In this document: piece by piece, positions 1 through 58,107 of the stretch | Layout: every line of letters starts with the position of its first letter | Numbering within the stretch: position 1 is the stretch's first letter | NCBI GenBank assembly: GCA_964565065.1 | Contig: CAZMDD010000132.1 | Location: forward strand, 1-58,107 | Direction: 5' to 3' | DNA: 58,107 nucleotides | Source of the DNA: an uncultured Caldilineales bacterium | GTDB lineage: Bacteria > Chloroflexota > Anaerolineae > J102 | The notes under the pieces: model-generated | Database searches by the model: none | What the model saw: only the letters and a program-made list of their open reading frames with translations | Told to the model about the DNA's origin: nothing | Made by a program: the position numbers and the translations under genes

Positions 1-112
1 TGACCTCTGACCTCTGGCCTCTGACCTCTTGCCCTCTGGCCCTCTGGCCCGCTGACCTCTGCCCTCTGACCTCTGACCTCTGACCTCTGGCCACTGACCT
101 CTGACCTCTGAC
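1..112 (+). repeat. Tandem heptamer repeat (TGACCTC)n, about 15 imperfect units, truncated by window start
   Basis: Direct reading: tgacctc tgacctc tggcctc tgacctc...; a shorter copy lies on the minus strand at 16490-16536. Confidence 0.95.
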
Positions 113-188
113 CGGCTGCGCAGCAGCCACCTGAGGGGGCAGCCCCGGCGGGGCTTTGCAACGGTAGCCCGTGGCTTCAGCCGCGGGC
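108..188 (+). repeat. 81-bp dispersed repeat with two hairpins, ending in a GTAG-type REP-like palindrome (copy 1)
   Basis: Matches the reverse complement of 16416-16496 with 5 mismatches; GTAG-CCCGTGG-CTTCAG-CCGCGGG stem-loop. Confidence 0.9.
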
Positions 189-265
189 GAGGGCGGTTGG
201 GCGTCAGGCGGGCCGCGGGCGAAGGCGGACACGTGAGGCGCGCACACAGGCGCATGGGGCGCGGG

Positions 266-295
266 TTGCCAGAAAAGAAAAAGTCGTGCTACTAT
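266..295 (+). promoter_or_regulatory. Sigma70-type promoter for the dacA operon
   Basis: TTGCCA (266-271), 18-bp spacer, TG-n-TACTAT (290-295). Confidence 0.55.
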
Positions 296-349
296 GCGGT
301 AACGTTCATTTCCCCCACGCCCGCGCTCGATTTCATCGTTCATTCCCCC

Positions 350-1471
350 ATGCCTCCATCCAAAACTGGCCCAAAACGCCCGGCAGCTTCCCGCTGGCTG
401 TGGCCACTGATGCTTCTGGCGTGGTTCTCGGTAGCCGCGGGCCCGCCCACATGGCGCAGCGGTCACAATCAGCCCATCCGCCTAACCTTTGGACAGCTAC
501 AAACCATGCAGCAGGCGCAACAAGCGCCAACCGTACAAGCCCGGGCCGCACTCATGCAGGATGTTGCCAGCCGCACGATACTCTGGCAGCAAGCCGAAGA
601 TACCCCCTTACCCATGGCCAGCGTGACCAAGTTGATGACCGTTCTGGTCGCACTGGAAACCTTATCGCCAGATACCATCATCACTGTGCCGCAAGCTGCC
701 ATCGTGGGCAATGCCAGCATGGGCCTGCACGCCGGACAAAAAATATCGGTGCGGGCCCTACTTTATGGCGCACTGCTGCCTTCGGGCAACGATGCAGCCA
801 TGACTCTGGCTCTGGCCGCAGCAGGCTCCGAGCAAGCCTTTGTGGCCCGCATGAACGCCCGGGCCACCCAGTGGGGATTGACTCAAACCCACTTTGCCAA
901 TCCTCATGGCCTGGACGCGCCCGCGCATCATGCCAGCGCCCGCGACTTGGCCGCACTGGCGCAACGCGCCCTGCAACAGCCACTCATCGCCCACATTGTA
1001 CGCACCCCCGCCATTCAAATCGAAGGCTTCGCACTAACCAACACCAATCAGCTTTTAGGCCAGTATCAGGGCGCCTATGGCGTTAAAACCGGAACCACCG
1101 ATGCTGCAGGCCAGGTGCTGATAGCTGCAGCCCGTCGCCCAGGCCAGGGCGATGTGCTGACCGTGGTACTCAACAGCCCGGATCGCTATGCCGAAACCAC
1201 CACGCTGCTGGACTTCTACTTTCGGAACTGGCAAAGTCGGGATGTTACCCTGCCTCACGATGTACTCAGCCAGGCCACCGGGCCCGATGGCCACCACTAT
1301 TTGCTCAGCACCCCACAGCAACCTCTGCTGCTGCCCCGCTGGCAATGGCCGCGACTGCACCCCCTGCGCATCATCAGCTTCGATGCCGCGGGCCAACCCT
1401 CGGGCCTGTACCAACTTTGGCTGGATGGACACAAACTGCTGGAAGCACCCATCACCTTCACGCTCCAATAA
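350..1471 (+). CDS. dacA: D-alanyl-D-alanine carboxypeptidase (peptidase S11), secreted
   Basis: SVTK (SxxK), SGN (SxN), KTGT motifs, NPHGLD; hydrophobic signal peptide; start moved to ATG 350. Confidence 0.9.
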   Translation: MPPSKTGPKRPAASRWLWPLMLLAWFSVAAGPPTWRSGHNQPIRLTFGQLQTMQQAQQAPTVQARAALMQDVASRTILWQQAEDTPLPMASVTKLMTVLVALETLSPDTIITVPQAAIVGNASMGLHAGQKISVRALLYGALLPSGNDAAMTLALAAAGSEQAFVARMNARATQWGLTQTHFANPHGLDAPAHHASARDLAALAQRALQQPLIAHIVRTPAIQIEGFALTNTNQLLGQYQGAYGVKTGTTDAAGQVLIAAARRPGQGDVLTVVLNSPDRYAETTTLLDFYFRNWQSRDVTLPHDVLSQATGPDGHHYLLSTPQQPLLLPRWQWPRLHPLRIISFDAAGQPSGLYQLWLDGHKLLEAPITFTLQ

Positions 1472-1482
1472 CCTTGCTACCT

Positions 1483-2235
1483 ATGCGCCTCAATAAATTT
1501 CTAGCCCACGCAGGCATCGCCTCCCGTCGGACTGCTGATAAACTCATCGCCGCTGGCCGGGTACAAATCAATGGCCAGATAACGCGCACCATGGGCATTC
1601 AGGTAGACCTGGAACAAGATGTCGTGAAAGTAGATGGCAAGCTGGTGCAAAAACCCACCCCCCACAAAACCTATCTGCTGCTGAACAAACCGCCCGGCGT
1701 CATCACCAGTCGCAAAGACCCAGAAGGCCGCCCCACCATTCTTGATCTTGTACCCAAAAAATATCATCACCTGCACCCGGTGGGCCGCCTGGATTATCAG
1801 AGCGAAGGCCTGGTGCTGCTAACCAACGATGGCGATCTCACGCAGCGCCTTTCGCACCCTTCGTTTCAGCACGAAAAAGAGTATTGGGTGCAGGTCGATG
1901 GCTTTGTGCCCAATGTCGTACTCTACAAATTTCGCAAAGGCGTTTTGCTGGAAGATGGCACAGCTCGGGCCCGAGTCCGCCGCCTGAGCAAAATTCCGCC
2001 CGAACAACGCTTTTGGATTCAGGAAACCACAGGCCGCACCTGGCTGGCCTTTATCCTGCACGAAGGACGCAATCGCCAGATTCGACGCATGTGCGAGGCC
2101 CTGGATTTGCACATCCGTCGCCTGGTACGCGTTCGCATGCAAAGCCTTCATATCGGCGACCTCAAACCAGGACAATGGCAACCAGCAACCAGCCGCCAAC
2201 GCCGCGCCATCCAGGGCATCAAGAAAAACAGGTGA
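1483..2235 (+). CDS. rluB: rRNA pseudouridine synthase, RsuA/RluB family
   Basis: MRLNKFLAHAGIASRR S4 domain; VGRLDYQSEGL catalytic Asp; EGRNRQIRRM; start at ATG 1483. Confidence 0.9.
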   Translation: MRLNKFLAHAGIASRRTADKLIAAGRVQINGQITRTMGIQVDLEQDVVKVDGKLVQKPTPHKTYLLLNKPPGVITSRKDPEGRPTILDLVPKKYHHLHPVGRLDYQSEGLVLLTNDGDLTQRLSHPSFQHEKEYWVQVDGFVPNVVLYKFRKGVLLEDGTARARVRRLSKIPPEQRFWIQETTGRTWLAFILHEGRNRQIRRMCEALDLHIRRLVRVRMQSLHIGDLKPGQWQPATSRQRRAIQGIKKNR

Positions 2236-2244
2236 CCCTTCCCC

Positions 2245-2934
2245 ATGATTCCAGCCATCATCACCATCGACGGGCCCGCAGCCTCGGGCAAAAGCTCGGT
2301 AGGCCGCCGCGTCGCCCGCCAACTCGACTTTCTACTTTTTGATACCGGTGCGCTGTACCGCTCGGTGACACTGGCCGCGCTGCAACGAGCCCTATCCACC
2401 AGTGACGATGCCGCCATGAGCGAACTGGCCGCAACCCTGCACATCGACCTCATCCCGGCCACGATAGATGATGGCCGCCCCTACACTGTGCTGATTGATG
2501 GCGAAGATGTGACCTGGGCCATTCGCAGCGAGCCGGTGAATGCCCATGTTTCCACCGTCAGCGCCTTCCCTGGCGTGCGCGAGGCCCTGAACAAACAGCA
2601 ACGGCGCATCGCACATCGGGGTCGCGTGGTGATGGCCGGACGGGATATCGGCACGGTGGTGGTTCCCGAAGCACCGCTCAAAATCTTTTTGGATGCTTCG
2701 CCTCAGGTGCGGGCGCTGCGGCGCTATGCCGAAATTCAGGCCCGGGGCGAAGACGCGTCCCTGGCCGAAATCCTGGCGGGCGTGCAACATCGCGATGAAA
2801 TCGACAGCACCCGGGCCACAGCCCCCCTCAAAGCTGCCGATGATGCCGTCATCATCAACACCGACGATAAAACCATCGAAGAAGTGGTCGATGCCATTGT
2901 GCAATTGGCCCGAAAACGGAATCTGGTTGAGTGA
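2245..2934 (+). CDS. cmk: Cytidylate kinase
   Basis: IDGPAASGKS P-loop, DTGALYR, GRDIGTVV, RDEIDSTR. Confidence 0.97.
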   Translation: MIPAIITIDGPAASGKSSVGRRVARQLDFLLFDTGALYRSVTLAALQRALSTSDDAAMSELAATLHIDLIPATIDDGRPYTVLIDGEDVTWAIRSEPVNAHVSTVSAFPGVREALNKQQRRIAHRGRVVMAGRDIGTVVVPEAPLKIFLDASPQVRALRRYAEIQARGEDASLAEILAGVQHRDEIDSTRATAPLKAADDAVIINTDDKTIEEVVDAIVQLARKRNLVE

Positions 2935-2935
2935 C

Positions 2936-3658
2936 ATGAGCCCGCAGCAACGTGATTTTAGGTGGGTCGCCACCCCCGAAGCCCCCCAACGCTGGCAGCG
3001 CCGCTTTTGGCTCACCTGGCTTTCGCTCATCGACAGGCTGCTTTTGGCTTCCGATGTGCAAGGTTTCGAACGATTGCCAGCCACGGGCCCGGTGATTCTT
3101 TATTACAATCATCTGCATTATCTTGACCCCTTTGCCCTTTCTACCCGTTTTTGGCGCAAACGCTACTTTGTGCCCGTGGCCAAGGCAGAGCTGGAGCATA
3201 CATTCTTTGTTGGTCAGGCACTGCGGGCCAACGCCACCATCTTCATTCATCGCGGCGAAGCTGATTTGCCAGCGCTGCGCGGTATGCTGGCCATCCTGAA
3301 AGCGGGCTACGTGCTTCTGATTGCCCCCGAAGGCACTCGCTCCACCACGGGCAGTCTCATTCCCGCAGAAAAAGGCCTGGGCCTGCTGGTTTACAAAACC
3401 AATCCGGTGCTCATGCCGGTGGGCATGTGGGGAACTACTAGCTTCCCTTCAGCTTACGCCCGTCTGCGTCGCCCCCAGATTCACTACCGCTTTGGCATCC
3501 CCTACCGCATCCATCTGCCGCCCAAAATGGCTCGCAAAGAGGCAGAAGAGCTGATTACCGACTATGCCATGCGTCGCCTGGCGCAATGCTTGCCCAAAAC
3601 CATGCGCGGGGTCTATGCCGAGCCGCCCCCCATTTTACCCTATGTGGAGGAAGTCTGA
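2936..3658 (+). CDS. plsC: Lysophospholipid (1-acyl-glycerol-3-phosphate) acyltransferase
   Basis: NHLHYLD (NHx4D), FIHRG, APEGTRS motifs; follows cmk; start approximate. Confidence 0.88.
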   Translation: MSPQQRDFRWVATPEAPQRWQRRFWLTWLSLIDRLLLASDVQGFERLPATGPVILYYNHLHYLDPFALSTRFWRKRYFVPVAKAELEHTFFVGQALRANATIFIHRGEADLPALRGMLAILKAGYVLLIAPEGTRSTTGSLIPAEKGLGLLVYKTNPVLMPVGMWGTTSFPSAYARLRRPQIHYRFGIPYRIHLPPKMARKEAEELITDYAMRRLAQCLPKTMRGVYAEPPPILPYVEEV

Positions 3659-4557
3659 TGTTTGAAGTTCTGGATTTGAACTTTCAGGAACAGCAAGAAA
3701 TCATTGCCAGTTATGTGCTGCGCGGGCCCACTGGTGTTACACTCATCGAGACGGGGCCCGGTTCCACAGTATCAACCTTGCTGGCGGGCCTGGAGCGCTT
3801 AGGGATTGATAAGGATGAAGTCACCGACATCCTCATCACGCACATCCACCTGGACCACGCCGGGGCTGCGGGGTATTTGGCGCGGCTCACGGGCGCGACC
3901 GTACATGTGCATCATGTAGGCGCGCCACACATGATTGATCCCAGCAAGCTGCTGGCGTCAGCCGGGCGCATTTATGGCCAGCAGATGGGCCCGCTGTGGG
4001 GCGATTTTTTGGCTGTGCCGCCACAACAGGTGCATGCCTTGCAGGATAACGATGTTATTGACGCGGGCGGCCTGAAAATTACAGCCCTGGATACACCGGG
4101 CCATGCGTATCATCACATGACTTACTGGCTGGATGGCACCTGTTTTACCGGCGACATCGGCGGCGTACGGCTGCCCCGCTACACGCACATGCGCCTGCCT
4201 GTGCCCCCGCCCGAGCTGCACATCCCCCTGTGGAAGCAAAGTGTGCGCCGCCTGCAAGCCCTGAAACCTGAACGCATCGCTCCCACCCATTTCGGGCCCT
4301 TTGAAGATGCACAAAATCATCTCGAAAGTATCCTCGAAAAACTGGATGCGGTCTCTGACTATGTGCGGGCGCTAAAACTGGCAGGAGAGAGCAACGAGCA
4401 AATCATCCCCCAACTTACCGCCTGGCTGGCCGATATGGCCCGGGCCGAGGGGGTGGATGAAAAGGGCGTGCAGCGCTACGAAATCATCGTGCCCAGCTAC
4501 ATGAATGTCACGGGCCTGCTGCGCTACTTTCGCAAGGTCGAAGGATTAAACATCTAA
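3658..4557 (+). CDS. MBL-fold metallo-hydrolase
   Basis: THIHLDHAG, TPGHAYHH, FTGD, PTHFG; TGATG overlap with plsC. Confidence 0.92.
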   Translation: MFEVLDLNFQEQQEIIASYVLRGPTGVTLIETGPGSTVSTLLAGLERLGIDKDEVTDILITHIHLDHAGAAGYLARLTGATVHVHHVGAPHMIDPSKLLASAGRIYGQQMGPLWGDFLAVPPQQVHALQDNDVIDAGGLKITALDTPGHAYHHMTYWLDGTCFTGDIGGVRLPRYTHMRLPVPPPELHIPLWKQSVRRLQALKPERIAPTHFGPFEDAQNHLESILEKLDAVSDYVRALKLAGESNEQIIPQLTAWLADMARAEGVDEKGVQRYEIIVPSYMNVTGLLRYFRKVEGLNI

Positions 4558-4562
4558 ACTTT

Positions 4563-4901
4563 ATGTCACCTTTGCAGGTATTGCTGCTTTTATTCACCAT
4601 CGGCCTGGAGGTGTTGGGCACGATTTCGCTCAAGCTTTCGCAGGGCTTTACGAAACCAGTGCCCAGCATCCTGGTGGCGGTGGGATATGGCTTCTCGTTT
4701 TATTTTTTAGCGCTGTTGCTCAAACAAAACGTGCCGGTGGGCATCATTTATGCCATCTGGTCGGGCTTGGGAACTGTGGCCATTGTGGTGATTGGAGTAT
4801 GGCTGTGGGGTGAGAAGCTCTCGCTACCCATTATCGTTGGCATCGCCATGGTCATCGTAGGCGTAATGCTGATTAATTTGACTGCACCCAACGCTCACTA
4901 G
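4563..4901 (+). CDS. SMR-family small multidrug transporter (Qac/EmrE-like)
   Basis: 112 aa, 4 hydrophobic helices, EVLGTISLKLSQGFT, YAIWSGLG. Confidence 0.92.
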   Translation: MSPLQVLLLLFTIGLEVLGTISLKLSQGFTKPVPSILVAVGYGFSFYFLALLLKQNVPVGIIYAIWSGLGTVAIVVIGVWLWGEKLSLPIIVGIAMVIVGVMLINLTAPNAH

Positions 4902-4987
4902 GTATCAACCTGTCGTTTACGCCAGTATCAAAATTGACAAAAATACACAACTGTTGTAAATTTAAAGGGACAATTCTTCTTTTTAGG

Positions 4988-5272
4988 GTTACTACTAAGG
5001 TAGCCCGGCTAGAAATCACTAAGACACGAAGCCACAAAGAAAGAAAAAGTGTCACTACTAAGGTAGCCCGGCTAGAAACCACGAAGACACGAAGCCACAA
5101 AGGCACGAAGAAAAGAAAAAGCTTTGAAATTCTTGGTGTTCTTAGTGTCTTTGCGCCTTTGTGGTGATTGAAGGCGGGTACGTTAGTCGTTACGAAAAAG
5201 TTTTGAAATGCTTGGTGTTCTTAGTGTCTTTGTGCCTTTGTGGTGATTGAAGTCGGGTACGTTAGTCGTTAC
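4988..5272 (+). mobile_element. MITE family A, outer copy interrupted by a second copy
   Basis: Starts GTTACTACTAAGGTAGCCCG, ends CGGGTACGTTAGTCGTTAC; 8-bp direct repeat TTTTTAGG at 4980-4987 and 5273-5280. Confidence 0.92.
5051..5193 (+). mobile_element. MITE family A, nested inner copy (143 bp)
   Basis: Full element; 8-bp direct repeat GAAAAAGT at 5043-5050 and 5194-5201. Confidence 0.92.
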
Positions 5273-5640
5273 TTTTTAGGATTCATTCTGGTTTGCATCT
5301 GGCGTTATTGCACAAAAGAAAACAGGAATGATTTATCCATAACTACTTGGGGCGAAAACCGCTGCCCGGTCTAATTTAATATCTTTCCGTACACAAATAC
5401 AGAAAACTCGGCGTGCAAGTCACACGGGCAACAATGACTCTAAACGGAAGACCAGGCAAAGGTGCGCCATATCTTCAGCGCCAAAATCAAATAGGCGGCT
5501 ACGTTTCAACTGTATGACTGCACAGGTGCTATCCTTGCAGTAGCGAATGCAACATGAGCGCATCGTGTCAACGATGGCAACCAACATCTCCGTAGTACCC
5601 GATGCCTGCTCAACTTCATCTCTTCCGATAGGTTTATCTC

Positions 5641-7113
5641 ATGCTTTACATCATTCGTCATTTTCGCATTCTTCTTCTCTCGATCACCCTTCTGTTTTTG
5701 GCTATCAGTGGCTCTCGTGCCAACGCGGATGAAGGTATTATTCGCCGCTCTCCCGAAGTTTCGTTTGGGGTTTATGTGTGGAAAGATGGCCCGCAGATTG
5801 CGGGCGGGCCCGAGCTGAAAGCTACCGGAGCGCAATGGGCCAGCGTTTTTATCGTCTGGTCAGATATCGAGGGCATGCCCGGCGTTTACAACTGGACGCA
5901 AACAGATGCGCTGCTCGATTCTATTAGCGATAATGGTTTCAAGACCATCGTCACCATCATTGGCAACCCGGATTGGGCAGCAGACACCATCTGCGGCCCC
6001 ATTCACGAAGAACAGCTCCCCCGTTTCAGCAACTTTTTGACCGCCATCACCCGCCGCTACAGCGCCCCCCCCTACAACATCAAACATTGGGCGCTTTACA
6101 ATGAACCAGATAATAGCAATGCTAACGGCTATTTTGTGAACTGGCTGGGCGGCTGTTGGGGTGGGCATCATGCCAACGCCCTGCCCGATGCCGGCGGTGC
6201 GGCCTATGCTCACATGCTCAGTTATGCCTATCCGGCCATCAAGGCGGGCGACCCCGAAGCCAATGTGCTATTGGGCGGACTGGCCTATGATTATTTCTCG
6301 GGCATCGATGAGGGAGGCATTTTTGACCCTCAATTCCTTGATGATATTTTGGCTGCGGGCGGCGGTGATTACTTTGACATCATCAATTTTCATTATTACA
6401 AAGCTTTTGACTGGCGCTGGCAGAGCGAGACCAACGGCATCCCCAATCCTTATCACCGAGGCATTAGTTCAAAGGGCTGGTATTTGCAAAACGAAGTTCA
6501 ACGCCAAACTGGTAAAAGCAAACCAGTGCTCTGCACCGAAGTAGGCGACGGCTCACGAGAACCCTCGGGAGAAGATCGTTCCGAGTTTCAGGCCCGCTAT
6601 TTGGTGCAAACCCTAATTCGAGGCTACTACGGCGGCATCTCGCCCACCATCTGGTTTGATGGTGTAGATGAAATGTGGCTGCCAGGTGGCAATACGATGA
6701 CCAGCATGGGCCTGCTCAACGATGATTTGTCGCCCAAAATTGCTTATCTTGCCTATCAAACGCTCACCCGCGAGCTGGCCGGCGCGCATTTTGTGCGCAC
6801 ACGCGAAGATTTAGGACTGCGTTTCGAGGGCTACGAATTCGAGGTGCAAGGACGCAGCAAGCTGGTGTTGTGGGATTCAGAAAGTGGACAACACACCATC
6901 TCTCTGGCCATCTCCAAGCCGGGGGGCACGCTACGTGTGGTAGAAAAAACAGGCCAGGATTTGAAAATCGTCGATGGTTCGGGCCTGGACAAAGATGGTC
7001 TGAAAAATGGTTATGTCGAGGTTATTGTCTCACGCAGCCCCCGTTATTACGAAGATTTAAGTATACCGCTACACACCGAACATCTGTTTTTGCCGGTTTT
7101 GCACACCAGATAA
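5641..7113 (+). CDS. Secreted clan GH-A glycoside hydrolase (GH39/GH5-like)
   Basis: Signal peptide; WSDIE..GVYNW, YNEPD acid/base, INFHYY, LCTEVG nucleophile; C-terminal HLFLPVLHTR. Confidence 0.8.
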   Translation: MLYIIRHFRILLLSITLLFLAISGSRANADEGIIRRSPEVSFGVYVWKDGPQIAGGPELKATGAQWASVFIVWSDIEGMPGVYNWTQTDALLDSISDNGFKTIVTIIGNPDWAADTICGPIHEEQLPRFSNFLTAITRRYSAPPYNIKHWALYNEPDNSNANGYFVNWLGGCWGGHHANALPDAGGAAYAHMLSYAYPAIKAGDPEANVLLGGLAYDYFSGIDEGGIFDPQFLDDILAAGGGDYFDIINFHYYKAFDWRWQSETNGIPNPYHRGISSKGWYLQNEVQRQTGKSKPVLCTEVGDGSREPSGEDRSEFQARYLVQTLIRGYYGGISPTIWFDGVDEMWLPGGNTMTSMGLLNDDLSPKIAYLAYQTLTRELAGAHFVRTREDLGLRFEGYEFEVQGRSKLVLWDSESGQHTISLAISKPGGTLRVVEKTGQDLKIVDGSGLDKDGLKNGYVEVIVSRSPRYYEDLSIPLHTEHLFLPVLHTR

Positions 7114-7136
7114 TGCCATTTTTCGCCGCTGGCAAT

Positions 7137-7165
7137 TTGCCAGCTACAGGCTTTCGTGCTAAAAT
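7137..7165 (+). promoter_or_regulatory. Sigma70-type promoter for rplS
   Basis: TTGCCA (7137-7142), 17-bp spacer, TG-n-TAAAAT (7160-7165). Confidence 0.65.
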
Positions 7166-7310
7166 ATCCAACTGCTCAAGGTGAACTGATTTAGCGCCGT
7201 TTGGCGCTTTCATTTTGTCTGTCGGGCAATCATTGTTGAGGATGACGGGGTAGTTGCCTGGTCAACACTCGTCCGCTCCAAAATCTATAAATTCAGACAA
7301 GGAAAAAACC

Positions 7311-7661
7311 ATGTCCTACTTATTGGAATCATTAGAAAACGAATATCTGAAAGAAGACGTTCCTGAACTCAGGATTGGCGATATCGTCAAAGTTTATAAC
7401 CGCATTGTCGAAGGTAAAAATGAGCGTGTTCAGGTCTACCAGGGCACAATTATCGGCATGAAAGGCACAGGCCCGGCCAAAGCCATCACCGTGCGTAAAA
7501 TTGGTGCTCATGGCATCGGCGTCGAACGTATCTTCCGAATCCATGCTCCCCGTGTCGAAAAAATCGAGATTGTCCGCCACAGCAAAGTGCGTCGGGCCAA
7601 ACTCTACTTCTTGCGCGATCGTGTCGGCAAGAAGGCCCGCCTGAAACAACTTCGCCGATAA
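7311..7661 (+). CDS. rplS: 50S ribosomal protein L19
   Basis: GDIVKVYNRIVEGKNERVQVYQG, GVERIF, KVRRAKLYFLR; AAGGA RBS before ATG 7311. Confidence 0.98.
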   Translation: MSYLLESLENEYLKEDVPELRIGDIVKVYNRIVEGKNERVQVYQGTIIGMKGTGPAKAITVRKIGAHGIGVERIFRIHAPRVEKIEIVRHSKVRRAKLYFLRDRVGKKARLKQLRR

Positions 7662-7686
7662 CCAACGGCATCTCTCTTTACTTTAC

Positions 7687-7718
7687 AAGAACGTGAGTCT
7701 CGGGCTCGCGTTCTTTTT
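7687..7718 (+). terminator. Intrinsic terminator after rplS
   Basis: AAGAACGTGAG..CTCGCGTTCTT hairpin followed by T tract. Confidence 0.75.
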
Positions 7719-7736
7719 GTTTTCGCCCCTAAAATC

Positions 7737-9176
7737 ATGATAAACTGGGGCATGAACCGGCTCGATACGCAATTCATCCAATTCGCCCGGCGCTGGGGCC
7801 TTGTGGCGGTGAGCAGCATCATTCCCCTGGGAGTGGCGTGGCAATTTCGTCATGCCATCGCCTATGACGATACCTACATCACCCTGACCTACGCCCGGAA
7901 CATCGCCCAGGGACACGGTTTTGTGTACAATGGCGGGCCCATCATGCTGGGAACCACCAGCCCATTGCTAGCTTTGTGGCTGGGCTTTTGGGGAGCGGTA
8001 CTGCAAACCAACAACATGGCCCAACTAGCCCTAATCACGGGCGCACTGGCTTGGGCTGGCACGGTCTGGCTGGCATTTTGGCTGGGCGAACAGCTTCAGG
8101 GGCCCGCTGCGGGCAAGTTAATGGCAATTTTAATGGCCACATTAGCCATCTGGCCACATGTGCTGCGAGCAGAATTTCCGCTACTCATGGCCTTCTCCTT
8201 GCTGGCGTTGGTGCTGAGCATGCGTCAACGTTACGGATGGGCAGGCATTTTCTTTGGATTGGCCTGCTTGACGCGCGGGGATGCGGCCCTGCTGGCCGGA
8301 CTTAGCGGACTGGCCATCCTTTGGCAAAAACGGCGCGTGCCCTGGAGGCTGGTGGGGGGATTCAGCCTGGTTCTGGCCCCGTGGTTTCTGTATGCCTCCC
8401 TCACCTTTGGCAATCCCCTGCCCGCCACGCTGGACATCAAACGGGCGCATCGGGCCTATGGCATTTGGCCGCACATCATCACAGGATTTTGGCGCTGGTT
8501 CCAGCGTACTGCCTGGCCCTTTCAGCTTCGCTTTGCGCTTACAGTGCTACTGGCGCCCATCGCACTAACTCGACGCAACTTGTGGGCTACGGTACTGCTG
8601 GGCTGGGGCCTGCTGCACGCCCTAAGCTACACATGGCTCAATGTTCCCTTTTACTTTTGGTATGTACTGCCCATCTTTGTCATAGCCAGTCTGGGCGCGG
8701 GCCTAACCCTGGCCACCTACAAACAAAAGAAACTGTCCGGAGTGCTACTCATGGTGCTGGTGGTTCTGGGCGGAGTGGGATTGAACAATGCCGTAGCCCG
8801 GGCCGAACGCGTCAATCCCCGATCACAAGCATATCTCGATACCGCAGCGTGGCTAAAAAACAACACCACGCCCGATAGCACTGTGGGCTACATCGAAATT
8901 GGCATCCTTGCCTACTTCTCCCAGCGCCCAGTCCTGGATTTGCTGGGCCTCACCACGCCCGGGGCAGCCACCTATCTGCAACAAGGAGACATCGGCCCTT
9001 ACTTCGAAACCCTCCGACCCGATTACTACATTCGCAACAGCGATATCGACAACTGGAAAATGTGCAAACAAATCAACAAACGCTCCTATTTTCAGCAAGC
9101 CTACCACCCCGTGGCCACCATTCCCCAGCGCCACCGGAAGCCCATCATCATCTACCAACGAACAGACAAGCACTAA
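7737..9176 (+). CDS. Multi-pass GT-C-fold glycosyltransferase (lipid-linked sugar donor type)
   Basis: YDDTYITLTYARNI motif after first TM, about 10 TM segments, C-terminal soluble domain with EIGILAY..VLDLLGL; start may be 7752. Confidence 0.72.
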   Translation: MINWGMNRLDTQFIQFARRWGLVAVSSIIPLGVAWQFRHAIAYDDTYITLTYARNIAQGHGFVYNGGPIMLGTTSPLLALWLGFWGAVLQTNNMAQLALITGALAWAGTVWLAFWLGEQLQGPAAGKLMAILMATLAIWPHVLRAEFPLLMAFSLLALVLSMRQRYGWAGIFFGLACLTRGDAALLAGLSGLAILWQKRRVPWRLVGGFSLVLAPWFLYASLTFGNPLPATLDIKRAHRAYGIWPHIITGFWRWFQRTAWPFQLRFALTVLLAPIALTRRNLWATVLLGWGLLHALSYTWLNVPFYFWYVLPIFVIASLGAGLTLATYKQKKLSGVLLMVLVVLGGVGLNNAVARAERVNPRSQAYLDTAAWLKNNTTPDSTVGYIEIGILAYFSQRPVLDLLGLTTPGAATYLQQGDIGPYFETLRPDYYIRNSDIDNWKMCKQINKRSYFQQAYHPVATIPQRHRKPIIIYQRTDKH

Positions 9177-9432
9177 CTTTTGCGACGCACAAAGGCAGAC
9201 ACGCCTTTTTGCCTTCCAGACACAACCGCTAGATTTACCGCAGCGGCTGGCAGCCCAGCACTTAGCGACATCGTCACAAAAATTCATTCATCAAAAGTGT
9301 AACGCTTTATAAATTTGCAACATCTAATAAATCCGTGGCTGGTGTTAAGGCGACATCTGCACCACTGGCCCGGATTTTATTTTGCCATTTTCTCATTCCG
9401 AGTTTCACATACATTAAGGAGTAAGCCAAATT

Positions 9433-10128
9433 ATGCCTCTTTTGAGCCCTGATGACGCCAAAGCTGTACAGCAGCAATTTGAAGAAAACATTTCCCGCCC
9501 GGTCAAAATGATTGTGGTCACCAGCCAGCAAAATTGCATGTACTGCAAAGAAGTTAAAATGCTGGCTGAAGAACTGGCCGACCTTTCTGACCTGATTGCT
9601 GTTGAAGCCTACGACATGCAGCAAGATAAAGCCATTGTCGAACTTTACAACCTGGACAAAACGCCCGCCATGGTGGTCGTCGCCGATGGCCGCGGCGATG
9701 AGCCCGACACCGACTTCGGCATCCGCTTCTACGGCATCCCCAGCGGTTACGAATTCATGTCCATGCTCGATGCCCTGAACACCGTGGGCAGCAATGGCAA
9801 AAACATCCAGCTTATGCCCGAAACCCGGCAATTTTTGGACAACCTGACCCAGGATATTCACATGCAGGTCTTCATCACCCCCACCTGCCCCCATTGCCCC
9901 CGTGCCGTCATGCTGGCACACCATCTGGCCTATGCCAGCCCCCGCGTCACCTCCGACATGGTGGAAGCAATGGAATTCCAGGAACTTTCCAACAAATACA
10001 GCGTTTACGGCGTGCCCCGTTCCGTCATCAACGAAACAGTTCACCAAGAGGGTGCCGTGCCCGAGCCCATGATGCTGCAAAAGCTGAAAGAGGCTGTGGC
10101 TGTCAGCAGCCCCGCCACACCCGTCTAA
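9433..10128 (+). CDS. Protein-disulfide oxidoreductase with two thioredoxin folds (PDO/AhpF-NTD-like)
   Basis: CMYC and CPHC motifs, RFYGIPSGYEF, VYGVP; AAGGAG RBS. Confidence 0.9.
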   Translation: MPLLSPDDAKAVQQQFEENISRPVKMIVVTSQQNCMYCKEVKMLAEELADLSDLIAVEAYDMQQDKAIVELYNLDKTPAMVVVADGRGDEPDTDFGIRFYGIPSGYEFMSMLDALNTVGSNGKNIQLMPETRQFLDNLTQDIHMQVFITPTCPHCPRAVMLAHHLAYASPRVTSDMVEAMEFQELSNKYSVYGVPRSVINETVHQEGAVPEPMMLQKLKEAVAVSSPATPV

Positions 10129-10173
10129 AACATGCTGGCCTGCGCCAGTTTAGATTAACGATTCACGTCCCCC

Positions 10174-10209
10174 AAAACGCTTCCATCCATGCAGATGGAG
10201 GCGTTTTTT
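10174..10209 (+). terminator. Intrinsic terminator after the PDO gene
   Basis: AAAACGCTTCCATC..GATGGAGGCGTTTTTT hairpin. Confidence 0.8.
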
Positions 10210-10355
10210 ATTGCCCCCTTCTTGCCCACCATTTTTGCAGAAACATGATACAATTCAAGTACCTGTACAACGCATAGTTCCCTTTTGGTCGCCAAGACAC
10301 GAATCAAGCCCGTATGCGCTGCTGGCATCGGCAACTTTATGAAAGGCATGATAGC

Positions 10356-11060
10356 ATGAAACGATTGGCATTAGCATTGTTGGGCATCGGATTGGTGCTA
10401 ACCTTTGTCTTGGGAAACAGCGGCCCCATGACATTGATTTATCCACTATGGATTGCAACCTATCTATTTAGAGACAAGCTGGAGCAGATATTCGCCAAAT
10501 TTCCAGGCGCTACCGGATTTATTGTGGCAGGCGTTGCCTATGGGATGATCATCGAAGTCTTTGTCATCATGGATAACTGGCATATCCCCCCGGAAAAGCA
10601 GGTTCTGTTCGATGCAAACCCTGTGAAGGATTTGACTTTTGGAATCTTCTACTATGCCTTTGTGATACTTAGCTGGTATGCTCTGCTCAGAAAAATAACA
10701 TTTTCGCCCCGCGCCTTATTTTTGATTACCGGCCTTTATGGCCTTGTAGCCGAAGAATCTGGACAGGTTGTCATGCGGATGTTGCAGCAGCCATTTCCGG
10801 GCATCGTGTACGCGATTTTCGTGATGATTGTGTATGGAATGTTTCCCATGCTGGCACTCATGGTCACAGAAAAACGCTTCCCGCCCGAAAGAAAAAAGAA
10901 TCATCTGGGATGGAGCATTCTGGCGCTTGCCATTTTATTTTTACAACTCGCCATTTATGGCAACACCATCTTTCCCTGGTTGAAAAACATTTTGCCAGCA
11001 TCCTCCCTCACCCCCCCAAAAAACCTTGCCCAACTTCTCAGTTTACTTCACCTCGGGTAA
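10356..11060 (+). CDS. Hypothetical integral membrane protein (about 6 TM)
   Basis: Long hydrophobic ORF, visibly more AT-rich; ends 8 bp before the radical SAM gene; start moved to ATG 10356. Confidence 0.7.
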   Translation: MKRLALALLGIGLVLTFVLGNSGPMTLIYPLWIATYLFRDKLEQIFAKFPGATGFIVAGVAYGMIIEVFVIMDNWHIPPEKQVLFDANPVKDLTFGIFYYAFVILSWYALLRKITFSPRALFLITGLYGLVAEESGQVVMRMLQQPFPGIVYAIFVMIVYGMFPMLALMVTEKRFPPERKKNHLGWSILALAILFLQLAIYGNTIFPWLKNILPASSLTPPKNLAQLLSLLHLG

Positions 11061-11068
11061 GATGAAGC

Positions 11069-12307
11069 ATGCCTCATTTTGATTTCCTCCTCCCCGACGC
11101 CCGCCCGGTACACATTCGCGTCAATGACCGCGCCCTGACTATCAGCATCGACGAACTCAGCGTCTACACCTTTGATCTGGCGGGACGTTTGTTTGGCCTG
11201 TTCGACCACGGCATCAACTATCGTCGGGGCCTGGATGGCCGCATTCTGGCCCGATGGCGGGAGAAACAGGGGCAGCGGGCCCGGCGCTGGCTATCGCCCG
11301 AAGCACGCGACGCCCTGATGGTTACTGTGCAACAAGCGCTAAAACAGCTACAAGCCGCCATCCCCGCAGCCGCAGGCCCGCCACTGCATCCTCTACTGCA
11401 ACGGGCCATCAACTTCGACCACCAGGCCGACGCCCATGAATTCGCCCATGTTTACCGCCCGGTCAGCATCCTGCCCCCCGACCAATACCAGGCCCTGGTG
11501 CTGCAAGCCACCGAAGGCTGCTCCTTCAACACCTGCACCTTTTGCACCCTTTATCGCGACCGACCCTTCAAAATCCAATCGCCCGCCAGCTTTGCCCGAC
11601 ACCTGGATGAAGTCAGAGCCTTCTTCGGGCCCGGCATCACCCTGCGTCGCAGCCTCTTTTTGGCTGATGCCAACGCCCTCATCATCCCCCAAAAGCGCCT
11701 TTTGCCCCTGATGCAGCAGCTCGCCCGCGCGTTCCGCATCATGCCCGCGGGCCTGGACGCGCCCGCACGCCGCGCCTGGCAAACCGCACATCCCCAGGGC
11801 ATGACCGGCCTGTACGCGTTTGTCGATGGCCTGAGCGCAGAGCGCAAAAGCGCGGAGGATTTTCGGGAACTGCGCGCACTGGGTCTACGCCGCGTTTACA
11901 TCGGTCTGGAAAGTGGCCACGAACCCCTGCTGGCCTGGCTGCAAAAACCCAGCAGCGCCGCCGAAATGGCACAAGCGGTCGGACACATGAAACAAGCGGG
12001 CCTGGCCGTGGGCGTCATCGTGCTACTGGGTGCGGGCGGAGAACCCTTTGATGCCGGTCATGTGCAGGATACCGCCGCCATACTCAACGCCATGCCCCTG
12101 GATGCCACCGACATCATCTATCTGAGCCCCTTCCAGCCGGACATAGGCGCACCTTACCTGGCTTTGGCGCAAGAAGCGGGCATTGCACTGCCAACGCCAC
12201 AACTGATCGCTGCTCAACGACAGCGCCTACTGGCAGCATTGCGTCTGCCCGAGCCCCCAGCGGGTCCCAAGCGCGTGCCCTACAACCTGGCCGATTTTGT
12301 GTATTGA
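11069..12307 (+). CDS. Radical SAM protein with N-terminal extension
   Basis: EGCSFNTCTFC cluster motif, FLADANAL, RVYIGLESG, VIVLLGAGG. Confidence 0.88.
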   Translation: MPHFDFLLPDARPVHIRVNDRALTISIDELSVYTFDLAGRLFGLFDHGINYRRGLDGRILARWREKQGQRARRWLSPEARDALMVTVQQALKQLQAAIPAAAGPPLHPLLQRAINFDHQADAHEFAHVYRPVSILPPDQYQALVLQATEGCSFNTCTFCTLYRDRPFKIQSPASFARHLDEVRAFFGPGITLRRSLFLADANALIIPQKRLLPLMQQLARAFRIMPAGLDAPARRAWQTAHPQGMTGLYAFVDGLSAERKSAEDFRELRALGLRRVYIGLESGHEPLLAWLQKPSSAAEMAQAVGHMKQAGLAVGVIVLLGAGGEPFDAGHVQDTAAILNAMPLDATDIIYLSPFQPDIGAPYLALAQEAGIALPTPQLIAAQRQRLLAALRLPEPPAGPKRVPYNLADFVY

Positions 12308-12312
12308 AAAAT

Positions 12313-12454
12313 GTTACGACTAAGGTAGCCCGGCTAGAAACCACTAAGATACGAAGCCACAAAGGCACAAAGAAAGAAAAAGGTTTGAAATGCTTGGTGT
12401 TCTTAGTGTCTTTGTGCCTTTGTGGTGACTGAAGTCGGGGACGTTAGTCGTTAC
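12313..12454 (+). mobile_element. MITE family A copy (142 bp)
   Basis: 8-bp direct repeat TGAAAAAT at 12305-12312 and 12455-12462; the duplication includes the radical SAM stop codon. Confidence 0.93.
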
Positions 12455-12584
12455 TGAAAAATAAAAAAAGCTGGAGCACGGGAGCGGGAACGACACACAA
12501 CAGCAGCAAAATCAACCCATCGGTTGATAGCCAATCATCTTCCAGCCTGATGACAACGCACGCTCAGTATGCTAAACTGGGATT

Positions 12585-12735
12585 AAAACCTGACGAAAAT
12601 AGATTCGGCACTAAAAACGTCACCTTAACGGTAGCTATCTAAGTAGGTGATGCCATAGAAGTTGAAATGGAGCGATTCATCACTATCCAGAACACACCAC
12701 CAAGAGCACCAAGGCACGAAGAAAAAGCAAAAACC
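12585..12735. repeat. Fragments of repeat family B
   Basis: 12640-12735 resembles 41771-41865; reverse complement of about 12590-12622 resembles 41981-42013. Confidence 0.75.
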
Positions 12736-12827
12736 GCTCAAGAAAAATCCACGCATTCCGTAAAATCTATAATTGATGCGTCTCACCACAGATTTCACAC
12801 ATTCTCACAGGCACCAGGAGCCCCCCC

Positions 12828-13751
12828 ATGTCCCCACAAACCCAAGTTAGCCATCTGCGCAAGGTCTACGGCGAAACAGTGGCTGTGAATGATGTTTCCT
12901 TCTCCGTAGAGGCAGGCGAGATATTCGGCATCATCGGGCCCAACGGCGCAGGCAAAACCACCACGGTCGAGTGCATCATCGGCCTGCGCCAGCCAGATGC
13001 CGGAAAAATAACGGTACTGGGACTGGATGCGCTGCAACAGCGCGATGCCATCATCCCCCGCATCGGCATCCAGTTGCAAGAATCCTCTCTGCCCCCCCGC
13101 ATCAAAGTGTGGGAGGCCCTGGAACTCTTCGCATCCTTCTACCAACACACCATCCCCTGGGAACCCCTGCTGGAAACCTGGGGCCTGGCCCATAAACGCA
13201 ACAGCACCTTTGATAAACTTTCGGGCGGACAAAAACAGCGCCTGTTCATCTGCCTGGCACTGCTCAACGATCCCGAAATCGTCTTCTTGGATGAACTGAC
13301 CACTGGCCTGGATCCCAAGGCCCGCCGCGACACCTGGCAGGCCATTCAGGCAATTCGCGATCAGGGCAAAACAGTGGTGCTCGTTACGCATTTTATGGAT
13401 GAAGCGGAATACCTTTGCGACCGAGTCGCCATCATCGACCAGGGCCGGGTCATTGCCCTGGATTCACCCCAGGGCTTGATTAACAGCCTCAATGGCGAGC
13501 AGCGCATCCTGTTCGAAACCCGGGGTCACTTCCCCATCGACCTCATGCGCAGCATTCCCCAGGTTACAAAAGTGGAGGTGGATCATTTTTCGGGCGTGGT
13601 CTATGGCCGCGAGCAAGGCTTTATTGCCGCAGTAGTCACAGCCCTGGAATCCCATCACATCCCCTACAAAAATTTGCGAACCCAACACCCCGATCTGGAA
13701 GATGTCTTTTTGGCTCTGACAGGACGCTCTCTTGCCGCCACGGAGGCTTGA
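12828..13751 (+). CDS. ABC transporter ATP-binding protein (drug-exporter/ABC-2 type)
   Basis: GPNGAGKTT, LSGGQKQR, VFLDELTTGLD, LVTH; CAGGAG RBS. Confidence 0.95.
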   Translation: MSPQTQVSHLRKVYGETVAVNDVSFSVEAGEIFGIIGPNGAGKTTTVECIIGLRQPDAGKITVLGLDALQQRDAIIPRIGIQLQESSLPPRIKVWEALELFASFYQHTIPWEPLLETWGLAHKRNSTFDKLSGGQKQRLFICLALLNDPEIVFLDELTTGLDPKARRDTWQAIQAIRDQGKTVVLVTHFMDEAEYLCDRVAIIDQGRVIALDSPQGLINSLNGEQRILFETRGHFPIDLMRSIPQVTKVEVDHFSGVVYGREQGFIAAVVTALESHHIPYKNLRTQHPDLEDVFLALTGRSLAATEA

Positions 13752-13753
13752 CT

Positions 13754-14509
13754 ATGCGCACATCTATCCGCAGCTTCCTCAAACTCAGCATCATTCAGTT
13801 CAAACTCTTTTTGCGTGAGCCCCTGGCCTTCTTCTTCACCATCATCTTCCCGGTGGCGCTGTTGTTACTGTTCGGAGCCATTTGGGGCAATGAACCGGGC
13901 AGCGCCGGGCCCGGCAATCCCCATGGCTACATCGATTCCGAAGTGCCCGCACTCACCGGTCTCATCATCGCCACCATCGCCCTGATGAGCCTGCCCATTG
14001 CCACAGCCGCGGCCCGTGAACACAAATTGCTACGTCGCTACCGGGCCACCCCTCTTTCCCCCGCGATCTACCTGGCCGCGGATGTGACTGTGTACTTCTT
14101 CATTGCACTGGCAGGGCTGGCTTTGCTGGTTTTAACGGGCAAACTGGTTTTCGATATGCACGTCGCCGGCAACAAACTCAGCATCGTGGCCGGATTTTTG
14201 CTCAGCACCCTCTCCTTCATCGCCGGCGGCTATCTCATCGCCAGCCTGGCCCCTTCGGAGCGATCAGCGCAAATCATCGGCCAATTCATTTATTTTCCCA
14301 TGATGTTCCTTTCGGGCGCGACCATGCCTCTGGCCATCCTGCCCAAAAACATCCGTCAGGTATCGGAATGGCTGCCGCTGACCCATGTGGTGCGTCTGCT
14401 GCAAAACCTGTGGTACGGCGAAGGCTGGGATATGACCGCAGTCATCGTCTTGCTGGCTTTGCTGGTGATTGGTACAATCCTTTCTACCCGCTTCTTCCGC
14501 TGGGAGTAA
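13754..14509 (+). CDS. ABC-2 type permease
   Basis: 6 TM, LRRYRATPL, FPMMFLSG, LPLTHVV; GGAGG RBS favours ATG 13754. Confidence 0.92.
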   Translation: MRTSIRSFLKLSIIQFKLFLREPLAFFFTIIFPVALLLLFGAIWGNEPGSAGPGNPHGYIDSEVPALTGLIIATIALMSLPIATAAAREHKLLRRYRATPLSPAIYLAADVTVYFFIALAGLALLVLTGKLVFDMHVAGNKLSIVAGFLLSTLSFIAGGYLIASLAPSERSAQIIGQFIYFPMMFLSGATMPLAILPKNIRQVSEWLPLTHVVRLLQNLWYGEGWDMTAVIVLLALLVIGTILSTRFFRWE

Positions 14510-14518
14510 CCTCATCCT

Positions 14519-15742
14519 ATGCCCCATCGCTCTTCTGACGCCTTCCAGGAAAGCTATTTTTGGCAACGCTGGGTTTGGGTGTGGTCAGGATTCTTCTTTC
14601 TGACCGCGTTGATTCCCCTGGCCATTGTGTGGCGCGACCCCAGCATGAGTCAGGCGCAGCGCTGGCAAGATTCAATGTTGACCGCGATGGCAATGCTTTT
14701 GCATCTGATTCTAACGCAAATCTTCATGCGCCGCATGGGCAACCTGCGAGAAAAAAAACAGGTGGTGTTGCCCTACATGCTGACGCTGATTTTTCTTTGG
14801 TTCCTGCTGGTCAACAGCCATCCTGCGTTCAACATCATGCTAGGCGGCTTGTTCAGCCAATTATTTTTGTGGCTGAACTTGCGCTGGGCCATTCCCTTCA
14901 CCCTGGGCATCAGCTTTCTCATTTTTGGGATGCAACGGAACTGGCAGTTTTCATGGCAGAGCATCAAAGACCCCACTCTTTGGATGTGGCTTTTTGTGGC
15001 GGCAACACCTATTTTGCTGGCCCTGTTCATTGGTGCTATCACCAACGAAAGTGAACGGCGTCAGCAGCTCATCCAAAAATTACAGGCCGCCCAAAGCGAT
15101 TTGGCGCAATCGGAGCGACGAGCGGGGATGCTGGCTGAACGGCAGCGTCTGGCCCGAGAAATCCACGACACCCTGGCTCAGGGATTCACCAGCATCGTCA
15201 TGCACCTGGAGGCCGCCGAGCAGGCCATTGGCCAAGATGACGCCATTGTGCAAAAACATGTCGATCGGGCACGTCGTACCGCCCGCGGCAGTCTGGAACA
15301 AGCCCGGCGCGTGGTCAATGATCTTATGCCAGAGCCGCTGGAGCGAGCCAGCTTGCCCGAGGCCATCGCCCGGGTAGCAGAACAATGGTCGGCCCAGCAC
15401 GATATTGCATCAACCACCACTTGCACCGGCCACTGCGCACCCCTACCCCCCGAAATCGAGATCATCTTGCTGCGGGCCACGCAAGAGGCTCTGAACAACA
15501 TCGCCAAGCACGCCCGGGCCAGCCAGGCCACCATCACCCTCTCCTACATGCCCGATGTCATCATGCTGGATGTGCAGGATGATGGCGCTGGCATGCGGGA
15601 TGCCGCGGCCCGTGGCACAGGCCTGACCGCCATGCAGCAGCGATTGACCGCGGCGGGCGGCAGTCTGCACATCGAAACCGAGCCAGGAGTTGGAACCACC
15701 CTGGTCTTGAGCATTCCGCTGGTGGAGTTTGCAAATGACTGA
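14519..15742 (+). CDS. Membrane sensor histidine kinase, HisKA_3 (DesK/NarX-like)
   Basis: ERQRLAREIHDTLAQG, QEALNNIAKHA, DDGAG, GTGL. Confidence 0.95.
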   Translation: MPHRSSDAFQESYFWQRWVWVWSGFFFLTALIPLAIVWRDPSMSQAQRWQDSMLTAMAMLLHLILTQIFMRRMGNLREKKQVVLPYMLTLIFLWFLLVNSHPAFNIMLGGLFSQLFLWLNLRWAIPFTLGISFLIFGMQRNWQFSWQSIKDPTLWMWLFVAATPILLALFIGAITNESERRQQLIQKLQAAQSDLAQSERRAGMLAERQRLAREIHDTLAQGFTSIVMHLEAAEQAIGQDDAIVQKHVDRARRTARGSLEQARRVVNDLMPEPLERASLPEAIARVAEQWSAQHDIASTTTCTGHCAPLPPEIEIILLRATQEALNNIAKHARASQATITLSYMPDVIMLDVQDDGAGMRDAAARGTGLTAMQQRLTAAGGSLHIETEPGVGTTLVLSIPLVEFAND

Positions 15743-16373
15743 GCAGAAAATTCGTATTCTCATTATTGATGACCATTTTGTGGTGCGCGAGGGTCTCAAA
15801 GGCATCCTGGCCGGACAAGATGATTTCGAGGTGGTGGGTGAGGCTGCGGATGGCGAAACGGGCGTCAGCCTGGCCGCTGCCCTGCAACCTCGCGTGGTAC
15901 TTATGGATTTACGCATGCCCGGCATGAACGGCGTGGCCGCCATCCAAGCGATAAAAGCCCGGGGGCTGCCATGTGATATTTTGGTACTCACCACCTACGA
16001 TAGCGATGCAGACATCGTTCCCGCCATCGAAGCGGGAGCCACCGGCTACCTGCTCAAGGATGCACCGCGGGCCGATTTATTCCGGGGCATCCGGGCCGCG
16101 GCCCGCGGTGAATCCTACCTGGCTCCCACTGTAGCCTCACGCATGATGCGGCACCTGCGCACGCCCACATCCGCAGTGGTCAGCGCCCGCGAAATCGAGG
16201 TACTGCAACAAGTGGCCCGCGGTCTCAGCAATCGTGAGATTGCCCGAAATCTGCACATCAGCGAAGCCACTGTCAAAACACATCTGGTACACATCTACGA
16301 TAAACTGGCAGTCAAACATCGCACCGCCGCGGTTATGGTTGCGCTGGAAAAAGGACTTTTGCCCATGCCCTAG
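15735..16373 (+). CDS. NarL/LuxR-family response regulator
   Basis: IIDDHFVVREG, LMDLRMP, GYLLKD, SAREIEVL..GLSNREIA..TVKTH HTH. Confidence 0.96.
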   Translation: MTEQKIRILIIDDHFVVREGLKGILAGQDDFEVVGEAADGETGVSLAAALQPRVVLMDLRMPGMNGVAAIQAIKARGLPCDILVLTTYDSDADIVPAIEAGATGYLLKDAPRADLFRGIRAAARGESYLAPTVASRMMRHLRTPTSAVVSAREIEVLQQVARGLSNREIARNLHISEATVKTHLVHIYDKLAVKHRTAAVMVALEKGLLPMP

Positions 16374-16415
16374 CGCACAGGCGCCCGCACATCATGCGGC
16401 CGTGTGCGCACCTCC

Positions 16416-16536
16416 GCCCGCGGCTGAAGCCACGGGCTACCAAGGCAAAGCCCCGCTGGGGCTGCCCCCTCAGGTGTCTGCTGCGCAGCCGGTCAGTGGG
16501 TCAGAGGTCAGAGGCCAGAGAGTCAGTGATCAGTGG
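16416..16536 (-). repeat. Copy 2 of the 81-bp hairpin repeat plus TGACCTC-type heptamers
   Basis: Reverse complement of 108-188 followed by about 6 heptamer units. Confidence 0.9.
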
Positions 16537-16750
16537 TAAACCGCCAGCCCCTCCCACCGTGAGGCCCCAGCCGAAACGGGGGGAGGCTGGGAGGGGGGCA
16601 CAGGCGCCCGCTCAACCGTCATCAACCGCCACCAATCTCCCCTGAATTTTCAAATCCCCTCCAAGACCCGCCCGCCCGCCGCCCACGCGGTTGAGCCGTC
16701 CCCCGTGCCAATGCCAAGCCCCGCCTTTCCGCTGCCCGAGCCGGGCGCCC

Positions 16751-16794
16751 AACCTTCCAACCTTGAACCGTGAACCCCTCAACCTTCAACCCTG
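16751..16794 (+). repeat. Imperfect AACC(T/G)T(C/G) heptamer tandem
   Basis: aaccttcc aaccttg aaccgtg aacccctc aaccttc aaccctg. Confidence 0.7.
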
Positions 16795-16840
16795 GGTGGC
16801 AAAAAATTGAAAGCCACGACCTATATCGTTACGATGCCCT

Positions 16841-17677
16841 ATGATTTTGACCGGACTCATCGGCTGGCCCGTTGCACACTCCAAATCACCAACCATGCAC
16901 AATGCCGCATTTGCCGCCGCGGGTCTGGATGGCCGCTATGTGTTGTTGCCCGTTGCGCCCGAACGTGTGCGCGAGGCTGTGCCAGGATTGCGGGCGCTGG
17001 GTTTTAGGGGCGCCAATGTCACTGTTCCGCACAAACAAGCGGTTATGCCCTTTTTGGATGCGCTGACGCCCGAGGCCCGGGCCATTGGCGCGGTCAACAC
17101 CATCCTGGTACAAAAAAATGGCGATTTGCTGGGAACCAACACCGATGCAGCGGGCTTCATGGCTGATTTGCGGGCGCTGGATGTGCCCTTGGCCCAAGTG
17201 GCTGCCACGGGCGCATTGGTGCTGGGAGCGGGCGGCTCTGCCCGGGCCGTGGTTTATGCACTGGCCCAACGTAACATTCCCGTAAGCGTGCTGGCTCGCC
17301 GCCCTGAACAGGCCCAAGCGCTGGTATCCACGCTTTCTGACCATTTGCCTGCCAAAACTCGGCTCAGCGCTCACCCCTGGTCTCGAATCGCCCATCTGGC
17401 CCCCAACGCCCAGCTCATTGTCAATTGTACGCCAGTGGGCATGAGCCCCCACATTCACGCCATGCCCTGGCCCGCTACACTACCCTTCTCACGGCAACAG
17501 TACTTGTACGATCTCATCTACAATCCCCGCCAAACCGAACTCATGGCCCACGCCCGGGCCACGGGCGCACAGGCACATCATGGCCTGGGCATGCTCATAC
17601 ACCAGGGCGCACAGGCATGGCATTTGTGGACAGGCCAACCCGCGCCCATTGCTGTTATGCGGGCCGCGGTTGAATAA
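16841..17677 (+). CDS. aroE: Shikimate dehydrogenase
   Basis: GWPVAHSKSPTMHN, GANVTVPHKQ, GAVNT, NTDAAG, LGAGGSAR, VNCTPVGM, DLIYNP. Confidence 0.96.
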   Translation: MILTGLIGWPVAHSKSPTMHNAAFAAAGLDGRYVLLPVAPERVREAVPGLRALGFRGANVTVPHKQAVMPFLDALTPEARAIGAVNTILVQKNGDLLGTNTDAAGFMADLRALDVPLAQVAATGALVLGAGGSARAVVYALAQRNIPVSVLARRPEQAQALVSTLSDHLPAKTRLSAHPWSRIAHLAPNAQLIVNCTPVGMSPHIHAMPWPATLPFSRQQYLYDLIYNPRQTELMAHARATGAQAHHGLGMLIHQGAQAWHLWTGQPAPIAVMRAAVE

Positions 17678-17717
17678 GCCATGGGCAATCAATGAGAACA
17701 GCATCTCTGCGCTATTC

Positions 17718-18668
17718 TCAAAATTCGAAATAACGCTCCAGCAACTTGCCCACATCCAAATTGCCGCCCGAAACAATCAAACCAACCTTCTTGCCCTGAA
17801 AACCCTCCTTTTCGCGGAGCAACGCGGCCAGGGGCACTGCCGCCGAGGGCTCGGCAATAACTTTCAAACGTTCCCAAATCAGACGCATCGCCGCCACAAT
17901 CTCTTGCTCTTCGACCCGGATGATGCGTTGAACATGCTGCTGGATGATGGGGAAATCGACATCTCCCAACTGCGTTTTTAAACCATCGGCAATGGTGTTG
18001 GTGGTGATATTGGATTGAATGACACCACTTTGTAAAGAACGATAAGCATCATCGGCCTCCAAGGGCTCCCCTCCGATGACCTGGCAATTGTCACCAAAAG
18101 CGTGGGCAGCCAACGCGGTGCCAGCCAGCAAACCACCCCCGCCTACGGGCGCAAAAATCACATCCAAATCGGGCTGTTCCTCCAGCAATTCCTTGGCAGC
18201 AGTCCCCTGGCCCAAAATAACATCGAGGTTATTGGATGAGTGGATGAAGGTTGCGCCCTCGCGTTGCTGAATGTTACGGGCTGTTTGTTCCCGGGCGGAC
18301 AAAGTGGGCTCACACTCGGTGATGATGCCGCCATAACCTCGGACAGCATCCTTTTTAACTTGCGGCGCGGTGGCGGGCATGACGATATAAGCTTTGATGC
18401 CCAGGCTATGCGCGGCAAACGAAAGCGCCTGCGCAAAATTCCCCGAAGAATGTGTTACGACACCTCGCCGACGCTGCTCATCATCAAGCTGCATGATGGC
18501 ATTGGTGGCACCACGCATCTTGAATGCACCAGTTTTCTGAAAATTATCGCACTTGAAAAAGAGTTGGGCTCCGGCCAGCTCATCGAGTAACCTTGATGTA
18601 AGAACGGGCGTGCGATGAATGTAAGGGGCAATGCGTTGGTGGGCTGCAATCAAATCTTGTTGATACAT
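17718..18668 (-). CDS. PLP-dependent serine racemase/dehydratase-family enzyme (fold type II)
   Basis: FQKTGAFKMRG PLP lysine, THSSGN, GQGT, PVGGGGL, EPSAAV, SGGN; no C-terminal ACT domain; start moved to ATG 18668. Confidence 0.9.
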   Translation of the reverse strand: MYQQDLIAAHQRIAPYIHRTPVLTSRLLDELAGAQLFFKCDNFQKTGAFKMRGATNAIMQLDDEQRRRGVVTHSSGNFAQALSFAAHSLGIKAYIVMPATAPQVKKDAVRGYGGIITECEPTLSAREQTARNIQQREGATFIHSSNNLDVILGQGTAAKELLEEQPDLDVIFAPVGGGGLLAGTALAAHAFGDNCQVIGGEPLEADDAYRSLQSGVIQSNITTNTIADGLKTQLGDVDFPIIQQHVQRIIRVEEQEIVAAMRLIWERLKVIAEPSAAVPLAALLREKEGFQGKKVGLIVSGGNLDVGKLLERYFEF

Positions 18669-18897
18669 AAGGTTGTCGGTGATGAGTGGCCAGTGGGAAG
18701 GGTGGTTGTTGGCTCGAATTATACGGCCCCTGATGCCGGCTGTCAACAAGCGTTCAACGGGCCTCTGTGATGCGCTTCATTTTGGGCGGCTCATGCTCGC
18801 ACGCCCGCACATCATGCCCCCGCGCGGCCCGAGCCGAAACACTTCGGATGACGCAATAGTTACCAAAATAGCAGCTTTATGGTAAAATATGACTGTT

Positions 18898-19917
18898 ATG
18901 CACACCCGAATCGCACCAGAAGAAAAGCCGTTAGGCGTCATCGAAGCGTTGCAACAAGGCTTCGATTTTCTCAACCATCATCTTTGGCTCATCCTGCTGC
19001 CAATACTTTTAGACCTGTTTTTGTGGCTGGGCCCGCGGCTTTCCATGGCCACACTCATCGAGCAACTGGTTGACACCCTGTTCAATCAGCCAGACCTGCC
19101 CGAAGCGCTGGCCTCAAACGCAAAAATGGTCAGCGAAAACTTTAACAGCCTGGGAGCCGACTTTAATTTGCTGGCGCTGCTGGCTGGCCCGTTCACCGGC
19201 TTGCCCTCCCTTTTTGCGCGCCTGGACTTCATCCCCCGTGTGGCCATACCCCACACGCTCATCAACCTCACCTCCTGGCAAAGTGTGTTACTGTGGCTAA
19301 GCTTTCTGATTCCGGTAGGGATTTTGGTGGGCAGCCTGTGGTTGACACTGGTCGTTTTTGCCTATCGAAACGAACCGCTGGCCATGCGGGCCTTTTGGGG
19401 CCGCTGGGGCTGGGTGTGGCTTAATGTCAACCTTTATCTCATCGTGCTTTTCATCGCCATCGTGCTGCTTAGTCTCTTCTTTGGAACCCTGGCTGCCCTT
19501 TTTATGGCTTTGATGGGGTCGGTGGGCGCCACGCTGTTTAGCATTCTTTGGATTCTTTTCATTGGATTCTCAGTGTGGCTGAGCATCGGGCTCTTCTTTG
19601 TGATTCCGGCAGTGGCGCTGGATGGTGTAAACCTGGCCAGCGCCACATGGCGTAGCTTGAACGTGGTCGGGCGCAACGCCCTGAGCACTATGGGATTCCT
19701 GCTCCTGATTATTCTCATCACCGAGGGATTTTCCCGCATCTGGTTGCAGATGAGCACCCAACTTTGGGGTGTGTTGGTTGGCATTCTGGGAAATGCCTAC
19801 ATGGGTACGGCAATCATGGCTGCCACCTTGCTTTTTTACCAATCACGCTATCAGGCGTGGCAAAAGAAACGAGCGATGGTCATTAGCCAGCGCTCCGAAC
19901 AGAACGACAACGCCTAA
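18898..19917 (+). CDS. Hypothetical integral membrane protein (about 7 TM)
   Basis: Hydrophobic ORF; ATG 18889 abuts the -10 box so ATG 18898 is preferred. Confidence 0.75.
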   Translation: MHTRIAPEEKPLGVIEALQQGFDFLNHHLWLILLPILLDLFLWLGPRLSMATLIEQLVDTLFNQPDLPEALASNAKMVSENFNSLGADFNLLALLAGPFTGLPSLFARLDFIPRVAIPHTLINLTSWQSVLLWLSFLIPVGILVGSLWLTLVVFAYRNEPLAMRAFWGRWGWVWLNVNLYLIVLFIAIVLLSLFFGTLAALFMALMGSVGATLFSILWILFIGFSVWLSIGLFFVIPAVALDGVNLASATWRSLNVVGRNALSTMGFLLLIILITEGFSRIWLQMSTQLWGVLVGILGNAYMGTAIMAATLLFYQSRYQAWQKKRAMVISQRSEQNDNA

Positions 19918-19935
19918 ACTTCTGCCCCAGGCTGA

Positions 19936-21966
<2,031 letters not shown>

Positions 21967-22000
21967 TTAGGTGGCAGCGTGGGAAAATTGAAAAATCAGC

Positions 22001-22037
22001 AAACAGCCGGGCCTTCGATGCAAGTCCCGGCTGTTTT
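22001..22037. terminator. Hairpin terminator between convergent gyrB and yhhQ
   Basis: AAACAGCCGGG..CCCGGCTGTTTT. Confidence 0.75.
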
Positions 22038-22094
22038 GTCGTCAGAAAAGCGTACGCTCGCGCTCGCTCGCATCATGCGCCCGCGCACCTGGCA

Positions 22095-22877
22095 CTAATT
22101 CAAATGGAAGGGGTTGAAATCGGTGTCCCGGTCAAAGTAGTCTTCTGCTTCCTTGCGTTTGAGAAAATTGACAACAAGATAAGTAAGCGGCGTGAACAAA
22201 AATTCGATGCTGACCTTGAAGATGTAATTGGCTACAATGAGGCTAAGAGCAATGGCCCAGGGAAAAACGCCCAAAAGGGTGGCAATAAGCACAAAAATGA
22301 TGGTGTCCACCCCCTCGCCCGCCAGAGTCGAGCCCATGGTGCGCAGCCACAGCCAGCGCCCGTTGGTGCGCAATTTGAGCTTGGCCAGGATGAACGAGTT
22401 ACTGAATTCGCCCAGCCAATACGCTGCCAAGCTGGCGATGATGATGGCGCCACTGCTGACGCCGCCCAAAATAGCATCGTAGGTGGCTTGCCCGAATTGC
22501 GCAGGATGGGTGGGCTCGGGGAGGTCGGGCATGGTTCGGGCCATGTTTTCATACACAAACGTGCCCCACATGGGGTCACCGGGCAAACGCCCCAGCAGCC
22601 AGAAGGTTAGCGACATGAGTGCTGCTGCGACAAAACCAATCCAAATGACCTTGCGGCTGCGGGCGTAGCCATAAACTTCGGTGAGAACATCGCCAAAGAT
22701 GTAAGCCAACGGGAAGAGCAGCGTGCCACCATCAAAAGCCAGGCGCAGACCAAAAATGCTCACGCCCAGGTCGATAAGTTTGGCAGAGCTGGCAATGTTG
22801 CTTAGCAGAAGCACCGTGACAAAAAGAGCCATCACGACATCAAAATAGCGATAGCTACGGCGAGAAGTTGTGGACAT
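22095..22877 (-). CDS. yhhQ: Queuosine precursor transporter (VUT/YhhQ family)
   Basis: LLLSNIASSAK, DGGTLLFPLAYIFGDVLTEVYG, WLRTMGST..GEGVDT, FKVSIE..TPLTY. Confidence 0.92.
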   Translation of the reverse strand: MSTTSRRSYRYFDVVMALFVTVLLLSNIASSAKLIDLGVSIFGLRLAFDGGTLLFPLAYIFGDVLTEVYGYARSRKVIWIGFVAAALMSLTFWLLGRLPGDPMWGTFVYENMARTMPDLPEPTHPAQFGQATYDAILGGVSSGAIIIASLAAYWLGEFSNSFILAKLKLRTNGRWLWLRTMGSTLAGEGVDTIIFVLIATLLGVFPWAIALSLIVANYIFKVSIEFLFTPLTYLVVNFLKRKEAEDYFDRDTDFNPFHLN

Positions 22878-22981
22878 GAAATTACCTGGTAAAGTGAAAT
22901 CGGCGGTACTGTGTTACTATCGATTGTTGTTTTGGCGTGGTTGCCGAAAGCATGACTGGCAGCAACTGCCAAACCGACCCA

Positions 22982-24412
22982 TTATAGCCAACCTGTTATC
23001 TTTGCCACAATTTTGTGCAGGCTCAAAATCATTTGTGCCCACAGGCCCGAAGGGGGCATCTGCGCCGGCGGCTCCGGTTCCGGGCCCGGTTCATTGGCGG
23101 TGAGCAATCGCGCTGATTTTAATTTGCCCCTGGCCGAAATCTCAATCCGCGCGTAGCTGAGCTGCCGATGATTCATATACTTTTCGGGATGCGCAATCAA
23201 GTCATGCCACACCGCATCGGGAGAATTCTTGAAATTTGCTTTCCAAATCCAGGTTCCGGTATTCAAATAAATAGCCCCTGATGAGAGTTTTTTCTCGACC
23301 CGTTCGTGCGTGTGCCCAAAGCAAACCACCGCGGCCCGATTCTCCGATGAAACCCGCAATGCCGCGTCCTCCAGCATTTGCCAGTAAAATTCGGCGATTT
23401 CGCGAGCTCTGTTTTGCGGAGGTGTGGCTACGGCTGATTCGGGCCCGGTGGCCAACCTCGAAACAGAAGGTTGCGGCGCAGCGCCCCGCTGCATCATCGC
23501 TACGGCCACACGGTCAGCAAATGAGGCCGCAAATGCCTTATCACCAGCCAAGCGTTCCAGCAATGCCTGCTCCGGCTCCGATTCCAGCTCACCCAGCAAG
23601 TCATCCGGAGCCTCTTCGGGCCCGGCCGCCAGCACATCCACCAACAGCGCGGGCGAGGCCAGCATAAACGCCTTGATAGCTCCCAACGCAAAGGGAGGGT
23701 CATAGGCCAGAGCATAAAAAATCAATGAACTCAGGGGATGCACGCCATCAATCCAGGGGCGCTGGCGCTCGATGCGATTGTAGTAATCGGTGACCACATA
23801 AGAGCCGGGCGGGCGCTGGATAAGCTCGGGATTTTGCGGGTCAAAGGGATGATCCGCGTCGGTGAAGGCATTGACCAGCTCGGTGTAAGCATTACCATGC
23901 TCAACATAAACACCATCTTCAAAATAATAGCGCTGCCCGATGCTCACCAGTTCCTCTTTATCGCCGCGGGCATCCAAAAAGGTTTTAATGCGCGCCTGCA
24001 CTTGCGGATAAGCCAATTCGGGATCGTGATTGCCAAAAAGGAAGACCACTGAACGTCGGGGCGGGCCCAGCGACAAAAAATCGGCCAGGGCTTGGAAGAA
24101 CTTGCTGTGCCCGGCATGAACCACCTCCAAACGGCGCAACGAAGCAGCAACCGACACATCGCGGTACGCTTTTGGGGGATAAATAACGCACGAGTCAAAG
24201 GTTTCGATGTCGGGAACCTGCAAGAATTCGATACCATCACCATTAATGATAAAAACCATCTCTGCGCCCGTACGTTCCGATTCATCGATTAGCTCGTGAA
24301 CCCACTCAAAAAACAGCTCATCCGAAGTAAAATCATCCAGCGGGTTACCGCTGTCGGCCCCGCCTGCGCCAATGTGTGTATCGCTGATAATGATTTTGAC
24401 TTTTGCTGGCAT
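22982..24412 (-). CDS. Calcineurin-like metallophosphoesterase with a large helical insertion
   Basis: IISDTHIG, INGDGIEF, FGNHD, EHGN, FGHTH, YLNTGTW. Confidence 0.88.
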   Translation of the reverse strand: MPAKVKIIISDTHIGAGGADSGNPLDDFTSDELFFEWVHELIDESERTGAEMVFIINGDGIEFLQVPDIETFDSCVIYPPKAYRDVSVAASLRRLEVVHAGHSKFFQALADFLSLGPPRRSVVFLFGNHDPELAYPQVQARIKTFLDARGDKEELVSIGQRYYFEDGVYVEHGNAYTELVNAFTDADHPFDPQNPELIQRPPGSYVVTDYYNRIERQRPWIDGVHPLSSLIFYALAYDPPFALGAIKAFMLASPALLVDVLAAGPEEAPDDLLGELESEPEQALLERLAGDKAFAASFADRVAVAMMQRGAAPQPSVSRLATGPESAVATPPQNRAREIAEFYWQMLEDAALRVSSENRAAVVCFGHTHERVEKKLSSGAIYLNTGTWIWKANFKNSPDAVWHDLIAHPEKYMNHRQLSYARIEISARGKLKSARLLTANEPGPEPEPPAQMPPSGLWAQMILSLHKIVAKITGWL

Positions 24413-24558
24413 GGTGAATTCCGTTAGAATGGGGAGAGAGGTAATTCCGGGGATGCACCCGATTGTGGCATAATATCAGAAAATTGTTATGTCTTCAAAT
24501 ATCGCCTTAGCACCGATTGCATTTTTCACTTCTCAGCCATCTTTCTTTCACCTGTCTT

Positions 24559-26061
24559 ATGATAAAACCTTTACGATTTTTACTGCTGTCTGTTCTATTT
24601 TCGGGCCTGGTGTTGGCGCTAAGTGCTTGTAATGATGAGGCTTCTGTCGAGGAAGACCCTCTGGCATTGTATTATCCCGCTTTTCATAAAGAGGCGTTGC
24701 CCGCTGATTTTGATTTTGCCAATACGCCCCGCTACGATTTAACTCTGACCATCGACCCGGAAAACCGCCGGGTAACAGGCGTGCAAAAGGTGCATTTTCG
24801 TAATCAGAGCGGCAAAATCATGCGAGATGTTTATGTACGTCTGTACCCGAATCTTTCGCAGTTGGGAGGATTGATGAAGGTGACTGCGGTGCGCACACTG
24901 CCAGATCAGTTCATTGTGGGTTTTGTCAGCGACGACGATAAAACAGTGGTCCGCATCACGCTTATCAACGAATTGCAGCCAGGTGAGGCGCTGGATTTGG
25001 CCCTGGATTTTGAGGTTTTGGCTCCGCAAAAAAGTGGCTACGTGCTTTTTGGCGAGAGTGAGGGCATCCTCAGCCTGCCCTATGCTTATCCCATGCTGGC
25101 CCGCCAAACAGGCGATCCCGCCCATCCCTGGCGTTTGGAGATTCCTCCCAGCTACGCTGATATTGCCATCACCAATCAGGCATTTTATTCTGTTACTGCC
25201 ACCTTACCCAGTGCCTACACTTTGGTAACATCGGGGGTGGAGCTGACACACACCGTGGGCAGCGAGCCCGGGCTGACAGCGCATCACATCGTTACCGGGC
25301 CTGCCCGTGAATGGGTCATGGCGGTAAGCAGCAAGCTGCAAAAAAGCAGCCAAACTGTCGATGGCAATGTCCTCAACAACTACTATCTGCCGCAGGATGA
25401 GCAATCGGGCAAGTCGGCCATGGCTTACTCAGCCGCGGTGATGCGTGTGTACGACAAATTGTTCGTACCCTATGCTTATACCGAGCTGGATGTGACCGAA
25501 GCGCCTACTCGCTACCTGGGCATGGAATACCCCAAACTCAATTACATTGGGCAGGATGTTTATCGTGATGTTGCCAGCAGTCAGGAAATGCTCATTGCTC
25601 ACGAGATTTCGCATCAGTGGTGGTACGCGCTGGTGGGCTCTGACCCGTATCGTTATCCCTGGCTGGATGAAGGTCTGGCCGAACACAGCAGCTTGCTTTA
25701 CATGGAAACGCTCTACGGCGAAGAGGTGGCCAACCGCATTCGTACCCGGCGCTGGGAAATTCCGGTAAAATGGGCGCAAGACAACGGCTATGATGTGCCT
25801 GTGGGACAAGATGTAACAGCGTTCAACAGTACCAATTACGAAATTCTGGTTTATGCCAAATCCGCACTCTTTTTCGACCATCTGTATTTGGCCATGGGGC
25901 GTGAGCGCTATTTGACGGTGCTGCAAACCTTCATCGATCGTTATCGGTTCAAAACCCCCACGCCCGATGATTTCCTCAGCATCGTGCAAGAGGTGGGAGA
26001 CTTTGATCCGGGCCCACTGTACCAAAAGTGGATTCTCAGCACCGATCCCATCGATGAATGA
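24559..26061 (+). CDS. M1-family metallo-aminopeptidase, predicted lipoprotein
   Basis: Lipobox LSAC; GMEYP, HEISHQWW..LDEGLAE; start moved to ATG 24559. Confidence 0.9.
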   Translation: MIKPLRFLLLSVLFSGLVLALSACNDEASVEEDPLALYYPAFHKEALPADFDFANTPRYDLTLTIDPENRRVTGVQKVHFRNQSGKIMRDVYVRLYPNLSQLGGLMKVTAVRTLPDQFIVGFVSDDDKTVVRITLINELQPGEALDLALDFEVLAPQKSGYVLFGESEGILSLPYAYPMLARQTGDPAHPWRLEIPPSYADIAITNQAFYSVTATLPSAYTLVTSGVELTHTVGSEPGLTAHHIVTGPAREWVMAVSSKLQKSSQTVDGNVLNNYYLPQDEQSGKSAMAYSAAVMRVYDKLFVPYAYTELDVTEAPTRYLGMEYPKLNYIGQDVYRDVASSQEMLIAHEISHQWWYALVGSDPYRYPWLDEGLAEHSSLLYMETLYGEEVANRIRTRRWEIPVKWAQDNGYDVPVGQDVTAFNSTNYEILVYAKSALFFDHLYLAMGRERYLTVLQTFIDRYRFKTPTPDDFLSIVQEVGDFDPGPLYQKWILSTDPIDE

Positions 26062-26197
26062 GGTGTTTGTGTTGAATTTGGAGATTCGGTGGAGATCGGT
26101 GGCGGTTGATGGCGGTGGGGCGGGCGCGGACGCATGACGCGCTCACCCTTCTTTTTCATTCTCGCAGATTCGCAGCCTTGGCATAAGACAACCAACA

Positions 26198-26953
26198 TCA
26201 ACGAAATAAATCACGCTCTTTGCTGCGAAGAAGCTCGACCGTTTGGCCCGGCCCCGAACGATAGGGAACGCCACGCATGTGCACCACGGGCAGCGCTTCA
26301 TCGGTGCCACCTTGCAACAAGGACGCGGCGGCGGCAATTTCATCCGCTGTGCCCAGCACGGTAATGCGCATCTTCTTGCCAAACAGATCCTGCTCGCCGC
26401 GACGGTCAGTCAGAGGCAGCAAGCCTGCCACGCCAATAGCCACCCCCACCGTGCCATGTCGCCACGCCCGACCATGACTATCATTGAGAACCACAGCAAC
26501 ATCAGCGCCCGTGGCCGCGTGCAGGCCCGCGCGTAAGGCCCGCGCCGACGCGTCCGGGTCTGCGGGCAGGAGTAAAACCGTGCCCGCAGCCTGCACATTG
26601 CTGGCATCGATACCAGCATTGGCCGAAATAAACCCCAGTCGATGTTGCACCACAATCAAACCGGGCCGCGTGCGCAAAACCTCGGCAGATTCAGCCAAAA
26701 TCAACGTGACCAGGCGAGGATCTTTACGGATAAACCGGGCCACCTCTCGGGCCTCGGGCGTGGGCGTCACCCGATCCAGCGCCACAAAACGCCCCTCCGC
26801 CTTGGAAACCACCTTAGAAGTCACGACCAGCACATCACCATCCTGCAAGATGATACCGGCCGCATCCAGACCTGCCAAAATCAGCGCCACCAAATCATCC
26901 CCCGGCTGAATGAGGGGAATGCCAGGCAGTGCAGTCAGCGTGAGTTGCGGCAT
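26198..26953 (-). CDS. cofE: Coenzyme F420-0:L-glutamate ligase
   Basis: GIPLIQPGDDL, VVTSKVVSKAEGR, SANAGIDASN, DSHGRAWRHG, DEIAAAA; start at ATG 26953. Confidence 0.95.
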   Translation of the reverse strand: MPQLTLTALPGIPLIQPGDDLVALILAGLDAAGIILQDGDVLVVTSKVVSKAEGRFVALDRVTPTPEAREVARFIRKDPRLVTLILAESAEVLRTRPGLIVVQHRLGFISANAGIDASNVQAAGTVLLLPADPDASARALRAGLHAATGADVAVVLNDSHGRAWRHGTVGVAIGVAGLLPLTDRRGEQDLFGKKMRITVLGTADEIAAAASLLQGGTDEALPVVHMRGVPYRSGPGQTVELLRSKERDLFR

Positions 26954-26957
26954 TAGC

Positions 26958-27632
26958 TCAAGCCTCAATGCCGGTGATGCGGATACCCGCGTTGCGGGTT
27001 TTGTAAATAGCATTGATGGAAATAAGCACCGCGGTCAGTCCCTCCACCACCGCCGAATTTTGCAAGGCGCCCGCATGCACACCACGCATACCCGCGGCCC
27101 GGGCCAACGCCATCGCCAAATTGCGATCCGCACGCTTGGCGCCGCAAATCAGCACATCGCAATCAATGGCATGATCGGCATCCAGCAAATGATGAGCACT
27201 AACATTCTGAAAAGCAGCCACCACCCGGGTCTCGGGCCCGACCTGCGCCTGAGCCTCCAATGCGGCAGAACCACCAGGTGCGGGCGCATAACGGCCCTTC
27301 TTCTTGCCCAACAGCGGCGCCACCAACGTGATGAGCACCTTGCCAGCCAATCCCGGCTTGATGCTTTCGATGATGCGCTCCTGCGATTCGTAAGGAACCG
27401 AAAGCACCACCACATCGGCCATTTGTGCAGCTTCAAGATTGCTGGCGCCGCGCAAGGCCACATCACCCAGCTTCGTGCGCAGCTCGGCAGCCACACGCTC
27501 ACCTTTTTCTGTGCTACGCGACCCGATAACCACATCCAGGCCCGCCCGGGCCCAACGCATGGCAAATCCAGAACCTTCGGAACCCGTGCCGCCAATCACT
27601 GCAACAACACCTAATAATTGCTTTTCAGACAT
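26958..27632 (-). CDS. npdG: NADPH-dependent F420 reductase
   Basis: IGGTGSEGSG, IGSRS, VLSVPY, VVAAFQNVSA, DVLICG, VEGLTAVLISIN; adjacent to cofE. Confidence 0.92.
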   Translation of the reverse strand: MSEKQLLGVVAVIGGTGSEGSGFAMRWARAGLDVVIGSRSTEKGERVAAELRTKLGDVALRGASNLEAAQMADVVVLSVPYESQERIIESIKPGLAGKVLITLVAPLLGKKKGRYAPAPGGSAALEAQAQVGPETRVVAAFQNVSAHHLLDADHAIDCDVLICGAKRADRNLAMALARAAGMRGVHAGALQNSAVVEGLTAVLISINAIYKTRNAGIRITGIEA

Positions 27633-27944
27633 AAAAGAAACTCCTGATAAGATGAATGACTTGTCCACAGTGGCAACTCTTGTTATCATGTAACCCAATA
27701 AATCTGCGACCGATGTTACAGGTGCAGTAGAGCGTTACCATTGCCACGAACTTGATGACTCGAAAATTTACTTGACAAATGCGCCAAGGGAGAAAAGTAT
27801 ATCACGGAGCGCCAAACCGGGCCATATTTCCGGAATTCTGAAAAAACTGTCATCCAGATTTGCCGCAGACTTCATTCACTTTTCACCTGCAAGCATTATA
27901 CTTGAGAATACCCTACCACCCTATCGCTCATTCACAATACCTTT

Positions 27945-29366
27945 ATGCGCACCTTTTTCCCTGCCCTCTTCATCCTTCTTGCCCTGGGATTACTGCTGCT
28001 GTTTTCACCCATCCTGGCAGCAGCCCCCACACCCACAGCCACGCCCGAAGCACCACACCCCCTGTCGGCGCTATCACCCATGGGCCTGGGCGAATGGCAC
28101 ACCCAGGCCAGCCACACCAGCGCCAACCTGCACGCCATTCAATTTTTGGATGACCGGGAAGGCTTTGCCGCGGGCGATGGCGGCACACTGCTGCACACTG
28201 TGGATGCGGGCGAACACTGGCTATCGCTGAACAGCGGCATCACCCAAACCATCCGCGCCCTACATTTTTTCGATGCGCAACATGGCTGGATGGCCGGCGA
28301 CACAGGCCTGCTGGCCAGCACAGCGGATGGCGGTGCAACCTGGACTGCGGAACTCATTCCCTTCCCCGGCAACCTATACACCTTCAGCTTTGTTGCACCT
28401 GACGATGCCTGGGTCGCGGGCGATGCGGGCCTGCTGTATCATTTTGATGGAAGTACCTGGCAGCAAAAACCCATGAACACCACCCTGGATATCTTCACCC
28501 TGGTCTTTGTCGATGCACAAAATGGCTGGGCCGGAGGCGAAGATGGCGCTATCTTGCACACCGCCGACAGCGGCAACACCTGGAGCATCCAAACCCTGGG
28601 CGGCGCAGACGCTTTTTACAGCCTGGCCTTTACCGATGCGCAGCATGGCTGGGCCGTGGGAACCGCGGGCGTCATGCTTTACACCGAAGATGGCGGACTG
28701 CACTGGCGTCTCCGCTCTCATGCGGGCGATAAAACGCTCTTTGGCATGACCATGGCTGACCGTTTTGTAGGCTGGGCAGTAGGTGATGATGGTCTGGCAC
28801 TGTACACCGGCGATCGCGGCGCCACCTGGTTCCAGGATAATCCGGGCACAGGCTTCACCTTGCGGGCAGTTTCTGCTCCCCTTCCCTGGCACGCCTGGGT
28901 GGCTGGCGATGCCGGAACCCTCCTCCACTGGCAAGACCCCCGCCCCACACCCACGCCCACACCCACAGCCACGCCCACACCTACAACCACCCCCACACCC
29001 ACGCCCACACCCACAGCCACGCCCACGCCCGAACCCTGCAACATCCAACTCTTCGTTTACTTCGATACCGACGAAAGTGGCAGCTTTGGCTCAGGCGATA
29101 CCCCCATCAGCGACACCCCCATCACCTTGCGCGACGCGAACAACATCATCCGCGGTGGCGGCTCTACCGACGCAGAGGGCAAAGTCATCTTCTACAACCT
29201 ACTGCCTGGTGATTACACCCTGTGGGCCACCACGCCCTGGGGCTACCGACCCACAACCCAACATCCTGTCAATGCACATCTGGTCCCGGGCGATGACCTC
29301 ACACTACAAGTAGGCTTCATCTCCGATAACGCCTACCAATACGTGCCCCTCATCTGGCGTGAATGA
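27945..29366 (+). CDS. Secreted YCF48/BNR beta-propeller + PT linker + SdrD-B-like domain
   Basis: Signal peptide; repeated GW.vG..G.iL.T.DgG.tW units; (PT)n linker; YFDTDESGSFGSGD; C-terminal YQYVPLIWRE. Confidence 0.85.
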   Translation: MRTFFPALFILLALGLLLLFSPILAAAPTPTATPEAPHPLSALSPMGLGEWHTQASHTSANLHAIQFLDDREGFAAGDGGTLLHTVDAGEHWLSLNSGITQTIRALHFFDAQHGWMAGDTGLLASTADGGATWTAELIPFPGNLYTFSFVAPDDAWVAGDAGLLYHFDGSTWQQKPMNTTLDIFTLVFVDAQNGWAGGEDGAILHTADSGNTWSIQTLGGADAFYSLAFTDAQHGWAVGTAGVMLYTEDGGLHWRLRSHAGDKTLFGMTMADRFVGWAVGDDGLALYTGDRGATWFQDNPGTGFTLRAVSAPLPWHAWVAGDAGTLLHWQDPRPTPTPTPTATPTPTTTPTPTPTPTATPTPEPCNIQLFVYFDTDESGSFGSGDTPISDTPITLRDANNIIRGGGSTDAEGKVIFYNLLPGDYTLWATTPWGYRPTTQHPVNAHLVPGDDLTLQVGFISDNAYQYVPLIWRE

Positions 29367-29409
29367 CCAGTGCCCGCCCATTCCTGCTACCCGCTGTTTT
29401 CCAAGCAGC

Positions 29410-29438
29410 TTGCTGGAGCAATTATCCAGTGCTATAAT
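29410..29438 (+). promoter_or_regulatory. Sigma70-type promoter for the OmpR regulator
   Basis: TTGCTG, 17-bp spacer, TG-n-TATAAT (29433-29438). Confidence 0.7.
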
Positions 29439-29461
29439 GCACACACCGCCGAACCCCCAAA

Positions 29462-30181
29462 ATGCCCTCCAAAAACCTGCACTCCCCTCAAAATCCTATG
29501 CGAATTCTGGTTGTAGATGACGATCCCCCTAGCGTAAAGATGACCTCCTTTCTACTGCGCGAAGAAGGCTACGAGGTGATAGCAGCCACCAATGGCGGCG
29601 ATGCACTCATCCTGGCAGAGCAAGAAGACCCAGACCTCATCCTACTGGATGTGATGATGCCCGGTCTGGATGGTTTTGCCACGCTACGGGAGCTACGCTC
29701 TCGTTTCGCCATTCCGGTCATCTTCCTTTCTGCCAAAGGCGAAACCTCGGATCGGGTAGCGGGCCTGGAACTGGGTGCCGATGATTACTTATCCAAACCA
29801 TTTGAACCTTCAGAACTACTGGCCCGGGTCAAGGCGGTTTTACGCCGCACCGAAGCCTACGCACTAGGCGAATCCTCCGACCGCATCGAGACCGGAGGCA
29901 TCCACCTGGACCCGCTGACCAATCGGGCCGAGCTGGCCAACGGGCGTGTTGTCGAACTCACCCCCATCGAAACCAGACTGCTGCACACCCTCATGCGCAA
30001 TGCCGGGCGAGTTCTCACCCATGATCAACTGCTGAACAGCGTTTGGGGAGCCAACTACGGTGGCTATCCCAACCAAATCGCAGTCTACATCCGGCGACTA
30101 CGCACCAAAATCGAAGAAAATCCCGACGAACCGCAATATCTGGCAACTGTGCGCGGCGTCGGCTACCGTTTCGAAGTTTGA
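29462..30181 (+). CDS. OmpR/PhoB-family response regulator
   Basis: ILVVDDD, LLDVMMP, GADDYLSKPF, LTPIETRLL, LRTKIE, TVRGVGYRF; start may be 29498. Confidence 0.96.
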   Translation: MPSKNLHSPQNPMRILVVDDDPPSVKMTSFLLREEGYEVIAATNGGDALILAEQEDPDLILLDVMMPGLDGFATLRELRSRFAIPVIFLSAKGETSDRVAGLELGADDYLSKPFEPSELLARVKAVLRRTEAYALGESSDRIETGGIHLDPLTNRAELANGRVVELTPIETRLLHTLMRNAGRVLTHDQLLNSVWGANYGGYPNQIAVYIRRLRTKIEENPDEPQYLATVRGVGYRFEV

Positions 30182-30247
30182 CCCCCAACACGATGCGTGA
30201 GCCGCTCGCAGACGCCTGATTCCATACTTTGGACGCCAGACTTCAGC

Positions 30248-30297
30248 AGGGGACGTGGACAGGTGACTTGACGCCTGCTGCCAGCGTCCCCTTTTTC
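30248..30297 (+). terminator. Probable intrinsic terminator after the OmpR regulator
   Basis: AGGGGACGTGG...CCAGCGTCCCCT followed by TTTT. Confidence 0.55.
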
Positions 30298-30329
30298 CTA
30301 TTCCCGGCATGATTCTCCCATAACCGCCC

Positions 30330-33300
30330 ATGAAAACAAAACTTCAGTCTACTCTTCTCCTGCTCATCGCTCTGGGCACAGCTTTTACCCTACTACTGGC
30401 TCTGCCGGCAGGACTGGGCGCGTTTGCCGTTGCCCACAACACCGCTGCAAACTGGCACGATTTTACCCCTGTCCCCGATGCCTGGCTGAACACCACGCCC
30501 GTGCAGACATCGGTCATTGTCAGCGACAGCGACGGTCTGAGCAATGACGCCGCCTATCAATACTCGGCAGATGGCATCAACTGGAGCGCATGGCTCACAG
30601 ACAACCTGCAAATAACGGGAACCATCTCGACCACCCGCCAGCTCACCATCACCGCGCTGGCCGTGGCCGATGGCGTTCATGCGGTACGCTACATCATCAC
30701 CGACGCCTTGGGCATAGCCGAAACCAGTCCCGCAGCCACCTTCCAGGTCGATACCCAGGCTCCGGCTGCGCCCGCAGGCCTGACCTTGCGCCCCAATGGC
30801 TGGCAAACCGCCACAGCCCCCACCTGGAAGGCCACCTGGCAAAATCCTGCCGAACTCAGCGGCGTGGCGGCAGCCTGCTACAAAATTGGCGCTGCGCCAA
30901 CCCATCCGCAAGATGGCCACTGCACCAGCGCTAACAACATCACCAGCATCGATACCCTCTCACCCACGCAGGAAGGAAGCTTCGATTTTTATCTCTGGCT
31001 ACAAGATGCTGCCGGAAACAGCACCATCACCAACACAGCAGTACTCACCCAAAGCATCCAATGGGATAAAACTGAGCCCAATCTCTTTTTAGATGTTTTT
31101 GGAACCATCGGGCAGGCAGCTTGGTACACCAGCACTGTAAACATCAACATCATGGCTTCCGATAACCAATCGGGCCTCGACAGCGTGCGCTACAAGCTGG
31201 GAGATACCCCTTGGCAAGAGGGACGCACCCTGAACCTAAGCGCCGCGGGCATTCACACCTTTACCGCACAAGCCATCGATGTGGCGCAAAATCAAAAAAC
31301 GCTGGAACCACGCATCTTTAAAGTCGACTTGGCAGCTCCTACAACAAGTTTAACAATCTCGGGCACTGCCGGACCAGAAAACTGGTACGAAAGCGCTGTT
31401 TCGATAGATTTTGCAGTTAGCGATGATGCCTCGGGCCCCCAAACAACGCACTGGCAAATGGATGACGAGCCCTGGCAACAAAGCAGCGTGGCCACAGTGG
31501 ATGCCGATGGCGAACACAGCCTCCATTATTTTAGCAGCGATGTTGCGGGCCACGCCGAAGCCCCCCGCGAAACCCTCATCAAAGTTGACCAGCACCCGCC
31601 CGTCACCTCCTACGCGGTACTCTCATCCCATGCAGCGGTCAATGGCTGGTATCGGCAACCTGTCACCATCACCCTGGTTCCGGTAGATGACGGCATTGGC
31701 GTGCAAAACACCCATTACCGCGTAAACGATGGCCCGTGGCAAGAGGGAACCACCTTTACACTGACCACCAGCGCCGATTACGCCATTAATTTTTACTCGG
31801 TGGATGCGCTGAATCACGAAGAAACAGTGGCCAGCATCCCCGACGGCGTTCATATCGATACCATCCCACCGCGGGCCCCCAGTCCTCTGGCGGTAACCCC
31901 AGGCGTGTGGACGCGCACCAACAGCTTTGATTTGCTCTTTGCCCTGCCCACCGACCTCAGCGGCATCGATGGCGCCTACATCAAAGTGGGCGAACCCCCA
32001 CTTTCGCCCACCGATGGCCAATGGCACGAGGATGTTAGCAACACTCTCACCCAAATTCAAGTTCCCAACGAAGGCGCCTACAAAGCCTACATCTGGCTGC
32101 GAGACCAGGCCGGCAACGTGGATCATGGCAATTATGGCGTGTGGGAAGATGCTCTGAGCCTGAAATATGATGCCACCCCGCCACTGACACACCTGGCAGT
32201 GCAGGGCGATGTAGGGAAAAATGGCTGGTACACCTCGCCCATCACCATCACCTTTGTGCCCACCGATGCTCTTTCCGGGCCCGCTGCCACCTGGGTTAGC
32301 ATCAATGGCGGGCCCCAAGCCGAACATACCGCCCTAACCCTTACCCAACAATCCAAACATGTATTGCGCTACCACACCCTGGATGTAGCCGGAAACCAGG
32401 AAGAAGACCAATTTGCCACCTTCCGCATCGATTATCAGGCCCCGGGCAGCCCCAGCAATGTCACTGTGCAGCCCCTAACCTGGACAAACAGCAACACCTT
32501 CACCCTCACCTGGAACAACCCGGCCGATGTCTCGGGCATCGGCGCTGCCTACTACGCCATCGGTCATGCCCCCGCAGGCCCGGAAGATGGCACACAAATT
32601 GCCGCAACGGGCGTCGTTTCCGGCATCACGGCCCCCGGCGAAGGCCTGTGGGACCTTTATCTGTGGGTGGAAGATAAAGCGGGCAATGTAGATGTGCGCA
32701 CCATGGTTCACCAAAAAAACGCGCTGCACTACGATAAAACACCGCCCCGCTCTATTCTCAAAGTAACCAAAGGCACGCTGGGCGATAACGATTGGTACAT
32801 CACCCCTGTTACGCTGGCTATCGACGCCACCGACCTGGCCAGCGGGCCTGCGGGCGTTCGCTACCGCATCAATGGCGACGACTGGCACTATCAGGCCAAA
32901 ACAGCATACATTCACCTGGGCCACACCGGCCAATTCGAAATCGACTACCAATCGGTCGATAACGCCAACAACCTCGAAGCCCCTCAGCACATCCTGATCA
33001 GCGTTGACTTAGATGCACCGCGGGCCCGATTCGCCCCCATTGACCGCTACCAGCGCATCTCTAACTTTGTGCTACACTGGATCGGCAGCGACCAGCCCCG
33101 TGGCAGCGGCCTGAATGGTTTTCAGGTGCAGGCCCGAGATGGCCGCAATGGCGCGTGGACAACCTGGGTCAATCTGGCAAACCAAGAGCCGTCGCGGCGC
33201 TACTATGGCGACTACGGCCACCGTTACTTCTTCCGGGTGCGGGCCCAAGACAAAGCAGGACACTTCTCACCCTGGCAGGAACTCCCCTGGGGCATTTATG

Positions 33301-33956
33301 TCGATCGCTTGCAAAACGGAGACTTTGGCAACGGTGACTTTGGCGCCTGGCAACATGGCGGACGCCTGCTGCAAAGCATCCATCCGGCCAGGGGCCCGCA
33401 GGGCAACACTGTTTCGGTGGCTGAACTGGGCACCGAGGCCTACGGAGCCAGCAACAACTTTGATGTGCCGGGCAACGTCCCTGTCGGCTGCGCGGCCATC
33501 ACCCAAACAGTGCGTATTCCCGGCTCAGCCGTGCTGGGCAGCCCCATGCTCACCTTTTGGTATCGCATGCGCACCTACGATGCCGAATACAGCGAACGCT
33601 TCAACAAAATCTACGACACCCTGGACGTTCATCTGCACTACGGCGATGAAGACCATCTTGTCCTGCGCACCGGTCAGCCCTACGACGAATGGAAAAAACA
33701 TGATGGCAAAAAGTTAGCCGATTTAGGCTGGCGTCAAGCCTTCATCCCCATTCCCCGCAGCATGATTGATGAAATCGTCACCATCAGCATTGAAAACTGG
33801 AACCGTAACGACAACTGGCTCAACACCTGGACACAAGTCACCGATATTCGCCTGTGGGAGCCGCACCAACTCTTCTTGCCTAACCTGGCAAGCGGTCGCG
33901 CTGCGGTCACAACTGCACAACAGCCAGCCACATCTGCCCATTCTGCCCAGCGCTAA
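30330..33956 (+). CDS. 1208-aa secreted Ig-like repeat protein (OmpL47-like and FN3-like modules, C-terminal CBM-like domain)
   Basis: N-terminal hydrophobic signal; about 5 'G..GWY.S.V...D..SG...Y...D.AGN.E..D..PP' modules interleaved with about 3 'W.NP.D.SG..AY..G..P..P.DG..W..D.AGN' modules; FN3-like RVRAQDKAG; QLFLPNL near end. Confidence 0.85.
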   Translation: MKTKLQSTLLLLIALGTAFTLLLALPAGLGAFAVAHNTAANWHDFTPVPDAWLNTTPVQTSVIVSDSDGLSNDAAYQYSADGINWSAWLTDNLQITGTISTTRQLTITALAVADGVHAVRYIITDALGIAETSPAATFQVDTQAPAAPAGLTLRPNGWQTATAPTWKATWQNPAELSGVAAACYKIGAAPTHPQDGHCTSANNITSIDTLSPTQEGSFDFYLWLQDAAGNSTITNTAVLTQSIQWDKTEPNLFLDVFGTIGQAAWYTSTVNINIMASDNQSGLDSVRYKLGDTPWQEGRTLNLSAAGIHTFTAQAIDVAQNQKTLEPRIFKVDLAAPTTSLTISGTAGPENWYESAVSIDFAVSDDASGPQTTHWQMDDEPWQQSSVATVDADGEHSLHYFSSDVAGHAEAPRETLIKVDQHPPVTSYAVLSSHAAVNGWYRQPVTITLVPVDDGIGVQNTHYRVNDGPWQEGTTFTLTTSADYAINFYSVDALNHEETVASIPDGVHIDTIPPRAPSPLAVTPGVWTRTNSFDLLFALPTDLSGIDGAYIKVGEPPLSPTDGQWHEDVSNTLTQIQVPNEGAYKAYIWLRDQAGNVDHGNYGVWEDALSLKYDATPPLTHLAVQGDVGKNGWYTSPITITFVPTDALSGPAATWVSINGGPQAEHTALTLTQQSKHVLRYHTLDVAGNQEEDQFATFRIDYQAPGSPSNVTVQPLTWTNSNTFTLTWNNPADVSGIGAAYYAIGHAPAGPEDGTQIAATGVVSGITAPGEGLWDLYLWVEDKAGNVDVRTMVHQKNALHYDKTPPRSILKVTKGTLGDNDWYITPVTLAIDATDLASGPAGVRYRINGDDWHYQAKTAYIHLGHTGQFEIDYQSVDNANNLEAPQHILISVDLDAPRARFAPIDRYQRISNFVLHWIGSDQPRGSGLNGFQVQARDGRNGAWTTWVNLANQEPSRRYYGDYGHRYFFRVRAQDKAGHFSPWQELPWGIYVDRLQNGDFGNGDFGAWQHGGRLLQSIHPARGPQGNTVSVAELGTEAYGASNNFDVPGNVPVGCAAITQTVRIPGSAVLGSPMLTFWYRMRTYDAEYSERFNKIYDTLDVHLHYGDEDHLVLRTGQPYDEWKKHDGKKLADLGWRQAFIPIPRSMIDEIVTISIENWNRNDNWLNTWTQVTDIRLWEPHQLFLPNLASGRAAVTTAQQPATSAHSAQR

Positions 33957-33961
33957 CCGCC

Positions 33962-35464
33962 ATGAAAGCATTCACGCCCGAAGATTCCGATGCCCTGGCC
34001 AGCCAGCCGCTGGATGCCGAAGAGGAATTTGAACTGGACAACACCGCCGAGACCATGCTTTCGGAAGCGGAAGTTGCCGAAAAACTCTATGCCGAGGGCA
34101 TGGCCTACTATCAACAACGCCAGTGGCGACGCGCCCAAACCACGTTCTTGCGTTTGCAGGAGCTCCAGCCGCAGCGCCCCGGCATTGTTGCGCTCATCGA
34201 CGAAATCAACTGGTTCATCGAGCTGGAAGAGATGATTCCTGAGCAAAACGACAACGTGGCCAGCGCCACAACAGCCACTCGGCTGCGCTGGCTGCCCTGG
34301 GTCATCTCTCTACTCATTCTCATCACCGCGGCGGTGGTCATCTTTTTGGTGGCAGGGGATCGCCTTTTTGGCTGGCCCGGGCGCAATCCTGACCCCGGCC
34401 TGGTCGAACTCTACAATGCCGGGCAATCGCAACTGGCCATCGGCAACTACGATGGCGCCATCGACGCCTTTGAAAGCATCCTCAGCCGCGACCCCAACGA
34501 CATCGCAGCTCAGGCCGGTCTGGAACAAGCCAAAAAACTGCGGGAAATGGCCGAAAAATACAAATCGGCCCAAGAAGCCATCGACGCCGAAAACTGGGGA
34601 ACAGCCCGAGAAAACCTCGAAGCCATTGTCGAACAATATCCCGCCTACGAAGATGCCGATCAGCTTTTGGATTACGTCACCCGCAAACAGGAGCTGGATA
34701 CTCTCTTCAATCAGGCAGCGGCTGCCTACAACAGCAATCACTGGGCCGATGCCATTGCTCTGTTTGAATCGATTCAGACCCGCGATGAAACCTTCCGCGC
34801 TGACGCCCTCAAAGAATCCCTTTTCATCAGCTATCTCGAAGAGGGCGAACGGCTCATCGAAGAGCATGGCGACGTGCTGGACCAGGTGCGCCAAGCCTTG
34901 CAGCACTTCAATGCTGCGCTCATCATCCATCCCGATAACCAACGAGCCGCCCAAAATCGGCGTCTGGCCGCAGATTACCAAACCGCACTGCTCGCCATGC
35001 AGCGTGAAGACTGGCCCCAAGCCATCCGCAACCTGGGACAAATCGTCGCCATCCAACCGGACTACGGCGGCGGACGGGCTGGATGTTTGCTGTATCAGAG
35101 TTCGGTGGCGCAGGCCCAAATTGATACCGATGCCAAAAATTACAAACCGGCGCTAACCTTAGTCGAAAAGGCGCTGCGCATCACCCCCGCCTGCGAAAGC
35201 CAGGCCGAGGCCCTGACGTTACGCAATCGCCTGCTAAAAGCGTTGGCAACGCCCACGCCTACGCCCACACGCACCCCCACGCCCACGCGGACGCCCACAC
35301 CCACATCCACGCCTACGCCTACGCCCACCATCACACCTACACGCCCTCCTACGCCCACGCCTACGCCCACACCTACCCCCGCGCCCCCCACGCCCACACC
35401 ACCGCCACCACCCCCGCCCACGCCCACACCGCCGCCACCGCCCACCCCCACGCCGCCGCGCTAG
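33962..35464 (+). CDS. Single-pass membrane TPR protein with C-terminal Pro/Thr tail
   Basis: N-terminal TPR-like helices, [24 protein letters not shown], further TPR-like repeats, about 70-aa (PT)n/polyPro tail ending TPPR. Confidence 0.85.
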
Positions 35465-35469
35465 TCATC

Positions 35470-36789
35470 ATGCCCAACGCACGCTTTACCCAGCTTTTGA
35501 GCACCCCCGAGCGGCGCTGGTGGCTGTGGATACTGGGGATTCTGCTCTTCTTCTCGCCGTTGGCGCTGCTACCCCTGACCCGCGCGACGTCATCTCCGGT
35601 GTGGAATAATGTGGGACAAGAGACCGGTGCGCTGGTCAATGCCACGTTTAGCAGCGAAAAGGGGCTGACCACGCTTTACCGCTGGTCTGCTGCAGGCCTG
35701 TTTCGCAGCGTGGATGAAGGTTTGAGCTGGATTGCCATCGGGAGCGGCTTGCCCCGCAACAGTCGCGGCCAACTTTTGCTGCGGGCACTGGCCACAGGAG
35801 GCAGCCGTCAGGTTTATGCCTTGGCCGGAGAGAAAAACCGCCGTAGCCTTTATCGATCTCTTGATGCCGGCGATACTTTCGAACTGCTTTTCAGCCCGCA
35901 AAAATTCAATCCTACCCTGCTGGCAGCCCGGGCGCACCCCGATAATGATTGGCTCATCATCGGCGGCGAACAGCATCTGCTTATGAGCCAAAATGGTGGC
36001 AACTCGTGGCACGAAAAAGTGATGCCCGGCCCCATCACCGCCATGCACATTGCCAATGAAGTGTTGGTTGCGGGCCCGGGGTGGCTGGTGACCCTGACCG
36101 ATGAAAACACCTGGCAGCAATCTGCACTGCCGCCCGAACTCGTTCCCATTCAGCTCATCACACCTGAGCGGGCCCCGGAACAACTTTATGCCATCTCGGC
36201 CCGGGGGCAACTCTGGCGGCGGCAAGCTGCGGGCCCGTGGCAGCATCTGCCAGTTCCTACCCATGCCGCCATCACCCGCATAACCTTGGATCCTATCATC
36301 TGGCAGCTCATTTATCTGGGGGACGCGCAGGGCAAAATCTGGCGTAGCGAGGATGCCGGGCGCACCTGGGAAAATCTGTCTGGCCCGATTTCCGGCATTG
36401 TGCGCACCCTTTTTTTAGACCCCAGCCAACGGCATCGCCTTTATGCCGGTGCAGGCTACGGGCTTTGGTGGCATGAACAAACCGCGGTAATTCCCACAGC
36501 CACACACACACCTACTCATACACCCCAACCCACAGCCACGCCCACCGCCACACCAACTCCCTCACCCACGCACACCGCCACCCCGAGTCCCACCCCCAGC
36601 CCTACGCAAACGCCCACCGCCACATCCACACCTACCCCCACACCAACCCCCACGGCCACGCCCGTGCCCACTCGCACGCCCACCCCCATGCCCACAGCCA
36701 CGCCCACCGCCACACCGCACCCCACAGCAGCGCCGCCGCCACCCCCTCCCACGGCCCCACCCCCTCCCACGGCCACGCCGCCACGATAG
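35470..36789 (+). CDS. Membrane-anchored BNR/beta-propeller protein with C-terminal Pro/Thr tail
   Basis: N-terminal hydrophobic segment; [35 protein letters not shown] Asp-boxes; about 100-aa PT tail ending TPPR. Confidence 0.85.
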
Positions 36790-36817
36790 CCCTAACCCTC
36801 TGCTGGCACTCCTCCCC

Positions 36818-39028
36818 ATGTCCACCTCGTTCCAGAATAAACTGTCCCTCATCATCACCAACAAAAGCGTGCTGCTTTTGAGCGCACTGGTGGCGCTATG
36901 GCTGACAGATGCCCGGGCCCGCAGCCTCTTTCCCTGGATTATCACCGGGCATCTTTTGCTTTCGGTGCTGCTTATTTTTTGGCTTTCTCGTCGCCCGCAG
37001 CAGCAGCGGTGGCTGTTGGCCCTGAACTATCTGCTGGACATGGGGCTTACGCTCATTCTCATCAACATCAGCGGTGGCATCAATTCGCCATTTTGGGCAA
37101 TGCTTATTTTGCAGGTGCTGCTACCCGCCTTTTATTTTTCCTGGCCACTTTTCATCTGGCTTGGCGCATTTTTGAGCGGGCCGCTTTATGTGCTTTCGGT
37201 GGGAATTCGGGCGCAAAGCCTGGTTTTTCTCAGCGATCCCCTCTTTTTAACCCGTTACGCCCTGCTCTTTGTGGGCGCCATTGCCGGGGCGCTGGCTGTG
37301 CAACAATGGCTTGATAGCCAGGAACGAGAACGAAAATTGCGGACCATGCTGGCCACCCGCGAGGCTGATCTGGCTAGTCAAACGCAACAATTGCAACGTA
37401 CCGCCAGCGATTTGGGCGAGCGCGTGCTGCAATTGCGGGCCCTGCAGGAGGTAGCCCGCTCGCTGGCTGTCACCCTGAACCTGCGAGAAACCAACCGCGC
37501 CCTGATTCGACGCCTGGCCACCATCACCGATGCCCGTCATGTGGCTCTGGTGCGGCTGCAACCGGAAGAACTGCGGCTGCAAGGCTCATGGCTGGACACC
37601 CGGGCCCAACCCCGCCGCCTGATTCCCATCACGCTGCAACTTTCGCCGCAGGATATCGAAAGTTTGAGCATGGGCATGTTGGTTTTTAGCCCGGTCAGCG
37701 CAGAGCTGGGCTTTCAGCAATTGCAAAAGATATGGGATGTGAAGTATTTTTTGTGCGTGCCCCTGATGCTACGCGGCGAGCCCTTTGGCGCGTTGTATCT
37801 GGGTGATAATCGCCGCGATTTTGTCAGTGAACAGGAACGCCAATTTCTGGAATCCTTTGCTTACTTTGCATCCACTGCCATCGAAAACGCACAGCTTTAC
37901 CAAACCATCGCCGATAAAAACCAAGAGCTGGAGACCATTCTTTCGGGCATTGGCGATGGCGTGCTGGTGGTGGATGCCGATTTGCGCGTTATGCTGATGA
38001 ACCCTGTGGCGACACACATCTTCAGCCTGGAATCTACCCCATCCAGTGGCCAGCCTCTGCCCCAAAGCATCCGCCAGCAGCCTATCTACGACCTGCTGGA
38101 AAATATCCGCAGCCAACCGGATGCCTTTTTGGTGCAGGAAATCGAACTGGCGCCATTGGGTAGTGAGCAATTGCGCACCTATCAGGCTTTGGCTACGCCA
38201 TTGCTGGTGGATCAACATTTGCAGGGCATTGCCACGGTACTGCGTGACATCACCGCCCAAAAAGAGCTGGAGCGAATGAAATCGAATTTTCTGTCGGTGG
38301 TTTCCCACGAGTTGCGCACACCGCTCCATGCCATCAAGGGCTTTGTCAACATTATTCTCATGGGCAAAACTGGCCCGGTCAGCGAAATTCAGCGCGATTT
38401 TTTGGAGACGGTACAGGAACAAACCAATAATTTGCAACGCCTGATTGATGATTTGCTGGAATTTTCGCGGCTGGAATCGGGCAGTGTGAGCCTGCGTTTG
38501 CAGCCGGTGGATGTGCCAGTGGTCATCGAAGCGGTGCTGGATAAGCTTTCGCTGGCGGCCAGCTCCACTCAGGTTCAGCTAGTCAACCACACGCCCGACG
38601 CGCTCCCCACCATTCTGGCCGACCCCTGGCGGCTGGAGCAGGTGGTTACCAATCTGGTGGATAATGCCATTAAATTTACGCCGGCCCGGGGCAAGGTGAG
38701 CATCAATGCCCAGGATTTGGGCGATTTTATTCAGGTCTCGGTGCAGGATACCGGTATTGGCGTGCCGCCCGAGCAGCAGGAACGCATTTTCGACCGTTTT
38801 TATCAGGTCGATGGCGGCGCCAACCGGCAATACAAAGGCACAGGTCTGGGATTAACCATTTGTCGGCACATTGTGGCGCATCATCGCGGGCGCATTTGGG
38901 TTGAAAGCGGGCCCGAACAAGGAGCAACCTTCTTCTTTACCCTCTACAAAAAATTGGAAGACAGCGATATGGCCACATTGGACTTTACCACGCTACCCGC
39001 CCGCGCCGATGTTGTGGAACAACCCTGA
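36818..39028 (+). CDS. Membrane sensor histidine kinase (multi-TM, coiled coil, GAF, PAS, HisKA, HATPase)
   Basis: SHELRTPL, TNLVDNAIKFT, DTGIG, FDRFYQVD, GTGLGL; GAF LCVPLMLRGEPFGALY..AIENAQLY; PAS GDGVLVVD..MNP. Confidence 0.95.
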   Translation: MSTSFQNKLSLIITNKSVLLLSALVALWLTDARARSLFPWIITGHLLLSVLLIFWLSRRPQQQRWLLALNYLLDMGLTLILINISGGINSPFWAMLILQVLLPAFYFSWPLFIWLGAFLSGPLYVLSVGIRAQSLVFLSDPLFLTRYALLFVGAIAGALAVQQWLDSQERERKLRTMLATREADLASQTQQLQRTASDLGERVLQLRALQEVARSLAVTLNLRETNRALIRRLATITDARHVALVRLQPEELRLQGSWLDTRAQPRRLIPITLQLSPQDIESLSMGMLVFSPVSAELGFQQLQKIWDVKYFLCVPLMLRGEPFGALYLGDNRRDFVSEQERQFLESFAYFASTAIENAQLYQTIADKNQELETILSGIGDGVLVVDADLRVMLMNPVATHIFSLESTPSSGQPLPQSIRQQPIYDLLENIRSQPDAFLVQEIELAPLGSEQLRTYQALATPLLVDQHLQGIATVLRDITAQKELERMKSNFLSVVSHELRTPLHAIKGFVNIILMGKTGPVSEIQRDFLETVQEQTNNLQRLIDDLLEFSRLESGSVSLRLQPVDVPVVIEAVLDKLSLAASSTQVQLVNHTPDALPTILADPWRLEQVVTNLVDNAIKFTPARGKVSINAQDLGDFIQVSVQDTGIGVPPEQQERIFDRFYQVDGGANRQYKGTGLGLTICRHIVAHHRGRIWVESGPEQGATFFFTLYKKLEDSDMATLDFTTLPARADVVEQP

Positions 39029-39042
39029 TTCATAAAAAGATG

Positions 39043-39184
39043 GTTACTACTAAGGTAGCCAGGCTAGAAACCACTAAGACACGAAGCCACCAAGGCACAA
39101 AGAAAGAAAAAGGTTTGAAATGCTTGGTGTTCTTCGTGTCTTTGTGCCTTTGTGGTGATTGAAGTCGGATACGTTAGTCGTTAC
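39043..39184 (+). mobile_element. MITE family A copy (142 bp)
   Basis: 8-bp direct repeat AAAAGATG at 39035-39042 and 39185-39192. Confidence 0.93.
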
Positions 39185-39209
39185 AAAAGATGGCGCTTTT
39201 GATGCTTTG

Positions 39210-39218
39210 TGATAAGAT
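39210..39218 (+). promoter_or_regulatory. Extended -10 promoter, probably giving a leaderless sbcD mRNA
   Basis: TG-n-TAAGAT (39213-39218) ends 6 nt before ATG 39225; no RBS. Confidence 0.55.
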
Positions 39219-39224
39219 TATCCC

Positions 39225-40481
39225 ATGACTGATCCTATCCGCATCCTTCATTTTGCCGATGTGCATATTGGCATGGAACGCTATGGCCGAATCGATGCCG
39301 CCACCGGTGTCAACAGCCGTGTCATGGACTTTTTGCGCCGTCTTTCCGATTTGGTGGACTACGCCATTAGCCAATCGGTTGATTTGGTCATCTTCGCGGG
39401 CGATGCCTACAAAAGTCGCAATCCCAACTCTACTTATCGCCGAGAATTTGCCTGGCGCATCAAACAACTGGCCGACCGAGGCATTCCGGTGGTGATGCTG
39501 CCAGGCAACCACGATTTGCCCGCGGCTCCCAATCGCGCCTCCACCATCGAAATTTTCGACACGCTGCGAGTTGCCAACATTCATGTACTGGAACACAGCA
39601 GCGGCGTTACCCGCATCGAAACAGCCCGCGGGCCCGTGCAGATTGCCCCTGTGCCCTATCCCTACATCTCGGAACTCACCAGCCAGGAAAGCTATCGAGC
39701 GGTGAGTCTGGCCGAACTAGACCGGCTCATCACCACCAAGCTGGATGCCATCATCCACGATTACGCGGCCACAGTGCGACAGCAGCCTGATATTCCCGCC
39801 ATTCTGGTGGGACATTTTTCGGTGGATGAGGCCCGCACCGGCTCAGAACACAGCATCATGGTGGGACGCGATGTCAAAGTCTCGCGGGCGGCCCTGGTGG
39901 ACGATGCCTGGGATTATGTGGCATTGGGGCACATCCACAAACATCAGGATTTGAATCAGGGAGCGCATCCCCCGGTGGTTTACAGCGGCAGCCTGTCGCG
40001 CATCGATTTTGGCGAGGAGCGGGAGCCCAAGGGCTGGGTACTGGCCCAAGTGACCCGTGGGCACACCGACTACGATTTTATCCCGCATTTGCACCGCGAA
40101 GCGCGACGATTTGTGACGCTGGATTGCGATTGTCGGCAAAAGGATGACCCGCTGGAAGCCATTTTGCAGCACATCGGACACAAAGAAAAACTGGGCATCA
40201 TCGACAATGCCATCGTGCGCCTGCGCTTGCGCCTGACTGCTGAGCAAGATGCCATGATTCAGGAGCGCAAAATCAAAGCGGCGCTGAGTTCAGCGTTTAC
40301 GGTGGCGGGCATCATCAAAGAGATTGATTGGGGCGTTCGCAGCCGCTTGGGTGCAATCAGCATCGAAAGCATGACACCGCTGGAGCTGCTGGAACGTTAT
40401 CTCGACATTTCCGATTTACCGGCAGCACGCCAAAAAGTGCTGCTGGAAGAAGCCAAAACCATCATCCAGGAGAGCCAATGA
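39225..40481 (+). CDS. sbcD: Exonuclease SbcCD subunit D (Mre11-like)
   Basis: [50 protein letters not shown]. Confidence 0.9.
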
Positions 40482-41248
40482 TGAAGATTGCCGAAAAAAC
40501 AGCCTTGATTGCCGGTGGCGCTTCCGGTTTGGGCGAGGCCACGGCCCGTCGCTTGCACCAGGAAGGAGCCCGTATCGTTATTTTTGATCTCAATGCCCAG
40601 CGCGGGCAGGCCGTGGCTGACGAACTGGGCGATGCTGCATGCTTTGTGGCAGGCAGCGTTACCGAAGAGGCAGATGTCCAAAAAGCCGTGGATGAAGCCA
40701 TCTCTCGTTTTGATGCGTTGCACATAGCAGTCAACACCGCGGGCATTGCCACGCCCGGGCGCATTCTGGGCAAGCATGGCCCGTTGGCCCTGGAAACTTT
40801 TGCCCGCGTCATTGCCATCAATCTGGTGGGCACGTTCAATGTGATGCGACTGGCCGCAGCAGCCATGCAGCAAAATCTGCCCCAGGATGATGGCGAGCGG
40901 GGTGTCATCATCAACACCGCGTCCATTGCCGCTTACGAAGGGCAAATCGGACAGGCTGCTTATGCTGCGTCCAAAGGTGGTGTGGTGGGCCTGACCTTGC
41001 CCGCAGCCCGCGATCTGGCCAAATGGGGCATCCGCGTGCTAACCATTGCTCCCGGCTTGTTCGACACGCCGCTGTTGGCGGGCCTGCCCGAACAAGTAAA
41101 GCTGGGATTGGGCCAGCAAGTTCCCTTCCCCTCCCGTTTGGGGCAACCTCCGGAATATGCTTTTTTGGTCACGCACATCATCGAAAACACATTGCTCAAC
41201 GGCGAGGTGATTCGCCTGGATGGCGCCTTGCGCATGGGCCCGAGGTAG
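40478..41248 (+). CDS. 3-hydroxyacyl-CoA dehydrogenase type II (HSD10-like SDR)
   Basis: [54 protein letters not shown]. Confidence 0.93.
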
Positions 41249-41767
41249 GGCGAAAAACGTCACAAGTTATCCGATTTTTGGTAGTGGTTCGAATTTGACT
41301 GACGCCATGGCATCTTGGTGGCAAAAAATGAGTAGAAGGCTCTCAACCGTGGTTGCATCAAATCGCGCAACATCAGTTACAAAAACAAAGATGGATGGCG
41401 TCAATCATTTCTTGGTCTCTAACTGTCGGAACACCAAAGCTTTTTCTCGCTTCAAATGTGCAGTCATTTAACAGTTATGTTATCCTTATAGTGGCGAAGA
41501 ATTAAATACCAAGCTCATCCCCTTAATGCCATGGCAAAGCATAATCCTTACCCGTGACCAAACATTTATGGGTCTGTCTCTAAAGCAAAATGCCGCTAAT
41601 GTTGAAAAAGCTATTCGCAGATAAACCTGGTTGTAAGCATTGCACTTAAGTAACTATTCACGTTCATCTGGAAAGAACTACTAGGCCACAAGACATGAAA
41701 AAAGGAAAGGAATCCCTTGTTGCCTTCCTTTTTCTTGGTGCCTTTGCGGCAAAATGTGGGCCAAGAC

Positions 41768-42069
41768 CTGTTAAGTAAGTGATGCTATGAAAGTTGAAAT
41801 GTAACGGTTCATCGCTATCCAGAACATACCACCAAGGTACAAAGAAAAAGGAAAGAAACCATCAAGAAAATCTGTGCCATCTGTGTAATCTGTGGTTGAC
41901 ATGGTTTAACCATAGAATCCAGAGCGCACCACCAAGAGCACCAAGAAAAATCTGCGAAATCTATGTCATCTGTGGTTACCATGACGAATTTTAGCGCCAA
42001 ATCTATTTTCGCCGTTCGCCGGGATGCACAGCGCTTTTCTTAAGTTTCAAATGTGCATCTACTTAACAG
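41768..42069. mobile_element. Repeat family B element with terminal inverted repeats and internal short repeats
   Basis: Left CTGTTAAGTAAGTGATGC, right GCATCTACTTAACAG; internal ACCACCAAG and ATCTGTG..ATCTGTGGTT repeats; no TSD found; second right-end copy near 41440-41474. Confidence 0.6.
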
Positions 42070-42201
42070 CTTGCACTAAATGCTGAAAGCATCCTACGCA
42101 TCGCTCAGCACTAACCCAAATTAAACCATCGTTTCAAAGTTCACCTCACTTCTCAACTACTTCCCCATCTCATCTTTTTTGTATCTAAGGAGGTCTTTCT
42201 A

Positions 42202-45200
42202 ATGTCCATGAGTCGAAATCTCCCCCGAAGCATGGCGCTCATGCTACTGCTTTTGATGGCCCTGTCTTTCGCATCTGGCGGCACAGTTCAAGCTTCGCCT
42301 ATGCATCAGGGGACAGGTGGTCTATTTCTTCCCGCACCAGATGCGCCGAATGTTACACTTAGCCCCACTGCCGTAGAATCTCGGCCCGTCTACATCGATT
42401 ATCAAATCATCAGCACGGTAAAACCTGGTGATGCACTACCACTCAACCTATTTCCAGATACTGCCTACACTGCTGTCATCGATAGCATCCAATCAGGCGT
42501 GACGGGCGCTACGATTTGGACCGGACACCTGAAAAACGTAGAGATGAGTCTGGTGGTTCTGGTAATGAAAGATGGCGTTATGATGGGACAAATCTCCTCT
42601 CCAGAAGGTATTTACCAAGTTCGTTACGCACAAGAAAAACGTCATCAAATTCTTAAAATCGACCAATCAACCTACCCGCCAGAAATGGAACCCATCTCGA
42701 TTGATAGCATTGAAGCAAGCATTCTTGCCCCAGTACTGGCTACCGACGCAGATGACGGCTCGTTGATCGATATTTTAGTCGTCTATTCCCCTGAGGCGAA
42801 AACCCAGGTAGGTAGTGCAACAGCTATCGAAAACCTTATTGAACTCGCCGTTGCTGAAACAAATGCCTCCTATGAAAACAGCCAAGTCTCTCAGCGTATC
42901 GCCTTAGTTCATGTAGAAGAAATCGCTGGGGCCGTCAATAACTTTGAAGATGACTTGCCAGCAATCCGGGATCCTAACGACGGCAAAATGGATAATGTCC
43001 ACCCCATGCGCAATACCTATCACGCTGACAATGTGGTTCTGATTATCCATGACACCGATTATTGTGGTTTGGCATACCACATGAGCAGTGTCAATACCGG
43101 TTTTGAGTCCGATGCGTTTGCTACCGTTCACTGGGATTGTGCCACTGGCAATTACAGCTTTGGGCATGAACTTGGGCATAACATGGGCGCCCGGCACGAT
43201 TGGTACGTCGATGATGGCACAACACCATACGGCTATGTGCACGGCTATGTGCATTCCAGCTATGACTGGCGAACCATCATGGCCTATGGTAACGAATGTT
43301 CTGATCATGGAACCAGTTGTACTCGCTTGCAGTATTGGTCGAACCCAGCAGTTAGCTATGGTGGCGCAGCAATGGGTGTCGCGGCTGGAACCAGCACCAG
43401 TTGCAATGCCGGTACATCTTATCCTCCGGGCTCCGAATGTGATGCTGATAATCACCTAACACTCGATACCACCGCCTCTACCACTGACCAATTCCGTAGC
43501 AGTGAATATGTGTGGGTGGGTAATACCACTGACTGGAATAGCGCCAGTAACTGGAACACCGAAGAAGGCGCTCCCGGCGCTACGACGACTGTTCATCGTG
43601 TGCCGCGCACCATTGACGATGTTGTTATTCCTTCATCTCCTGTGGGTGGCAACTTCCCCACCATTGCCGGCGGCACAGCCAATGTGCGCGATCTAACCAT
43701 CGAGAACAACGCCCAACTTACTCTGAATAGTGGTACACTCAATGTGTATGGCAATTGGGAAGAAACGGGAAGTGGCCAGTTCAATGGACAGGGTGGCACA
43801 GTTGCCTTTGTGGGGAAGCTCCCACAAACAATCACGGCCAATGCCGCATCTGTGTTCCCCAATGTTACTATTGGCGATGGAACGGGCAATCAACTGGTGC
43901 TTCTGAAGAGTGATCTGGACATCAATGGCAATTTAGTCATTCAGGATAAAGCTTCCTTTAATGCCGATCTTTACACCATCGAAATTGCTGGTAATTGGAC
44001 AGAAACAGGCACCTTTGTTTCCGGTACAAGTACTGTCATCTTTGATGGTGCTTCGCAGACAGTTGATCGTACAGTCACCACGCTTAGCATCATCGATGAA
44101 GCCTTCCATGATGCCGATAACGCAGGTGGTAGCTATAGCACTTCCAAACTTCCTAGTGGCTGGGTACGTGAACAAAGCTCAGGTAGCGGCTTTTTAGGCG
44201 GCAATGGTAATTGCGACGATGGCGCTGCTGTCAAGTGGAATAATAGTAGTGATGCTTGGCTTTTTACCACCAGCTTTCATCTTGAAGCAGGTGTAGATTA
44301 CAGCCTTTCGTACAAATATCGGTTGCTGCAAGGTGGCGGTGCGAGCCAGGAATGGAGTACTTATATTGGTCAGCAGCAAAACTCTGCCAGCATGACACAA
44401 CTTCTTGGCACAACCGGAGCAGTAGCACCATCAAACTGCACCACCAAGACAGAAAACTTCACTGTGGCAACTTCAGGGACTTATTACCTCGGTATTCGAG
44501 TCCAAGATGGAAGCGGCTCTAACTATGCCACGGTTGACGATGTTCTCCTGACTGGCACCTTCCGCCCGACGTTTTACAATGCCCAGATAAAGAGTACTGG
44601 TGCCACAACGTTCAACAAAGATGTTACCATTTGGAATGATTTATCGGTTTTTGCAAACGCAGTGCTTGATTTGAATGGCCATGATGTGACTGTCGATGGC
44701 TCAACAACGAACAATGGCAAGATCAAAAACACACTGCAAGTGAATGCCGGTAGCACAACGGAATTCATGCACATCAAAAACAAAGCTGGCAATGCCGATA
44801 AATACCATGGTGTTGACATTACCCCTTCAGGCTCCATGGGAGATGTAACGGTAGAAATCCGTGGCAATCAGAGCAAATGTAATGTGGGTGATGAAATCAT
44901 CCATCGCTGCTACGATATTTCGCCTACCACATCAGCCAGTGCTACAATTAAATTCTGGTATCTGAATGCAGAACATGGGAACGAGACGGTTAGCCAGATG
45001 AAAGCGTATCACTGGAATGGTTCATCATGGGATACGCTTACTTCGACTCGGGGAACTACTAGCGGCTATGAATGGGTCGAGGCCTCGGGTGTGAGCAGTT
45101 ACTCTCCCTTTGGCTTGGCTGATGGTAATCCTGCGCCCCCCACAACGGTAAAACTTGTTCAGATTCAGGGCAGGGAGCTGCAATCTATCACACTTCTCTT

Positions 45201-45276
45201 GGGTGGATTGTTGATGCTTGGTCTGGGGGCAGCCGCCTTGGGTTGGGCCAAGATGCGGCAAGCTGCCAACAAGTAG
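42202..45276 (+). CDS. Secreted M12B (reprolysin-like) metzincin with C-terminal beta-rich domains and membrane anchor
   Basis: Signal peptide, prodomain, HELGHNMGARH zinc motif, RTIMAY Met-turn; C-terminal PTTVKL + hydrophobic helix + KMRQAANK; AAGGAGG RBS. Confidence 0.9.
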   Translation: MSMSRNLPRSMALMLLLLMALSFASGGTVQASPMHQGTGGLFLPAPDAPNVTLSPTAVESRPVYIDYQIISTVKPGDALPLNLFPDTAYTAVIDSIQSGVTGATIWTGHLKNVEMSLVVLVMKDGVMMGQISSPEGIYQVRYAQEKRHQILKIDQSTYPPEMEPISIDSIEASILAPVLATDADDGSLIDILVVYSPEAKTQVGSATAIENLIELAVAETNASYENSQVSQRIALVHVEEIAGAVNNFEDDLPAIRDPNDGKMDNVHPMRNTYHADNVVLIIHDTDYCGLAYHMSSVNTGFESDAFATVHWDCATGNYSFGHELGHNMGARHDWYVDDGTTPYGYVHGYVHSSYDWRTIMAYGNECSDHGTSCTRLQYWSNPAVSYGGAAMGVAAGTSTSCNAGTSYPPGSECDADNHLTLDTTASTTDQFRSSEYVWVGNTTDWNSASNWNTEEGAPGATTTVHRVPRTIDDVVIPSSPVGGNFPTIAGGTANVRDLTIENNAQLTLNSGTLNVYGNWEETGSGQFNGQGGTVAFVGKLPQTITANAASVFPNVTIGDGTGNQLVLLKSDLDINGNLVIQDKASFNADLYTIEIAGNWTETGTFVSGTSTVIFDGASQTVDRTVTTLSIIDEAFHDADNAGGSYSTSKLPSGWVREQSSGSGFLGGNGNCDDGAAVKWNNSSDAWLFTTSFHLEAGVDYSLSYKYRLLQGGGASQEWSTYIGQQQNSASMTQLLGTTGAVAPSNCTTKTENFTVATSGTYYLGIRVQDGSGSNYATVDDVLLTGTFRPTFYNAQIKSTGATTFNKDVTIWNDLSVFANAVLDLNGHDVTVDGSTTNNGKIKNTLQVNAGSTTEFMHIKNKAGNADKYHGVDITPSGSMGDVTVEIRGNQSKCNVGDEIIHRCYDISPTTSASATIKFWYLNAEHGNETVSQMKAYHWNGSSWDTLTSTRGTTSGYEWVEASGVSSYSPFGLADGNPAPPTTVKLVQIQGRELQSITLLLGGLLMLGLGAAALGWAKMRQAANK

Positions 45277-45312
45277 AACATCTTCGCCTTACAATTTCTC
45301 CTAATTCTCACA

Positions 45313-45352
45313 TAAAAGAACCGCCGGATTCTTCTTTCCGGCGGTTCTTTTA
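45313..45352. terminator. Bidirectional intrinsic terminator
   Basis: TAAAAGAACCGCCGGA-loop-TCCGGCGGTTCTTTTA perfect stem between convergent genes. Confidence 0.9.
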
Positions 45353-45566
45353 TGTTTACTGGGTAACATTCTTTGTTTTGCTCACAGATTCTCACAGAGA
45401 ATGCACCAATCTCCCCTGAATCTCCAAATCCCACGCAAAAAACCCGCCGCCCTGCAGTAAATCGGTTGTTTTTTGCCGGGCGCCCGCCATCGTGCGCCCG
45501 CTCCCGCACATCATGCGCCCGCGTGCGCGCCCGCCCTCAACCGGCAACCCTGACCCGCACCCCGGG

Positions 45567-47843
45567 CTACCTGCAAAACAGCGGCGAATACAGAAAATCA
45601 CGTAACTCCGAAACCGCCACATCCTCTCCACTTGGCTTACGCAGCCGTAAAACACCCTGCTGATGCGCACTTTTGGCAATGTTCAGACCATACAAAAAAC
45701 TGCCATCGGAACAAAGCGCCAGACTGGTCATGGACCCGCGGCTCGAAAACGTGAACAACTCATGGATAACCGGAGACTCTCCAGCGTCAATTTGCGCCAC
45801 CTGTGACAACGCACCTTGGCTGCTGGCATCTGCGGCAACAAAAACCAGTTGCGTATTGGCCAAACCATAGGCAGGAACTGGATTCCAGGTCGTTTGCGCC
45901 ACCTGCAAGGAACGATGCGTTCGCGGGTCAAGCACCGAACCCACCATGGGAATCGCATCATCGTCAGCAGGAACCTTCGCAACCCTTTGCAGCACATGAT
46001 GATCTGCCGTGCGATAAATGGCATCAGGACTGGTTTGCAACCTCATCCGAAAACCCTGAGTCGCGGGCACATACCAGGCATCGATAATCTCAGTATGATC
46101 AGGCGGCAGCAGCCAGGCGCCCGTTGTGCCCAGATTGGGGTCATAAGCCACGAGCCAATCCCGATTGCAGCGCACACTCTGCGTCCACAAAATAAGTGGC
46201 GGCTGCCCCGCACGAGAAAACGTCGGCGGCAGGTTGCCGGCCATAGCCTTGCGAGGCGTCGCCAGAACCATCTCATGGCCATCGGCCCATCGCTGCACCA
46301 GCGAAACATTGCTGTTAAGACCATTGATGCTTTGCTCATGCCGCCAAACCAACATATCGGCATCAACATCCATGGCCGAAACCTGCAAAATAGGTGGAAG
46401 CACCCCTTGCAGCAGAACAAGAGATTCAAAAACCAGACGCCGATTTTGCTCCAGCCAGCGTCCTTGCACCTGCACCTGGCTGCCCGAAGCCACGCAATCA
46501 AAATCCAGCACCGAGCCATCCATCAGCGTCAAACCAGCATCCGCTGACGCTTGCAACAAAAGCACCTCACCTTGCGCAGTCTGAGCCAGCACACGTCCGT
46601 GGGCATCGGGCGTCGTGGTCAGCAGGGTGAGAGATGTGGGAGCAGGCGCGTGACTGGCTTTCGGGGGTGAGGGCTGCCCGGCATCCGGCTGCATCATCAG
46701 GGCCCGCGCAGCCCCCTCCAACTGCTCAGCCTGCAAACCCGCCACCACCTCATAAGCTTCATCCCAAGAGTCGCTGGCGGTCAGAGCATGATGCAGCGCA
46801 AAAAGCGCGTCCGGGCCCGATTCACGCAGCAGCCAGACCATCATCAGCCGGGCCGCAATATCGGGCGCATCGGGCGGCAACTCGGCAACAACCGTTGGCG
46901 GCAAACCTGTAATAGGCGAAACCCACTGCCCCTTCATCTTGTCAGCCCAGACTGTTAATCTAGCTCGACTTACATCCCCCACGGCCCAATGCCAGGCCAA
47001 TACATCATCCATGGCCAACTGCAAACGCTGAGCCGCGGGCAGCTCTGATGTGATTGGACTTTGATCGCGAGCCTCCCGAATAACCTGCTGCGCCAGCGCC
47101 AGACGCAACTGCTGCTGAGGCGAAAGATCGCGGGCCGCGGCAATAAAATCCACATGCGGCGAATTGACAATCAACGCCATACCCACTCGGGCCCGATGCA
47201 CCAAATCATCAAACTCCTGAGGCACAATAGCAATGCGCTGTGTCGGAAAATCAAGCCCCATCCGCTGCATCGCCTCCATGAGCCCGGGCAAATCAGCCAT
47301 CAGATTCCGGGCAAAAACTTCATCCTTATCCCAAAACACCATCTCCACCCCAGAAGTCAGCGTGGTGCGCTGCTGCAAGCCCCAGCCCCGGGCCTCCAGC
47401 GGCGCCCGACGCCAATCCCTGCCCGCATACAAGCGATAGTGCCGTACCTGCGCCACGCCATCCACCAGCAAATGCACTCTGGCATTAGCGCCATCATAAT
47501 CCACCGATTCCACTACAACCTCGGGCTCAGACAAACCGCGACGGGCCCGGACACTGGAAAGATAACGAAACCGCCAACTATCGGGCGCTCGCGGATCCAG
47601 CATGTCGGGCGCAGCATTGATGCCCCCCAACGCCCGCACATACTCCTCCTGCCGCACCACCTCTGCCAAATCTCGCTCCAACTGCCGATGCACCGCATAA
47701 TAGCGCCAGCCGATAACCGCAGCAATGACAGCAGCCAGCGCGGCCAGCACTGCCAAACTCTTCAACAGAATCTGCAACCAACGCCGCATAGGCTTCTGCG
47801 TCGAAATAACGATGACTTCTTCTTCAGGAGACAAATAACTCAT
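45567..47843 (-). CDS. Hypothetical single-pass membrane protein, multi-domain (about 750 aa)
   Basis: Long ORF with N-terminal TM (LAVLAALAAVIAAVIGW); possible -10 box TG-n-TATTAT near 47954-47962; start uncertain (47843 or 47789). Confidence 0.75.
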   Translation of the reverse strand: MSYLSPEEEVIVISTQKPMRRWLQILLKSLAVLAALAAVIAAVIGWRYYAVHRQLERDLAEVVRQEEYVRALGGINAAPDMLDPRAPDSWRFRYLSSVRARRGLSEPEVVVESVDYDGANARVHLLVDGVAQVRHYRLYAGRDWRRAPLEARGWGLQQRTTLTSGVEMVFWDKDEVFARNLMADLPGLMEAMQRMGLDFPTQRIAIVPQEFDDLVHRARVGMALIVNSPHVDFIAAARDLSPQQQLRLALAQQVIREARDQSPITSELPAAQRLQLAMDDVLAWHWAVGDVSRARLTVWADKMKGQWVSPITGLPPTVVAELPPDAPDIAARLMMVWLLRESGPDALFALHHALTASDSWDEAYEVVAGLQAEQLEGAARALMMQPDAGQPSPPKASHAPAPTSLTLLTTTPDAHGRVLAQTAQGEVLLLQASADAGLTLMDGSVLDFDCVASGSQVQVQGRWLEQNRRLVFESLVLLQGVLPPILQVSAMDVDADMLVWRHEQSINGLNSNVSLVQRWADGHEMVLATPRKAMAGNLPPTFSRAGQPPLILWTQSVRCNRDWLVAYDPNLGTTGAWLLPPDHTEIIDAWYVPATQGFRMRLQTSPDAIYRTADHHVLQRVAKVPADDDAIPMVGSVLDPRTHRSLQVAQTTWNPVPAYGLANTQLVFVAADASSQGALSQVAQIDAGESPVIHELFTFSSRGSMTSLALCSDGSFLYGLNIAKSAHQQGVLRLRKPSGEDVAVSELRDFLYSPLFCR

Positions 47844-48054
47844 AAGATGCGATGTGGACAAGCCAGGAGCAACAACAATAAAAAGACAAACTGCAAACGC
47901 CATACTTCAGGTCATGGCAACCATTCAGATAAAGCCTTGCAGAACGCTCACTAATAATAGCATAACTCCCATCCAGCCCCATGCCCGTCATCCCCAAAAG
48001 CGAGCCTGGCGTGGTACAATGCTGAACATCACATAAACACCGGAGGCACAATTT

Positions 48055-48633
48055 ATGACTGCATGGCTGGAACGCTCCAGCAAAGTTTTGTTGGAGTCAC
48101 CATGGCTCAAAGTCTCTTGCAAAAGCTTCGAGCTGGACAATGGCGCCACCATCCCCGAGTATTACATCATCGAGAAACAGGATTCGGCCATGGCCATTTG
48201 TTATCTCGAAGATGAAGATCGCTTTATTCTGGTGCGCCAGTATCGGCCCGGCGTTGGCAAATCCACCACCTGTCATCCCGGCGGCCTGCTGGATGCCACC
48301 GACGCATCGCCGCTAAAAGGCGCACTGCGAGAATTGCTGGAAGAAACAGGATACCAGGCATACAAAACAGTACATTTAGGCAGCTTTGCGCCTGCACCCG
48401 CCTTTTGGGTAAATCATGTCCACATGTATCTGGTCTATTGCCGTAGCGTCACGCGCACAGCGGCCACGCCCGAACCCACCGAAGACCTGGAAATCGTCAG
48501 CATCGCCCGCACCGACCTGCTTTCGTTGGTCAACTCGGGCGAAATGGACTGCATCCCCTGTTCGCTGGGCAGCTACCGCGCACTGGAAGTGCTGGCACAA
48601 GACTCGACAGCAGTACTTAGCCGGAACAACTAA
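48055..48633 (+). CDS. Nudix hydrolase (ADP-ribose pyrophosphatase-like)
   Basis: LVRQYR..RELLEETGY Nudix box; GGAGG RBS; TG-n-TACAAT at 48012-48020. Confidence 0.88.
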   Translation: MTAWLERSSKVLLESPWLKVSCKSFELDNGATIPEYYIIEKQDSAMAICYLEDEDRFILVRQYRPGVGKSTTCHPGGLLDATDASPLKGALRELLEETGYQAYKTVHLGSFAPAPAFWVNHVHMYLVYCRSVTRTAATPEPTEDLEIVSIARTDLLSLVNSGEMDCIPCSLGSYRALEVLAQDSTAVLSRNN

Positions 48634-48652
48634 GCACAAAAATCTACATTTT

Positions 48653-51600
48653 TCACGAAGTTATCCGGTCTTTCATCCATTTGGGGCGCACATGCCAAAA
48701 ACGGGGCAGCGCGCGCTCCCAATCCTGCAAAAGCTGGATTGCCAGCGGGCTTTGCGTGTGCGCAGCGTGCGCTTCTACCAACTCCCGTAGCAGCGTGGCA
48801 GCCGCATCCTCTTCGACTCGGGTGGCATAAACCAACTCGCTGTTCAACCGGGCCGGAAAACGGGGAGCGGCCTCATCATCCAGCACAAAAACCTGACCGC
48901 CCGTCATGCCTGCGCCAAAATTATTGCCCGTGGGGCCCAAAATCACCACCACGCCACCCGTCATGTACTCGCAGCCATGATCATCCACCCCCTCCACCAC
49001 CGCCCGAGCACGGCTGTTGCGCACGGCAAAACGCTCACCTGCCCGTCCCGCGGCAAAAAGCGCACCACCTGTCGCACCATACAAACAGGTATTGCCCATG
49101 ATGTACTGCGCATGCCAGGGGAAGATCGCCTCATCTTCCGGGCGCAGGGTGATGACCCCACCTGCCAACCCCTTTCCCACATAATCATTGGCCTCGCCCA
49201 TCAAATTGAACTGCAAGCCCTGGATTAGAAACGCACCAAACGATTGCCCCGCACTGCCGCGAAAAGTTACATCGATGGCCCTTTGCGGCAGCTCGGTGTA
49301 GCCCAATTGCGTCAGGCGCCCACTAACCCGAGCCCCCACCGCCCGATCGGTGTTGTAGATGGGAAACTCCCGGTGCATGGGAATTTTATCCAGCGCCAGC
49401 GCAGCCAAAGCAGCCTCGGCCACACGGTTGCCCAACGCATTGGGGGCATCATAATCGGGCCAAACTTTGAAATGCCGGGCGCTGCGAGGCTGCGGCTGAG
49501 CCAGCAATGGACTCAAATCCAGCGAATCCAGCGCCGCATCCCCCGTGCGTTTTTGCGTGAGTAAATCGGTGCGACCAATGACATCTTGCAAACGATGATA
49601 TCCCATTGCGGCCAGCAACTCCCGCACCTCTTGGGCGATGAAGGTGAACATCGCCATCACATGCTCCGGTTTACCCGGAAACTTGGCCCGCAGCTTGGGA
49701 TTTTGCGACGCCACGCCCACCGGGCAAGTATTGCGGTGGCATACCCGAGCCATGATACAACCCTCTGCAATCATGGCCAGCGTGCCAAATGAAACCTCAT
49801 CCGCGCCCAGCAGCGCAGCCAGCAGCACATCACGTCCGCCACGAATACCCCCATCGGTACGCAGGATGACCCGCTGCCGCAGGCCGTTCATACGCAACGC
49901 CTGCTGCGCCTCGGCCAGACCAATCTCCCAGGGCACGCCCGTATGTTTGATAGAGGTCAGCGGCGATGCACCTGTCCCCCCGTTGCTGCCCGAAATGAGA
50001 ATGCTGTTGGCCCGGCCTTTGGCCACGCCGGCAGCAATAGCTCCTACCCCGGCCTGGGCGACTAATTTGACCGAGATGTTGGCTTCGGGGTTGATTTGTC
50101 GCAAATCGTAAATGAGCTGCGACAAATCTTCGATGGAATAAATATCGTGATGCGGTGGGGGCGAAATCAGGGGTACGCCCGGCGTGGTTAAACGGATGGA
50201 GGCAATGAGGTCTGTCACCTTGTGCCCCGGCAAATGCCCGCCCTCACCCGGCTTGGAGCCCTGCGCCATTTTGATTTGTAGCTCTTTGGCCGAGATGAGA
50301 TACGCAGGAGTCACGCCAAAACGCCCGGAGGCAATTTGCTTAACAGCGCTGTTGCCCTCTGCTCCCAGGCGGGCCTCAGCCTCGCCCCCTTCGCCGCTGT
50401 TGGAAGCCGCGCCCAGCCGGTTCATGGCAATGGCCAACACCTCGTGGGCCTCGGGACTGAGTGCGCCCATCGACATGGCCGCGGTGCTAAACCGGCGCAC
50501 CAGCTCAGCCACAGGCTCCACCTCGTTCAGAGGAATAGATTTGCGGTCAGAGTGGATGCTGAGCAGGTCGCGCAGGTCGGTGGCAGGCTTTTGGGCCAAA
50601 CGCTGGCTGTATTGACGATAACGGGCATACGCAGCCTCGAAGTTTTCCTCCAGCGCCGCGGGCATACGCACTGCCTCGTGCAGAATGTCGATAATCTCGG
50701 GCGTGAGCGCATGAACCTCGCCTTGGCGTCGATATTTGAACTGTCCCCAATGCTCCAGTTTTTCGCTGGGTGAACGATAGGCCAATTGATGCCGATAGAA
50801 AAGATCGCTGGCCAACTTGTCGAAACCAATGCCACTGAGACGATTGGGAGTTCCGGTAAAGCAACGCTGCACCACAGCATCATCCAGGCCGATAATCTCG
50901 AAAATTTGGGCCCCGGTATAACTTTCTACCGTGCTGATGCCCATTTTGGACATAATTTTAAGCAGGCCCATCTCCAGCGCCCGCAGATAGTTTTTACGCG
51001 CGGTTTCAGGGGAATCGACACCTTTTAGCCGTTGGTCAGTAGCCAGATTACTGACAGTATCCAGCGCCAGCCAGGGATGCACTGCGTTGGCGCCATAGCC
51101 GATGAGCGCGGCCAGGCGATGCACGCTGACCACATCTCCAGCCTCTACCAGAATGCTGCCCCGGGTGCGCATGCCCTGGCGGATGAGATGTTGATGCACC
51201 GCGCCCACAGCCAGCAGCGCCGGCGCGGGCGCACGGGTGGGCCCGATGTTACGATCGCTTAGCAAAATCAGGTTGTGTCCGTGCGCAAAGGCTTCTTCCG
51301 CCTCCTGGCTGATGCGATCCAGCAGGTTGGTGAGCCCTGCCTCGCCCTCCACCACCGGAAAGGTGATGTCGATTTCGACCAATGAGAAGGGCAGACCATC
51401 GTGCGAATCATCGAAATGGGTGTGGCGGTCGCGGCGCAGTTGCCGCAAGAGTTGTAGGGTTTTAGCATCCAGGACCGGGGTTTTCAGGCTGATGAGACGG
51501 GCGTGGCGCGGGGTTTCATCAAAAATGTTGCGCCGCGTGCCTAGCAACATGCGCAACGACATGACCATTTTTTCCCGCAGGGGGTCGATGGGGGGATTGG

Positions 51601-53227
51601 TGACTTCGGCGAAGCGCTGATAAAAGTAGTGGTACAGCGGGCGTGGCAGATGCGACATCACCGCGGGAGGTGTGTCATCGCCCATGGCGCCGGTGGGCTC
51701 TTTGCCGCCGATGGCCATAGGTTTGAGCATGGCGCTGACCGATTCAACAGTGTGTCCAAAGGCCTGCTCCAGGGGCATCAGGTCGGAGATGCTGGTGTCG
51801 GAGGGGTCGAAGAGGGTGCCTTCTTCGTAGATGGGGATTTCGGGATGGGCGGCATCGCCATTTTCGTGGGGGATGCGCCGGATGGCCTGGGCCAGTTCAT
51901 CAATTTTGTAAAAGTTGCTCTTGCTCCACTGGGCGTAGGGACGCCGTCGGCTTACTTCCTGCTTGGTTTCATCGTTGAGCAGCAGCCGCCCGCGGAAGAT
52001 GTCTACCAGAAGCATTTGACCCGCGCCCAGTTTGCCCCGCCGCACAATCTGGCTAACCGGGATGGGCACAGCGCCGACTTCGGAGCTGGCAATGAGCAGG
52101 CCCTGGGAGGTGCGTTGGTAGCGCAGCGGGCGTAATCCATTGCGATCCAGCGAGGCACCGGCAACGCGGCCATCGGTAAAAACCAAGGCTGCGGGGCCAT
52201 CCCACGGCTCTGAGAGGGCGGCATGATAGCGATAAAAAGCACGCAGTTCGGGCGGCATGGCTTTGTTGTTTTCCCAGGCCTCAGGTGTAAGCATCATCAC
52301 CGCGTGGCGCAGGTCGCGGCCATTGCGCACCAGGGCCTCTACTGCGTTGTCCAGCATGGCGCTATCGGAGCCTGTTTCATCCAGGATGGGGATGATGGCT
52401 TTGCCCCAGGCATCCTCTTGCAATGCCCCGGCTCGGGCCCGCATCCAGTTGACATTGCCCTGGATGGTGTTGATTTCGCCATTGTGTCCCAGCAGGCGGA
52501 AGGGCTGGGCCCGACGCCAGGTGGGTACGGTGTTGGTGGCGTAGCGTTGATGATAGAGGACGATGGCGCTGCGGTAGTCGACATCAGCCAGATCTGGATA
52601 GAAGTTGGTAAGTTGCGAGCCCAGCATGAGTCCTTTGTAGACGATGGTGCGGCTGGAAAAGGATGAGATGTAAATGTCCAGGCCAGCGGCGGCAAATTCC
52701 CGCTCGATAGCCTTGCGGGCCAGGAAGAGGGTTTTTTCGAAGGGACGGTTGCGGTCCAGGAAGTCGGGGCGGGTCACAAAGGCTTGCCAGATTTCGGGCC
52801 GGGAGCTTTCGGCCACTGCACCCAGGGCATAAACGTTGACCGGTACTTGCCGCCAAGTGAGCATATCCAGTCCCAGAACTTGCAGCTCGTTGTGAACAAT
52901 TTGTTGCCACGGGCCCGAATTCATCCCCTGGGGAACAAAGAAGACGCCCGCGGCCAAATCGCCATATTTCATTTGCGGCAGTCCCAGCAGACGGCCAAAG
53001 AAACGGATGGGGATTTGAGTGAGGAGTCCGGCGCCATCGCCAGTTCCTGAGTCGGCTGCCACGCCTCCGCGGTGTTCCATGCCTGCCAGGGCCTCTACGG
53101 CCAGAGTAACAAGTTCATGGCTGCGGCGTCCCGGAATGTCTGCGATGAGGCCGATGCCGCAGGCGTCTTTGTCGTAGCTGGTGTTGTGCAGGGGGAGCGG
53201 TGTGGAATGAGGGCGATGTGCAAGCAT
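48653..53227 (-). CDS. gltB: Glutamate synthase large subunit
   Basis: DACGIG (mature N-terminal Cys), HNGEINT, EPWDGPA, KMAQGSKPGEGG, SPPPHHDIYSIEDL, CIMARVCHRNTCPVG, GERFAVRNS. Confidence 0.98.
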   Translation of the reverse strand: MLAHRPHSTPLPLHNTSYDKDACGIGLIADIPGRRSHELVTLAVEALAGMEHRGGVAADSGTGDGAGLLTQIPIRFFGRLLGLPQMKYGDLAAGVFFVPQGMNSGPWQQIVHNELQVLGLDMLTWRQVPVNVYALGAVAESSRPEIWQAFVTRPDFLDRNRPFEKTLFLARKAIEREFAAAGLDIYISSFSSRTIVYKGLMLGSQLTNFYPDLADVDYRSAIVLYHQRYATNTVPTWRRAQPFRLLGHNGEINTIQGNVNWMRARAGALQEDAWGKAIIPILDETGSDSAMLDNAVEALVRNGRDLRHAVMMLTPEAWENNKAMPPELRAFYRYHAALSEPWDGPAALVFTDGRVAGASLDRNGLRPLRYQRTSQGLLIASSEVGAVPIPVSQIVRRGKLGAGQMLLVDIFRGRLLLNDETKQEVSRRRPYAQWSKSNFYKIDELAQAIRRIPHENGDAAHPEIPIYEEGTLFDPSDTSISDLMPLEQAFGHTVESVSAMLKPMAIGGKEPTGAMGDDTPPAVMSHLPRPLYHYFYQRFAEVTNPPIDPLREKMVMSLRMLLGTRRNIFDETPRHARLISLKTPVLDAKTLQLLRQLRRDRHTHFDDSHDGLPFSLVEIDITFPVVEGEAGLTNLLDRISQEAEEAFAHGHNLILLSDRNIGPTRAPAPALLAVGAVHQHLIRQGMRTRGSILVEAGDVVSVHRLAALIGYGANAVHPWLALDTVSNLATDQRLKGVDSPETARKNYLRALEMGLLKIMSKMGISTVESYTGAQIFEIIGLDDAVVQRCFTGTPNRLSGIGFDKLASDLFYRHQLAYRSPSEKLEHWGQFKYRRQGEVHALTPEIIDILHEAVRMPAALEENFEAAYARYRQYSQRLAQKPATDLRDLLSIHSDRKSIPLNEVEPVAELVRRFSTAAMSMGALSPEAHEVLAIAMNRLGAASNSGEGGEAEARLGAEGNSAVKQIASGRFGVTPAYLISAKELQIKMAQGSKPGEGGHLPGHKVTDLIASIRLTTPGVPLISPPPHHDIYSIEDLSQLIYDLRQINPEANISVKLVAQAGVGAIAAGVAKGRANSILISGSNGGTGASPLTSIKHTGVPWEIGLAEAQQALRMNGLRQRVILRTDGGIRGGRDVLLAALLGADEVSFGTLAMIAEGCIMARVCHRNTCPVGVASQNPKLRAKFPGKPEHVMAMFTFIAQEVRELLAAMGYHRLQDVIGRTDLLTQKRTGDAALDSLDLSPLLAQPQPRSARHFKVWPDYDAPNALGNRVAEAALAALALDKIPMHREFPIYNTDRAVGARVSGRLTQLGYTELPQRAIDVTFRGSAGQSFGAFLIQGLQFNLMGEANDYVGKGLAGGVITLRPEDEAIFPWHAQYIMGNTCLYGATGGALFAAGRAGERFAVRNSRARAVVEGVDDHGCEYMTGGVVVILGPTGNNFGAGMTGGQVFVLDDEAAPRFPARLNSELVYATRVEEDAAATLLRELVEAHAAHTQSPLAIQLLQDWERALPRFWHVRPKWMKDRITS

Positions 53228-53263
53228 AAAGGGCTCCGGGAAAGGCGAATAGTTACGAAATGC

Positions 53264-53461
53264 GTAACGACTAAGTGGTTTGCAATAAGTTTCCTAATTC
53301 CAAATTGCGAGCTTGTCATTTTTCCATGACGAAGATGGACCCAATTAGACGAATATCAAAGCCTGCTTTTTAGGGCAGAAAAGTCGCACATCAGGTTCTC
53401 TTTGTGCCTTTGTGGCTTCGTGGCTTAGTGGTTTCTAGCCGGGCTACCTTAGTGTCGTAAC
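53264..53461 (-). mobile_element. MITE family A variant (198 bp) with a different internal segment
   Basis: Minus strand begins GTTACGACACTAAGGTAGCCCGGCTAG and ends TTAGTCGTTAC; 8-bp direct repeat CGAAATGC at 53256-53263 and 53462-53469. Confidence 0.88.
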
Positions 53462-53502
53462 CGAAATGCAAAGAATGGGAGGGAAGGTGGCAGTGTCAGG
53501 TG

Positions 53503-53541
53503 AAAAAGGAAAGCCCCTGGTTGCGAGGTGCGACCAGGGGC
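53503..53541 (-). terminator. Intrinsic terminator after the molybdoenzyme gene
   Basis: GCCCCTGGTTGC/GCGACCAGGGGC stem, T-rich tail on the minus strand. Confidence 0.7.
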
Positions 53542-53581
53542 GACATTGCCAGGTTGTTTTGTTGATTTTATTTTATCATAG

Positions 53582-55804
53582 CTATGGGGACGGAGCAAAT
53601 GAGTCTGTGTTGGGGATTGGGCTGTTGCTGGCGCTCGGAGGCGCGGGCGCATGATGCGCGGGCGCATGATGCGCGGGCGCGAGGGTGACTTGGGTGTCGT
53701 AGAAGGTGGGACTGCCGCCCATGTCGGTTTGGGCTTGCGAGGTGAGCCAGTTGATGTTGCGGGTGTCGGGGCTGAGTTTGGCCCACCAGATGGTGGGGGT
53801 GAGCAGGGTTCCGGGGATGATGTCGGTGGTAACGCGGGCGCTGAGCTGGATTCGGCCGTGCTGGTTCTGGAGGATGACAGTTTGGCGGTGGTGGATGTTG
53901 CGGGCGCGGGCGTCGTCGGGATGTATCCACACCAGGGGTTCTTCTTCGCGGTGTCGAAAGCGCTTGAGGTTGGCGAAGGTGGTGTTGAGGAAGTTGTGGG
54001 CGGGTGGGGAGATGAGGGTGAGTGGGGCGTCGGGGGTTGGTGTGCTGTTGGCGGTTTGTGGCGCTTGCAGCCAGTTGGGAGGCGTCCAGGTTGGCAGGGG
54101 CGGGTAGCCGTCGTCGGCCATTTGTTGGCTATAAAGTTGGCATTTGCCATCGGGGGTCGGAAAGCCGCGGGCAAAGGGGGTGTAGGGTTGGGGCAGATTG
54201 AGACGGACAAAGCCTTCATTCAGCAGGCGCTGCCAGGTGATGGTTTGCATGGTGGGGTCGGTTTGGCTGGCCAGGAAGTTTTGCAGGAGGGTGGTGTCAT
54301 CTTGCCGGAAGTGGGCATCGGTGAAGCCCATGGCCCGGGCAAGGTGACGGAAGATTTCGCTGTTGGGCAGGCTTTGGCCCACCGGGGCGATGGCGGGACG
54401 GTTGAGCGCGAGGTAGGTGTGTCCGTAGGGTTTGAGGATGTCCCAGTGTTCGAGCTGGGTGGTGGCGGGCAACAGGTAGTCGGCGTAGTCTGCAGTGTCG
54501 GTCTGGAAGTGTTCGAGGACGATGGTAAGCAGGTCTTCGCGAGCCAAACCGGCGTGAACGGCGTTTTGATCAGGCGCCACCGCGGCGGGGTTGCTATTGT
54601 AGATGATGAGGGCTTTGATGGGCGGGCCGGCCTCTGCGGGTGCGGGGCTGGGGTCGATGGGTCTGGGTGCATGATGGGCGCGGGCGCGGCGGGCGGGATC
54701 AAGGCTGAGTGCGTCGCCCAGGCGAATCATGTTGAGGGTGCGGGGTTGTTGGCCGTGCAGAAGGTCGGGGCGTTTGAGGGGGGTTTTATCCAGATGAAAG
54801 GCGCCGCTGCTGCTGAGCAGGACGCCTCCGCCTGGGTAACGCCAGTGGCCGACCAACGCGGGCAGTGTGGCGATGTTCCGCACGGCCATGCCGCCGGCGG
54901 CGTGGCGTTGCAGGCCATAGTTGATGCGGATGGCAGCGGGCCGGGCCGCTGCGTAGGCTTTTGCCAGGGAAATGATGCGCTGGGCGGGGATAGTGGTGAT
55001 GTTTTGGGCCCACGCGGGTGTAAAATCTCCAATATGGTTTTGTAGTTGCTCGAAGCCGGTGGTGTACGCCCGAACGTAGGGCTCGTCGATGAGGTTTTGG
55101 GTGATGATGACGTGCATCATGGCCAGGGCCAACGCGCCATCGGTGCCGGGGCGGATGGGGATCCATTCGTCGGCGGCGCGGGCGGTGCGGGTGCGAGCGG
55201 GGTCGATGACGATGACGGGGGCGCCTTTTTTGCGGGCCTGCTGGATGAAGGGCCACAGGTGCATGTTGCTGCTGAGGATGTTACTGCCCCAGATGAGGAT
55301 GAGGCGGGCGTGGGCGAAGTCTTCGGGCGCGGGCCCGATGACGCGTCCGGTGACATATTGAAAGCCTTCGAAGCCTGCTTCGGAGCAGATGGTGCGGGCG
55401 AGACGGGTGGCTCCCAGGCGGTGGAAGAAGGGTTTGGCCATGCCTTCACCTTGCAGCAGGCCCATGGTTCCGGCGTAGGAGTAGGGCATGATGGCCTCGG
55501 GCCCGTGGCGGGCGCTGATGGCTTGCAGGCGGGCGCTGATTTCGGCCACAGCCTGCTGCCAGCTAATGGGCCGAAATTGTCCTGCGCCTTTGGGGCCCAC
55601 ACGTTTGAGGGGCGTGGTGAGGCGGTCGGGATGGTAGGTGCGCTCCAGGTAGCGATCTACTTTGCCGCACAGCCGTCCCTGGGTGATGGGATGCTGGGGG
55701 TGGCCCTGGATGCGGATGGCGCGTCCGGTGGCGGGGTCAGTGGTGATTTGCCAGGAGCAGGTGTCGGGGCAGTCGTGCGGGCATACGCCGGTGATGGTAG
55801 GCAT
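53582..55804 (-). CDS. Molybdopterin (bis-MGD) oxidoreductase, DMSO-reductase family, cytoplasmic
   Basis: [13 protein letters not shown] Fe-S motif, [44 protein letters not shown]; no Tat signal; start at ATG 55804. Confidence 0.93.
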
Positions 55805-55888
55805 GGTGGATATTGGAGATTCGGTGCTGGAGTTTCGCGGCGGTAACGATTTACGCATTTCTTCACCCGTATTGTCCGTTCGCTGCGG

Positions 55889-56014
55889 TTAGGGCTGTTT
55901 TTTGCGGGGGATGGGCGTGGTGCGCTGCTCGCAAAATTTGGGCGCGGGCGCACTGCATGCAATGAGCAGGAACAGGGCGAGAAGGATAGGCAGCGCCAGC
56001 CAGCGGGAGGTCAT
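55889..56014 (-). CDS. Very small predicted lipoprotein or truncated remnant (41 aa)
   Basis: MTSRWLALPILLALFLLIAC lipobox; GAGG RBS; TG-n-TACAAT upstream near 56069-56077. Confidence 0.45.
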   Translation of the reverse strand: MTSRWLALPILLALFLLIACSAPAPKFCEQRTTPIPRKKQP

Positions 56015-56119
56015 CACATCGCCTCGAAGGAAAGAGTCGCCAAAGACCGGGGTGAAAAGATCATTGCCATTGTAGCATGGCGTGCATGTCGGGCCAAGAG
56101 CCAACCGCCTCGAGGGCGG

Positions 56120-56280
56120 GGCTTTTCAAAGTCGCACCGTGGACGCGTCGCTGGTTCACAGACCCGGCTCGAAACACTCTTCTAGCCTTGCGCTAAGGCG
56201 AGTCTGTCCCCTGGCGAAGCGCCCTTTGGGCTAGATCTACGGTCGTCGGAATGACGTGTCCACCTGACTTTGAAAAAGCC
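56120..56280. mobile_element. Repeat family C, MITE-like element with about 28-bp imperfect terminal inverted repeats
   Basis: GGCTTTTCAAAGTC...TGGACGCGTC versus reverse complement GGCTTTTTCAAAGTC...TGGACACGTC; single copy, no TSD seen. Confidence 0.5.
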
Positions 56281-56436
56281 TTGATTTCGGGGGTGGGCGA
56301 GTTGACGACGTAATTGAGGAGCTGTATGATAGTTATCTTGATCCCCTGACCTGACTACCGCCAATCTTGCAGAAAAAATTTGCATGGCTGATTTCTGGCT
56401 CTGGGGCAAAAAGTTCATCGATACTCAGGAGGTTTC

Positions 56437-57768
56437 ATGGAATCCCCGAACAATCAAACTTCACCCTATCACAATCCTGTAACCCTGCTGCAGCGGCTCA
56501 TTCAGTTCGATACCACAAACCCTCCCGGTCGCACCACTGAATGTATCGCCTTCATCAATAACCTGCTTACCGAGGCCGGGATCGAGACCAGGATTCTCTC
56601 CAAGTCACCGGAACGCCCCAACCTCATCGCCCGGTTATCCGGTCATGGCAATGCGCCACCGCTACTTCTCTATGGCCATGTAGATGTCGTCACCACCGAG
56701 AACCAGCAGTGGCGATATCCTCCATTCGAGGGGAAAGAGACTGAAGGCTTTATATGGGGGCGTGGCGCCCTGGATATGAAAGGCGGCGTGGCCATGATGC
56801 TGGCTGCGTTTCTGCGCGCCAAGCGAGAGGACCTGAAGCTGCCGGGCGACGTTATCTTCGTTGCAGTAAGTGACGAAGAAGCAGGTGGTGATTTTGGGGC
56901 CAGATTCCTGGTGGAAGAACATGCAGATCTCTTCACCGGCGTACGCTATGCCATCGGCGAATTCGGCGGGTTCACGCTACATGTAGGCAATAAGCGATTT
57001 TACCCAATCCAGGTCGCTGAGAAACAAATCTGTTGGATGAAAGCGACTTTCCGCGGGCCTGGTGGCCATGGCTCCATGCCCGTGCGCGGCGGAGCGATGG
57101 CCAAGATGTCTGACTTTCTTCGGAAAATTGATCGCCATCGTCTGCCCGTTCACATTACACCGGTGGCGCGTGCCATGCTTAAAGCAATGGCATCCTCTCT
57201 TGGCGGGTTAAATGGCCTGATGCTTGGCCAATTAACAAATCCCATCTTGACCGATAAAATGCTTGATTTGCTTGGCGAGCGTGGCCGTGTCTTTGATGCA
57301 ATGTTACACAACACGGTCAGTCCCACGATCTTACATGGTAGCAATAAGATCAATGTGGTGCCTGGTGCGGCGTCGGTGGAGCTGGATGGACGATTGCTCC
57401 CCGGCTATAAACCAGACGATATGATTGCCGAGTTGCGCCAAATCGTCGGAGACGAGGTTGAACTGGAAGTGATGCGATATGATTTGGGCCCAGCCGAATC
57501 TGACATGGGACTATTCGACATGCTGACTGACACCTTGCGTCAGCTTGATCCCGAGGGCGTTCCAGTTCCTCTTCTACTGAGCGGCGTGACAGATGGACGC
57601 TTCTTCTCTCGGCTTGGCATTCAGACCTATGGCTACTTGCCCATGCCTCTGCCCGAGGACTTCAATTTTACGCGGACAATTCATGCAGCAGACGAACGTA
57701 TTCCAGTTGAGGCGTTGGATTTTGGCGCAAATGCCCTTTACAAAGTCTTACAACGTTTCGGTGCATAG
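56437..57768 (+). CDS. M20/M25/M40 metallopeptidase (ArgE/DapE/aminoacylase family)
   Basis: YGHVDVV, WGRGALDMKGG, SDEEAG, GEFGG, GGHGSMP, TDGRFF, IHAADER; CAGGAGG RBS. Confidence 0.95.
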   Translation: MESPNNQTSPYHNPVTLLQRLIQFDTTNPPGRTTECIAFINNLLTEAGIETRILSKSPERPNLIARLSGHGNAPPLLLYGHVDVVTTENQQWRYPPFEGKETEGFIWGRGALDMKGGVAMMLAAFLRAKREDLKLPGDVIFVAVSDEEAGGDFGARFLVEEHADLFTGVRYAIGEFGGFTLHVGNKRFYPIQVAEKQICWMKATFRGPGGHGSMPVRGGAMAKMSDFLRKIDRHRLPVHITPVARAMLKAMASSLGGLNGLMLGQLTNPILTDKMLDLLGERGRVFDAMLHNTVSPTILHGSNKINVVPGAASVELDGRLLPGYKPDDMIAELRQIVGDEVELEVMRYDLGPAESDMGLFDMLTDTLRQLDPEGVPVPLLLSGVTDGRFFSRLGIQTYGYLPMPLPEDFNFTRTIHAADERIPVEALDFGANALYKVLQRFGA

Positions 57769-57779
57769 ACTCTTTTTGA

Positions 57780-57922
57780 GTTACTACTAAGGTAGCGCGG
57801 CTAGAAACCACTAAGACACGAAGCCACAAAGGCACGAAGGAAAGAAAAAGGTTTGAAATGCTTGGTGTTCTTAGTGTCTTTGTGCCTTTGTGGCGATTGA
57901 AGTCGGGTACGTTAGTCGTTAC
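57780..57922 (+). mobile_element. MITE family A copy (143 bp) without matching target duplication
   Basis: Both ends intact; flanks CTTTTTGA and CATGGAAG do not match. Confidence 0.9.
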
Positions 57923-58107
57923 CATGGAAGTCTTTGAAGATACACTTTTTCCGTCGCCGTCGTTGTCTGGCCAAGAGTTCCCCATCCGTACTTCCACTTC
58001 TCGTCCCAACTGCTGCACCGCCATCTCCCGCACCTGCTCCAGACTCTCCTGAGTGTGGTTTGGTTGGTCGATGCTACCTACTTTACTCGGATTCCAGCCG
58101 CTTTCAT
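57923..58107 (-). pseudogene. Possible 3' part of an unidentified minus-strand ORF entering from the window edge and running into the MITE
   Basis: One frame is open from 58105 (ESGWNPSKVGSIDQPNHTQESLEQVREMAVQQLGREVEVRMG...) through the MITE to a stop at 57668; no family recognised. Confidence 0.35.

Follow-up and report, generated by a model that had tools for sequence, protein, structure and literature searches.

A MITE family with IS66-like ends in uncultured Caldilineales of hydrothermal vents

The window, a stretch of 58,107 nucleotides of a genome of an uncultured Caldilineales bacterium (contig CAZMDD010000132.1), carries six dispersed copies of a short repeat, here called family A, for which a preliminary description had claimed IS66-like ends and the absence of any transposase in the window. 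No IS66 transposase was found in the window by us either, which raises the question of what these copies are, which enzyme could have moved them, and whether they are still mobile or have acquired a role in their host.

Structure and distribution of the family A copies

All six copies reported previously are present, and five of the six are flanked by perfect 8-bp target duplications (TSDs), as had been claimed. The copies are listed below, with the outer copy divided by the element nested in it.

4988..5050, plus strand: outer MITE copy, left part, interrupted by the nested copy
5051..5193, plus strand: nested inner MITE copy, 143 bp, TSD GAAAAAGT at 5043-5050 and 5194-5201
5202..5272, plus strand: outer MITE copy, right part
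12313..12454, plus strand: MITE copy, 142 bp, TSD TGAAAAAT at 12305-12312 and 12455-12462
39043..39184, plus strand: MITE copy, 142 bp, TSD AAAAGATG at 39035-39042 and 39185-39192
53264..53461, minus strand: chimeric variant, 198 bp, TSD CGAAATGC at 53256-53263 and 53462-53469
57780..57922, plus strand: MITE copy, 143 bp, without TSD

The size of about 142 bp given earlier holds for four copies (142-143 bp), but not for the 198-bp variant nor for the outer copy, which consists of 4988-5050 plus 5202-5272 and measures 134 bp without the insert. The outer copy has its own TSD, TTTTTAGG, at 4980-4987 and 5273-5280, and after subtraction of the inner copy and one GAAAAAGT it aligns end to end with the intact copies, being one 8-bp unit short; the nested copy was inserted into its A-rich loop. 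The copy at 57780 lies between CTTTTTGA and CATGGAAG, with no target duplication. The 198-bp variant resembles the other copies only at its two ends: its first ~62 bp are of family A type, apart from 2 bp inserted in the tip, and its final 12 bp (GTAACGACTAAG, read inward from the end) are shared as well. Its interior is unrelated to family A and contains another dispersed motif. The right half of this variant was also considered as the end of an autonomous element and rejected as such, since the IS ends do not match it and part of it is that separate dispersed motif.

The left end of family A reads GTTAC(T/G)ACTAAGGTAGCCCGGCT and the right end, when reverse-complemented, reads GTAACGACTAACGTA-CCCGACT, forming the imperfect TIRs that had been proposed, of about 20 bp, with approximately 18 of 23 bases matching, one gap, and tips GTTAC... 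and ...GTAAC. The internal inverted repeat and its potential to fold into a long hairpin were likewise recovered: each arm comprises three to four 8-bp units with an 8-bp periodic CACNAAG (CACNAAGN on the left, its complement on the right) around an A-rich centre, and the predicted RNA fold is strong (-58.4 kcal/mol, z = -6.8; DNA fold z = -6.6). At least two further repeat families in these genomes also contain units of the CACNAAG type.

Matches in the window numbered five for the 20-nt left end (0.00 expected), 10 for a degenerate 15-nt tip (0.08 expected) and 25 for an inner 16-mer (0.78 expected), well above what chance would give. The five canonical copies have pairwise identities of 89-94%, and the elements have a G+C content of 43-46% versus 56% for the window. 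No ORF of at least 60 aa is contained within any copy (134-198 bp), and a 64-aa ORF begins inside the 57780 copy and reads outward. Family A makes up about 1.5% of the window, at a density that matches the estimate of one copy per 10 kb.

Scanning for the tip pattern outside the window revealed many copies in the Caldilineales MAG CAZYSY01 (at least 24 contig stretches) and one in WFTO01. All 12 complete family A copies in related MAGs have perfect 8-bp TSDs, so that 17 of the 18 complete copies from the window and elsewhere carry them. The TSDs average 75% A+T compared with 44% in the window, their five central positions being almost devoid of C, which bears out the earlier remark that the duplicated targets are mostly A/T tracts. 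In the sequencing runs holding the window genome, MITE words reach a depth of 100 to more than 400 times that of single-copy flanks (two to three orders of magnitude), and short-read contigs break at, and end inside, the MITEs. Copy number runs to hundreds in uncultured hydrothermal-vent Caldilineales, and the family is divided into subfamilies. Altogether, small size, lack of coding capacity, TIRs, TSDs of fixed length and dispersed multiple copies identify family A as a MITE.

Elements with matching ends and the putative mobiliser

IS66-family elements typically have TIRs that begin with GTAA and generate 8-bp target duplications. In support of the IS66-like ends noted earlier, full-length metagenome elements with the same tips encode an IS66-family transposase, so that the outcome named in the preliminary description as refuting its proposal (no transposase-encoding element with matching ends) was not what we found. 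The source proposed was an IS66-type element with TnpA, TnpB and TnpC; its family and termini stood, but the elements found contain a single ORF, as in the ISBst12 group. One of them, at locus L027 (positions 118-1677), is 1560 bp long and bounded on both sides by perfect 17-bp TIRs (GTAACTACTAAGGTAGC). Its single ORF, of 485 aa, fills positions 213-1670, which leaves no room for tnpA or tnpB, and has its stop codon inside the right TIR. Pfam domains in this ORF were DDE_Tnp_IS66 (2.5e-45), zf-IS66 and DUF6444, and the NCBIfam model transpos_IS66 (IS66 family transposase) gave 317-322 bits, with a cut-off of 180 bits.

All of 31 related full-length metagenome elements start and end with GT(A/G)ACT, in keeping with the GT(A/G)ACT(A/G)CT tip type of the ISBst12 group. 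The MITE and IS tips are identical at 16-17 of 17 bases, and the left end of loci L038, L117 and L118 (GTAACTACTAAGGTAGCCCA) agrees with the left end of the MITE in 18 of 20 positions; the left tip reads GTTAC in the MITE versus GTAAC in the IS, and the right MITE tip is GTAAC. Beyond about 20 bp at the tips, MITE and IS are no longer similar, and therefore the MITE is not an IS shortened by simple deletion. The full-length element at L059, on a contig of 24.9 kb, is flanked by a perfect AT-rich 8-bp TSD, TTATTTTC. Most of the full-length elements, however, lie on contigs of 1.5-2.3 kb and lack a TSD there, which we tentatively attribute to chimeric assembly of repeats; at L091, 6 of 8 positions agreed.

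A related IS occurs in all three metagenomes holding the window genome (X1-X3); its nucleotide identity is about 82% with L027 and about 91% with the 3' part of L038. Its depth was 18, 39 and 16 in X1, X2 and X3, respectively, versus 40, 20 and 5 for the window genome, a ratio that is not constant. The FGE-sulfatase gene flanking the L118 element gave named matches in Chloroflexi and Anaerolineales at 42-54%, which are weak hints to the host only, and the IS66-family element of the Ca. Chlorohelix plasmid, checked for these tips, showed no clear match.

The comparison of termini supports the IS66 family, and within it the ISBst12 group, as the likely source of the MITE ends, and we infer that a transposase lineage of this group mobilises family A. 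The window genome presumably holds, or once held, an autonomous copy. Under this model, to which we assign high confidence, family A is a MITE moved in trans by an IS66-family (ISBst12-group) DDE transposase. The enzyme would be supplied by single-ORF elements some 1560 bp long that carry GTAACTACTAAGGTAGC at either tip, would recognise the tips common to IS and MITE, and would cut the target with an 8-bp stagger during insertion, leaving the 8-bp duplications. It would favour AT-rich octamers, and such a preference in a genome of 56% G+C, together with selection against genic insertions, may have confined the copies to short intergenic gaps; the same preference could direct insertion into the A-rich loops of other copies, producing the nesting. 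About 17-20 bp of tip appears to be sufficient as a substrate for the transposase.

Activity, placement and alternative explanations

The family had been described as recently active, which applies to the nested copy and to the sister genome, but not to the remaining window copies. The nested 5051 copy shows 98% identity to the CAZYSY01 consensus; this MAG derives from a sister population in the same samples, and its copies are 98-99% identical to their own consensus. In contrast, the copies at 12313, 39043 and 57780 match the family consensus at 92-94% and one another at 94%, and their sites are occupied in all three samples, and hence most of the window copies are not very recent. The nested copy, with its exact TSD inside the outer copy, provides one filled/empty pair when the intact copies are read as the empty site. 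Among contigs of the three metagenomes over 40 kb of the window, none joined the two flanks of a site without the MITE between them, every site being occupied, and no presence/absence polymorphism was detected at any window site in the three samples. A search for empty sites in relatives through SbcD homologues showed that neither the upstream gene nor, at the one orthologous site examined, synteny is conserved; near sbcD, relatives have either different MITE-like elements that share the tip or no such element.

These observations bear on the possibility that family A amplified in the past, that the working transposase has since been lost and that the window copies are immobile relics, a reading that we regard as a serious contender even though we doubt it. 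It would account for the divergence of the three copies at 12313, 39043 and 57780, for contigs of three runs that break at the same MITE sites with none skipping the MITE, for a window without transposase and for the depth of the related IS, which does not track the window genome. Nevertheless, the nested copy, so close to the young consensus, is necessarily later than the copy that hosts it, the copies of the sister population are nearly uniform, and the related IS was found in every sample examined.

It had also been suggested that the element favours gene 3' ends and terminator regions. Three of the five sites do lie 5-14 bp after a stop codon, but promoter and terminator scans at two sites returned no such motif in the MITE or abutting it. 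The TGA stop of the upstream radical-SAM ORF (11069-12307) falls within the TSD of the 12313 copy; the 39043 copy lies between a histidine-kinase ORF, with its stop 14 bp before the copy, and sbcD, with its start 40 bp after it; the 57780 copy lies 11 bp past the stop of an M20 peptidase ORF; and the 53264 variant is situated 36 bp upstream of the gltB start. We ascribe this intergenic placement to the preference for AT-rich targets. No support was found for a terminator role or for selection on RNA structure: Rfam at gathering threshold gave no match in the whole window, and across 16 copies a double change occurred in one of 46 hairpin pairs, with an unfavourable covariation term of +1.21.

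Co-option of the hairpin in operons, as a terminator, attenuator, mRNA stabiliser or processing site, or as a protein-binding array, is accordingly considered unlikely. The strength of the fold (-58 kcal/mol, z = -6.8), the location of copies between genes of the same strand, at 5-40 bp from a stop or start codon, and a 235-nt metatranscriptome contig containing a whole copy with its flanks would speak for such a role. However, the Rfam, motif and covariation results all point the other way, the RNA contig may represent read-through or contaminating DNA, and a hairpin is the automatic by-product of a palindromic MITE. We give similarly little credence to two broader proposals, namely that the CACNAAG hairpin was co-opted genome-wide in vent Caldilineales as a module that binds RNA or protein, or that the octamer arrays are subterminal binding sites reflecting an unrecognised requirement of ISBst12-group transposases.

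It is very improbable that the mobiliser belongs to another family that makes 8-bp duplications (e.g., IS1595, ISL3, IS6/IS26, or IS256) and that the match to IS66 tips is coincidental. The similarity to the IS does extend over only about 20 bp, and no autonomous copy has been placed in the same genome, but against coincidence stand the near identity of the tips, their occurrence at the boundaries of 31 independent IS66-family elements and the lack of any other transposase with these ends in the loci fetched. To our knowledge, none of the ISfinder consensus ends of these four groups begins with GTAAC. Finally, a REP/BIME-like palindromic repeat or an assembly artefact, rather than a transposon, would also be intergenic, palindromic, high-copy and prone to break short-read contigs, but this reading is refuted by exact 8-bp duplications of unrelated sequence in 17 of 18 copies (chance of about 1.5e-5 per site), with defined TIR tips and copies in independent assemblies and MAGs adding to the case against it.

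Comparison with known IS elements and MITEs

The closest known systems to an IS66-mobilised family A belong to the ISBst12 group, represented by ISBst12 of Geobacillus stearothermophilus and ISDge4 of Deinococcus geothermalis, the latter having been caught transposing, with a single ORF and an 8-bp direct repeat (PMC12898284). The tip type is shared, GTAACTACTAAGG here versus GTGACTACTCAGCA / GTAACTGCTCAGCA in the TIRs of ISDge4 (PMC12898284), as is the 8-bp target duplication, and the autonomous relatives identified in this study carry one ORF, of about 485 aa (DDE_Tnp_IS66, zf-IS66), with neither TnpA nor TnpB. In contrast, the window element is 143 bp long and non-coding and has only about 20 bp of each end in common with the IS, and the nearest transposases on plasmids of cultured organisms are just 42-50% identical to that of L038. 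Canonical IS66 elements (TnpA, TnpB, TnpC) also resemble the elements described here in their GTAA-type ends, 8-bp duplications and TnpC-type DDE domain, but have three ORFs, whereas the matching elements are 1560 bp long with one.

Bacterial MITEs include Correia of Neisseria, Nezha of cyanobacteria, MITEPsy of Pseudomonas syringae and the IS982-related MITE of Cardinium (PMC3189936; PMC9769881). Like these, family A is small, high-copy and intergenic, with TIRs borrowed from an IS family, TSDs, no ORF, hairpin potential and nested insertions (PMC3189936; PMC9769881); it differs in its parent IS family, in its host, uncultured vent Caldilineales (Chloroflexota), and in its arms of CACNAAG units. 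A literature search, with ISfinder outside its scope, returned no description of a MITE derived from IS66 or ISBst12. Our results suggest that several high-copy MITE families of uncultured Chloroflexota originated from single-ORF elements of the ISBst12 group. Besides, a repeat that fragments short-read assemblies of vent Caldilineales receives a name and a parent family, its insertion sites and subfamilies could serve as strain markers, and the transposition chemistry of the ISBst12 group, which is barely studied, gains natural minimal substrates. Overall, family A leaves the general picture of bacterial MITEs unchanged and is a real, well-formed and ordinary kind of selfish DNA.

Copies of family A in the window

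Each of the six copies of MITE family A listed in the preliminary description was found in the window, where their limits could be placed from the flanks.

Copies of MITE A in the window (limits set from the flanks)
4988-5050 and 5202-5272: outer copy, 134 bp without the insert
5051-5193: copy of 143 bp, nested inside the copy at 4988
12313-12454: copy of 142 bp
39043-39184: copy of 142 bp
53264-53461, minus strand: variant of 198 bp
57780-57922: copy of 143 bp

The word signal of the MITE in the window far exceeds chance, as pattern counts gave 5 matches to the 20-nt left end (0.00 expected), 10 to a degenerate 15-nt tip (0.08 expected) and 25 to an inner 16-mer (0.78 expected). Five of the six copies have perfect 8-bp direct repeats exactly abutting their tips (TTTTTAGG, GAAAAAGT, TGAAAAAT, AAAAGATG, CGAAATGC), in agreement with what had been described, and the flanks of the copy at 57780 hold no 8-bp direct repeat. 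Once copy 5051 and one GAAAAAGT are taken out, the rejoined outer copy matches intact copies from one end to the other. The nesting at 4988/5051 is therefore a true insertion, placed in the A-rich centre of the host copy, rather than an assembly artefact.

The MITE begins with GTTAC(T/G)ACTAAGGTAGCCCGGCT and its right tip, read inward, is GTAACGACTAACGTACCCGACT. In the left arm, an 8-bp unit of the type CACNAAGN occurs three to four times (Tandem Repeats Finder: period 8, at most 4.0 copies), the centre is A-rich (AAAGAAAAAG) and the right arm is complementary to the left; the outer copy (4988) is one 8-bp unit short, and therefore the number of units differs among copies. As proposed earlier, the strand is predicted to form a single long hairpin, with an RNA folding energy of -58.4 kcal/mol, where shuffled sequences gave -33.2 ± 3.7 (z = -6.8), and a similar departure as DNA (z = -6.6). 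Across 16 copies, both bases had changed in only 1 of the 46 predicted pairs, with an unfavourable covariation term, giving no sign of selection for the hairpin beyond its palindromic build. The copies are lower in G+C (43-46%) than the window (56%), contain no noteworthy ORF and had no match in an Rfam search. No promoter- or terminator-like motif was found within or abutting the MITE at the two sites scanned, which leaves the suggested link to terminators without evidence. A 235-nt metatranscriptome contig contains a whole copy with foreign flanks, and therefore copies do turn up in RNA libraries, as would be predicted for elements located in operons, contaminating DNA being another possible source. 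At the copy at 57780, an ATG in the right arm starts a 64-aa ORF (57858-58052) that runs out into the flank and whose first 22 residues (MLGVLSVFVPLW...) are hydrophobic; this ORF is probably without meaning and shows that the MITE is able to donate a start codon.

Every copy in the window is intergenic, amid ordinary housekeeping genes. Three lie 5, 14 and 11 bp past a stop codon, and the duplicated octamer at 12305 contains the TGA stop itself. One copy lies 40 bp ahead of the sbcD start and the 198-bp variant 36 bp ahead of the gltB start.

Distribution, target and age of family A

The window sequence, from an uncultured organism, is present in three metagenomes (X1-X3) labelled as hydrothermal vent or epibiont, its SbcD has its nearest relatives among proteins designated Caldilineae or Caldilineales by NCBI, and metagenomes with MITE words are almost exclusively of hydrothermal-vent, subsurface and epibiont origin. 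A tip-pattern scan covering one genome per species returned at least 24 stretches from the MAG CAZYSY01 ('uncultured Caldilineales bacterium') and, among the matches listed, also stretches of the Anaerolineae MAGs WFTO01, JALWDV01 and DRQW01. All 12 complete family A copies with both flanks among the listed MAG matches carry perfect 8-bp duplications (17/18 when pooled with the window copies). The A+T content is 75% in the duplicated octamers, 58% in the 20 bp on either side and 44% in the whole window, and the five central positions of the octamers have nearly no C; therefore, the target is an AT-rich octamer.

Word depth at MITE positions in X1-X3 was 17,750-28,000, 7,300-10,250 and 3,100-4,000, respectively, against about 40, 20 and 5 for single-copy words, and within every MITE short-read contigs come to an end. 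This excess is not assignable to one genome, because the CAZYSY01 population, a different organism, shares the three samples (depths about 90, 21 and 1-2). Hundreds of copies per carrier genome is a fair statement of the copy number, and it agrees with the density in the window, six copies in 58 kb.

CAZYSY01 copies differ from their own consensus at 1-3 of 143 positions (98-99% identity). Copy 5051 differs from that consensus at only 3 positions, compared to the 92-94% identity of copies 12313, 39043 and 57780, which have a common set of variants; the nested copy, which looks younger, thus belongs to a recently amplified subfamily and the other window copies are older. The earlier characterization of the family as recently active therefore holds for the nested copy, whereas most copies in the window are not very recent. 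Contigs break at the same MITE sites in all three samples; no contig from them skips a MITE, and no insertion polymorphism was found.

Other repeats in the window

A (TGACCTC)n heptamer array occurs in 15.7 copies at 1-118, with its complement at 16497-16537, and GC-rich units of about 60 bp (121-185 and 16420-16478), mutual reverse complements, lie beside each array. This repeat is another dispersed one present in tens of copies, because word depth in the region is about 2200-2900 against 40. The stretch at 16.0-16.7 kb likewise has a word depth of about 2200 against 40, and two GC-rich intergenic segments recur in swapped order at two loci (16367-16412/45486-45531 and 16630-16658/45404-45432; 78% and 93% identity).

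The regions 12640-12730, 41734-41850 and 41917-41945 hold a repeat of about 85 bp (TAAGTAGGTGATGCC...ATCCAGAACACACCACCAAG), the two copies of which are 86% identical; octamer units CACCAAGG/CACGAAGA, resembling those within MITE A, come after it. An inverted CTTGGTGCCTTTGCGG brackets the repeat at 41.7 kb. Its depth is about 300-870 against 40, and it may represent a further small element, mobile or structured. The interior of the 198-bp variant (53264-53401) holds the motif CCTGATGTGCGACTTTTCTGCCCTAAAAAGCAGGC, which contains a small hairpin and was captured within this chimeric variant. The same motif stands alone in four CAZYSY01 loci (L023 4832-4872, L025 419-460, L030 7096-7132 and L034 5772-5812), followed each time by GACGAA-rich sequence.

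Long CCCACG/CCCACA hexamer-based repeats within large ORFs (28006-29053, 35215-35484 and 36468-36780) probably encode Pro/Thr-rich linkers of secreted or multidomain proteins. Near the 3' end of a molybdopterin oxidoreductase ORF, a perfect tandem repeat with a 15-bp unit (GCGCGGGCGCATGAT x2.7; 53641-53680) is polymorphic in copy number, since the contigs of two samples lack one unit.

Relationship to ISBst12-group elements

No IS66-type transposase was found within the window, as previously noted. Among the tip-scan matches, the 1714-bp contig L027, binned as Thermaceae, has two inverted tips 1560 bp apart and, between them, only one ORF, of 485 aa, with its stop codon within the right repeat. 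This ORF matched DDE_Tnp_IS66 (2.5e-45), zf-IS66 and DUF6444 in Pfam and the IS66 family transposase of NCBIfam (317 bits; cut-off 180). From metagenome contigs encoding transposases 47-100% identical, 31 insertion sequences (IS) could be delimited, and all of them start and finish with GT(A/G)ACT.... Elements with matching tips thus encode an IS66 family transposase, in line with the IS66-like ends recognized earlier. The parent is not of the anticipated TnpA/B/C type: a 1560-bp element with one ORF leaves no space for tnpA and tnpB and therefore belongs to the single-ORF ISBst12 group within the IS66 family. ISDge4 of Deinococcus geothermalis, a member of this group described in the literature, was caught in transposition; it has one transposase gene, terminal inverted repeats GTGACTACTCAGCA / GTAACTGCTCAGCA and a direct repeat of 8 bp (PMC12898284). 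Most of the IS elements lie on 1.5-2.3-kb contigs and no duplication was seen there; in L059, a contig of 24.9 kb, the element is flanked by a perfect AT-rich duplication of 8 bp (TTATTTTC). On plasmids from cultured bacteria, the nearest transposases, annotated 'IS66 family transposase' and 42-50% identical, are those of cyanobacteria, Ca. Chlorohelix, Bacillus, Geobacillus and Deinococcus.

The IS lineage nearest to the MITE (contigs L038, L117 and L118; protein 80% identical to L027) has a left end, GTAACTACTAAGGTAGCCCA, that agrees with that of the MITE at 18/20 bases. Convincing similarity between the two is confined to about 20 bp; the MITE has its ends in common with the IS and is not a simple deletion derivative of it.

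An IS whose DNA identity is about 82% with L027 and about 91% with the 3' part of L038 occurs in all three window samples; it ends at the same terminal base. Its depths in X1-X3 (18, 39 and 16) do not scale with those of the window genome (40, 20 and 5) or CAZYSY01 (90, 21 and 1-2). The L117 flank (1968-2054) has a short conserved intergenic repeat (..GGCCCTCAGCCCTGATTTCAATCGGC..) also present in five CAZYSY01 loci (L018 3591-3665, L033, L030, L003 and L023), the IS copy in L038 is flanked by a TGACCTC heptamer array (1947-1997) identical in kind to that at the window start, and the gene beside L118 has its sole named relatives in Chloroflexi and Anaerolineales. Together, these findings are circumstantial evidence for relatives of these bacteria as hosts of the L038 lineage. 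The data support the co-occurrence of IS and MITE in the samples, from which residence in one chromosome does not follow.

In relatives whose SbcD is 70-76% identical, other MITE-like elements with an ISBst12-type tip lie 38-66 bp upstream of sbcD, which shows that several MITE families with such tips populate these genomes; two other relatives have no MITE-like element upstream of sbcD. These sites were rejected as orthologous filled/empty pairs because the upstream gene differs among relatives. At least three more MITE-like families, with a tip like that of family A and other interiors, occur in related Anaerolineae/Caldilineae MAGs (loci L008, L010, L019 of JALWDV01, L021 of DRQW01, L032, L120/L121 ~1926-2129 and L124 ~3800-3935). 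One example is 143 bp long and starts with GTAACTACTAACGTAGCCCTGTTCACTCAACACGGATACGAGG; a further family of 143 bp is present in JALWDV01 and DRQW01, and some of the elements sit directly upstream of sbcD.

Overall, the six copies are confirmed, and the earlier reading of them is essentially correct apart from the type of the parent, the age of most window copies and the terminator link. Very probably, family A is mobilised in trans by an ISBst12-group DDE transposase, which would recognise the ~17-20 bp of tip common to MITE and IS and insert the element into AT-rich octamers with an 8-bp stagger. The step from the same tips to an ISBst12-group enzyme moving the MITE is one that we infer from sequence comparison. 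Our literature search, which did not extend to ISfinder, returned no paper on an IS66/ISBst12-derived MITE or on such a MITE in Chloroflexota. Family A, which belongs to a well-known kind of element and holds no surprise for a specialist, helps to annotate and assemble these genomes and offers a way into a transposase group that has been little studied.

Follow-up and report, generated by a model that had tools for sequence, protein, structure and literature searches.

Two secreted proteins encoded in the window (the whole analysed stretch of 58,107 nucleotides), and possibly a third, end in the YLP-box, an ultrashort nine-residue tag that is confined to one lineage, the Chloroflexota. The consensus of the tag is (R)-hydrophobic-[YFW]-L-P-[LV]-[VIL]-x-[RKH]-(N-x)-stop with a nearly invariant L-P, and its usual place is the last 7-11 residues of the protein, after a Pro/Thr linker or straight after a beta-rich domain. 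Carriers were found mostly in Chloroflexota MAGs labelled Anaerolineae, Caldilineales, Ardenticatenales or Thermoflexales. The motif was already catalogued before the present analysis: NCBIfam holds the two models NF050076.1 (sort_motif_YLP) and NF053834.1 (ultrashort_CTERM), both titled "YLP-box putative sorting motif", and the belief of the preliminary description that the motif was unnamed is therefore outdated. A literature search on the bacterial motif, including the name YLP-box and the NCBIfam accessions, returned no publication, mechanism or partner, and a search for a solved structure with the box found none. New here are the box positions close behind the signal peptide and at domain junctions, the tandem copies, the placement of the YLP-box outside the fold by AlphaFold, and the finding that the tagged proteins are devoid of another membrane anchor.

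YLP-box copies in the window

The three motif copies of the preliminary description were confirmed exactly, in sequence and coordinates. The pattern given there, [LY][FY][LV]Px[LI], holds for the shared core [FY][LV]Px[LI] but not for its first position, where YQYVPLI has Q. Seven occurrences of this core are present in window open frames of at least 150 codons, three of them being the copies treated here, and the 5-residue core is followed by 3 residues in two of the proteins and by 22 in the third. Inspection by eye confirmed signal-peptide-like N-termini on all three proteins, Pfam bore out that their cores are unrelated, and the earlier statement that no transmembrane helix follows the motif agrees with the lack of any hydrophobic segment downstream of it. 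Pfam PF18962 (T9SS C-terminal domain) and PF00404 (dockerin) gave no match in the three proteins. The codons differ among the copies, so the similarity resides at the protein level and not in a DNA repeat. A repeat or terminator at the DNA level was rejected as the cause on these grounds and because a repeat search gave only Pro/Thr-linker repeats in these genes. The tails were scored with a position matrix that was built without the window copies.

The first carrier is a GH5-like (cellulase family) exported glycoside hydrolase of 490 aa (5641..7113, forward strand; translation, Pfam PF00150), which consists of a signal peptide (about residues 1-29), a TIM-barrel, a C-terminal beta-sandwich and the tag. 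The protein ends in HLFLPVLHTR, the last 9 residues of which, LFLPVLHTR (7084..7110, forward strand), form a divergent YLP-box directly before the stop codon (7111-7113). This tail, with F-L-P-V-L-H-T-R in agreement with the core aromatic-L-P-[LV]-[VIL]-x-basic, reached 10.1 bits (null 1e-4). The GH5-like homologues come from Chloroflexota MAGs, and a canonical box is present at the same terminus in about 35 of the 44 closest ones, with YLPLVLR, FLPILH and YLPLLWNDS among the endings before the stop. In the AlphaFold model (mean pLDDT 90.8), residues 479-490 have pLDDT below 50, which places the tail outside the fold.

The second carrier is an exported YCF48/BNR beta-propeller with an SdrD_B-like domain (473 aa; 27945..29366, forward strand; translation, Pfam PF14870 and PF17210) and a Pro/Thr linker at about nt 28935-29030. 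Its YLP-box YQYVPLIWRE comprises the last 10 residues (29334..29363, forward strand) and is followed by the stop codon at 29364-29366. The segment Y-V-P-L-I-W-R was counted as conforming to the YLP-box core, and the tail scored 16.0 bits (null below 3e-6 per position). The orthologues P0121, P0122 and P0123 end in IYLPMVQREQTP, YMPLIRK and FMPLIHQP, respectively, each up to the stop, and the P0121 tail passes both NCBIfam cut-offs (15.5 and 17.1 bits). Relatives within this family carry a T9SS C-terminal domain, PEP-CTERM or dockerin in place of the YLP-box. An exact-sequence look-up of the window protein returned no record.

The cut-offs of the NCBIfam models are 15 bits for NF050076 and 10 bits for NF053834. 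Tails of relatives (VYLPLVMRNY, and the terminal IYLPLVMRNAQ and VFLPLVSKR) were matched above these cut-offs at 16.7-20.1 bits, and the window tails SRSPRYYEDLSIPLHTEHLFLPVLHTR and LTLQVGFISDNAYQYVPLIWRE and the tail of the third protein gave no match at E <= 10. Scans of the full-length window proteins against NCBIfam likewise gave no YLP-box model match; the models were matched only with a 104-aa protein and isolated tails as queries. The window tails, lying below the NCBIfam models, are consequently divergent copies, and copies of this kind escape the current models.

The third protein is a giant exported protein of 1208 aa (30330..33956, forward strand; translation, NCBIfam NF047446, Pfam PF19077) with OmpL47-type and Big_13 repeats and a C-terminal beta-sandwich-like domain. 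It contains a weak and atypical YLP-like segment, QLFLPNL (33867..33887, forward strand), followed by a hydrophilic tail of 22 aa (33888-33953). Its F-L-P-N-L-A-S has no basic residue and an atypical N, and the score was 6.3 bits (null 5e-4 per position). Over the final 35 residues of some 45 proteins in the window, about 0.6 matches at this score are expected by chance, so that this copy is not significant alone. LFLP[NS]L is conserved only in the three close homologues of the giant, all of which show the weak form instead of the canonical box, each with a variable tail of 20-30 aa. Among the three instances originally put forward, the GH5-like and YCF48-like tails are therefore supported, but the giant's copy is weak and its status as a YLP-box doubtful.

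Coincidence of chance or composition in the window is suggested by the giant's copy, which is at chance level, and by cytoplasmic enzymes, which can hold YLPLVLR internally. It is a very remote explanation overall, as position, flanking residues, signal peptides and orthologues all argue against it for the GH5 and YCF48 copies; for these two it was refuted by the statistics. An M12B protease (42202-45276) was considered as a fourth instance and rejected, since its N-terminal 'GGLFLPAPD' scores only -1.6 bits.

Position, carriers and predicted structure

For the analysis of C-terminal enrichment, 1.1 Mb of Chloroflexota DNA was scanned with a regex. In agreement with the C-terminal place noted in the preliminary description, the matches were concentrated at the C-terminus: at most four residues follow 35 of the 212, whereas each 5-residue bin elsewhere in the proteins contains about 1-3. 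The position matrix gave 77 matches in real and 11 in reversed sequences, and 45 of the 77 were located at the C-terminus. Metagenomes were scanned with a 21-nt degenerate DNA pattern for YLPLVLR, which is blind to protein family. A stop codon followed within 5 codons in 76 of the 123 matches, and these 76 represent at least 32 unrelated clusters or families; about 35 of the 123 are internal coincidences in cytoplasmic enzymes. Exactly two residues follow YLPLVLR in 42 of the 76. At the positions left free by the pattern, C-terminal matches have V/I/L at -1 (67/75), R at -2 (28/75) and N after the R, and this flank conservation is limited to them. About 90% of the genuine copies lie at most 5 residues from the stop, and the distribution peaks sharply two residues past the basic position. 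The logo of the box shows R at -2, an aromatic residue at 0, a basic residue at +6 (usually one R, K or H; 43/67) and often Y/F two residues later. A small E. coli control of only 50 kb contained no C-terminal tag.

The association with signal peptides, for which a test had been proposed earlier, was also found. Signal-peptide-like N-termini, called by a heuristic only, were present in 32 of 43 tagged and 274 of 808 untagged proteins (odds ratio 5.7, p = 2e-7), and in the metagenome sample in 34 of 50 versus 8 of 28. A transmembrane segment beyond residue 80 was detected in 1 of 35 tagged as compared to 143 of 271 untagged proteins, and none of the 35 tagged proteins has a C-terminal one. The YLP-box is modular, and its carriers are soluble proteins from dozens of unrelated families: GH5, Vgb-lyase-like propellers, CARDB, GH78, DUF1565+fn3, PQQ and BNR propellers, and further PKD, DUF11, GH13 and proteins with choice-of-anchor Q, J or C domains. 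Small 'GGFWGG' proteins, for example the one at L097 743-1057, constitute the commonest family. Copies can be dense, with 2-3 in the 58-kb window and four within 10 kb of locus L082.

The characterization as a C-terminal motif is upheld by this pile-up, but it does not cover all copies. N-proximal boxes are located 5-45 residues after the signal peptide and were seen in a few families only (GH5, fn3 proteins, a 'CRFGVGA' family and several cases from metagenomes); locus L168 displays a mirror-image layout of signal peptide, box, Pro/Thr linker and domain. Boxes at fusion junctions were found in L060 (Vgb propeller, box, GH5) and L079 (CARDB, box, GH5), and tandem copies are present.

According to the AlphaFold models, the YLP-box lies outside the fold: in addition to the GH5-like tail of the window, the N-proximal box of P0098 is predicted with pLDDT of about 50-57 and no secondary structure. 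This bears on the alternative that the box is a folding or structural element, for instance a strand packed back against the adjacent domain or the target site of an extracytoplasmic chaperone or prolyl isomerase. The N-proximal box stands at a fairly fixed distance of 8-14 residues before the first GH5 barrel strand, and many C-terminal copies come directly after the last strand of Ig-like domains, which speaks for such a role. However, AlphaFold docks the box on the domain in neither arrangement (two models, low box confidence), in many proteins a long Pro/Thr linker intervenes between box and domain, the box occurs on unrelated folds, and more distant homologues fold without it. A structural role is accordingly regarded as quite improbable.

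Docking and its alternatives

The reading favoured here, to which a little less than an even chance is assigned, is that the YLP-box is a lineage-restricted tag acting as a non-covalent docking handle, which would keep exported proteins on the cell surface. After Sec export and removal of the signal peptide, the hydrophobic YLP-box peptide would be exposed as a handle. A component of the cell envelope, putatively a surface, sheath or fibre protein, may bind this handle non-covalently, probably via strand addition or a hydrophobic groove. Because the envelope component would hold the box, the enzyme or adhesin would stay on the filament surface and not diffuse away.

The proposal of the preliminary description that the motif is a sorting signal is in line with the NCBIfam title 'putative sorting motif' and with the slot shared with sorting domains, but the export, anchoring or assembly factor that it postulated was not found near tagged genes. 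Established signals of this kind follow a three-part CTERM design, comprising a near-C-terminal signature, a hydrophobic segment and a basic cluster, with a cognate enzyme (10.1101/2023.06.07.544157). Like these (LPXTG/sortase, PEP-CTERM/exosortase, GlyGly-CTERM/rhombosortase, MYXO-CTERM/myxosortase), the YLP-box is situated near the C-terminus, occurs several times per genome on signal-peptide proteins with nothing else in common, begins with a short signature including L-P and is often encoded in polysaccharide loci. Unlike them, it has only 3-4 hydrophobic residues after the proline in place of a transmembrane-length segment, a single basic residue in place of a cluster of 2-5, and N-proximal, inter-domain and tandem copies.

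A cleaved 'ultrashort CTERM' sorting signal was considered as an alternative. A dedicated peptidase or transpeptidase would cut in or after the box, free the last 2-5 residues and couple the C-terminus thus created to wall, lipid or polysaccharide, as a miniature of LPXTG/sortase or PEP-CTERM/exosortase. Most copies do lie at the very end of the protein, and the length of their tail varies little (exactly two residues in the 42 of 76 noted above), the order aromatic-L-P, 3 hydrophobic, basic mimics the three-part design (10.1101/2023.06.07.544157), and one NCBIfam model bears the name ultrashort_CTERM. Moreover, many of the tagged GH5, Vgb and CARDB genes lie in clusters for polysaccharide biosynthesis, to which the GH5 loci belong, similar to PEP-CTERM genes. 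Nevertheless, the substrate lacks the transmembrane helix or Arg cluster that would keep it at a membrane enzyme, cutting of N-proximal or inter-domain copies would sever a functional domain, tandem copies are foreign to cleaved sorting signals, and a candidate enzyme was not found among the neighbouring genes. Cleavage is thus considered rather unlikely. Docking is preferred because the same box occurs after the signal peptide, at domain junctions and in tandem, and because it comes without a transmembrane segment or basic cluster for holding it at a membrane enzyme. The clustering near the stop was counted against docking, as it might reflect the importance of a free C-terminus or of a small leaving group, in the manner of a peptidase or transpeptidase; the same applies to the lack of a partner near tagged genes, the small number of N-proximal families and the window copies below the NCBIfam models.

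Direct partitioning into the membrane interface, a hydrophobic sheath or a wall polymer would need no protein receptor, the box then being an interfacial anchor of about seven residues. The composition of the logo (R at -2, aromatic at 0, basic at +6, often Y/F two residues later) fits such an anchor, tandem copies would add avidity, and membrane-active frog temporins start with FLPLIGR, which is a resemblance only. Seven residues with a central proline do not, however, suffice for a helix or for stable anchoring in a membrane, as is generally known from membrane-partitioning energies, and the near-invariant L-P and aromatic residue point to specific recognition and not to bulk hydrophobicity, which makes partitioning improbable.

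Non-covalent docking has several analogues. In BNR-propeller homologues from other phyla, the C-terminal slot of the YLP-box is taken by the T9SS C-terminal domain (PF18962) or by dockerin (PF00404), the latter being a non-covalent docking module as favoured for the YLP-box; both are folded and span about 60-90 residues, in contrast to 9-11 for the YLP-box, with which they share no sequence similarity. Encapsulin cargo-loading, microcompartment encapsulation and peroxisomal PTS1/PTS2 peptides comprise about 10 residues, are attached through a linker at either terminus and are read by a receptor. The YLP-box has the same layout of domain, flexible linker and terminal peptide, by analogy only, and whereas those peptides act in the cytoplasm or eukaryotic organelles, YLP-box proteins are Sec-exported. 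In chaperone-usher and Pam pili, a short hydrophobic strand, terminal or inter-domain, enters a partner subunit, which resembles the placement of the YLP-box. Pam pili of CPR bacteria are assembled by donor strands in an envelope without an outer membrane (10.64898/2026.03.03.709456). The central proline and consecutive hydrophobic run of the YLP-box differ from classic donor strands, and an acceptor domain or chaperone was not found. The small 'GGFWGG' proteins matched the tip pilin PamT weakly (26.9 bits; family cut-off 240). It is tentatively suggested, as a possible specific form of docking, that the YLP-box is a position-independent peptide (donated strand or groove ligand) linking many different exoenzymes and adhesins non-covalently to a surface fibre, sheath or S-layer protein of filamentous Chloroflexota, with the small 'GGFWGG' proteins perhaps as subunits. 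If true, this would amount to surface display without a transmembrane anchor, sortase or folded docking domain.

Gene neighbourhoods and surface display

The surroundings of about 110 tagged genes revealed no receptor, enzyme or conserved partner gene. Neighbours of the tagged genes in the window are housekeeping or regulatory. The only recurrent untagged neighbour, observed in metagenome loci, is a protein of fibre-like character, for example at L134 10930-12918, which combines a Peptidase_S74 domain with a C-terminal membrane anchor, and it constitutes weak evidence because these loci look closely related.

Filamentous Chloroflexota have no outer membrane, and for this reason it is a question how their exoenzymes stay at the surface. 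In these bacteria, hydrolytic activity is tied to the cells in situ (PMC11495043). The exported hydrolases, propellers and adhesins that bear the YLP-box are numerous and diverse, and the box is so far an orphan signal; its partner, once identified, would explain surface display in the whole phylum. The box can serve as a cheap annotation marker for surface and secreted proteins in Chloroflexota MAGs, and a peptide tag of about nine residues for protein display is a possible use. Filamentous Chloroflexota are major polymer degraders in activated sludge, sediments and hot springs.

YLP-box copies in the window

The C-terminal motif in the window is the catalogued yet uncharacterised YLP-box and not a new motif, and the members in the window are divergent. 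The tail strings and positions described for three proteins in the preliminary description were reproduced exactly by translation: the GH5-like protein (5641-7113) ends in EHLFLPVLHTR (7081-7113), the YCF48-like protein (27945-29366) in AYQYVPLIWRE (29334-29366) and the giant protein (30330-33956) in HQLFLPNLASGRAAVTTAQQPATSAHSAQR (from 33867). As had been claimed, each ORF opens with a signal-peptide-like segment, the cores are unrelated (GH5/cellulase; YCF48/BNR propeller plus SdrD_B-like domain; OmpL47-type and Big_13 repeats), and no transmembrane helix follows the motif, a hydrophobic stretch being present there in 0/3 proteins. The proposed expression [LY]-[FY]-[LV]-P-x-[LI] does not literally fit YQYVPLI, but the common core [FY][LV]Px[LI] stood; it occurs seven times across the long open frames of the window, three of these being the tagged copies. 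The copies are encoded by different codons and the similarity is therefore at the protein level.

The copies were scored with a position-specific matrix of YLP-box tails from which they themselves were excluded. The YCF48-like tail reached 16.0 bits (null rate per position below 3e-6) and the GH5-like tail, which is also supported by homologues, 10.1 bits (1e-4), so the claim of a shared motif is real for these two proteins. The copy of the giant protein is doubtful, scoring 6.3 bits at a null rate per position of 5e-4 with about 0.6 chance matches expected; its LFLP[NS]L is kept in three close homologues only, and the tails after the motif vary (20-30 residues).

Other types of ending were observed in the window. 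The neighbouring genes 33962-35464 (TPR protein with a transmembrane segment) and 35470-36789 (BNR/sortilin-like protein) have very long Pro/Thr tails ending in TPTPPR and TATPPR without a YLP-box, which may be untagged stalks or another ending type. An M12B/reprolysin-like metalloprotease with signal peptide (42202-45276) ends in a classic transmembrane helix plus basic tail (LLGGLLMLGLGAAALGWAKMRQAANK), so the same organism has a conventional membrane anchor too.

Enrichment, consensus and catalogued status

The genome scan covered 79 loci (1.07 Mb in total, 851 called ORFs), almost all from Chloroflexota MAGs labelled Anaerolineae, Caldilineales, Ardenticatenales, Thermoflexales or Anaerolineales. 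The pattern [FYW][LIVM]P.[LIVMF] matched 212 times, and 35 matches had 0-4 residues behind them, with about 1-3 per 5-residue bin elsewhere. A signal-peptide-like N-terminus was found in 32/43 tagged versus 274/808 untagged proteins (OR 5.7, p = 2e-7); both enrichments were among the checks that the preliminary description had proposed. C-terminal transmembrane segments were present in 0/35 tagged versus 87/271 untagged proteins, and any transmembrane segment beyond residue 80 in 1/35 versus 143/271. Tagged proteins other than GH5 included Vgb-lyase-like propellers, CARDB, GH78 rhamnosidase, DUF1565+fn3 and GH42-like proteins, and one Thermoflexales locus contained four tagged genes in 10 kb (PQQ propeller, BNR propeller, fn3 protein and a 706-aa unknown).

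The logo of 68 distinct tails has R at position -2 (17/68), L/M/V/I at -1 (48/68), Y (45), F (16) or W (7) at 0, L at +1 (59), P at +2 (68/68), mostly L or V at +3, V/L/I/F/M at +4, often a hydrophobic or aromatic residue at +5 and R/K/H at +6 (43/67), followed by 0-3 residues and the end of the protein.

Metagenome contigs were additionally searched, regardless of protein family, with a 21-nt degenerate pattern for YLPLVLR. A stop codon lay 0-5 codons past the motif in 76 of 123 matches, in 42 of them with exactly two codons in between, which mostly encode N and one further residue. The unconstrained flanks of the terminal matches fit the logo (V/I/L at -1 in 67/75, R at -2 in 28/75), while those of internal matches are mixed. 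Terminal matches form 32 unrelated clusters, and export-like N-termini were found in 34/50 complete tagged ORFs versus 8/28 ORFs with an internal match, about 35 internal matches being coincidences within cytoplasmic enzymes such as an aminotransferase with LYDAYLPLVLRAGGVP. Tagged families comprised PKD, DUF11, beta-helix/NosD, BNR plus TIG, fn3, GH13 amylase, a ScyF-like NHL protein and NCBI 'choice-of-anchor' Q, J and C domain proteins.

In the NCBIfam scan a 104-aa tagged protein matched NF050076.1 ('sort_motif_YLP') and isolated tails also matched NF053834.1 ('ultrashort_CTERM'), both with the product name 'YLP-box putative sorting motif-containing protein'. The N-proximal copy VYLPLVMRNY (20.1 bits), Vgb and CARDB tails and the tail of P0121, an orthologue of the YCF48-like protein, scored above the cut-offs; no NCBIfam YLP-box match was reported for the three window tails, so the window copies are divergent. 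The earlier reading as a candidate sorting or assembly signal agrees with the enrichment tests and with the NCBI label. No paper on the bacterial YLP-box or citing NF050076/NF053834 and no solved structure with the box were found. Taken together, the YLP-box is a modular tag, confined to one lineage, on soluble exported proteins without other anchor.

Three short contigs came from non-Chloroflexota bins: L052 (labelled Thermogutta sp. MAG), whose tagged GH5-plus-CARDB arrangement is identical to that of Chloroflexota locus L047, L048 (labelled Halieaceae MAG) and P0021 (labelled Proteobacteria bacterium), which terminates in the box WLPVLSTF. They are probably mis-binned and not evidence for the tag beyond the phylum.

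Placement of the box and its possible role

About 35 of the 44 closest GH5 relatives have a Pro/Thr-rich linker of varying length and then the box at the end (including YLPLVLR, YLPLLWNDS and FLPTLYRE), in some close relatives as a tandem double box; remoter homologues end in a beta-sandwich without linker or C-terminal box. YCF48-like orthologues retain the box (IYLPMVQREQTP, YMPLIRK, FMPLIHQP), which is also carried by distant BNR-propeller relatives of differing architecture. In other YCF48-like relatives the same slot is held by a T9SS C-terminal domain (PF18962), a PEP-CTERM-like signal ('PEPKSALLL...RRRRLVKC') or a dockerin (PF00404). The YLP-box thus fills a slot held elsewhere by sorting domains, and this alternation is the 'choice of anchor' arrangement that sorting signals typically show. 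We infer that the box is an address or anchoring handle.

A matrix trained on C-terminal tails only gave 77 matches in real and 11 in reversed sequences, the former placed C-terminally (45), N-proximally (15), as first of a tandem pair (7) or internally (10). N-proximal copies, present in most distant GH5 homologues without C-terminal box, follow the signal peptide and a 5-45-residue Ser/Thr/Pro/Ala-rich spacer, the domain beginning 8-14 residues on, with the extended consensus [VLI][YF]LP[LTI][VI]x[RNHK][NEDG][YFW]xPP. Locus L168 shows the mirror image, with signal peptide, box, Pro/Thr linker and domain in this order. Internal copies are fusion junctions, such as YLPFVLNDF between Vgb propeller and GH5 (L060) and FLPIMARNY between CARDB and GH5 (L079). 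The AlphaFold models show the box outside the protein fold: pLDDT is below 50 for the C-terminal box of the confidently folded window GH5 and about 50-57, without predicted secondary structure, for the N-proximal box of protein P0098. A folding role is less likely.

The main rival reading is a cleaved ultrashort signal, which is supported by the sharp bias of the box to the very end of the protein and by the small spread in tail length. However, cleavage at N-proximal or inter-domain boxes would sever the functional domain, and the box lacks the transmembrane helix and Arg cluster that define known three-part signals (10.1101/2023.06.07.544157) and would present it to a membrane enzyme. For these reasons, and because tandem repetition is typical of modules that bind more strongly through multiple contacts, the favoured reading is that another envelope component recognises the box by docking non-covalently; direct interfacial binding would be a less likely mode of attachment. 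The machinery behind the box is a moderately interesting question, approachable in cultured Anaerolineae.

Gene neighbourhoods and repeats

No partner was found among the neighbours of tagged genes in the window, the GH5 loci and the metagenome loci. The tagged window genes have ordinary chromosomal surroundings (rplS, response regulator, gyrB, gltB and others). Two genes downstream of the tagged GH5, past rplS, lies ORF 7737-9176 (479 aa) with a hydrophobic N-terminal region; it and ORF 45567-47903(-) (778 aa) had no Pfam match. In many genomes (L001-L079) the GH5-like gene is located inside a polysaccharide-biosynthesis cluster (NDP-sugar epimerase/dehydratase, GT4, PMT_2 and TMEM260-like GT-C transferases, Wzy_C, Wzt ABC transporter, LPG_synthase_TM, GNVR/tyrosine kinase, DegT), frequently with a Vgb-like propeller and a CARDB protein, both tagged, as flanking neighbours.

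The commonest YLP-box family of the metagenomes consists of tiny exported 'GGFWGG' proteins, about 75 residues long when mature, that contain three 'GGGY.L' repeats and terminate in GGFWGG..YR.YLPLVLRN. (L097 743-1057; L121 3600-4070; L184 1408-1737; 13 others). Several adjoin a fibre-like protein, about 600 aa in length, which is the only untagged neighbour that recurs in the metagenome loci; it has YadA-like repeats, a Peptidase_S74 chaperone domain, a coiled coil and, at the C-terminus, a transmembrane segment with RRRK (L134 10930-12918; L202 1931-3916; L131 875-2848; L129 8037-9755). One 'GGFWGG' protein weakly matched PamT, a CPR tip pilin (26.9 bits; cut-off 240). Pam pili form through donor-strand exchange without outer membrane (10.64898/2026.03.03.709456), so a donor-strand reading of the box merits testing, although it is no more than a lead.

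An intergenic repeat of about 55-60 nt, 'ACTAAGGTAGCCCGGCTAGAAACCACTAAGACACGAAGCCACAAAGGCACGAAG', occurs on the plus strand at 4981-5039, 5044-5102, 12306-12364, 39036-39094 and 57773-57831 and inverted at 53396-53453, most copies lying immediately downstream of stop codons; a 143-nt form at 5051-5193 has 94% identity to 57780-57922. The repeat resembles a REP/MITE-like or terminator-associated element. Two inverted 85-nt copies (105-189 and 16415-16499) are 93% complementary and account for a pair of spurious ORFs that resemble each other, 1-255(-) and 16394-16645(+), and a 65-nt direct repeat with 86% identity is located at 12640-12704 and 41772-41836.

Follow-up and report, generated by a model that had tools for sequence, protein, structure and literature searches.

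Beta-propeller and TPR proteins that are co-encoded and work together outside the cytoplasmic membrane are known from the BamB/BamD and TolB/CpoB pairs. The photosystem II assembly factor Ycf48/HCF136 is a scaffold with seven blades and Asp-boxes that binds a peptide of its client, and in the three-component MtrAB-LpqB unit of Actinomycetota a beta-propeller-containing extracytoplasmic lipoprotein, LpqB, is encoded after the kinase MtrB, which it is thought to modulate. An established class of kinases lacks an ectodomain and relies for sensing on co-encoded membrane proteins; WalK-YycHI, LiaFSR, SaePQRS and VraTSR belong to it (PMC8534201). In the WalRK system of Bacillota, an OmpR-family response regulator and a PAS-HisKA kinase are co-operonic with the bitopic, mostly extracytoplasmic proteins YycH and YycI, which control the kinase (PMC8534201). 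Here we describe an operon of filamentous Chloroflexota that is strictly conserved and so far undescribed, and that appears analogous, not homologous, to WalK-YycHI or MtrB-LpqB. A literature search found no described system with this architecture, in line with the original prediction.

We analyzed positions 1-58,107 of contig CAZMDD010000132.1, forward strand (the window), from an uncultured Caldilineales bacterium (GCA_964565065.1). Five genes on the forward strand encode an OmpR-family response regulator (RR; 29462-30181; Response_reg and Trans_reg_C), a giant Ig-repeat protein of 1208 aa (30330-33956; Big_13 and OmpL47-type modules), a bitopic TPR protein of 500 aa (33962-35464; TPR_1/2/6 and related Pfam families), an Asp-box propeller of 439 aa (35470-36789; Sortilin-Vps10/BNR, four Asp-boxes) and a histidine kinase (HK) of 736 aa (36818-39028; GAF, PAS, HisKA and HATPase_c). 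The coordinates of the four co-oriented genes at 30330-39028 and of the RR upstream match the ORF calls exactly, and the gaps between consecutive genes are 148, 5, 5 and 28 nt, as noted earlier. Pfam and NCBIfam searches agree with the domains first assigned to the RR, the giant (Ig modules and FN3), the TPR protein, the propeller and the HK; the exception is a CBM-like end of the giant. The five genes form one real operon of Chloroflexota.

Conservation of gene order was assessed by a metagenome scan in which 80 loci were fetched by the kinase membrane domain alone, blind to their neighbors. The propeller gene lay directly 5' of the kinase in 51 of 52 testable loci, the TPR gene (32/32) and the giant (25/25) were always present, and the OmpR regulator adjoined the giant in 14/15; one kinase was an orphan (L041). 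No OmpR regulator stands beside the module in L052 or in Ca. Amarolinea (L115), where a NarL-type pair sits upstream, which, like the orphan kinase, counts against a multi-component sensor. A second scan, anchored on the TPR protein, covered 185,579 species genomes and recovered 20 loci, each from a Chloroflexota MAG and each colinear to the limits of its contig; every named source is an Anaerolineae/Caldilineales MAG, Ca. Amarolinea dominans among them. The same order persists throughout the detectable family, down to 24-36% identity for the giant, TPR protein and propeller, with flanks of unrelated housekeeping genes that vary between loci. Orthologues in related genomes thus stay together and are not scattered, and on these synteny counts the arrangement is far beyond chance.

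The RR gene is preceded by a predicted strong and conserved sigma-70-type promoter (29410-29438, forward strand; TTGCTG, a 17 nt spacer and the extended -10 TGc-TATAAT), whose architecture, TTGC(T/A)C-17-TGGTATAAT, is kept 5' of RR in ~20 orthologous loci. The RR scored 109.8 bits for Response_reg and 96.1 bits for Trans_reg_C (Pfam), carries acceptor Asp, Thr/Ser and Lys motifs, and is 79-90% identical in close and 64-67% identical in distant loci; translation probably begins at Met13 (29498). The original prediction had set this gene apart behind a probable terminator. Folding of the RR-giant spacer did find a hairpin (stem 30249-30291, T5 at 30292-30296, forward strand) 33 nt 5' of the giant ATG. 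Twelve orthologous loci keep this hairpin, and at 6 of its 7 basal pairs both sides have changed in a compensatory way; a simple terminator scan of the spacer made no call on it, and it matched no Rfam family. The hairpin and the 148 nt gap are real, but the idea of a separate unit does not hold, because in relatives the hairpin and U-tract stand 14-63 nt from the giant ATG and RR and giant elsewhere share a 4-nt overlap (L050, L064 and L082). We accordingly place the RR inside the operon as its predicted first gene. Overlaps also occur at the giant/TPR and propeller/HK junctions in L033. The hairpin with its U5 is a putative intra-operon terminator/attenuator, and given its covariation and its closeness to the giant ATG, giant-to-kinase transcripts would pass it, as expected if RR output exceeds that of the kinase and its partners.

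As first described, the kinase has no large extracellular sensor domain. Hydropathy analysis scored five TM segments with a sixth evident, and extracytoplasmic loops do not exceed ~17 aa. The 6-TM input domain (residues 1-170, nt 36818-37327) is followed by a conserved coiled coil (175-215), GAF, PAS, HisKA and HATPase_c, with the H, N, G1, F and G2 boxes of an intact catalytic core. No Pfam family matched the N-terminal 220 aa even at E<=10, and a search of 1.84e9 representative proteins with the input domain yielded no more than 32 relatives (E<=1e-3); all those inspected with enough 5' sequence carry module genes upstream. Judged by sequence, the domain is private to this family and occurs almost only with these partners. 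It contains an invariant D74 and the loop motif SLxFLxDxxFLxRY, and is the least conserved part of the kinase (18-45% identity per 20-aa bin). The cytoplasmic GAF and PAS domains could themselves be real sensors, which counts against a multi-component sensor.

WalK differs from this kinase in having two TM helices and an extracytoplasmic loop domain. NCBIfam scores fall far short of the WalRK cut-offs, at 257 against 725 (WalK) for the kinase core and 210 against 340 (YycF) for the RR, and unlike WalRK the operon lacks YycH/YycI homology, places the partners between RR and HK, and has an extra giant and a C-terminal Arg signature. MtrA was the best NCBIfam match of the RR (222 bits, cutoff 300), and the kinase reached 169 for MtrB (cutoff 450). 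MtrAB-LpqB, however, has no TPR protein and no giant, and neither LpqB-propeller (PF10647) nor GerMN matched either propeller of the locus.

By hydropathy, the TPR protein has ~110 cytoplasmic aa and a single TM (114-132), which is conserved in the orthologue alignment. Its TPR array lies outside the cytoplasm (140-430), and the protein closes with a PT tail (nt 35249-35461) whose last residue is Arg. TPRs had been proposed on both sides of the membrane; the bitopic topology and the outer array stand, whereas the cytoplasmic part gave weak TPR-like matches only (ANAPC3 29-71, LcrH/SycD 36-71). This cytoplasmic part contains, by alignment, the best conserved stretch of the protein (residues ~41-100, nt 34082-34261), with 50-57% identity at residues 41-80 in distant loci against 25-40% elsewhere. 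In contrast to BamB/BamD and TolB/CpoB, the protein spans the membrane and outer-membrane machinery plays no part, and its scores are below the cut-offs for BamD (49.5 vs 81.4) and YbgF (33 vs 90.1).

The AF2 model of the propeller has seven blades (pLDDT 88.7, pTM 0.82). Its best PDB matches are Ycf48 structures (5oj3, 5ojr and 2xbg; TM-score 0.64-0.74), with GH74 half-domains also among them. The likeness to Ycf48 has limits: identity is 12-15%, Pfam PSII_BNR gives the core propeller only 17.6 bits where the cutoff is 27, the context is that of a non-photosynthetic host, and the protein has an N-terminal helix, a PT tail (nt 36505-36786) with Arg as its last residue, and a gene tied to a kinase gene. 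The earlier call of a membrane-anchored Asp-box propeller is right as to the fold and the N-terminal hydrophobic helix (19-37, hydropathy), but that helix may be an anchor or a cleaved signal. A GH74-type enzyme was considered and rejected, since the protein is a single propeller, not the two-propeller GH74 architecture, and its top match is the non-enzymatic Ycf48.

The giant is predicted to be secreted or membrane-anchored. It matches Pfam Big_13 and, in five stretches, a small beta domain of the OmpL47 type in NCBIfam (207.6 bits against a cutoff of 40). Self-search resolved a signal/anchor (1-35), a Big_13-like domain (40-142) and then modules in the order A-B-B-B-A-B-A-B, where A is FN3-like (~105 aa) and B OmpL47-type (~80 aa); the C-terminal region consists of an FN3 (895-990) and an all-beta domain (990-1175), and the terminal Arg codon is at 33951-33953 (forward strand). 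The FN3 assignment was confirmed by an orthologue profile that matched titin and chitinase A1 FN3 in the PDB, and by Pfam fn3 in 4/21 orthologues. Orthologues are 1051-1829 aa as called, with stop-to-stop frames up to ~2258 aa (L083), and the C-terminal third is best conserved. An Ig-repeat protein of 1000-1800 aa resembles an adhesin or wall protein more than any known kinase accessory, which speaks against a sensor.

Besides the place of the RR in the operon and the conserved cytoplasmic motif of the TPR protein, a third feature is new here and absent from the original prediction: the three surface proteins share a C-terminal Arg. It is found in 50/57 giant, 45/53 TPR and 57/67 propeller orthologues (85-88%); the corresponding figures are 0% for RRs, 29% for HKs and 19% for background ORFs. 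It is written with all six Arg codons and followed by all three stop codons. Most simply, it would be a shared docking or processing signal within a complex.

We favor, at about even confidence, a multi-component envelope/surface sensor specific to Anaerolineae-class Chloroflexota, in which the three surface proteins serve as the kinase's antenna. The conserved order fits such a complex, and so do several features of the parts: a kinase without ectodomain, a private 6-TM input, a bitopic TPR protein with a conserved cytoplasmic motif and a shared, packed message. The propeller's likeness to Ycf48 also counts in its favor because Ycf48 is a peptide-binding assembly scaffold; the divergence of the kinase TM domain counts against it because a tight TM-TM interface predicts otherwise. 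From this we infer a physical complex, which way information runs through it and what kind of stimulus it answers, as follows. One message would run from promoter through RR, hairpin attenuator, giant, TPR protein and propeller to kinase, so that the three extracytoplasmic proteins would be made from the kinase's message at kinase-like low levels. They would assemble at the membrane's outer face and report envelope or cell-surface state (contact, stretch or bound polymer) to the kinase, which would then set RR phosphorylation. The TPR protein would be the likeliest trans-membrane coupler because no other partner has a conserved part in the cytoplasm.

The main rival, possible but less probable, is that the two-component system merely switches the operon on and off when its GAF/PAS or TM domains read a cue from the cytoplasm or membrane, and that the giant is regulated cargo, a surface adhesin or wall/sheath component, with the TPR protein and propeller as its extracytoplasmic assembly or anchoring factors, much like the BamB/BamD and TolB/CpoB pairs. 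The giant's Ig/FN3 build is adhesin-like, and its OmpL47-type modules take their name from a surface protein of Leptospira for which binding to matrix components has been reported. The giant's repeat number varies among orthologues, as is usual for exposed proteins. The sub-threshold BamD/YfiO and YbgF matches of the TPR protein, the role of Ycf48 itself as an assembly factor, the GAF and PAS domains of the kinase, and a terminal Arg that could tag the three proteins for sorting or anchoring agree with this too. Yet the structural genes are wedged between RR and kinase and translationally packed with the latter, which would tie an abundant structural protein and a kinase to one message behind an attenuator; an extracytoplasmic chaperone would not need the conserved cytoplasmic motif, and the kinase's private TM domain is found almost only with these partners.

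It is unlikely that the locus serves glycan foraging or sensing, with the propellers as BNR-type glycosidases, the giant's terminal beta domain as a CBM, and a kinase that answers released sugars or substrate binding, after the model of RsgI/SigI or hybrid two-component polysaccharide sensors. Some Asp-box propellers are indeed sialidases or GH74 enzymes, the best fold matches include GH74 halves, and NCBIfam gave a sub-threshold match to 'F510_1955 family glycosylhydrolase'. The glycan idea had, however, leaned on the CBM call, which was not confirmed: domain 990-1175 opens with an NGDF..G..W motif and its sole PDB-profile match was a xylanase chain (E=0.19), but it had no Pfam match in 21 orthologues and its AF2 model was of low confidence (pLDDT 45). 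No glycoside hydrolase, CBM, transporter or sugar-metabolism family scored above threshold in the core proteins, the single 7-bladed propeller is Ycf48-like, and the housekeeping flanks differ between loci. That adjacency is kept merely by descent in a narrow clade, without any functional unit, is highly improbable: the named sources are all from one bacterial class, but order and orientation hold at the divergence given above amid unrelated flanks, with start/stop overlaps and a C-terminal Arg common to three partners.

A sixth co-oriented gene (27945-29366, forward strand), accessory and not core, encodes a secreted Ycf48-like BNR propeller with five Asp-boxes, a PT linker and an SdrD_B/CnaB-like domain (Pfam PSII_BNR 99.6 bits, SdrD_B 38.4 bits). 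It lies directly 5' of RR in every Caldilineales-type locus long enough to show it, and accompanies the cluster in this subgroup only; distant loci do without it, and in L033 a CBM9 protein, a point for the glycan reading, stands in its place. At the other end, 3' of the kinase stop, a palindromic dispersed repeat (39072-39155, no strand assigned; inverted repeats, fold z-score -3.5) contains a 25-mer present in 5 copies within the window against 0 expected, and likely marks the operon end.

The module comprises five genes on the forward strand, encoding an OmpR-family response regulator (RR; 29462-30181, 239 aa), a giant Ig-repeat protein (30330-33956, 1208 aa), a TPR protein (33962-35464, 500 aa), a propeller (35470-36789, 439 aa) and a histidine kinase (36818-39028, 736 aa), with intergenic gaps of 148, 5, 5 and 28 nt. 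Coordinates given in the original prediction for all five ORFs matched the ORF list and translations exactly, and its domain calls for the regulator, the kinase (GAF-PAS-HisKA-HATPase), the TPR array and the Asp-box propeller (BNR/Sortilin-type) were reproduced in Pfam and NCBIfam searches. Regulator domains (Response_reg, 109.8 bits; Trans_reg_C, 96.1 bits) and kinase domains (HisKA, 74.1 bits; HATPase_c, 113.7 bits) all scored above their Pfam cut-offs. Catalytic motifs are intact in the kinase (SHELRTPL, DNAIKFT, DTGIGV, FDRFYQ and GTGLGL for the H, N, G1, F and G2 boxes), as are those of the regulator (VVDDD, LLDVMMPG, FLSAKG and SKPF for the acidic pocket, acceptor Asp, Thr/Ser and Lys), whose output domain is a winged helix. 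Judged by domains and motifs, the pair is predicted to be a classical two-component system of HisKA kinase and OmpR-family regulator.

Within the module, conservation is highest in the regulator (79-90% identity). The kinase had been described as having several TM helices and no large ectodomain, and hydropathy and sequence agreed, giving six TM helices joined by short loops only. Taken as a whole, this N-terminal membrane domain is less conserved than any other part of the kinase. It matched no Pfam family, and a search of 1.84 billion representative proteins recovered just 32 relatives at E ≤ 1e-3. Within it, Asp74 in TM3 is invariant, a GGxxS loop is present and an outer loop conserves the motif SLxFLxDxxFLxRY; the domain is connected to GAF by a coiled coil that is itself strongly conserved. 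A relation to anti-phage defence was rejected, as PADLOC defence models gave a generic HATPase-region match (29.5 bits) for the kinase alone and none for the other four proteins.

Self-search divided the giant protein into a signal peptide or anchor (residues 1-35), a Big_13-like domain (40-142), a run of FN3-like modules of ~105 aa (A) and OmpL47-type modules of ~80 aa (B) in the order A-B-B-B-A-B-A-B (143-894), an FN3 domain (895-990), an all-beta domain (990-1175) and a short tail (1176-1208). Pfam and NCBIfam assigned Big_13 and five small OmpL47-type beta modules (NF047446, 207.6 bits against a cutoff of 40, in 5 stretches), whereas the score against the Leptospira OmpL47 equivalog fell below its cutoff (105.9 vs 250). 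The FN3 domain seen earlier was upheld by further domain evidence, including that from orthologues. The TPR protein has one TM helix and ~110 cytoplasmic residues by hydropathy. Its cytoplasmic residues 41-80 retain 50-57% identity in distant loci vs 25-40% in the rest of the protein, and this block, being the best-conserved part, argues for a conserved intracellular partner.

The propeller carries one N-terminal hydrophobic helix by hydropathy, and its AlphaFold2 model (pLDDT 88.7) has a seven-bladed Asp-box fold, for which the top Foldseek matches were Ycf48 entries (E 4.5e-13, TM 0.64-0.74), followed by single halves of GH74 enzymes. Ycf48 is a peptide-binding assembly factor. The core propeller shares the seven-bladed Asp-box fold of Ycf48/HCF136, but its sequence scores fall below the cut-offs (PSII_BNR 17.6 bits vs 27; PRK13684 16.2 vs 326). 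The protein is probably a scaffold for binding, and no enzymatic role can be demonstrated for it. Immediately 5' of the regulator gene, an accessory gene (27945-29366) encodes a secreted Ycf48-like propeller with a Pro/Thr-rich (PT) linker and an SdrD_B domain. Scores were 99.6 bits for PSII_BNR, above the domain cut-off, and 104 vs 326 for the PRK13684 equivalog, so that the protein is not a Ycf48 orthologue; its gene accompanies the module in the Caldilineales subgroup only.

Gene-order conservation across Chloroflexota had been put forward as a check on the system, and we assessed it from two anchors. TPR orthologues at 49-83% identity all came from Caldilineae/Caldilineales or "Anaerolineae" MAGs, and on their contigs the gene order was identical and the flanking genes unrelated. 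A scan with the TPR alignment across 185,579 genomes, each representing one species, returned 20 loci, all in Chloroflexota MAGs, and tblastn with six window proteins showed perfect colinearity wherever the contig was long enough. The weakest TPR "homologues" (P0046 and others, ~20% identity) proved to be Tad-pilus TPR proteins in unrelated contexts and were dropped. To escape the circularity of TPR anchoring, the kinase membrane domain was used as a second anchor: a metagenome scan with its alignment yielded 80 loci, in which neighbours were counted by ORF profile searches. Among testable kinase-anchored loci, the propeller lay directly upstream of the kinase in 51/52, the TPR gene was present in 32/32 and the giant in 25/25, and the OmpR regulator was found in 14/15. 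Beyond this set, the regulator is also co-located in all Caldilineales loci, and by this co-location kinase and regulator are a putative cognate pair. Gene order is conserved, and the cluster is larger and wider than first described.

One kinase 60% identical to that of the window is an orphan (locus L041, 9875-12070), its 10-kb flanks on both sides being free of partner genes, and at another locus (L052) the regulator is absent within 3.5 kb upstream. Candidatus Amarolinea dominans (GCA_016719785.1; 1540-18104) lacks the adjacent OmpR regulator and has a HisKA_3/GerE (NarL-type) pair 5' of the giant. Two PMT_2-family glycosyltransferases are encoded 3' of the kinase in the same genome and are candidates for glycosylating Pro/Thr-rich tails. 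At divergent loci, identity to the window's giant, TPR and propeller proteins falls to just 24-36%, and linkage kept at this distance indicates that the association is old. Cultured hosts were sought through cluster names, which turned up MAGs and Ca. Amarolinea alone. Source annotations read "TPR repeat protein", "hypothetical", "ATP-binding protein" or "GAF domain-containing protein" and nothing more.

A terminator-like structure between regulator and giant had also been predicted; a simple terminator scanner missed it, and reading and folding of the sequence located a hairpin at 30249-30291 followed by T5. The hairpin and U-tract are kept in 12 Caldilineales-type loci, with compensatory changes in 6/7 basal pairs. 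The distance from the U-tract to the giant start codon is 14-63 nt across loci (33 nt in the window), which leaves no room for a promoter downstream of the hairpin, so that transcripts of giant, TPR protein, propeller and kinase must traverse it whichever promoter serves them. In other lineages the regulator and giant genes overlap by 4 nt or are spaced by 36-56 nt, and at one locus (L033) giant and TPR genes overlap, as do propeller and kinase genes; at distant loci the hairpin is mostly missing and the genes are close or overlapping instead. Because the hairpin lies so near the giant, and because the two genes overlap elsewhere, the operon begins with the regulator gene. Attenuation is the best reading of the hairpin, which would keep the regulator more abundant than the four products encoded after it; this feature is a trait of the Caldilineales subgroup. 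Rfam searches of the region at E ≤ 1 gave no family for the hairpin, the sole match being a chance snoRNA-like one, so the hairpin corresponds to no known riboswitch or leader.

Just 5' of the regulator gene lies a sigma-70-type promoter with an extended -10 (TTGCTG-17-TGcTATAAT, 29410-29438), kept in ~20 loci. Its -35/-10 spacer is conserved as GCAGTATGGCCCGATGG in most relatives and differs in the window itself, and a TCCGC..TCCGC repeat upstream is also conserved; both may be operator sites for autoregulation. At one locus (L012, ~5650-6150), ~500 nt of extra sequence, unlike all sister loci, separates the conserved hairpin from the giant start and may be an insertion.

The three surface proteins share a C-terminal arginine, which the original prediction overlooked. 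In the window the terminal Arg codons are at 33951-33953 (giant), 35459-35461 (TPR protein) and 36784-36786 (propeller). Across orthologues in loci L001-L115, 85-88% of the three proteins end in Arg (giant, 50/57; TPR protein, 45/53; propeller, 57/67) vs 19% (96/511) of background ORFs ≥300 aa long, with binomial p between 1e-25 and 1e-31; corresponding counts were 0/36 for the regulator, 20/70 for the kinase and 1/14 for the upstream Ycf48-like protein, which ends ...LIWRE in the window. Each of the six Arg codons occurs, as does every stop codon, which points to selection on the residue itself and rejects a nucleotide-level cause such as stop-codon context or translational coupling; the regulator, also closely trailed by a gene, never ends in Arg. 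The commonest ending is P-x-R-COOH, often after a PT-rich tail and also in tail-less propellers. In LPXTG, PEP-CTERM and GlyGly-CTERM-like signals, a motif precedes a TM helix at the C terminus and a cluster of basic residues. The partner tails, scanned for such signals, are PT-rich or of low complexity with a single final Arg and no C-terminal hydrophobic segment, and the ending is accordingly not a known sortase/exosortase-type signal.

The working principle resembles that of WalK-YycHI, LiaFSR and SaePQRS (review PMC8534201). Membership of WalRK-YycHI was rejected on sub-cut-off NCBIfam scores (HK_WalK, 257 bits vs 725; YycF, 210 vs 340) and on the absence of YycH/YycI families from Pfam scans of the module proteins. 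MtrB-LpqB works on a like principle, and MtrAB-LpqB carries the LpqB propeller (PF10647) and GerMN domains as its accessory signature; this membership too was rejected (MtrA, 222.3 vs 300; MtrB, 169.1 vs 450), with PF10647 undetected at E ≤ 10 in the core propeller and at E ≤ 0.01 in both propellers. No description of this architecture turned up in the literature library searched. The module is a real and well-supported, conserved and undescribed signalling unit that belongs with known "kinase plus accessory proteins" systems, from which its unusual make-up and its C-terminal Arg rule, itself still to be explained, set it apart.

The original antenna model, in which surface proteins relay to the kinase, is plausible, and the best-supported reading, whose chances we put at about even, is a multi-component sensor in which the three partners form a complex at the surface that feeds the ectodomain-less kinase. 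Trans-membrane coupling would fall to the bitopic TPR protein, and the terminal Arg would be a docking or processing mark common to the three. The analysis shows the Arg signature, the folds, the intactness of the catalytic motifs, the operon anatomy and the co-inheritance of its genes; the complex, the signalling direction and the stimulus are what we infer from here. The main rival, a possible but distinctly less probable one, makes the three proteins the cargo regulated by the two-component system, namely an adhesin with a propeller/TPR pair for its assembly. More speculative still, the terminal Arg-COOH could act as a tethered ligand plugging a partner site, and its mechanical displacement would unplug the site and switch the kinase. 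Each surface protein would carry this ligand on a flexible tail, often PT-rich. The kinase membrane domain is one candidate site, through its TM3 residue Asp74 and the acidic outer loop conserved as SLxFLxDPxFLxRY; others would be a carboxylate clamp of the TPR type and the central pocket of the propeller. Contact, wall stretch or filament strain moving the surface proteins would be the trigger. We consider this improbable; if true, mechanosensing of this kind would be new to two-component systems.

Glycan sensing or foraging is likewise improbable, as no carbohydrate-active family scored above threshold. The end of the giant, called "CBM-like" in the original prediction and still a candidate for such a module, matched no Pfam family in 21 orthologues and gave a lone weak match to a xylanase chain (E=0.19); its C-terminal 295 aa had 3 matches only in a 5.8-billion-protein index, and an AlphaFold2 model from a 4-row alignment was unusable (pLDDT 45). 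The GH74 catalytic cleft is formed by two tandem propellers, whereas the module protein has one (~300 aa) and its GH74 matches span just half of the 700-aa targets (TMt 0.31-0.36); with Pfam BNR_2/sialidase also below threshold, a GH74/sialidase-type glycosidase was rejected on architecture and family scores.

Filamentous Chloroflexota, which include the bulking Ca. Amarolinea, abound in activated sludge, sediments and hot springs; to our knowledge, almost nothing is known of how they sense their envelope or surroundings. The module gives this question a concrete point of entry that can be tested. It is a clearly delimited signalling unit found throughout the class, in which the kinase has a membrane input domain of its own and is accompanied by three obligate extracytoplasmic partners that share a terminal Arg. 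It would widen the principle of kinase plus accessory membrane protein to an assembly far larger than described cases, and the Arg signature may indicate an unrecognised docking or sorting rule in surface proteins.

Downstream of the module, an SbcD/Mre11-type nuclease gene (39225-40481) is unrelated to it and belongs to surroundings that vary from locus to locus. It is overlapped by the TTG ORF listed at 40328-41248, an SDR gene whose start is more likely at 40478. The 778-aa ORF at 45567-47903 (-) had no Pfam match at E ≤ 0.001. A 1024-aa reprolysin/M12-like metalloprotease (42202-45276) ends in a hydrophobic helix and basic tail (...LGGLLMLGLGAAALGWAKMRQAANK), which looks like a membrane-anchor or sorting signal. 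A dispersed palindromic intergenic repeat (REP/MITE-like) occurs at 5086-5110, 12348-12372, 39072-39155, 53400-53424 (-) and 57815-57839, its 25-mer having 5 window copies at ≤2 mismatches vs 0 expected by chance, and the copy at 39072-39155 forms long hairpins immediately 3' of the kinase stop.

Follow-up and report, generated by a model that had tools for sequence, protein, structure and literature searches.

Nested or composite MITEs (MITE-in-MITE) are described mainly in plants and cyanobacteria, and it is known that promoters can arise from IS-type and MITE-type elements. The Correia elements of Neisseria, ERIC and the RUP/BOX families are short non-coding mobile repeats that are located in 5′ UTRs and form part of the mRNA, and effects of these families (promoters, RNase III sites, mRNA stability) are documented. 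The element analyzed here, a 198-bp non-coding insertion in front of the glutamate synthase gene gltB of an uncultured Caldilineales bacterium, can be compared with both groups. It shares with nested MITEs the presence of one element in another, an internal deletion and mobilisation by the outer termini, but it differs in that three families are involved and that one of them, repeat B, is repeatedly found on the same TA of the terminal repeat of MITE A (6 of 13 copies). Similarly, it resembles the Correia, ERIC and RUP/BOX repeats as a short non-coding mobile repeat in a 5′ UTR, but no such effect is predicted for it. We conclude that the element is an ordinary nested, internally deleted MITE composite.

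Two further systems are relevant to this locus. IS66 elements have terminal repeats starting with GTAA and 8-bp target duplications (PMC11946415), and this description is considered below for MITE A. The antiterminators targeted by ANTAR proteins have hexaloops with A at position 1 (A1) and G at position 4 (G4), and frequently precede nitrogen genes such as those of glutamate synthase (Ramesh et al. 2012, PMC3369931). The latter comparison concerns the gltB leader and not the MITE.

Structure of the element upstream of gltB

The window, which is the whole 58,107-nucleotide (nt) stretch analyzed, corresponds to contig C132 of a MAG of 2.92 Mb in 160 contigs. Its GltB sequence places it in an uncultured Chloroflexota lineage, and the named records most similar to it are MAGs labelled Caldilineales and Anaerolineae. 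In this window, gltB is located on the minus strand (48653-53227) and encodes the glutamate synthase large subunit of 1524 amino acids with the Pfam domains GATase_2, Glu_syn_central, Glu_synthase and GXGXG. Its ribosome-binding site (RBS), GGAG, is at 53234-53237 on the same strand, 6 nt before the ATG. The composite element occupies 53264-53461, has the termini of MITE A at its ends, and is made of pieces from three different MITE-type families. Its end is separated from the ATG of gltB by 36 nt (53228-53263), or by 28 nt when the target duplication is taken as part of the element. The 8-mer CGAAATGC is present at 53256-53263 and, as a perfect 8/8 match, at 53462-53469; these flanking copies are its only two occurrences in the 58-kb window, and the chance of such a match at the gltB element is approximately 1.5 × 10-5.

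From the gltB side, the first part of the element is GTAACGACTA (53264-53273, minus strand), the last 10 nt of the right terminal repeat of A, which is the reverse complement of the right terminus of A. This is followed by nt 1-81 of the 184-nt repeat B (53274-53354, plus strand; 96% identity by BLAST to the copy at G000:C94:3770-3953), by nt 106-147 of the 147-nt repeat C (53355-53396, plus strand; 97.6% identity to G000:C47:17709-17855), and by the left arm of A, approximately nt 62 to 1 (53397-53461, minus strand), the reverse complement of which is 93-96% identical to other A copies. Thus, of A the element retains only the 10 nt of the right end and the left arm. The B fragment begins at the genuine 5′ terminus of B, AGTRG, and abuts the TA that is located 10 nt inside the A terminal repeat, and the C fragment stops at the genuine 3′ terminus of C, ...CACATCAGGT, and abuts the central A-rich loop of A. 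In the left arm, the terminal repeat is interrupted by an additional AC (GTTACGAC[AC]TAAGG), and an A terminus bearing this AC is found once in the genome compared with 236 normal termini.

The original prediction, made from the letters of the window, described a MITE with an 8-bp target duplication in which about 120 bp of unrelated AT-rich DNA replaces the right arm, and which is the only minus-strand copy, co-oriented with gltB and 36 bp from its start codon. This description of the structure was confirmed. The ends match A, the interior (53274-53396) is 123 bp with 41% G+C against 56% for the window and gives no alignment to MITE A, and the five other A copies in the window are all on the plus strand. 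Genome-wide, 124 A copies are in plus and 121 in minus orientation, and therefore the minus orientation of the copy in the gltB leader carries no signal.

The size and the lack of coding capacity are those of a MITE, as the open reading frames (ORFs) across the 198 bp are spurious ones only, overlapping the gltB start. The terminal inverted repeats are shared with the family, and the 8-bp target duplication has the length typical of the family. The element is not a cargo-carrying transposon of the mobile insertion cassette type, since its interior consists of the B and C fragments, with no ORF and no Rfam family. An Rfam search of the gltB region and of full B, C and composite copies gave matches at chance level only.

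The composite is a singleton in the genome. Comparison with relatives having an empty site was proposed with the original prediction. Two metagenome scans and a look-up of the exact protein, in which near-identical records may be absent, returned neither an empty site nor an identical allele. A gltB spacer of variable length was seen across 16 genomes, as described below. Synteny gave no empty site, as gltB and the upstream gene of congeners are on separate contigs and the spacer is unalignable. The element-free junction would read ...TTTGCATTTCG joined straight to TAACTATTCG.

Repeat families contributing to the composite

MITE A is a 142-bp palindrome with the termini GTTACGACTAAGG...CGTTAGTCGTTAC and 8-bp AT-rich target duplications. 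In the genome, BLAST detected 408 segments of A, including 256 full-length copies, and these cover approximately 49 kb. Perfect 8-bp duplications were found in 126 of the 245 testable copies, and duplications with one mismatch in a further 43. The other copies in the window are a nested pair (approximately 4989-5273) and those at 12313-12454, 39044-39185 and 57781-57922. The last of these is without a matching duplication (CTTTTTGA vs CATGGAAG). Arms similar to A are present in five congeners, and neither B nor C was detected there.

The termini of A (GTAAC/GTTAC) and its 8-bp duplications correspond to those of IS66 elements. In the congener G010, we found a terminus, GTAACTACTAAGGTAGCCCG, that is identical to the repeat of A at 19 of 20 positions, and an IS66-family transposase gene (DUF6444, zf-IS66, DDE_Tnp_IS66) starts approximately 90 nt behind it. 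This gene is frameshifted and truncated at its 3′ end, and the degraded element, of which one end is seen, is located on the minus strand of L070 (G010:C180), at approximately 1213-2638. Another congener, G001, has a terminus related to that of A, GTAACTATACAGGTAGGC, at L080:1116 (G001:C116), with a transposase (44% identical) behind it; here also one end is seen. Both of these degraded elements are candidate relatives of the missing parent. Because of these congener termini ahead of IS66 transposases, together with the GTAA repeats and the 8-bp duplications, MITE A is best read, from its sequence, as an IS66-type miniature element. It differs from IS66-family IS in that its repeat is GTWACKACTAAGG and not GTAAGCG, and in that no IS66 transposase is present in this assembly. 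Pfam searches of the assembly found no IS66 or TnpB transposase, tblastn with the G010 transposase was also empty, and when all A-type termini were paired, no pair delimited an element of more than 400 bp flanked by a matching duplication.

The interior of the gltB element was thought to be either a remnant of the parental IS or captured DNA, and neither suggestion held. No similarity was found between the interior and the G010 element, the only IS66-type element found with the terminus of A, and therefore the interior is not an IS relic. BLAST of the interior against the genome, which had been proposed as a check, matched repeat families B and C; hence, it is not unique DNA and consists of fragments of multi-copy repeats.

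Repeat B is 184 nt long and has approximately 13 copies in the genome with 94-100% identity (the copy on C94 cited above, L075, serves as reference). It has no clear terminal inverted repeats and is always preceded by TA. Eight of the 13 copies are inside MITE A, including the six at the same TA of its terminal repeat. The junction of 10 nt of A with B seen in the gltB element recurs at five loci (G000 C38, C69, C135, C152 and C138), and the B copies have too few variable sites to separate repeated targeting from common descent of this junction. Repeat C, of approximately 147 nt, is present in about 12-15 copies that are more diverged than those of B, with copies on G000 C47 (17709-17855, the reference, L076), C48, C99, C66, C124, C83, C78 and C5. 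It is characterized by GACGAA/TTCGTC hairpin arms, a small subterminal hairpin and the conserved end ...AAAAGTCRCACATCAGGT. Hairpin motifs rich in GACGAA/TTCGTC are common to B and C, and the two families are related. A copy on C69 is a hybrid in which B-type and C-type sequences are fused.

Composites of this kind are found elsewhere in the genome. The same composite, made of an A stub, nt 1-51 of B and a complete A, is present at G000:C152:12897-13094 (L078) and at G000:C138:9132-9328. The two are at different sites and are flanked by separate perfect 8-bp duplications, TTTTGTTT and TGCAAAAG, and therefore such composites transpose as units via their outer ends. Nested repeats within outer duplications were also observed in the A copies on C32 and C40 (both perfect, 8/8) and on C68 (6/8).

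A fourth repeat, D, was observed in the same genome. It is a 175-bp G+C-rich MITE with the termini GTAACTGCTAAGG...GCAGTTAC, which resemble those of A and share GTAAC with them. Copies of D are at G000:C154:6193-6368, C124:788, C135:4593, C98:315 and C40:6532. D is usually located in the central loop of A, and its hairpins also stand alone at approximately 20 sites. It breaks the assembly at the contig ends of C22, C28 and C82.

The gltB leader and the position of the element

Upstream of the element, on the minus strand, is the gene of a molybdopterin oxidoreductase of 758 amino acids (53582-55858; Pfam Molybdop_Fe4S4, Molybdopterin and Molydop_binding). The predicted promoter of the gltB leader (53570-53598) overlaps the 3′ end of this gene, whose stop codon is inside the promoter spacer. 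This minus-strand promoter consists of a -35 box TTGCTC (53598-53593), a 17-nt spacer and TG-n-TAAAAT with the -10 box at 53575-53570. Approximately 12 nt after the inferred transcription start, the window has an ANTAR-type P2 mini-hairpin, GGC-AAUGUC-GCC (53539-53550, minus strand), with A1 and G4 in the hexaloop, and the GCC of its 3′ side is the start of the stem of an intrinsic terminator (53503-53541, minus strand). The terminator has the stem GCCCCUGGU/ACCAGGGGC (53541-53513) followed by the U-run UUUCCUUUUU (53512-53503), with -22.2 kcal/mol. It also ends the upstream molybdoenzyme gene.

This leader unit, a -10 box followed by one or two hexaloop hairpins and an overlapping terminator, is located before gltB in 16 genomes from nine genera of the family (the window, L016, L017, L018, L019, L020, L023, L024, L035, L042, L056, L058, L059, L060, L062 and L063), in which the upstream neighbors are non-syntenic. 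All 16 have a -10 box, TAnAAT (TATAGT in L018) and often with the extended TG, 19-52 nt upstream of the hairpin. The GGC, the G4 of the loop and the GCC are invariant, and A1 is found throughout the genus of the window and in most loops overall. Likewise, the GCCCCUG...CAGGGGC terminator stem is invariant and followed by a U-run. Genomes of other genera have a second hexaloop hairpin approximately 17 nt upstream, for example GGCACUGACGCC, and both hairpins are present in L024, L056, L058-L060, L062 and L063. The window and its genus have P2 only, the first hairpin being missing. A search for the leader hairpin motif in the genome found only the gltB copy.

The genome encodes one REC-ANTAR protein of 201 amino acids (G000:C125, L064:1087-1689), the gene of which follows a HisKA_2 kinase gene (L064:2-1087) with overlapping stop and start codons, and such a regulator is present in 26 of the 28 family genomes. 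The leader thus resembles the known ANTAR leaders (EutV/eut, NasR/nasF and AmiR/amiE; PMC3369931) in its small hexaloop hairpin with A1 and G4, in the overlap of the terminator-proximal (second) hairpin with an intrinsic terminator, in the nitrogen-assimilation gene downstream and in the REC-ANTAR regulator in the genome. It differs from them in that the genus of the window has the terminator-proximal hairpin only, with a terminator overlap of 3 nt. Enforcing P2 removes three of the nine outer pairs and leaves a 6+2-bp stem, and the folding energy is then -16.1 compared with -22.5 kcal/mol. Because of the single hairpin and the 3-nt overlap, membership in the ANTAR class is only partial in this genus. 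On these sequence features, the gltB leader appears to be an ANTAR-type attenuator of a known kind, with ANTAR control of gltB as the putative consequence. Two other interpretations of the leader were rejected: a leader peptide, as the ATG inside GGCAAUG is not conserved and is ACG in most relatives, and a sigma-54 promoter formed by TGGCA...GCC, as the spacing does not fit.

The composite element is located in the spacer between this attenuator and the RBS, and the promoter and hairpin/terminator (53503-53598) are intact. The original prediction that the insertion occupies the promoter/leader of gltB is therefore correct for the leader and not for the promoter, which is conserved upstream. 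The distance from the U-run of the terminator to the ATG is 275 nt with the element and would be 69 nt without it, a difference of 206 nt. In the relatives, this spacer ranges from approximately 30 to approximately 280 nt, and in L024, which belongs to another genus, it has a (CAGTATT)n tandem array of about eight units. These observations indicate that the spacer tolerates changes of length. The terminator of L016 and L018 is followed by the ATG after only about 30-36 nt, and gltB must therefore be transcribed through it.

The suggestion that the insertion supplies a new regulatory input was not borne out by the predictions. No sigma70-like promoter facing gltB was found in the element or at its junction at the scan threshold, and the best candidate by manual reading had 7 of 12 matches. 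The predicted unpaired probability of the region from the RBS to the ATG was 0.45 with the insert and 0.44 without it. The one feature of the element that might reduce read-through is a weak hairpin resembling a terminator, formed by the C fragment (53379-53362, minus strand).

Origin of the composite and alternative explanations

We consider it likely that the element is a nested composite of three non-autonomous families that has since decayed, and that it is a tolerated passenger in the 5′ leader of gltB. The order of events can be proposed from the junctions. B would have inserted at the TA 10 nt inside the right terminal repeat of A, and C into the central A-rich loop of A, after which an illegitimate deletion from nt 81 of B to nt 106 of C would have removed the rest of B, the whole right arm of A and most of C. 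The three steps may have occurred at the gltB site itself, or in a donor copy, which would then have moved there as a unit; since the composite is a singleton, unit transposition and in-place decay give the same picture. Movement of A would depend on a transposase acting in trans. The gltB transcript probably includes the element, as approximately 206 extra nt of the 5′ UTR. As it is inserted in the length-variable spacer, the regulatory module and the RBS of gltB are intact.

One idea, a true cargo-carrying MITE that holds either what remains of the autonomous parent IS or host DNA captured as a unique sequence, is suggested by the family A termini and duplication around an interior foreign to A. 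It is already largely refuted and we regard it as very improbable, because both interior segments are multi-copy repeats having their own termini elsewhere, match no Rfam family, lack coding capacity, and are unlike the IS66-type element bearing the terminus of A. An error of assembly deserves somewhat more weight, although we find it quite unlikely as well. The MAG consists of 160 contigs, many of which end in A or D repeats, and none of the three segments reaches the length of a typical read, so that an assembler threading through collapsed repeats might have replaced a normal A or a simpler A::B with a chimera. However, as the whole element is 198 bp, several junctions would fall within one read or one long k-mer. 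The two points at which the interior joins A also make biological sense as insertion sites and are seen again at other loci, and the A arm has its private 2-nt insertion.

The remaining alternatives concern function. The element might be a regulatory insertion whose promoter, or a different cis signal, circumvents or alters the nitrogen control of gltB. As the element is only 36 nt from the ATG, beyond the attenuator, an outward promoter in it would escape attenuation, the creation of promoters by IS and MITE elements is generally known, and the weak hairpin within the element could act on read-through. The absence of a sigma70-like hexamer pair toward gltB at the scan threshold (7 of 12 at best by hand), the intact conserved promoter and attenuator upstream, the naturally variable spacer of the relatives and the unchanged predicted accessibility of the RBS make this explanation unlikely, if less so than an assembly error. 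Selection for disarmament was also considered: a full palindromic A in the leader of the essential gltB would block read-through, and only a copy without one arm would persist. The predicted RNA folding is consistent with this in that the canonical A gives -58 or -47 kcal/mol over 142 nt, compared with -45.5 for the 198-nt variant. We nevertheless give this little credence, since there is a single case and no statistics, modelled canonical insertions keep the RBS accessible (0.42-0.43, not lowered), and composites with a deleted arm occur also away from leaders.

A more speculative extension of the nested-composite reading, which we think possible but doubtful, is that B is a 'parasite of a parasite' that prefers one TA in the terminal repeat of A and is carried by the IS66-type transposase of A, with the gltB copy as a decayed product. 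The end of A::B reads GTAACGACTAAG-TAG, which is close to the other terminus of A, GTTACGACTAAGGTAG. It is less likely still that, in addition to such hitch-hiking of B, the loss of the hairpin arm of A was selected for read-through of the ANTAR-controlled gltB transcript.

The decayed nested composite therefore represents mainly a gain in annotation: what appeared to be a MITE with captured DNA in the promoter of a nitrogen gene is a pile-up of three repeats in a permissive 5′ UTR. MITE A belongs with the IS66-type elements of the genus, as far as its termini and duplications indicate, and, in this MITE-rich Chloroflexota genome, composites with approximately 10-12 nt of an A terminus at the boundary have kept the ability to move. 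The ANTAR-type attenuator before gltB, which is found family-wide, frames the question of whether mobile DNA in the leader alters nitrogen control.
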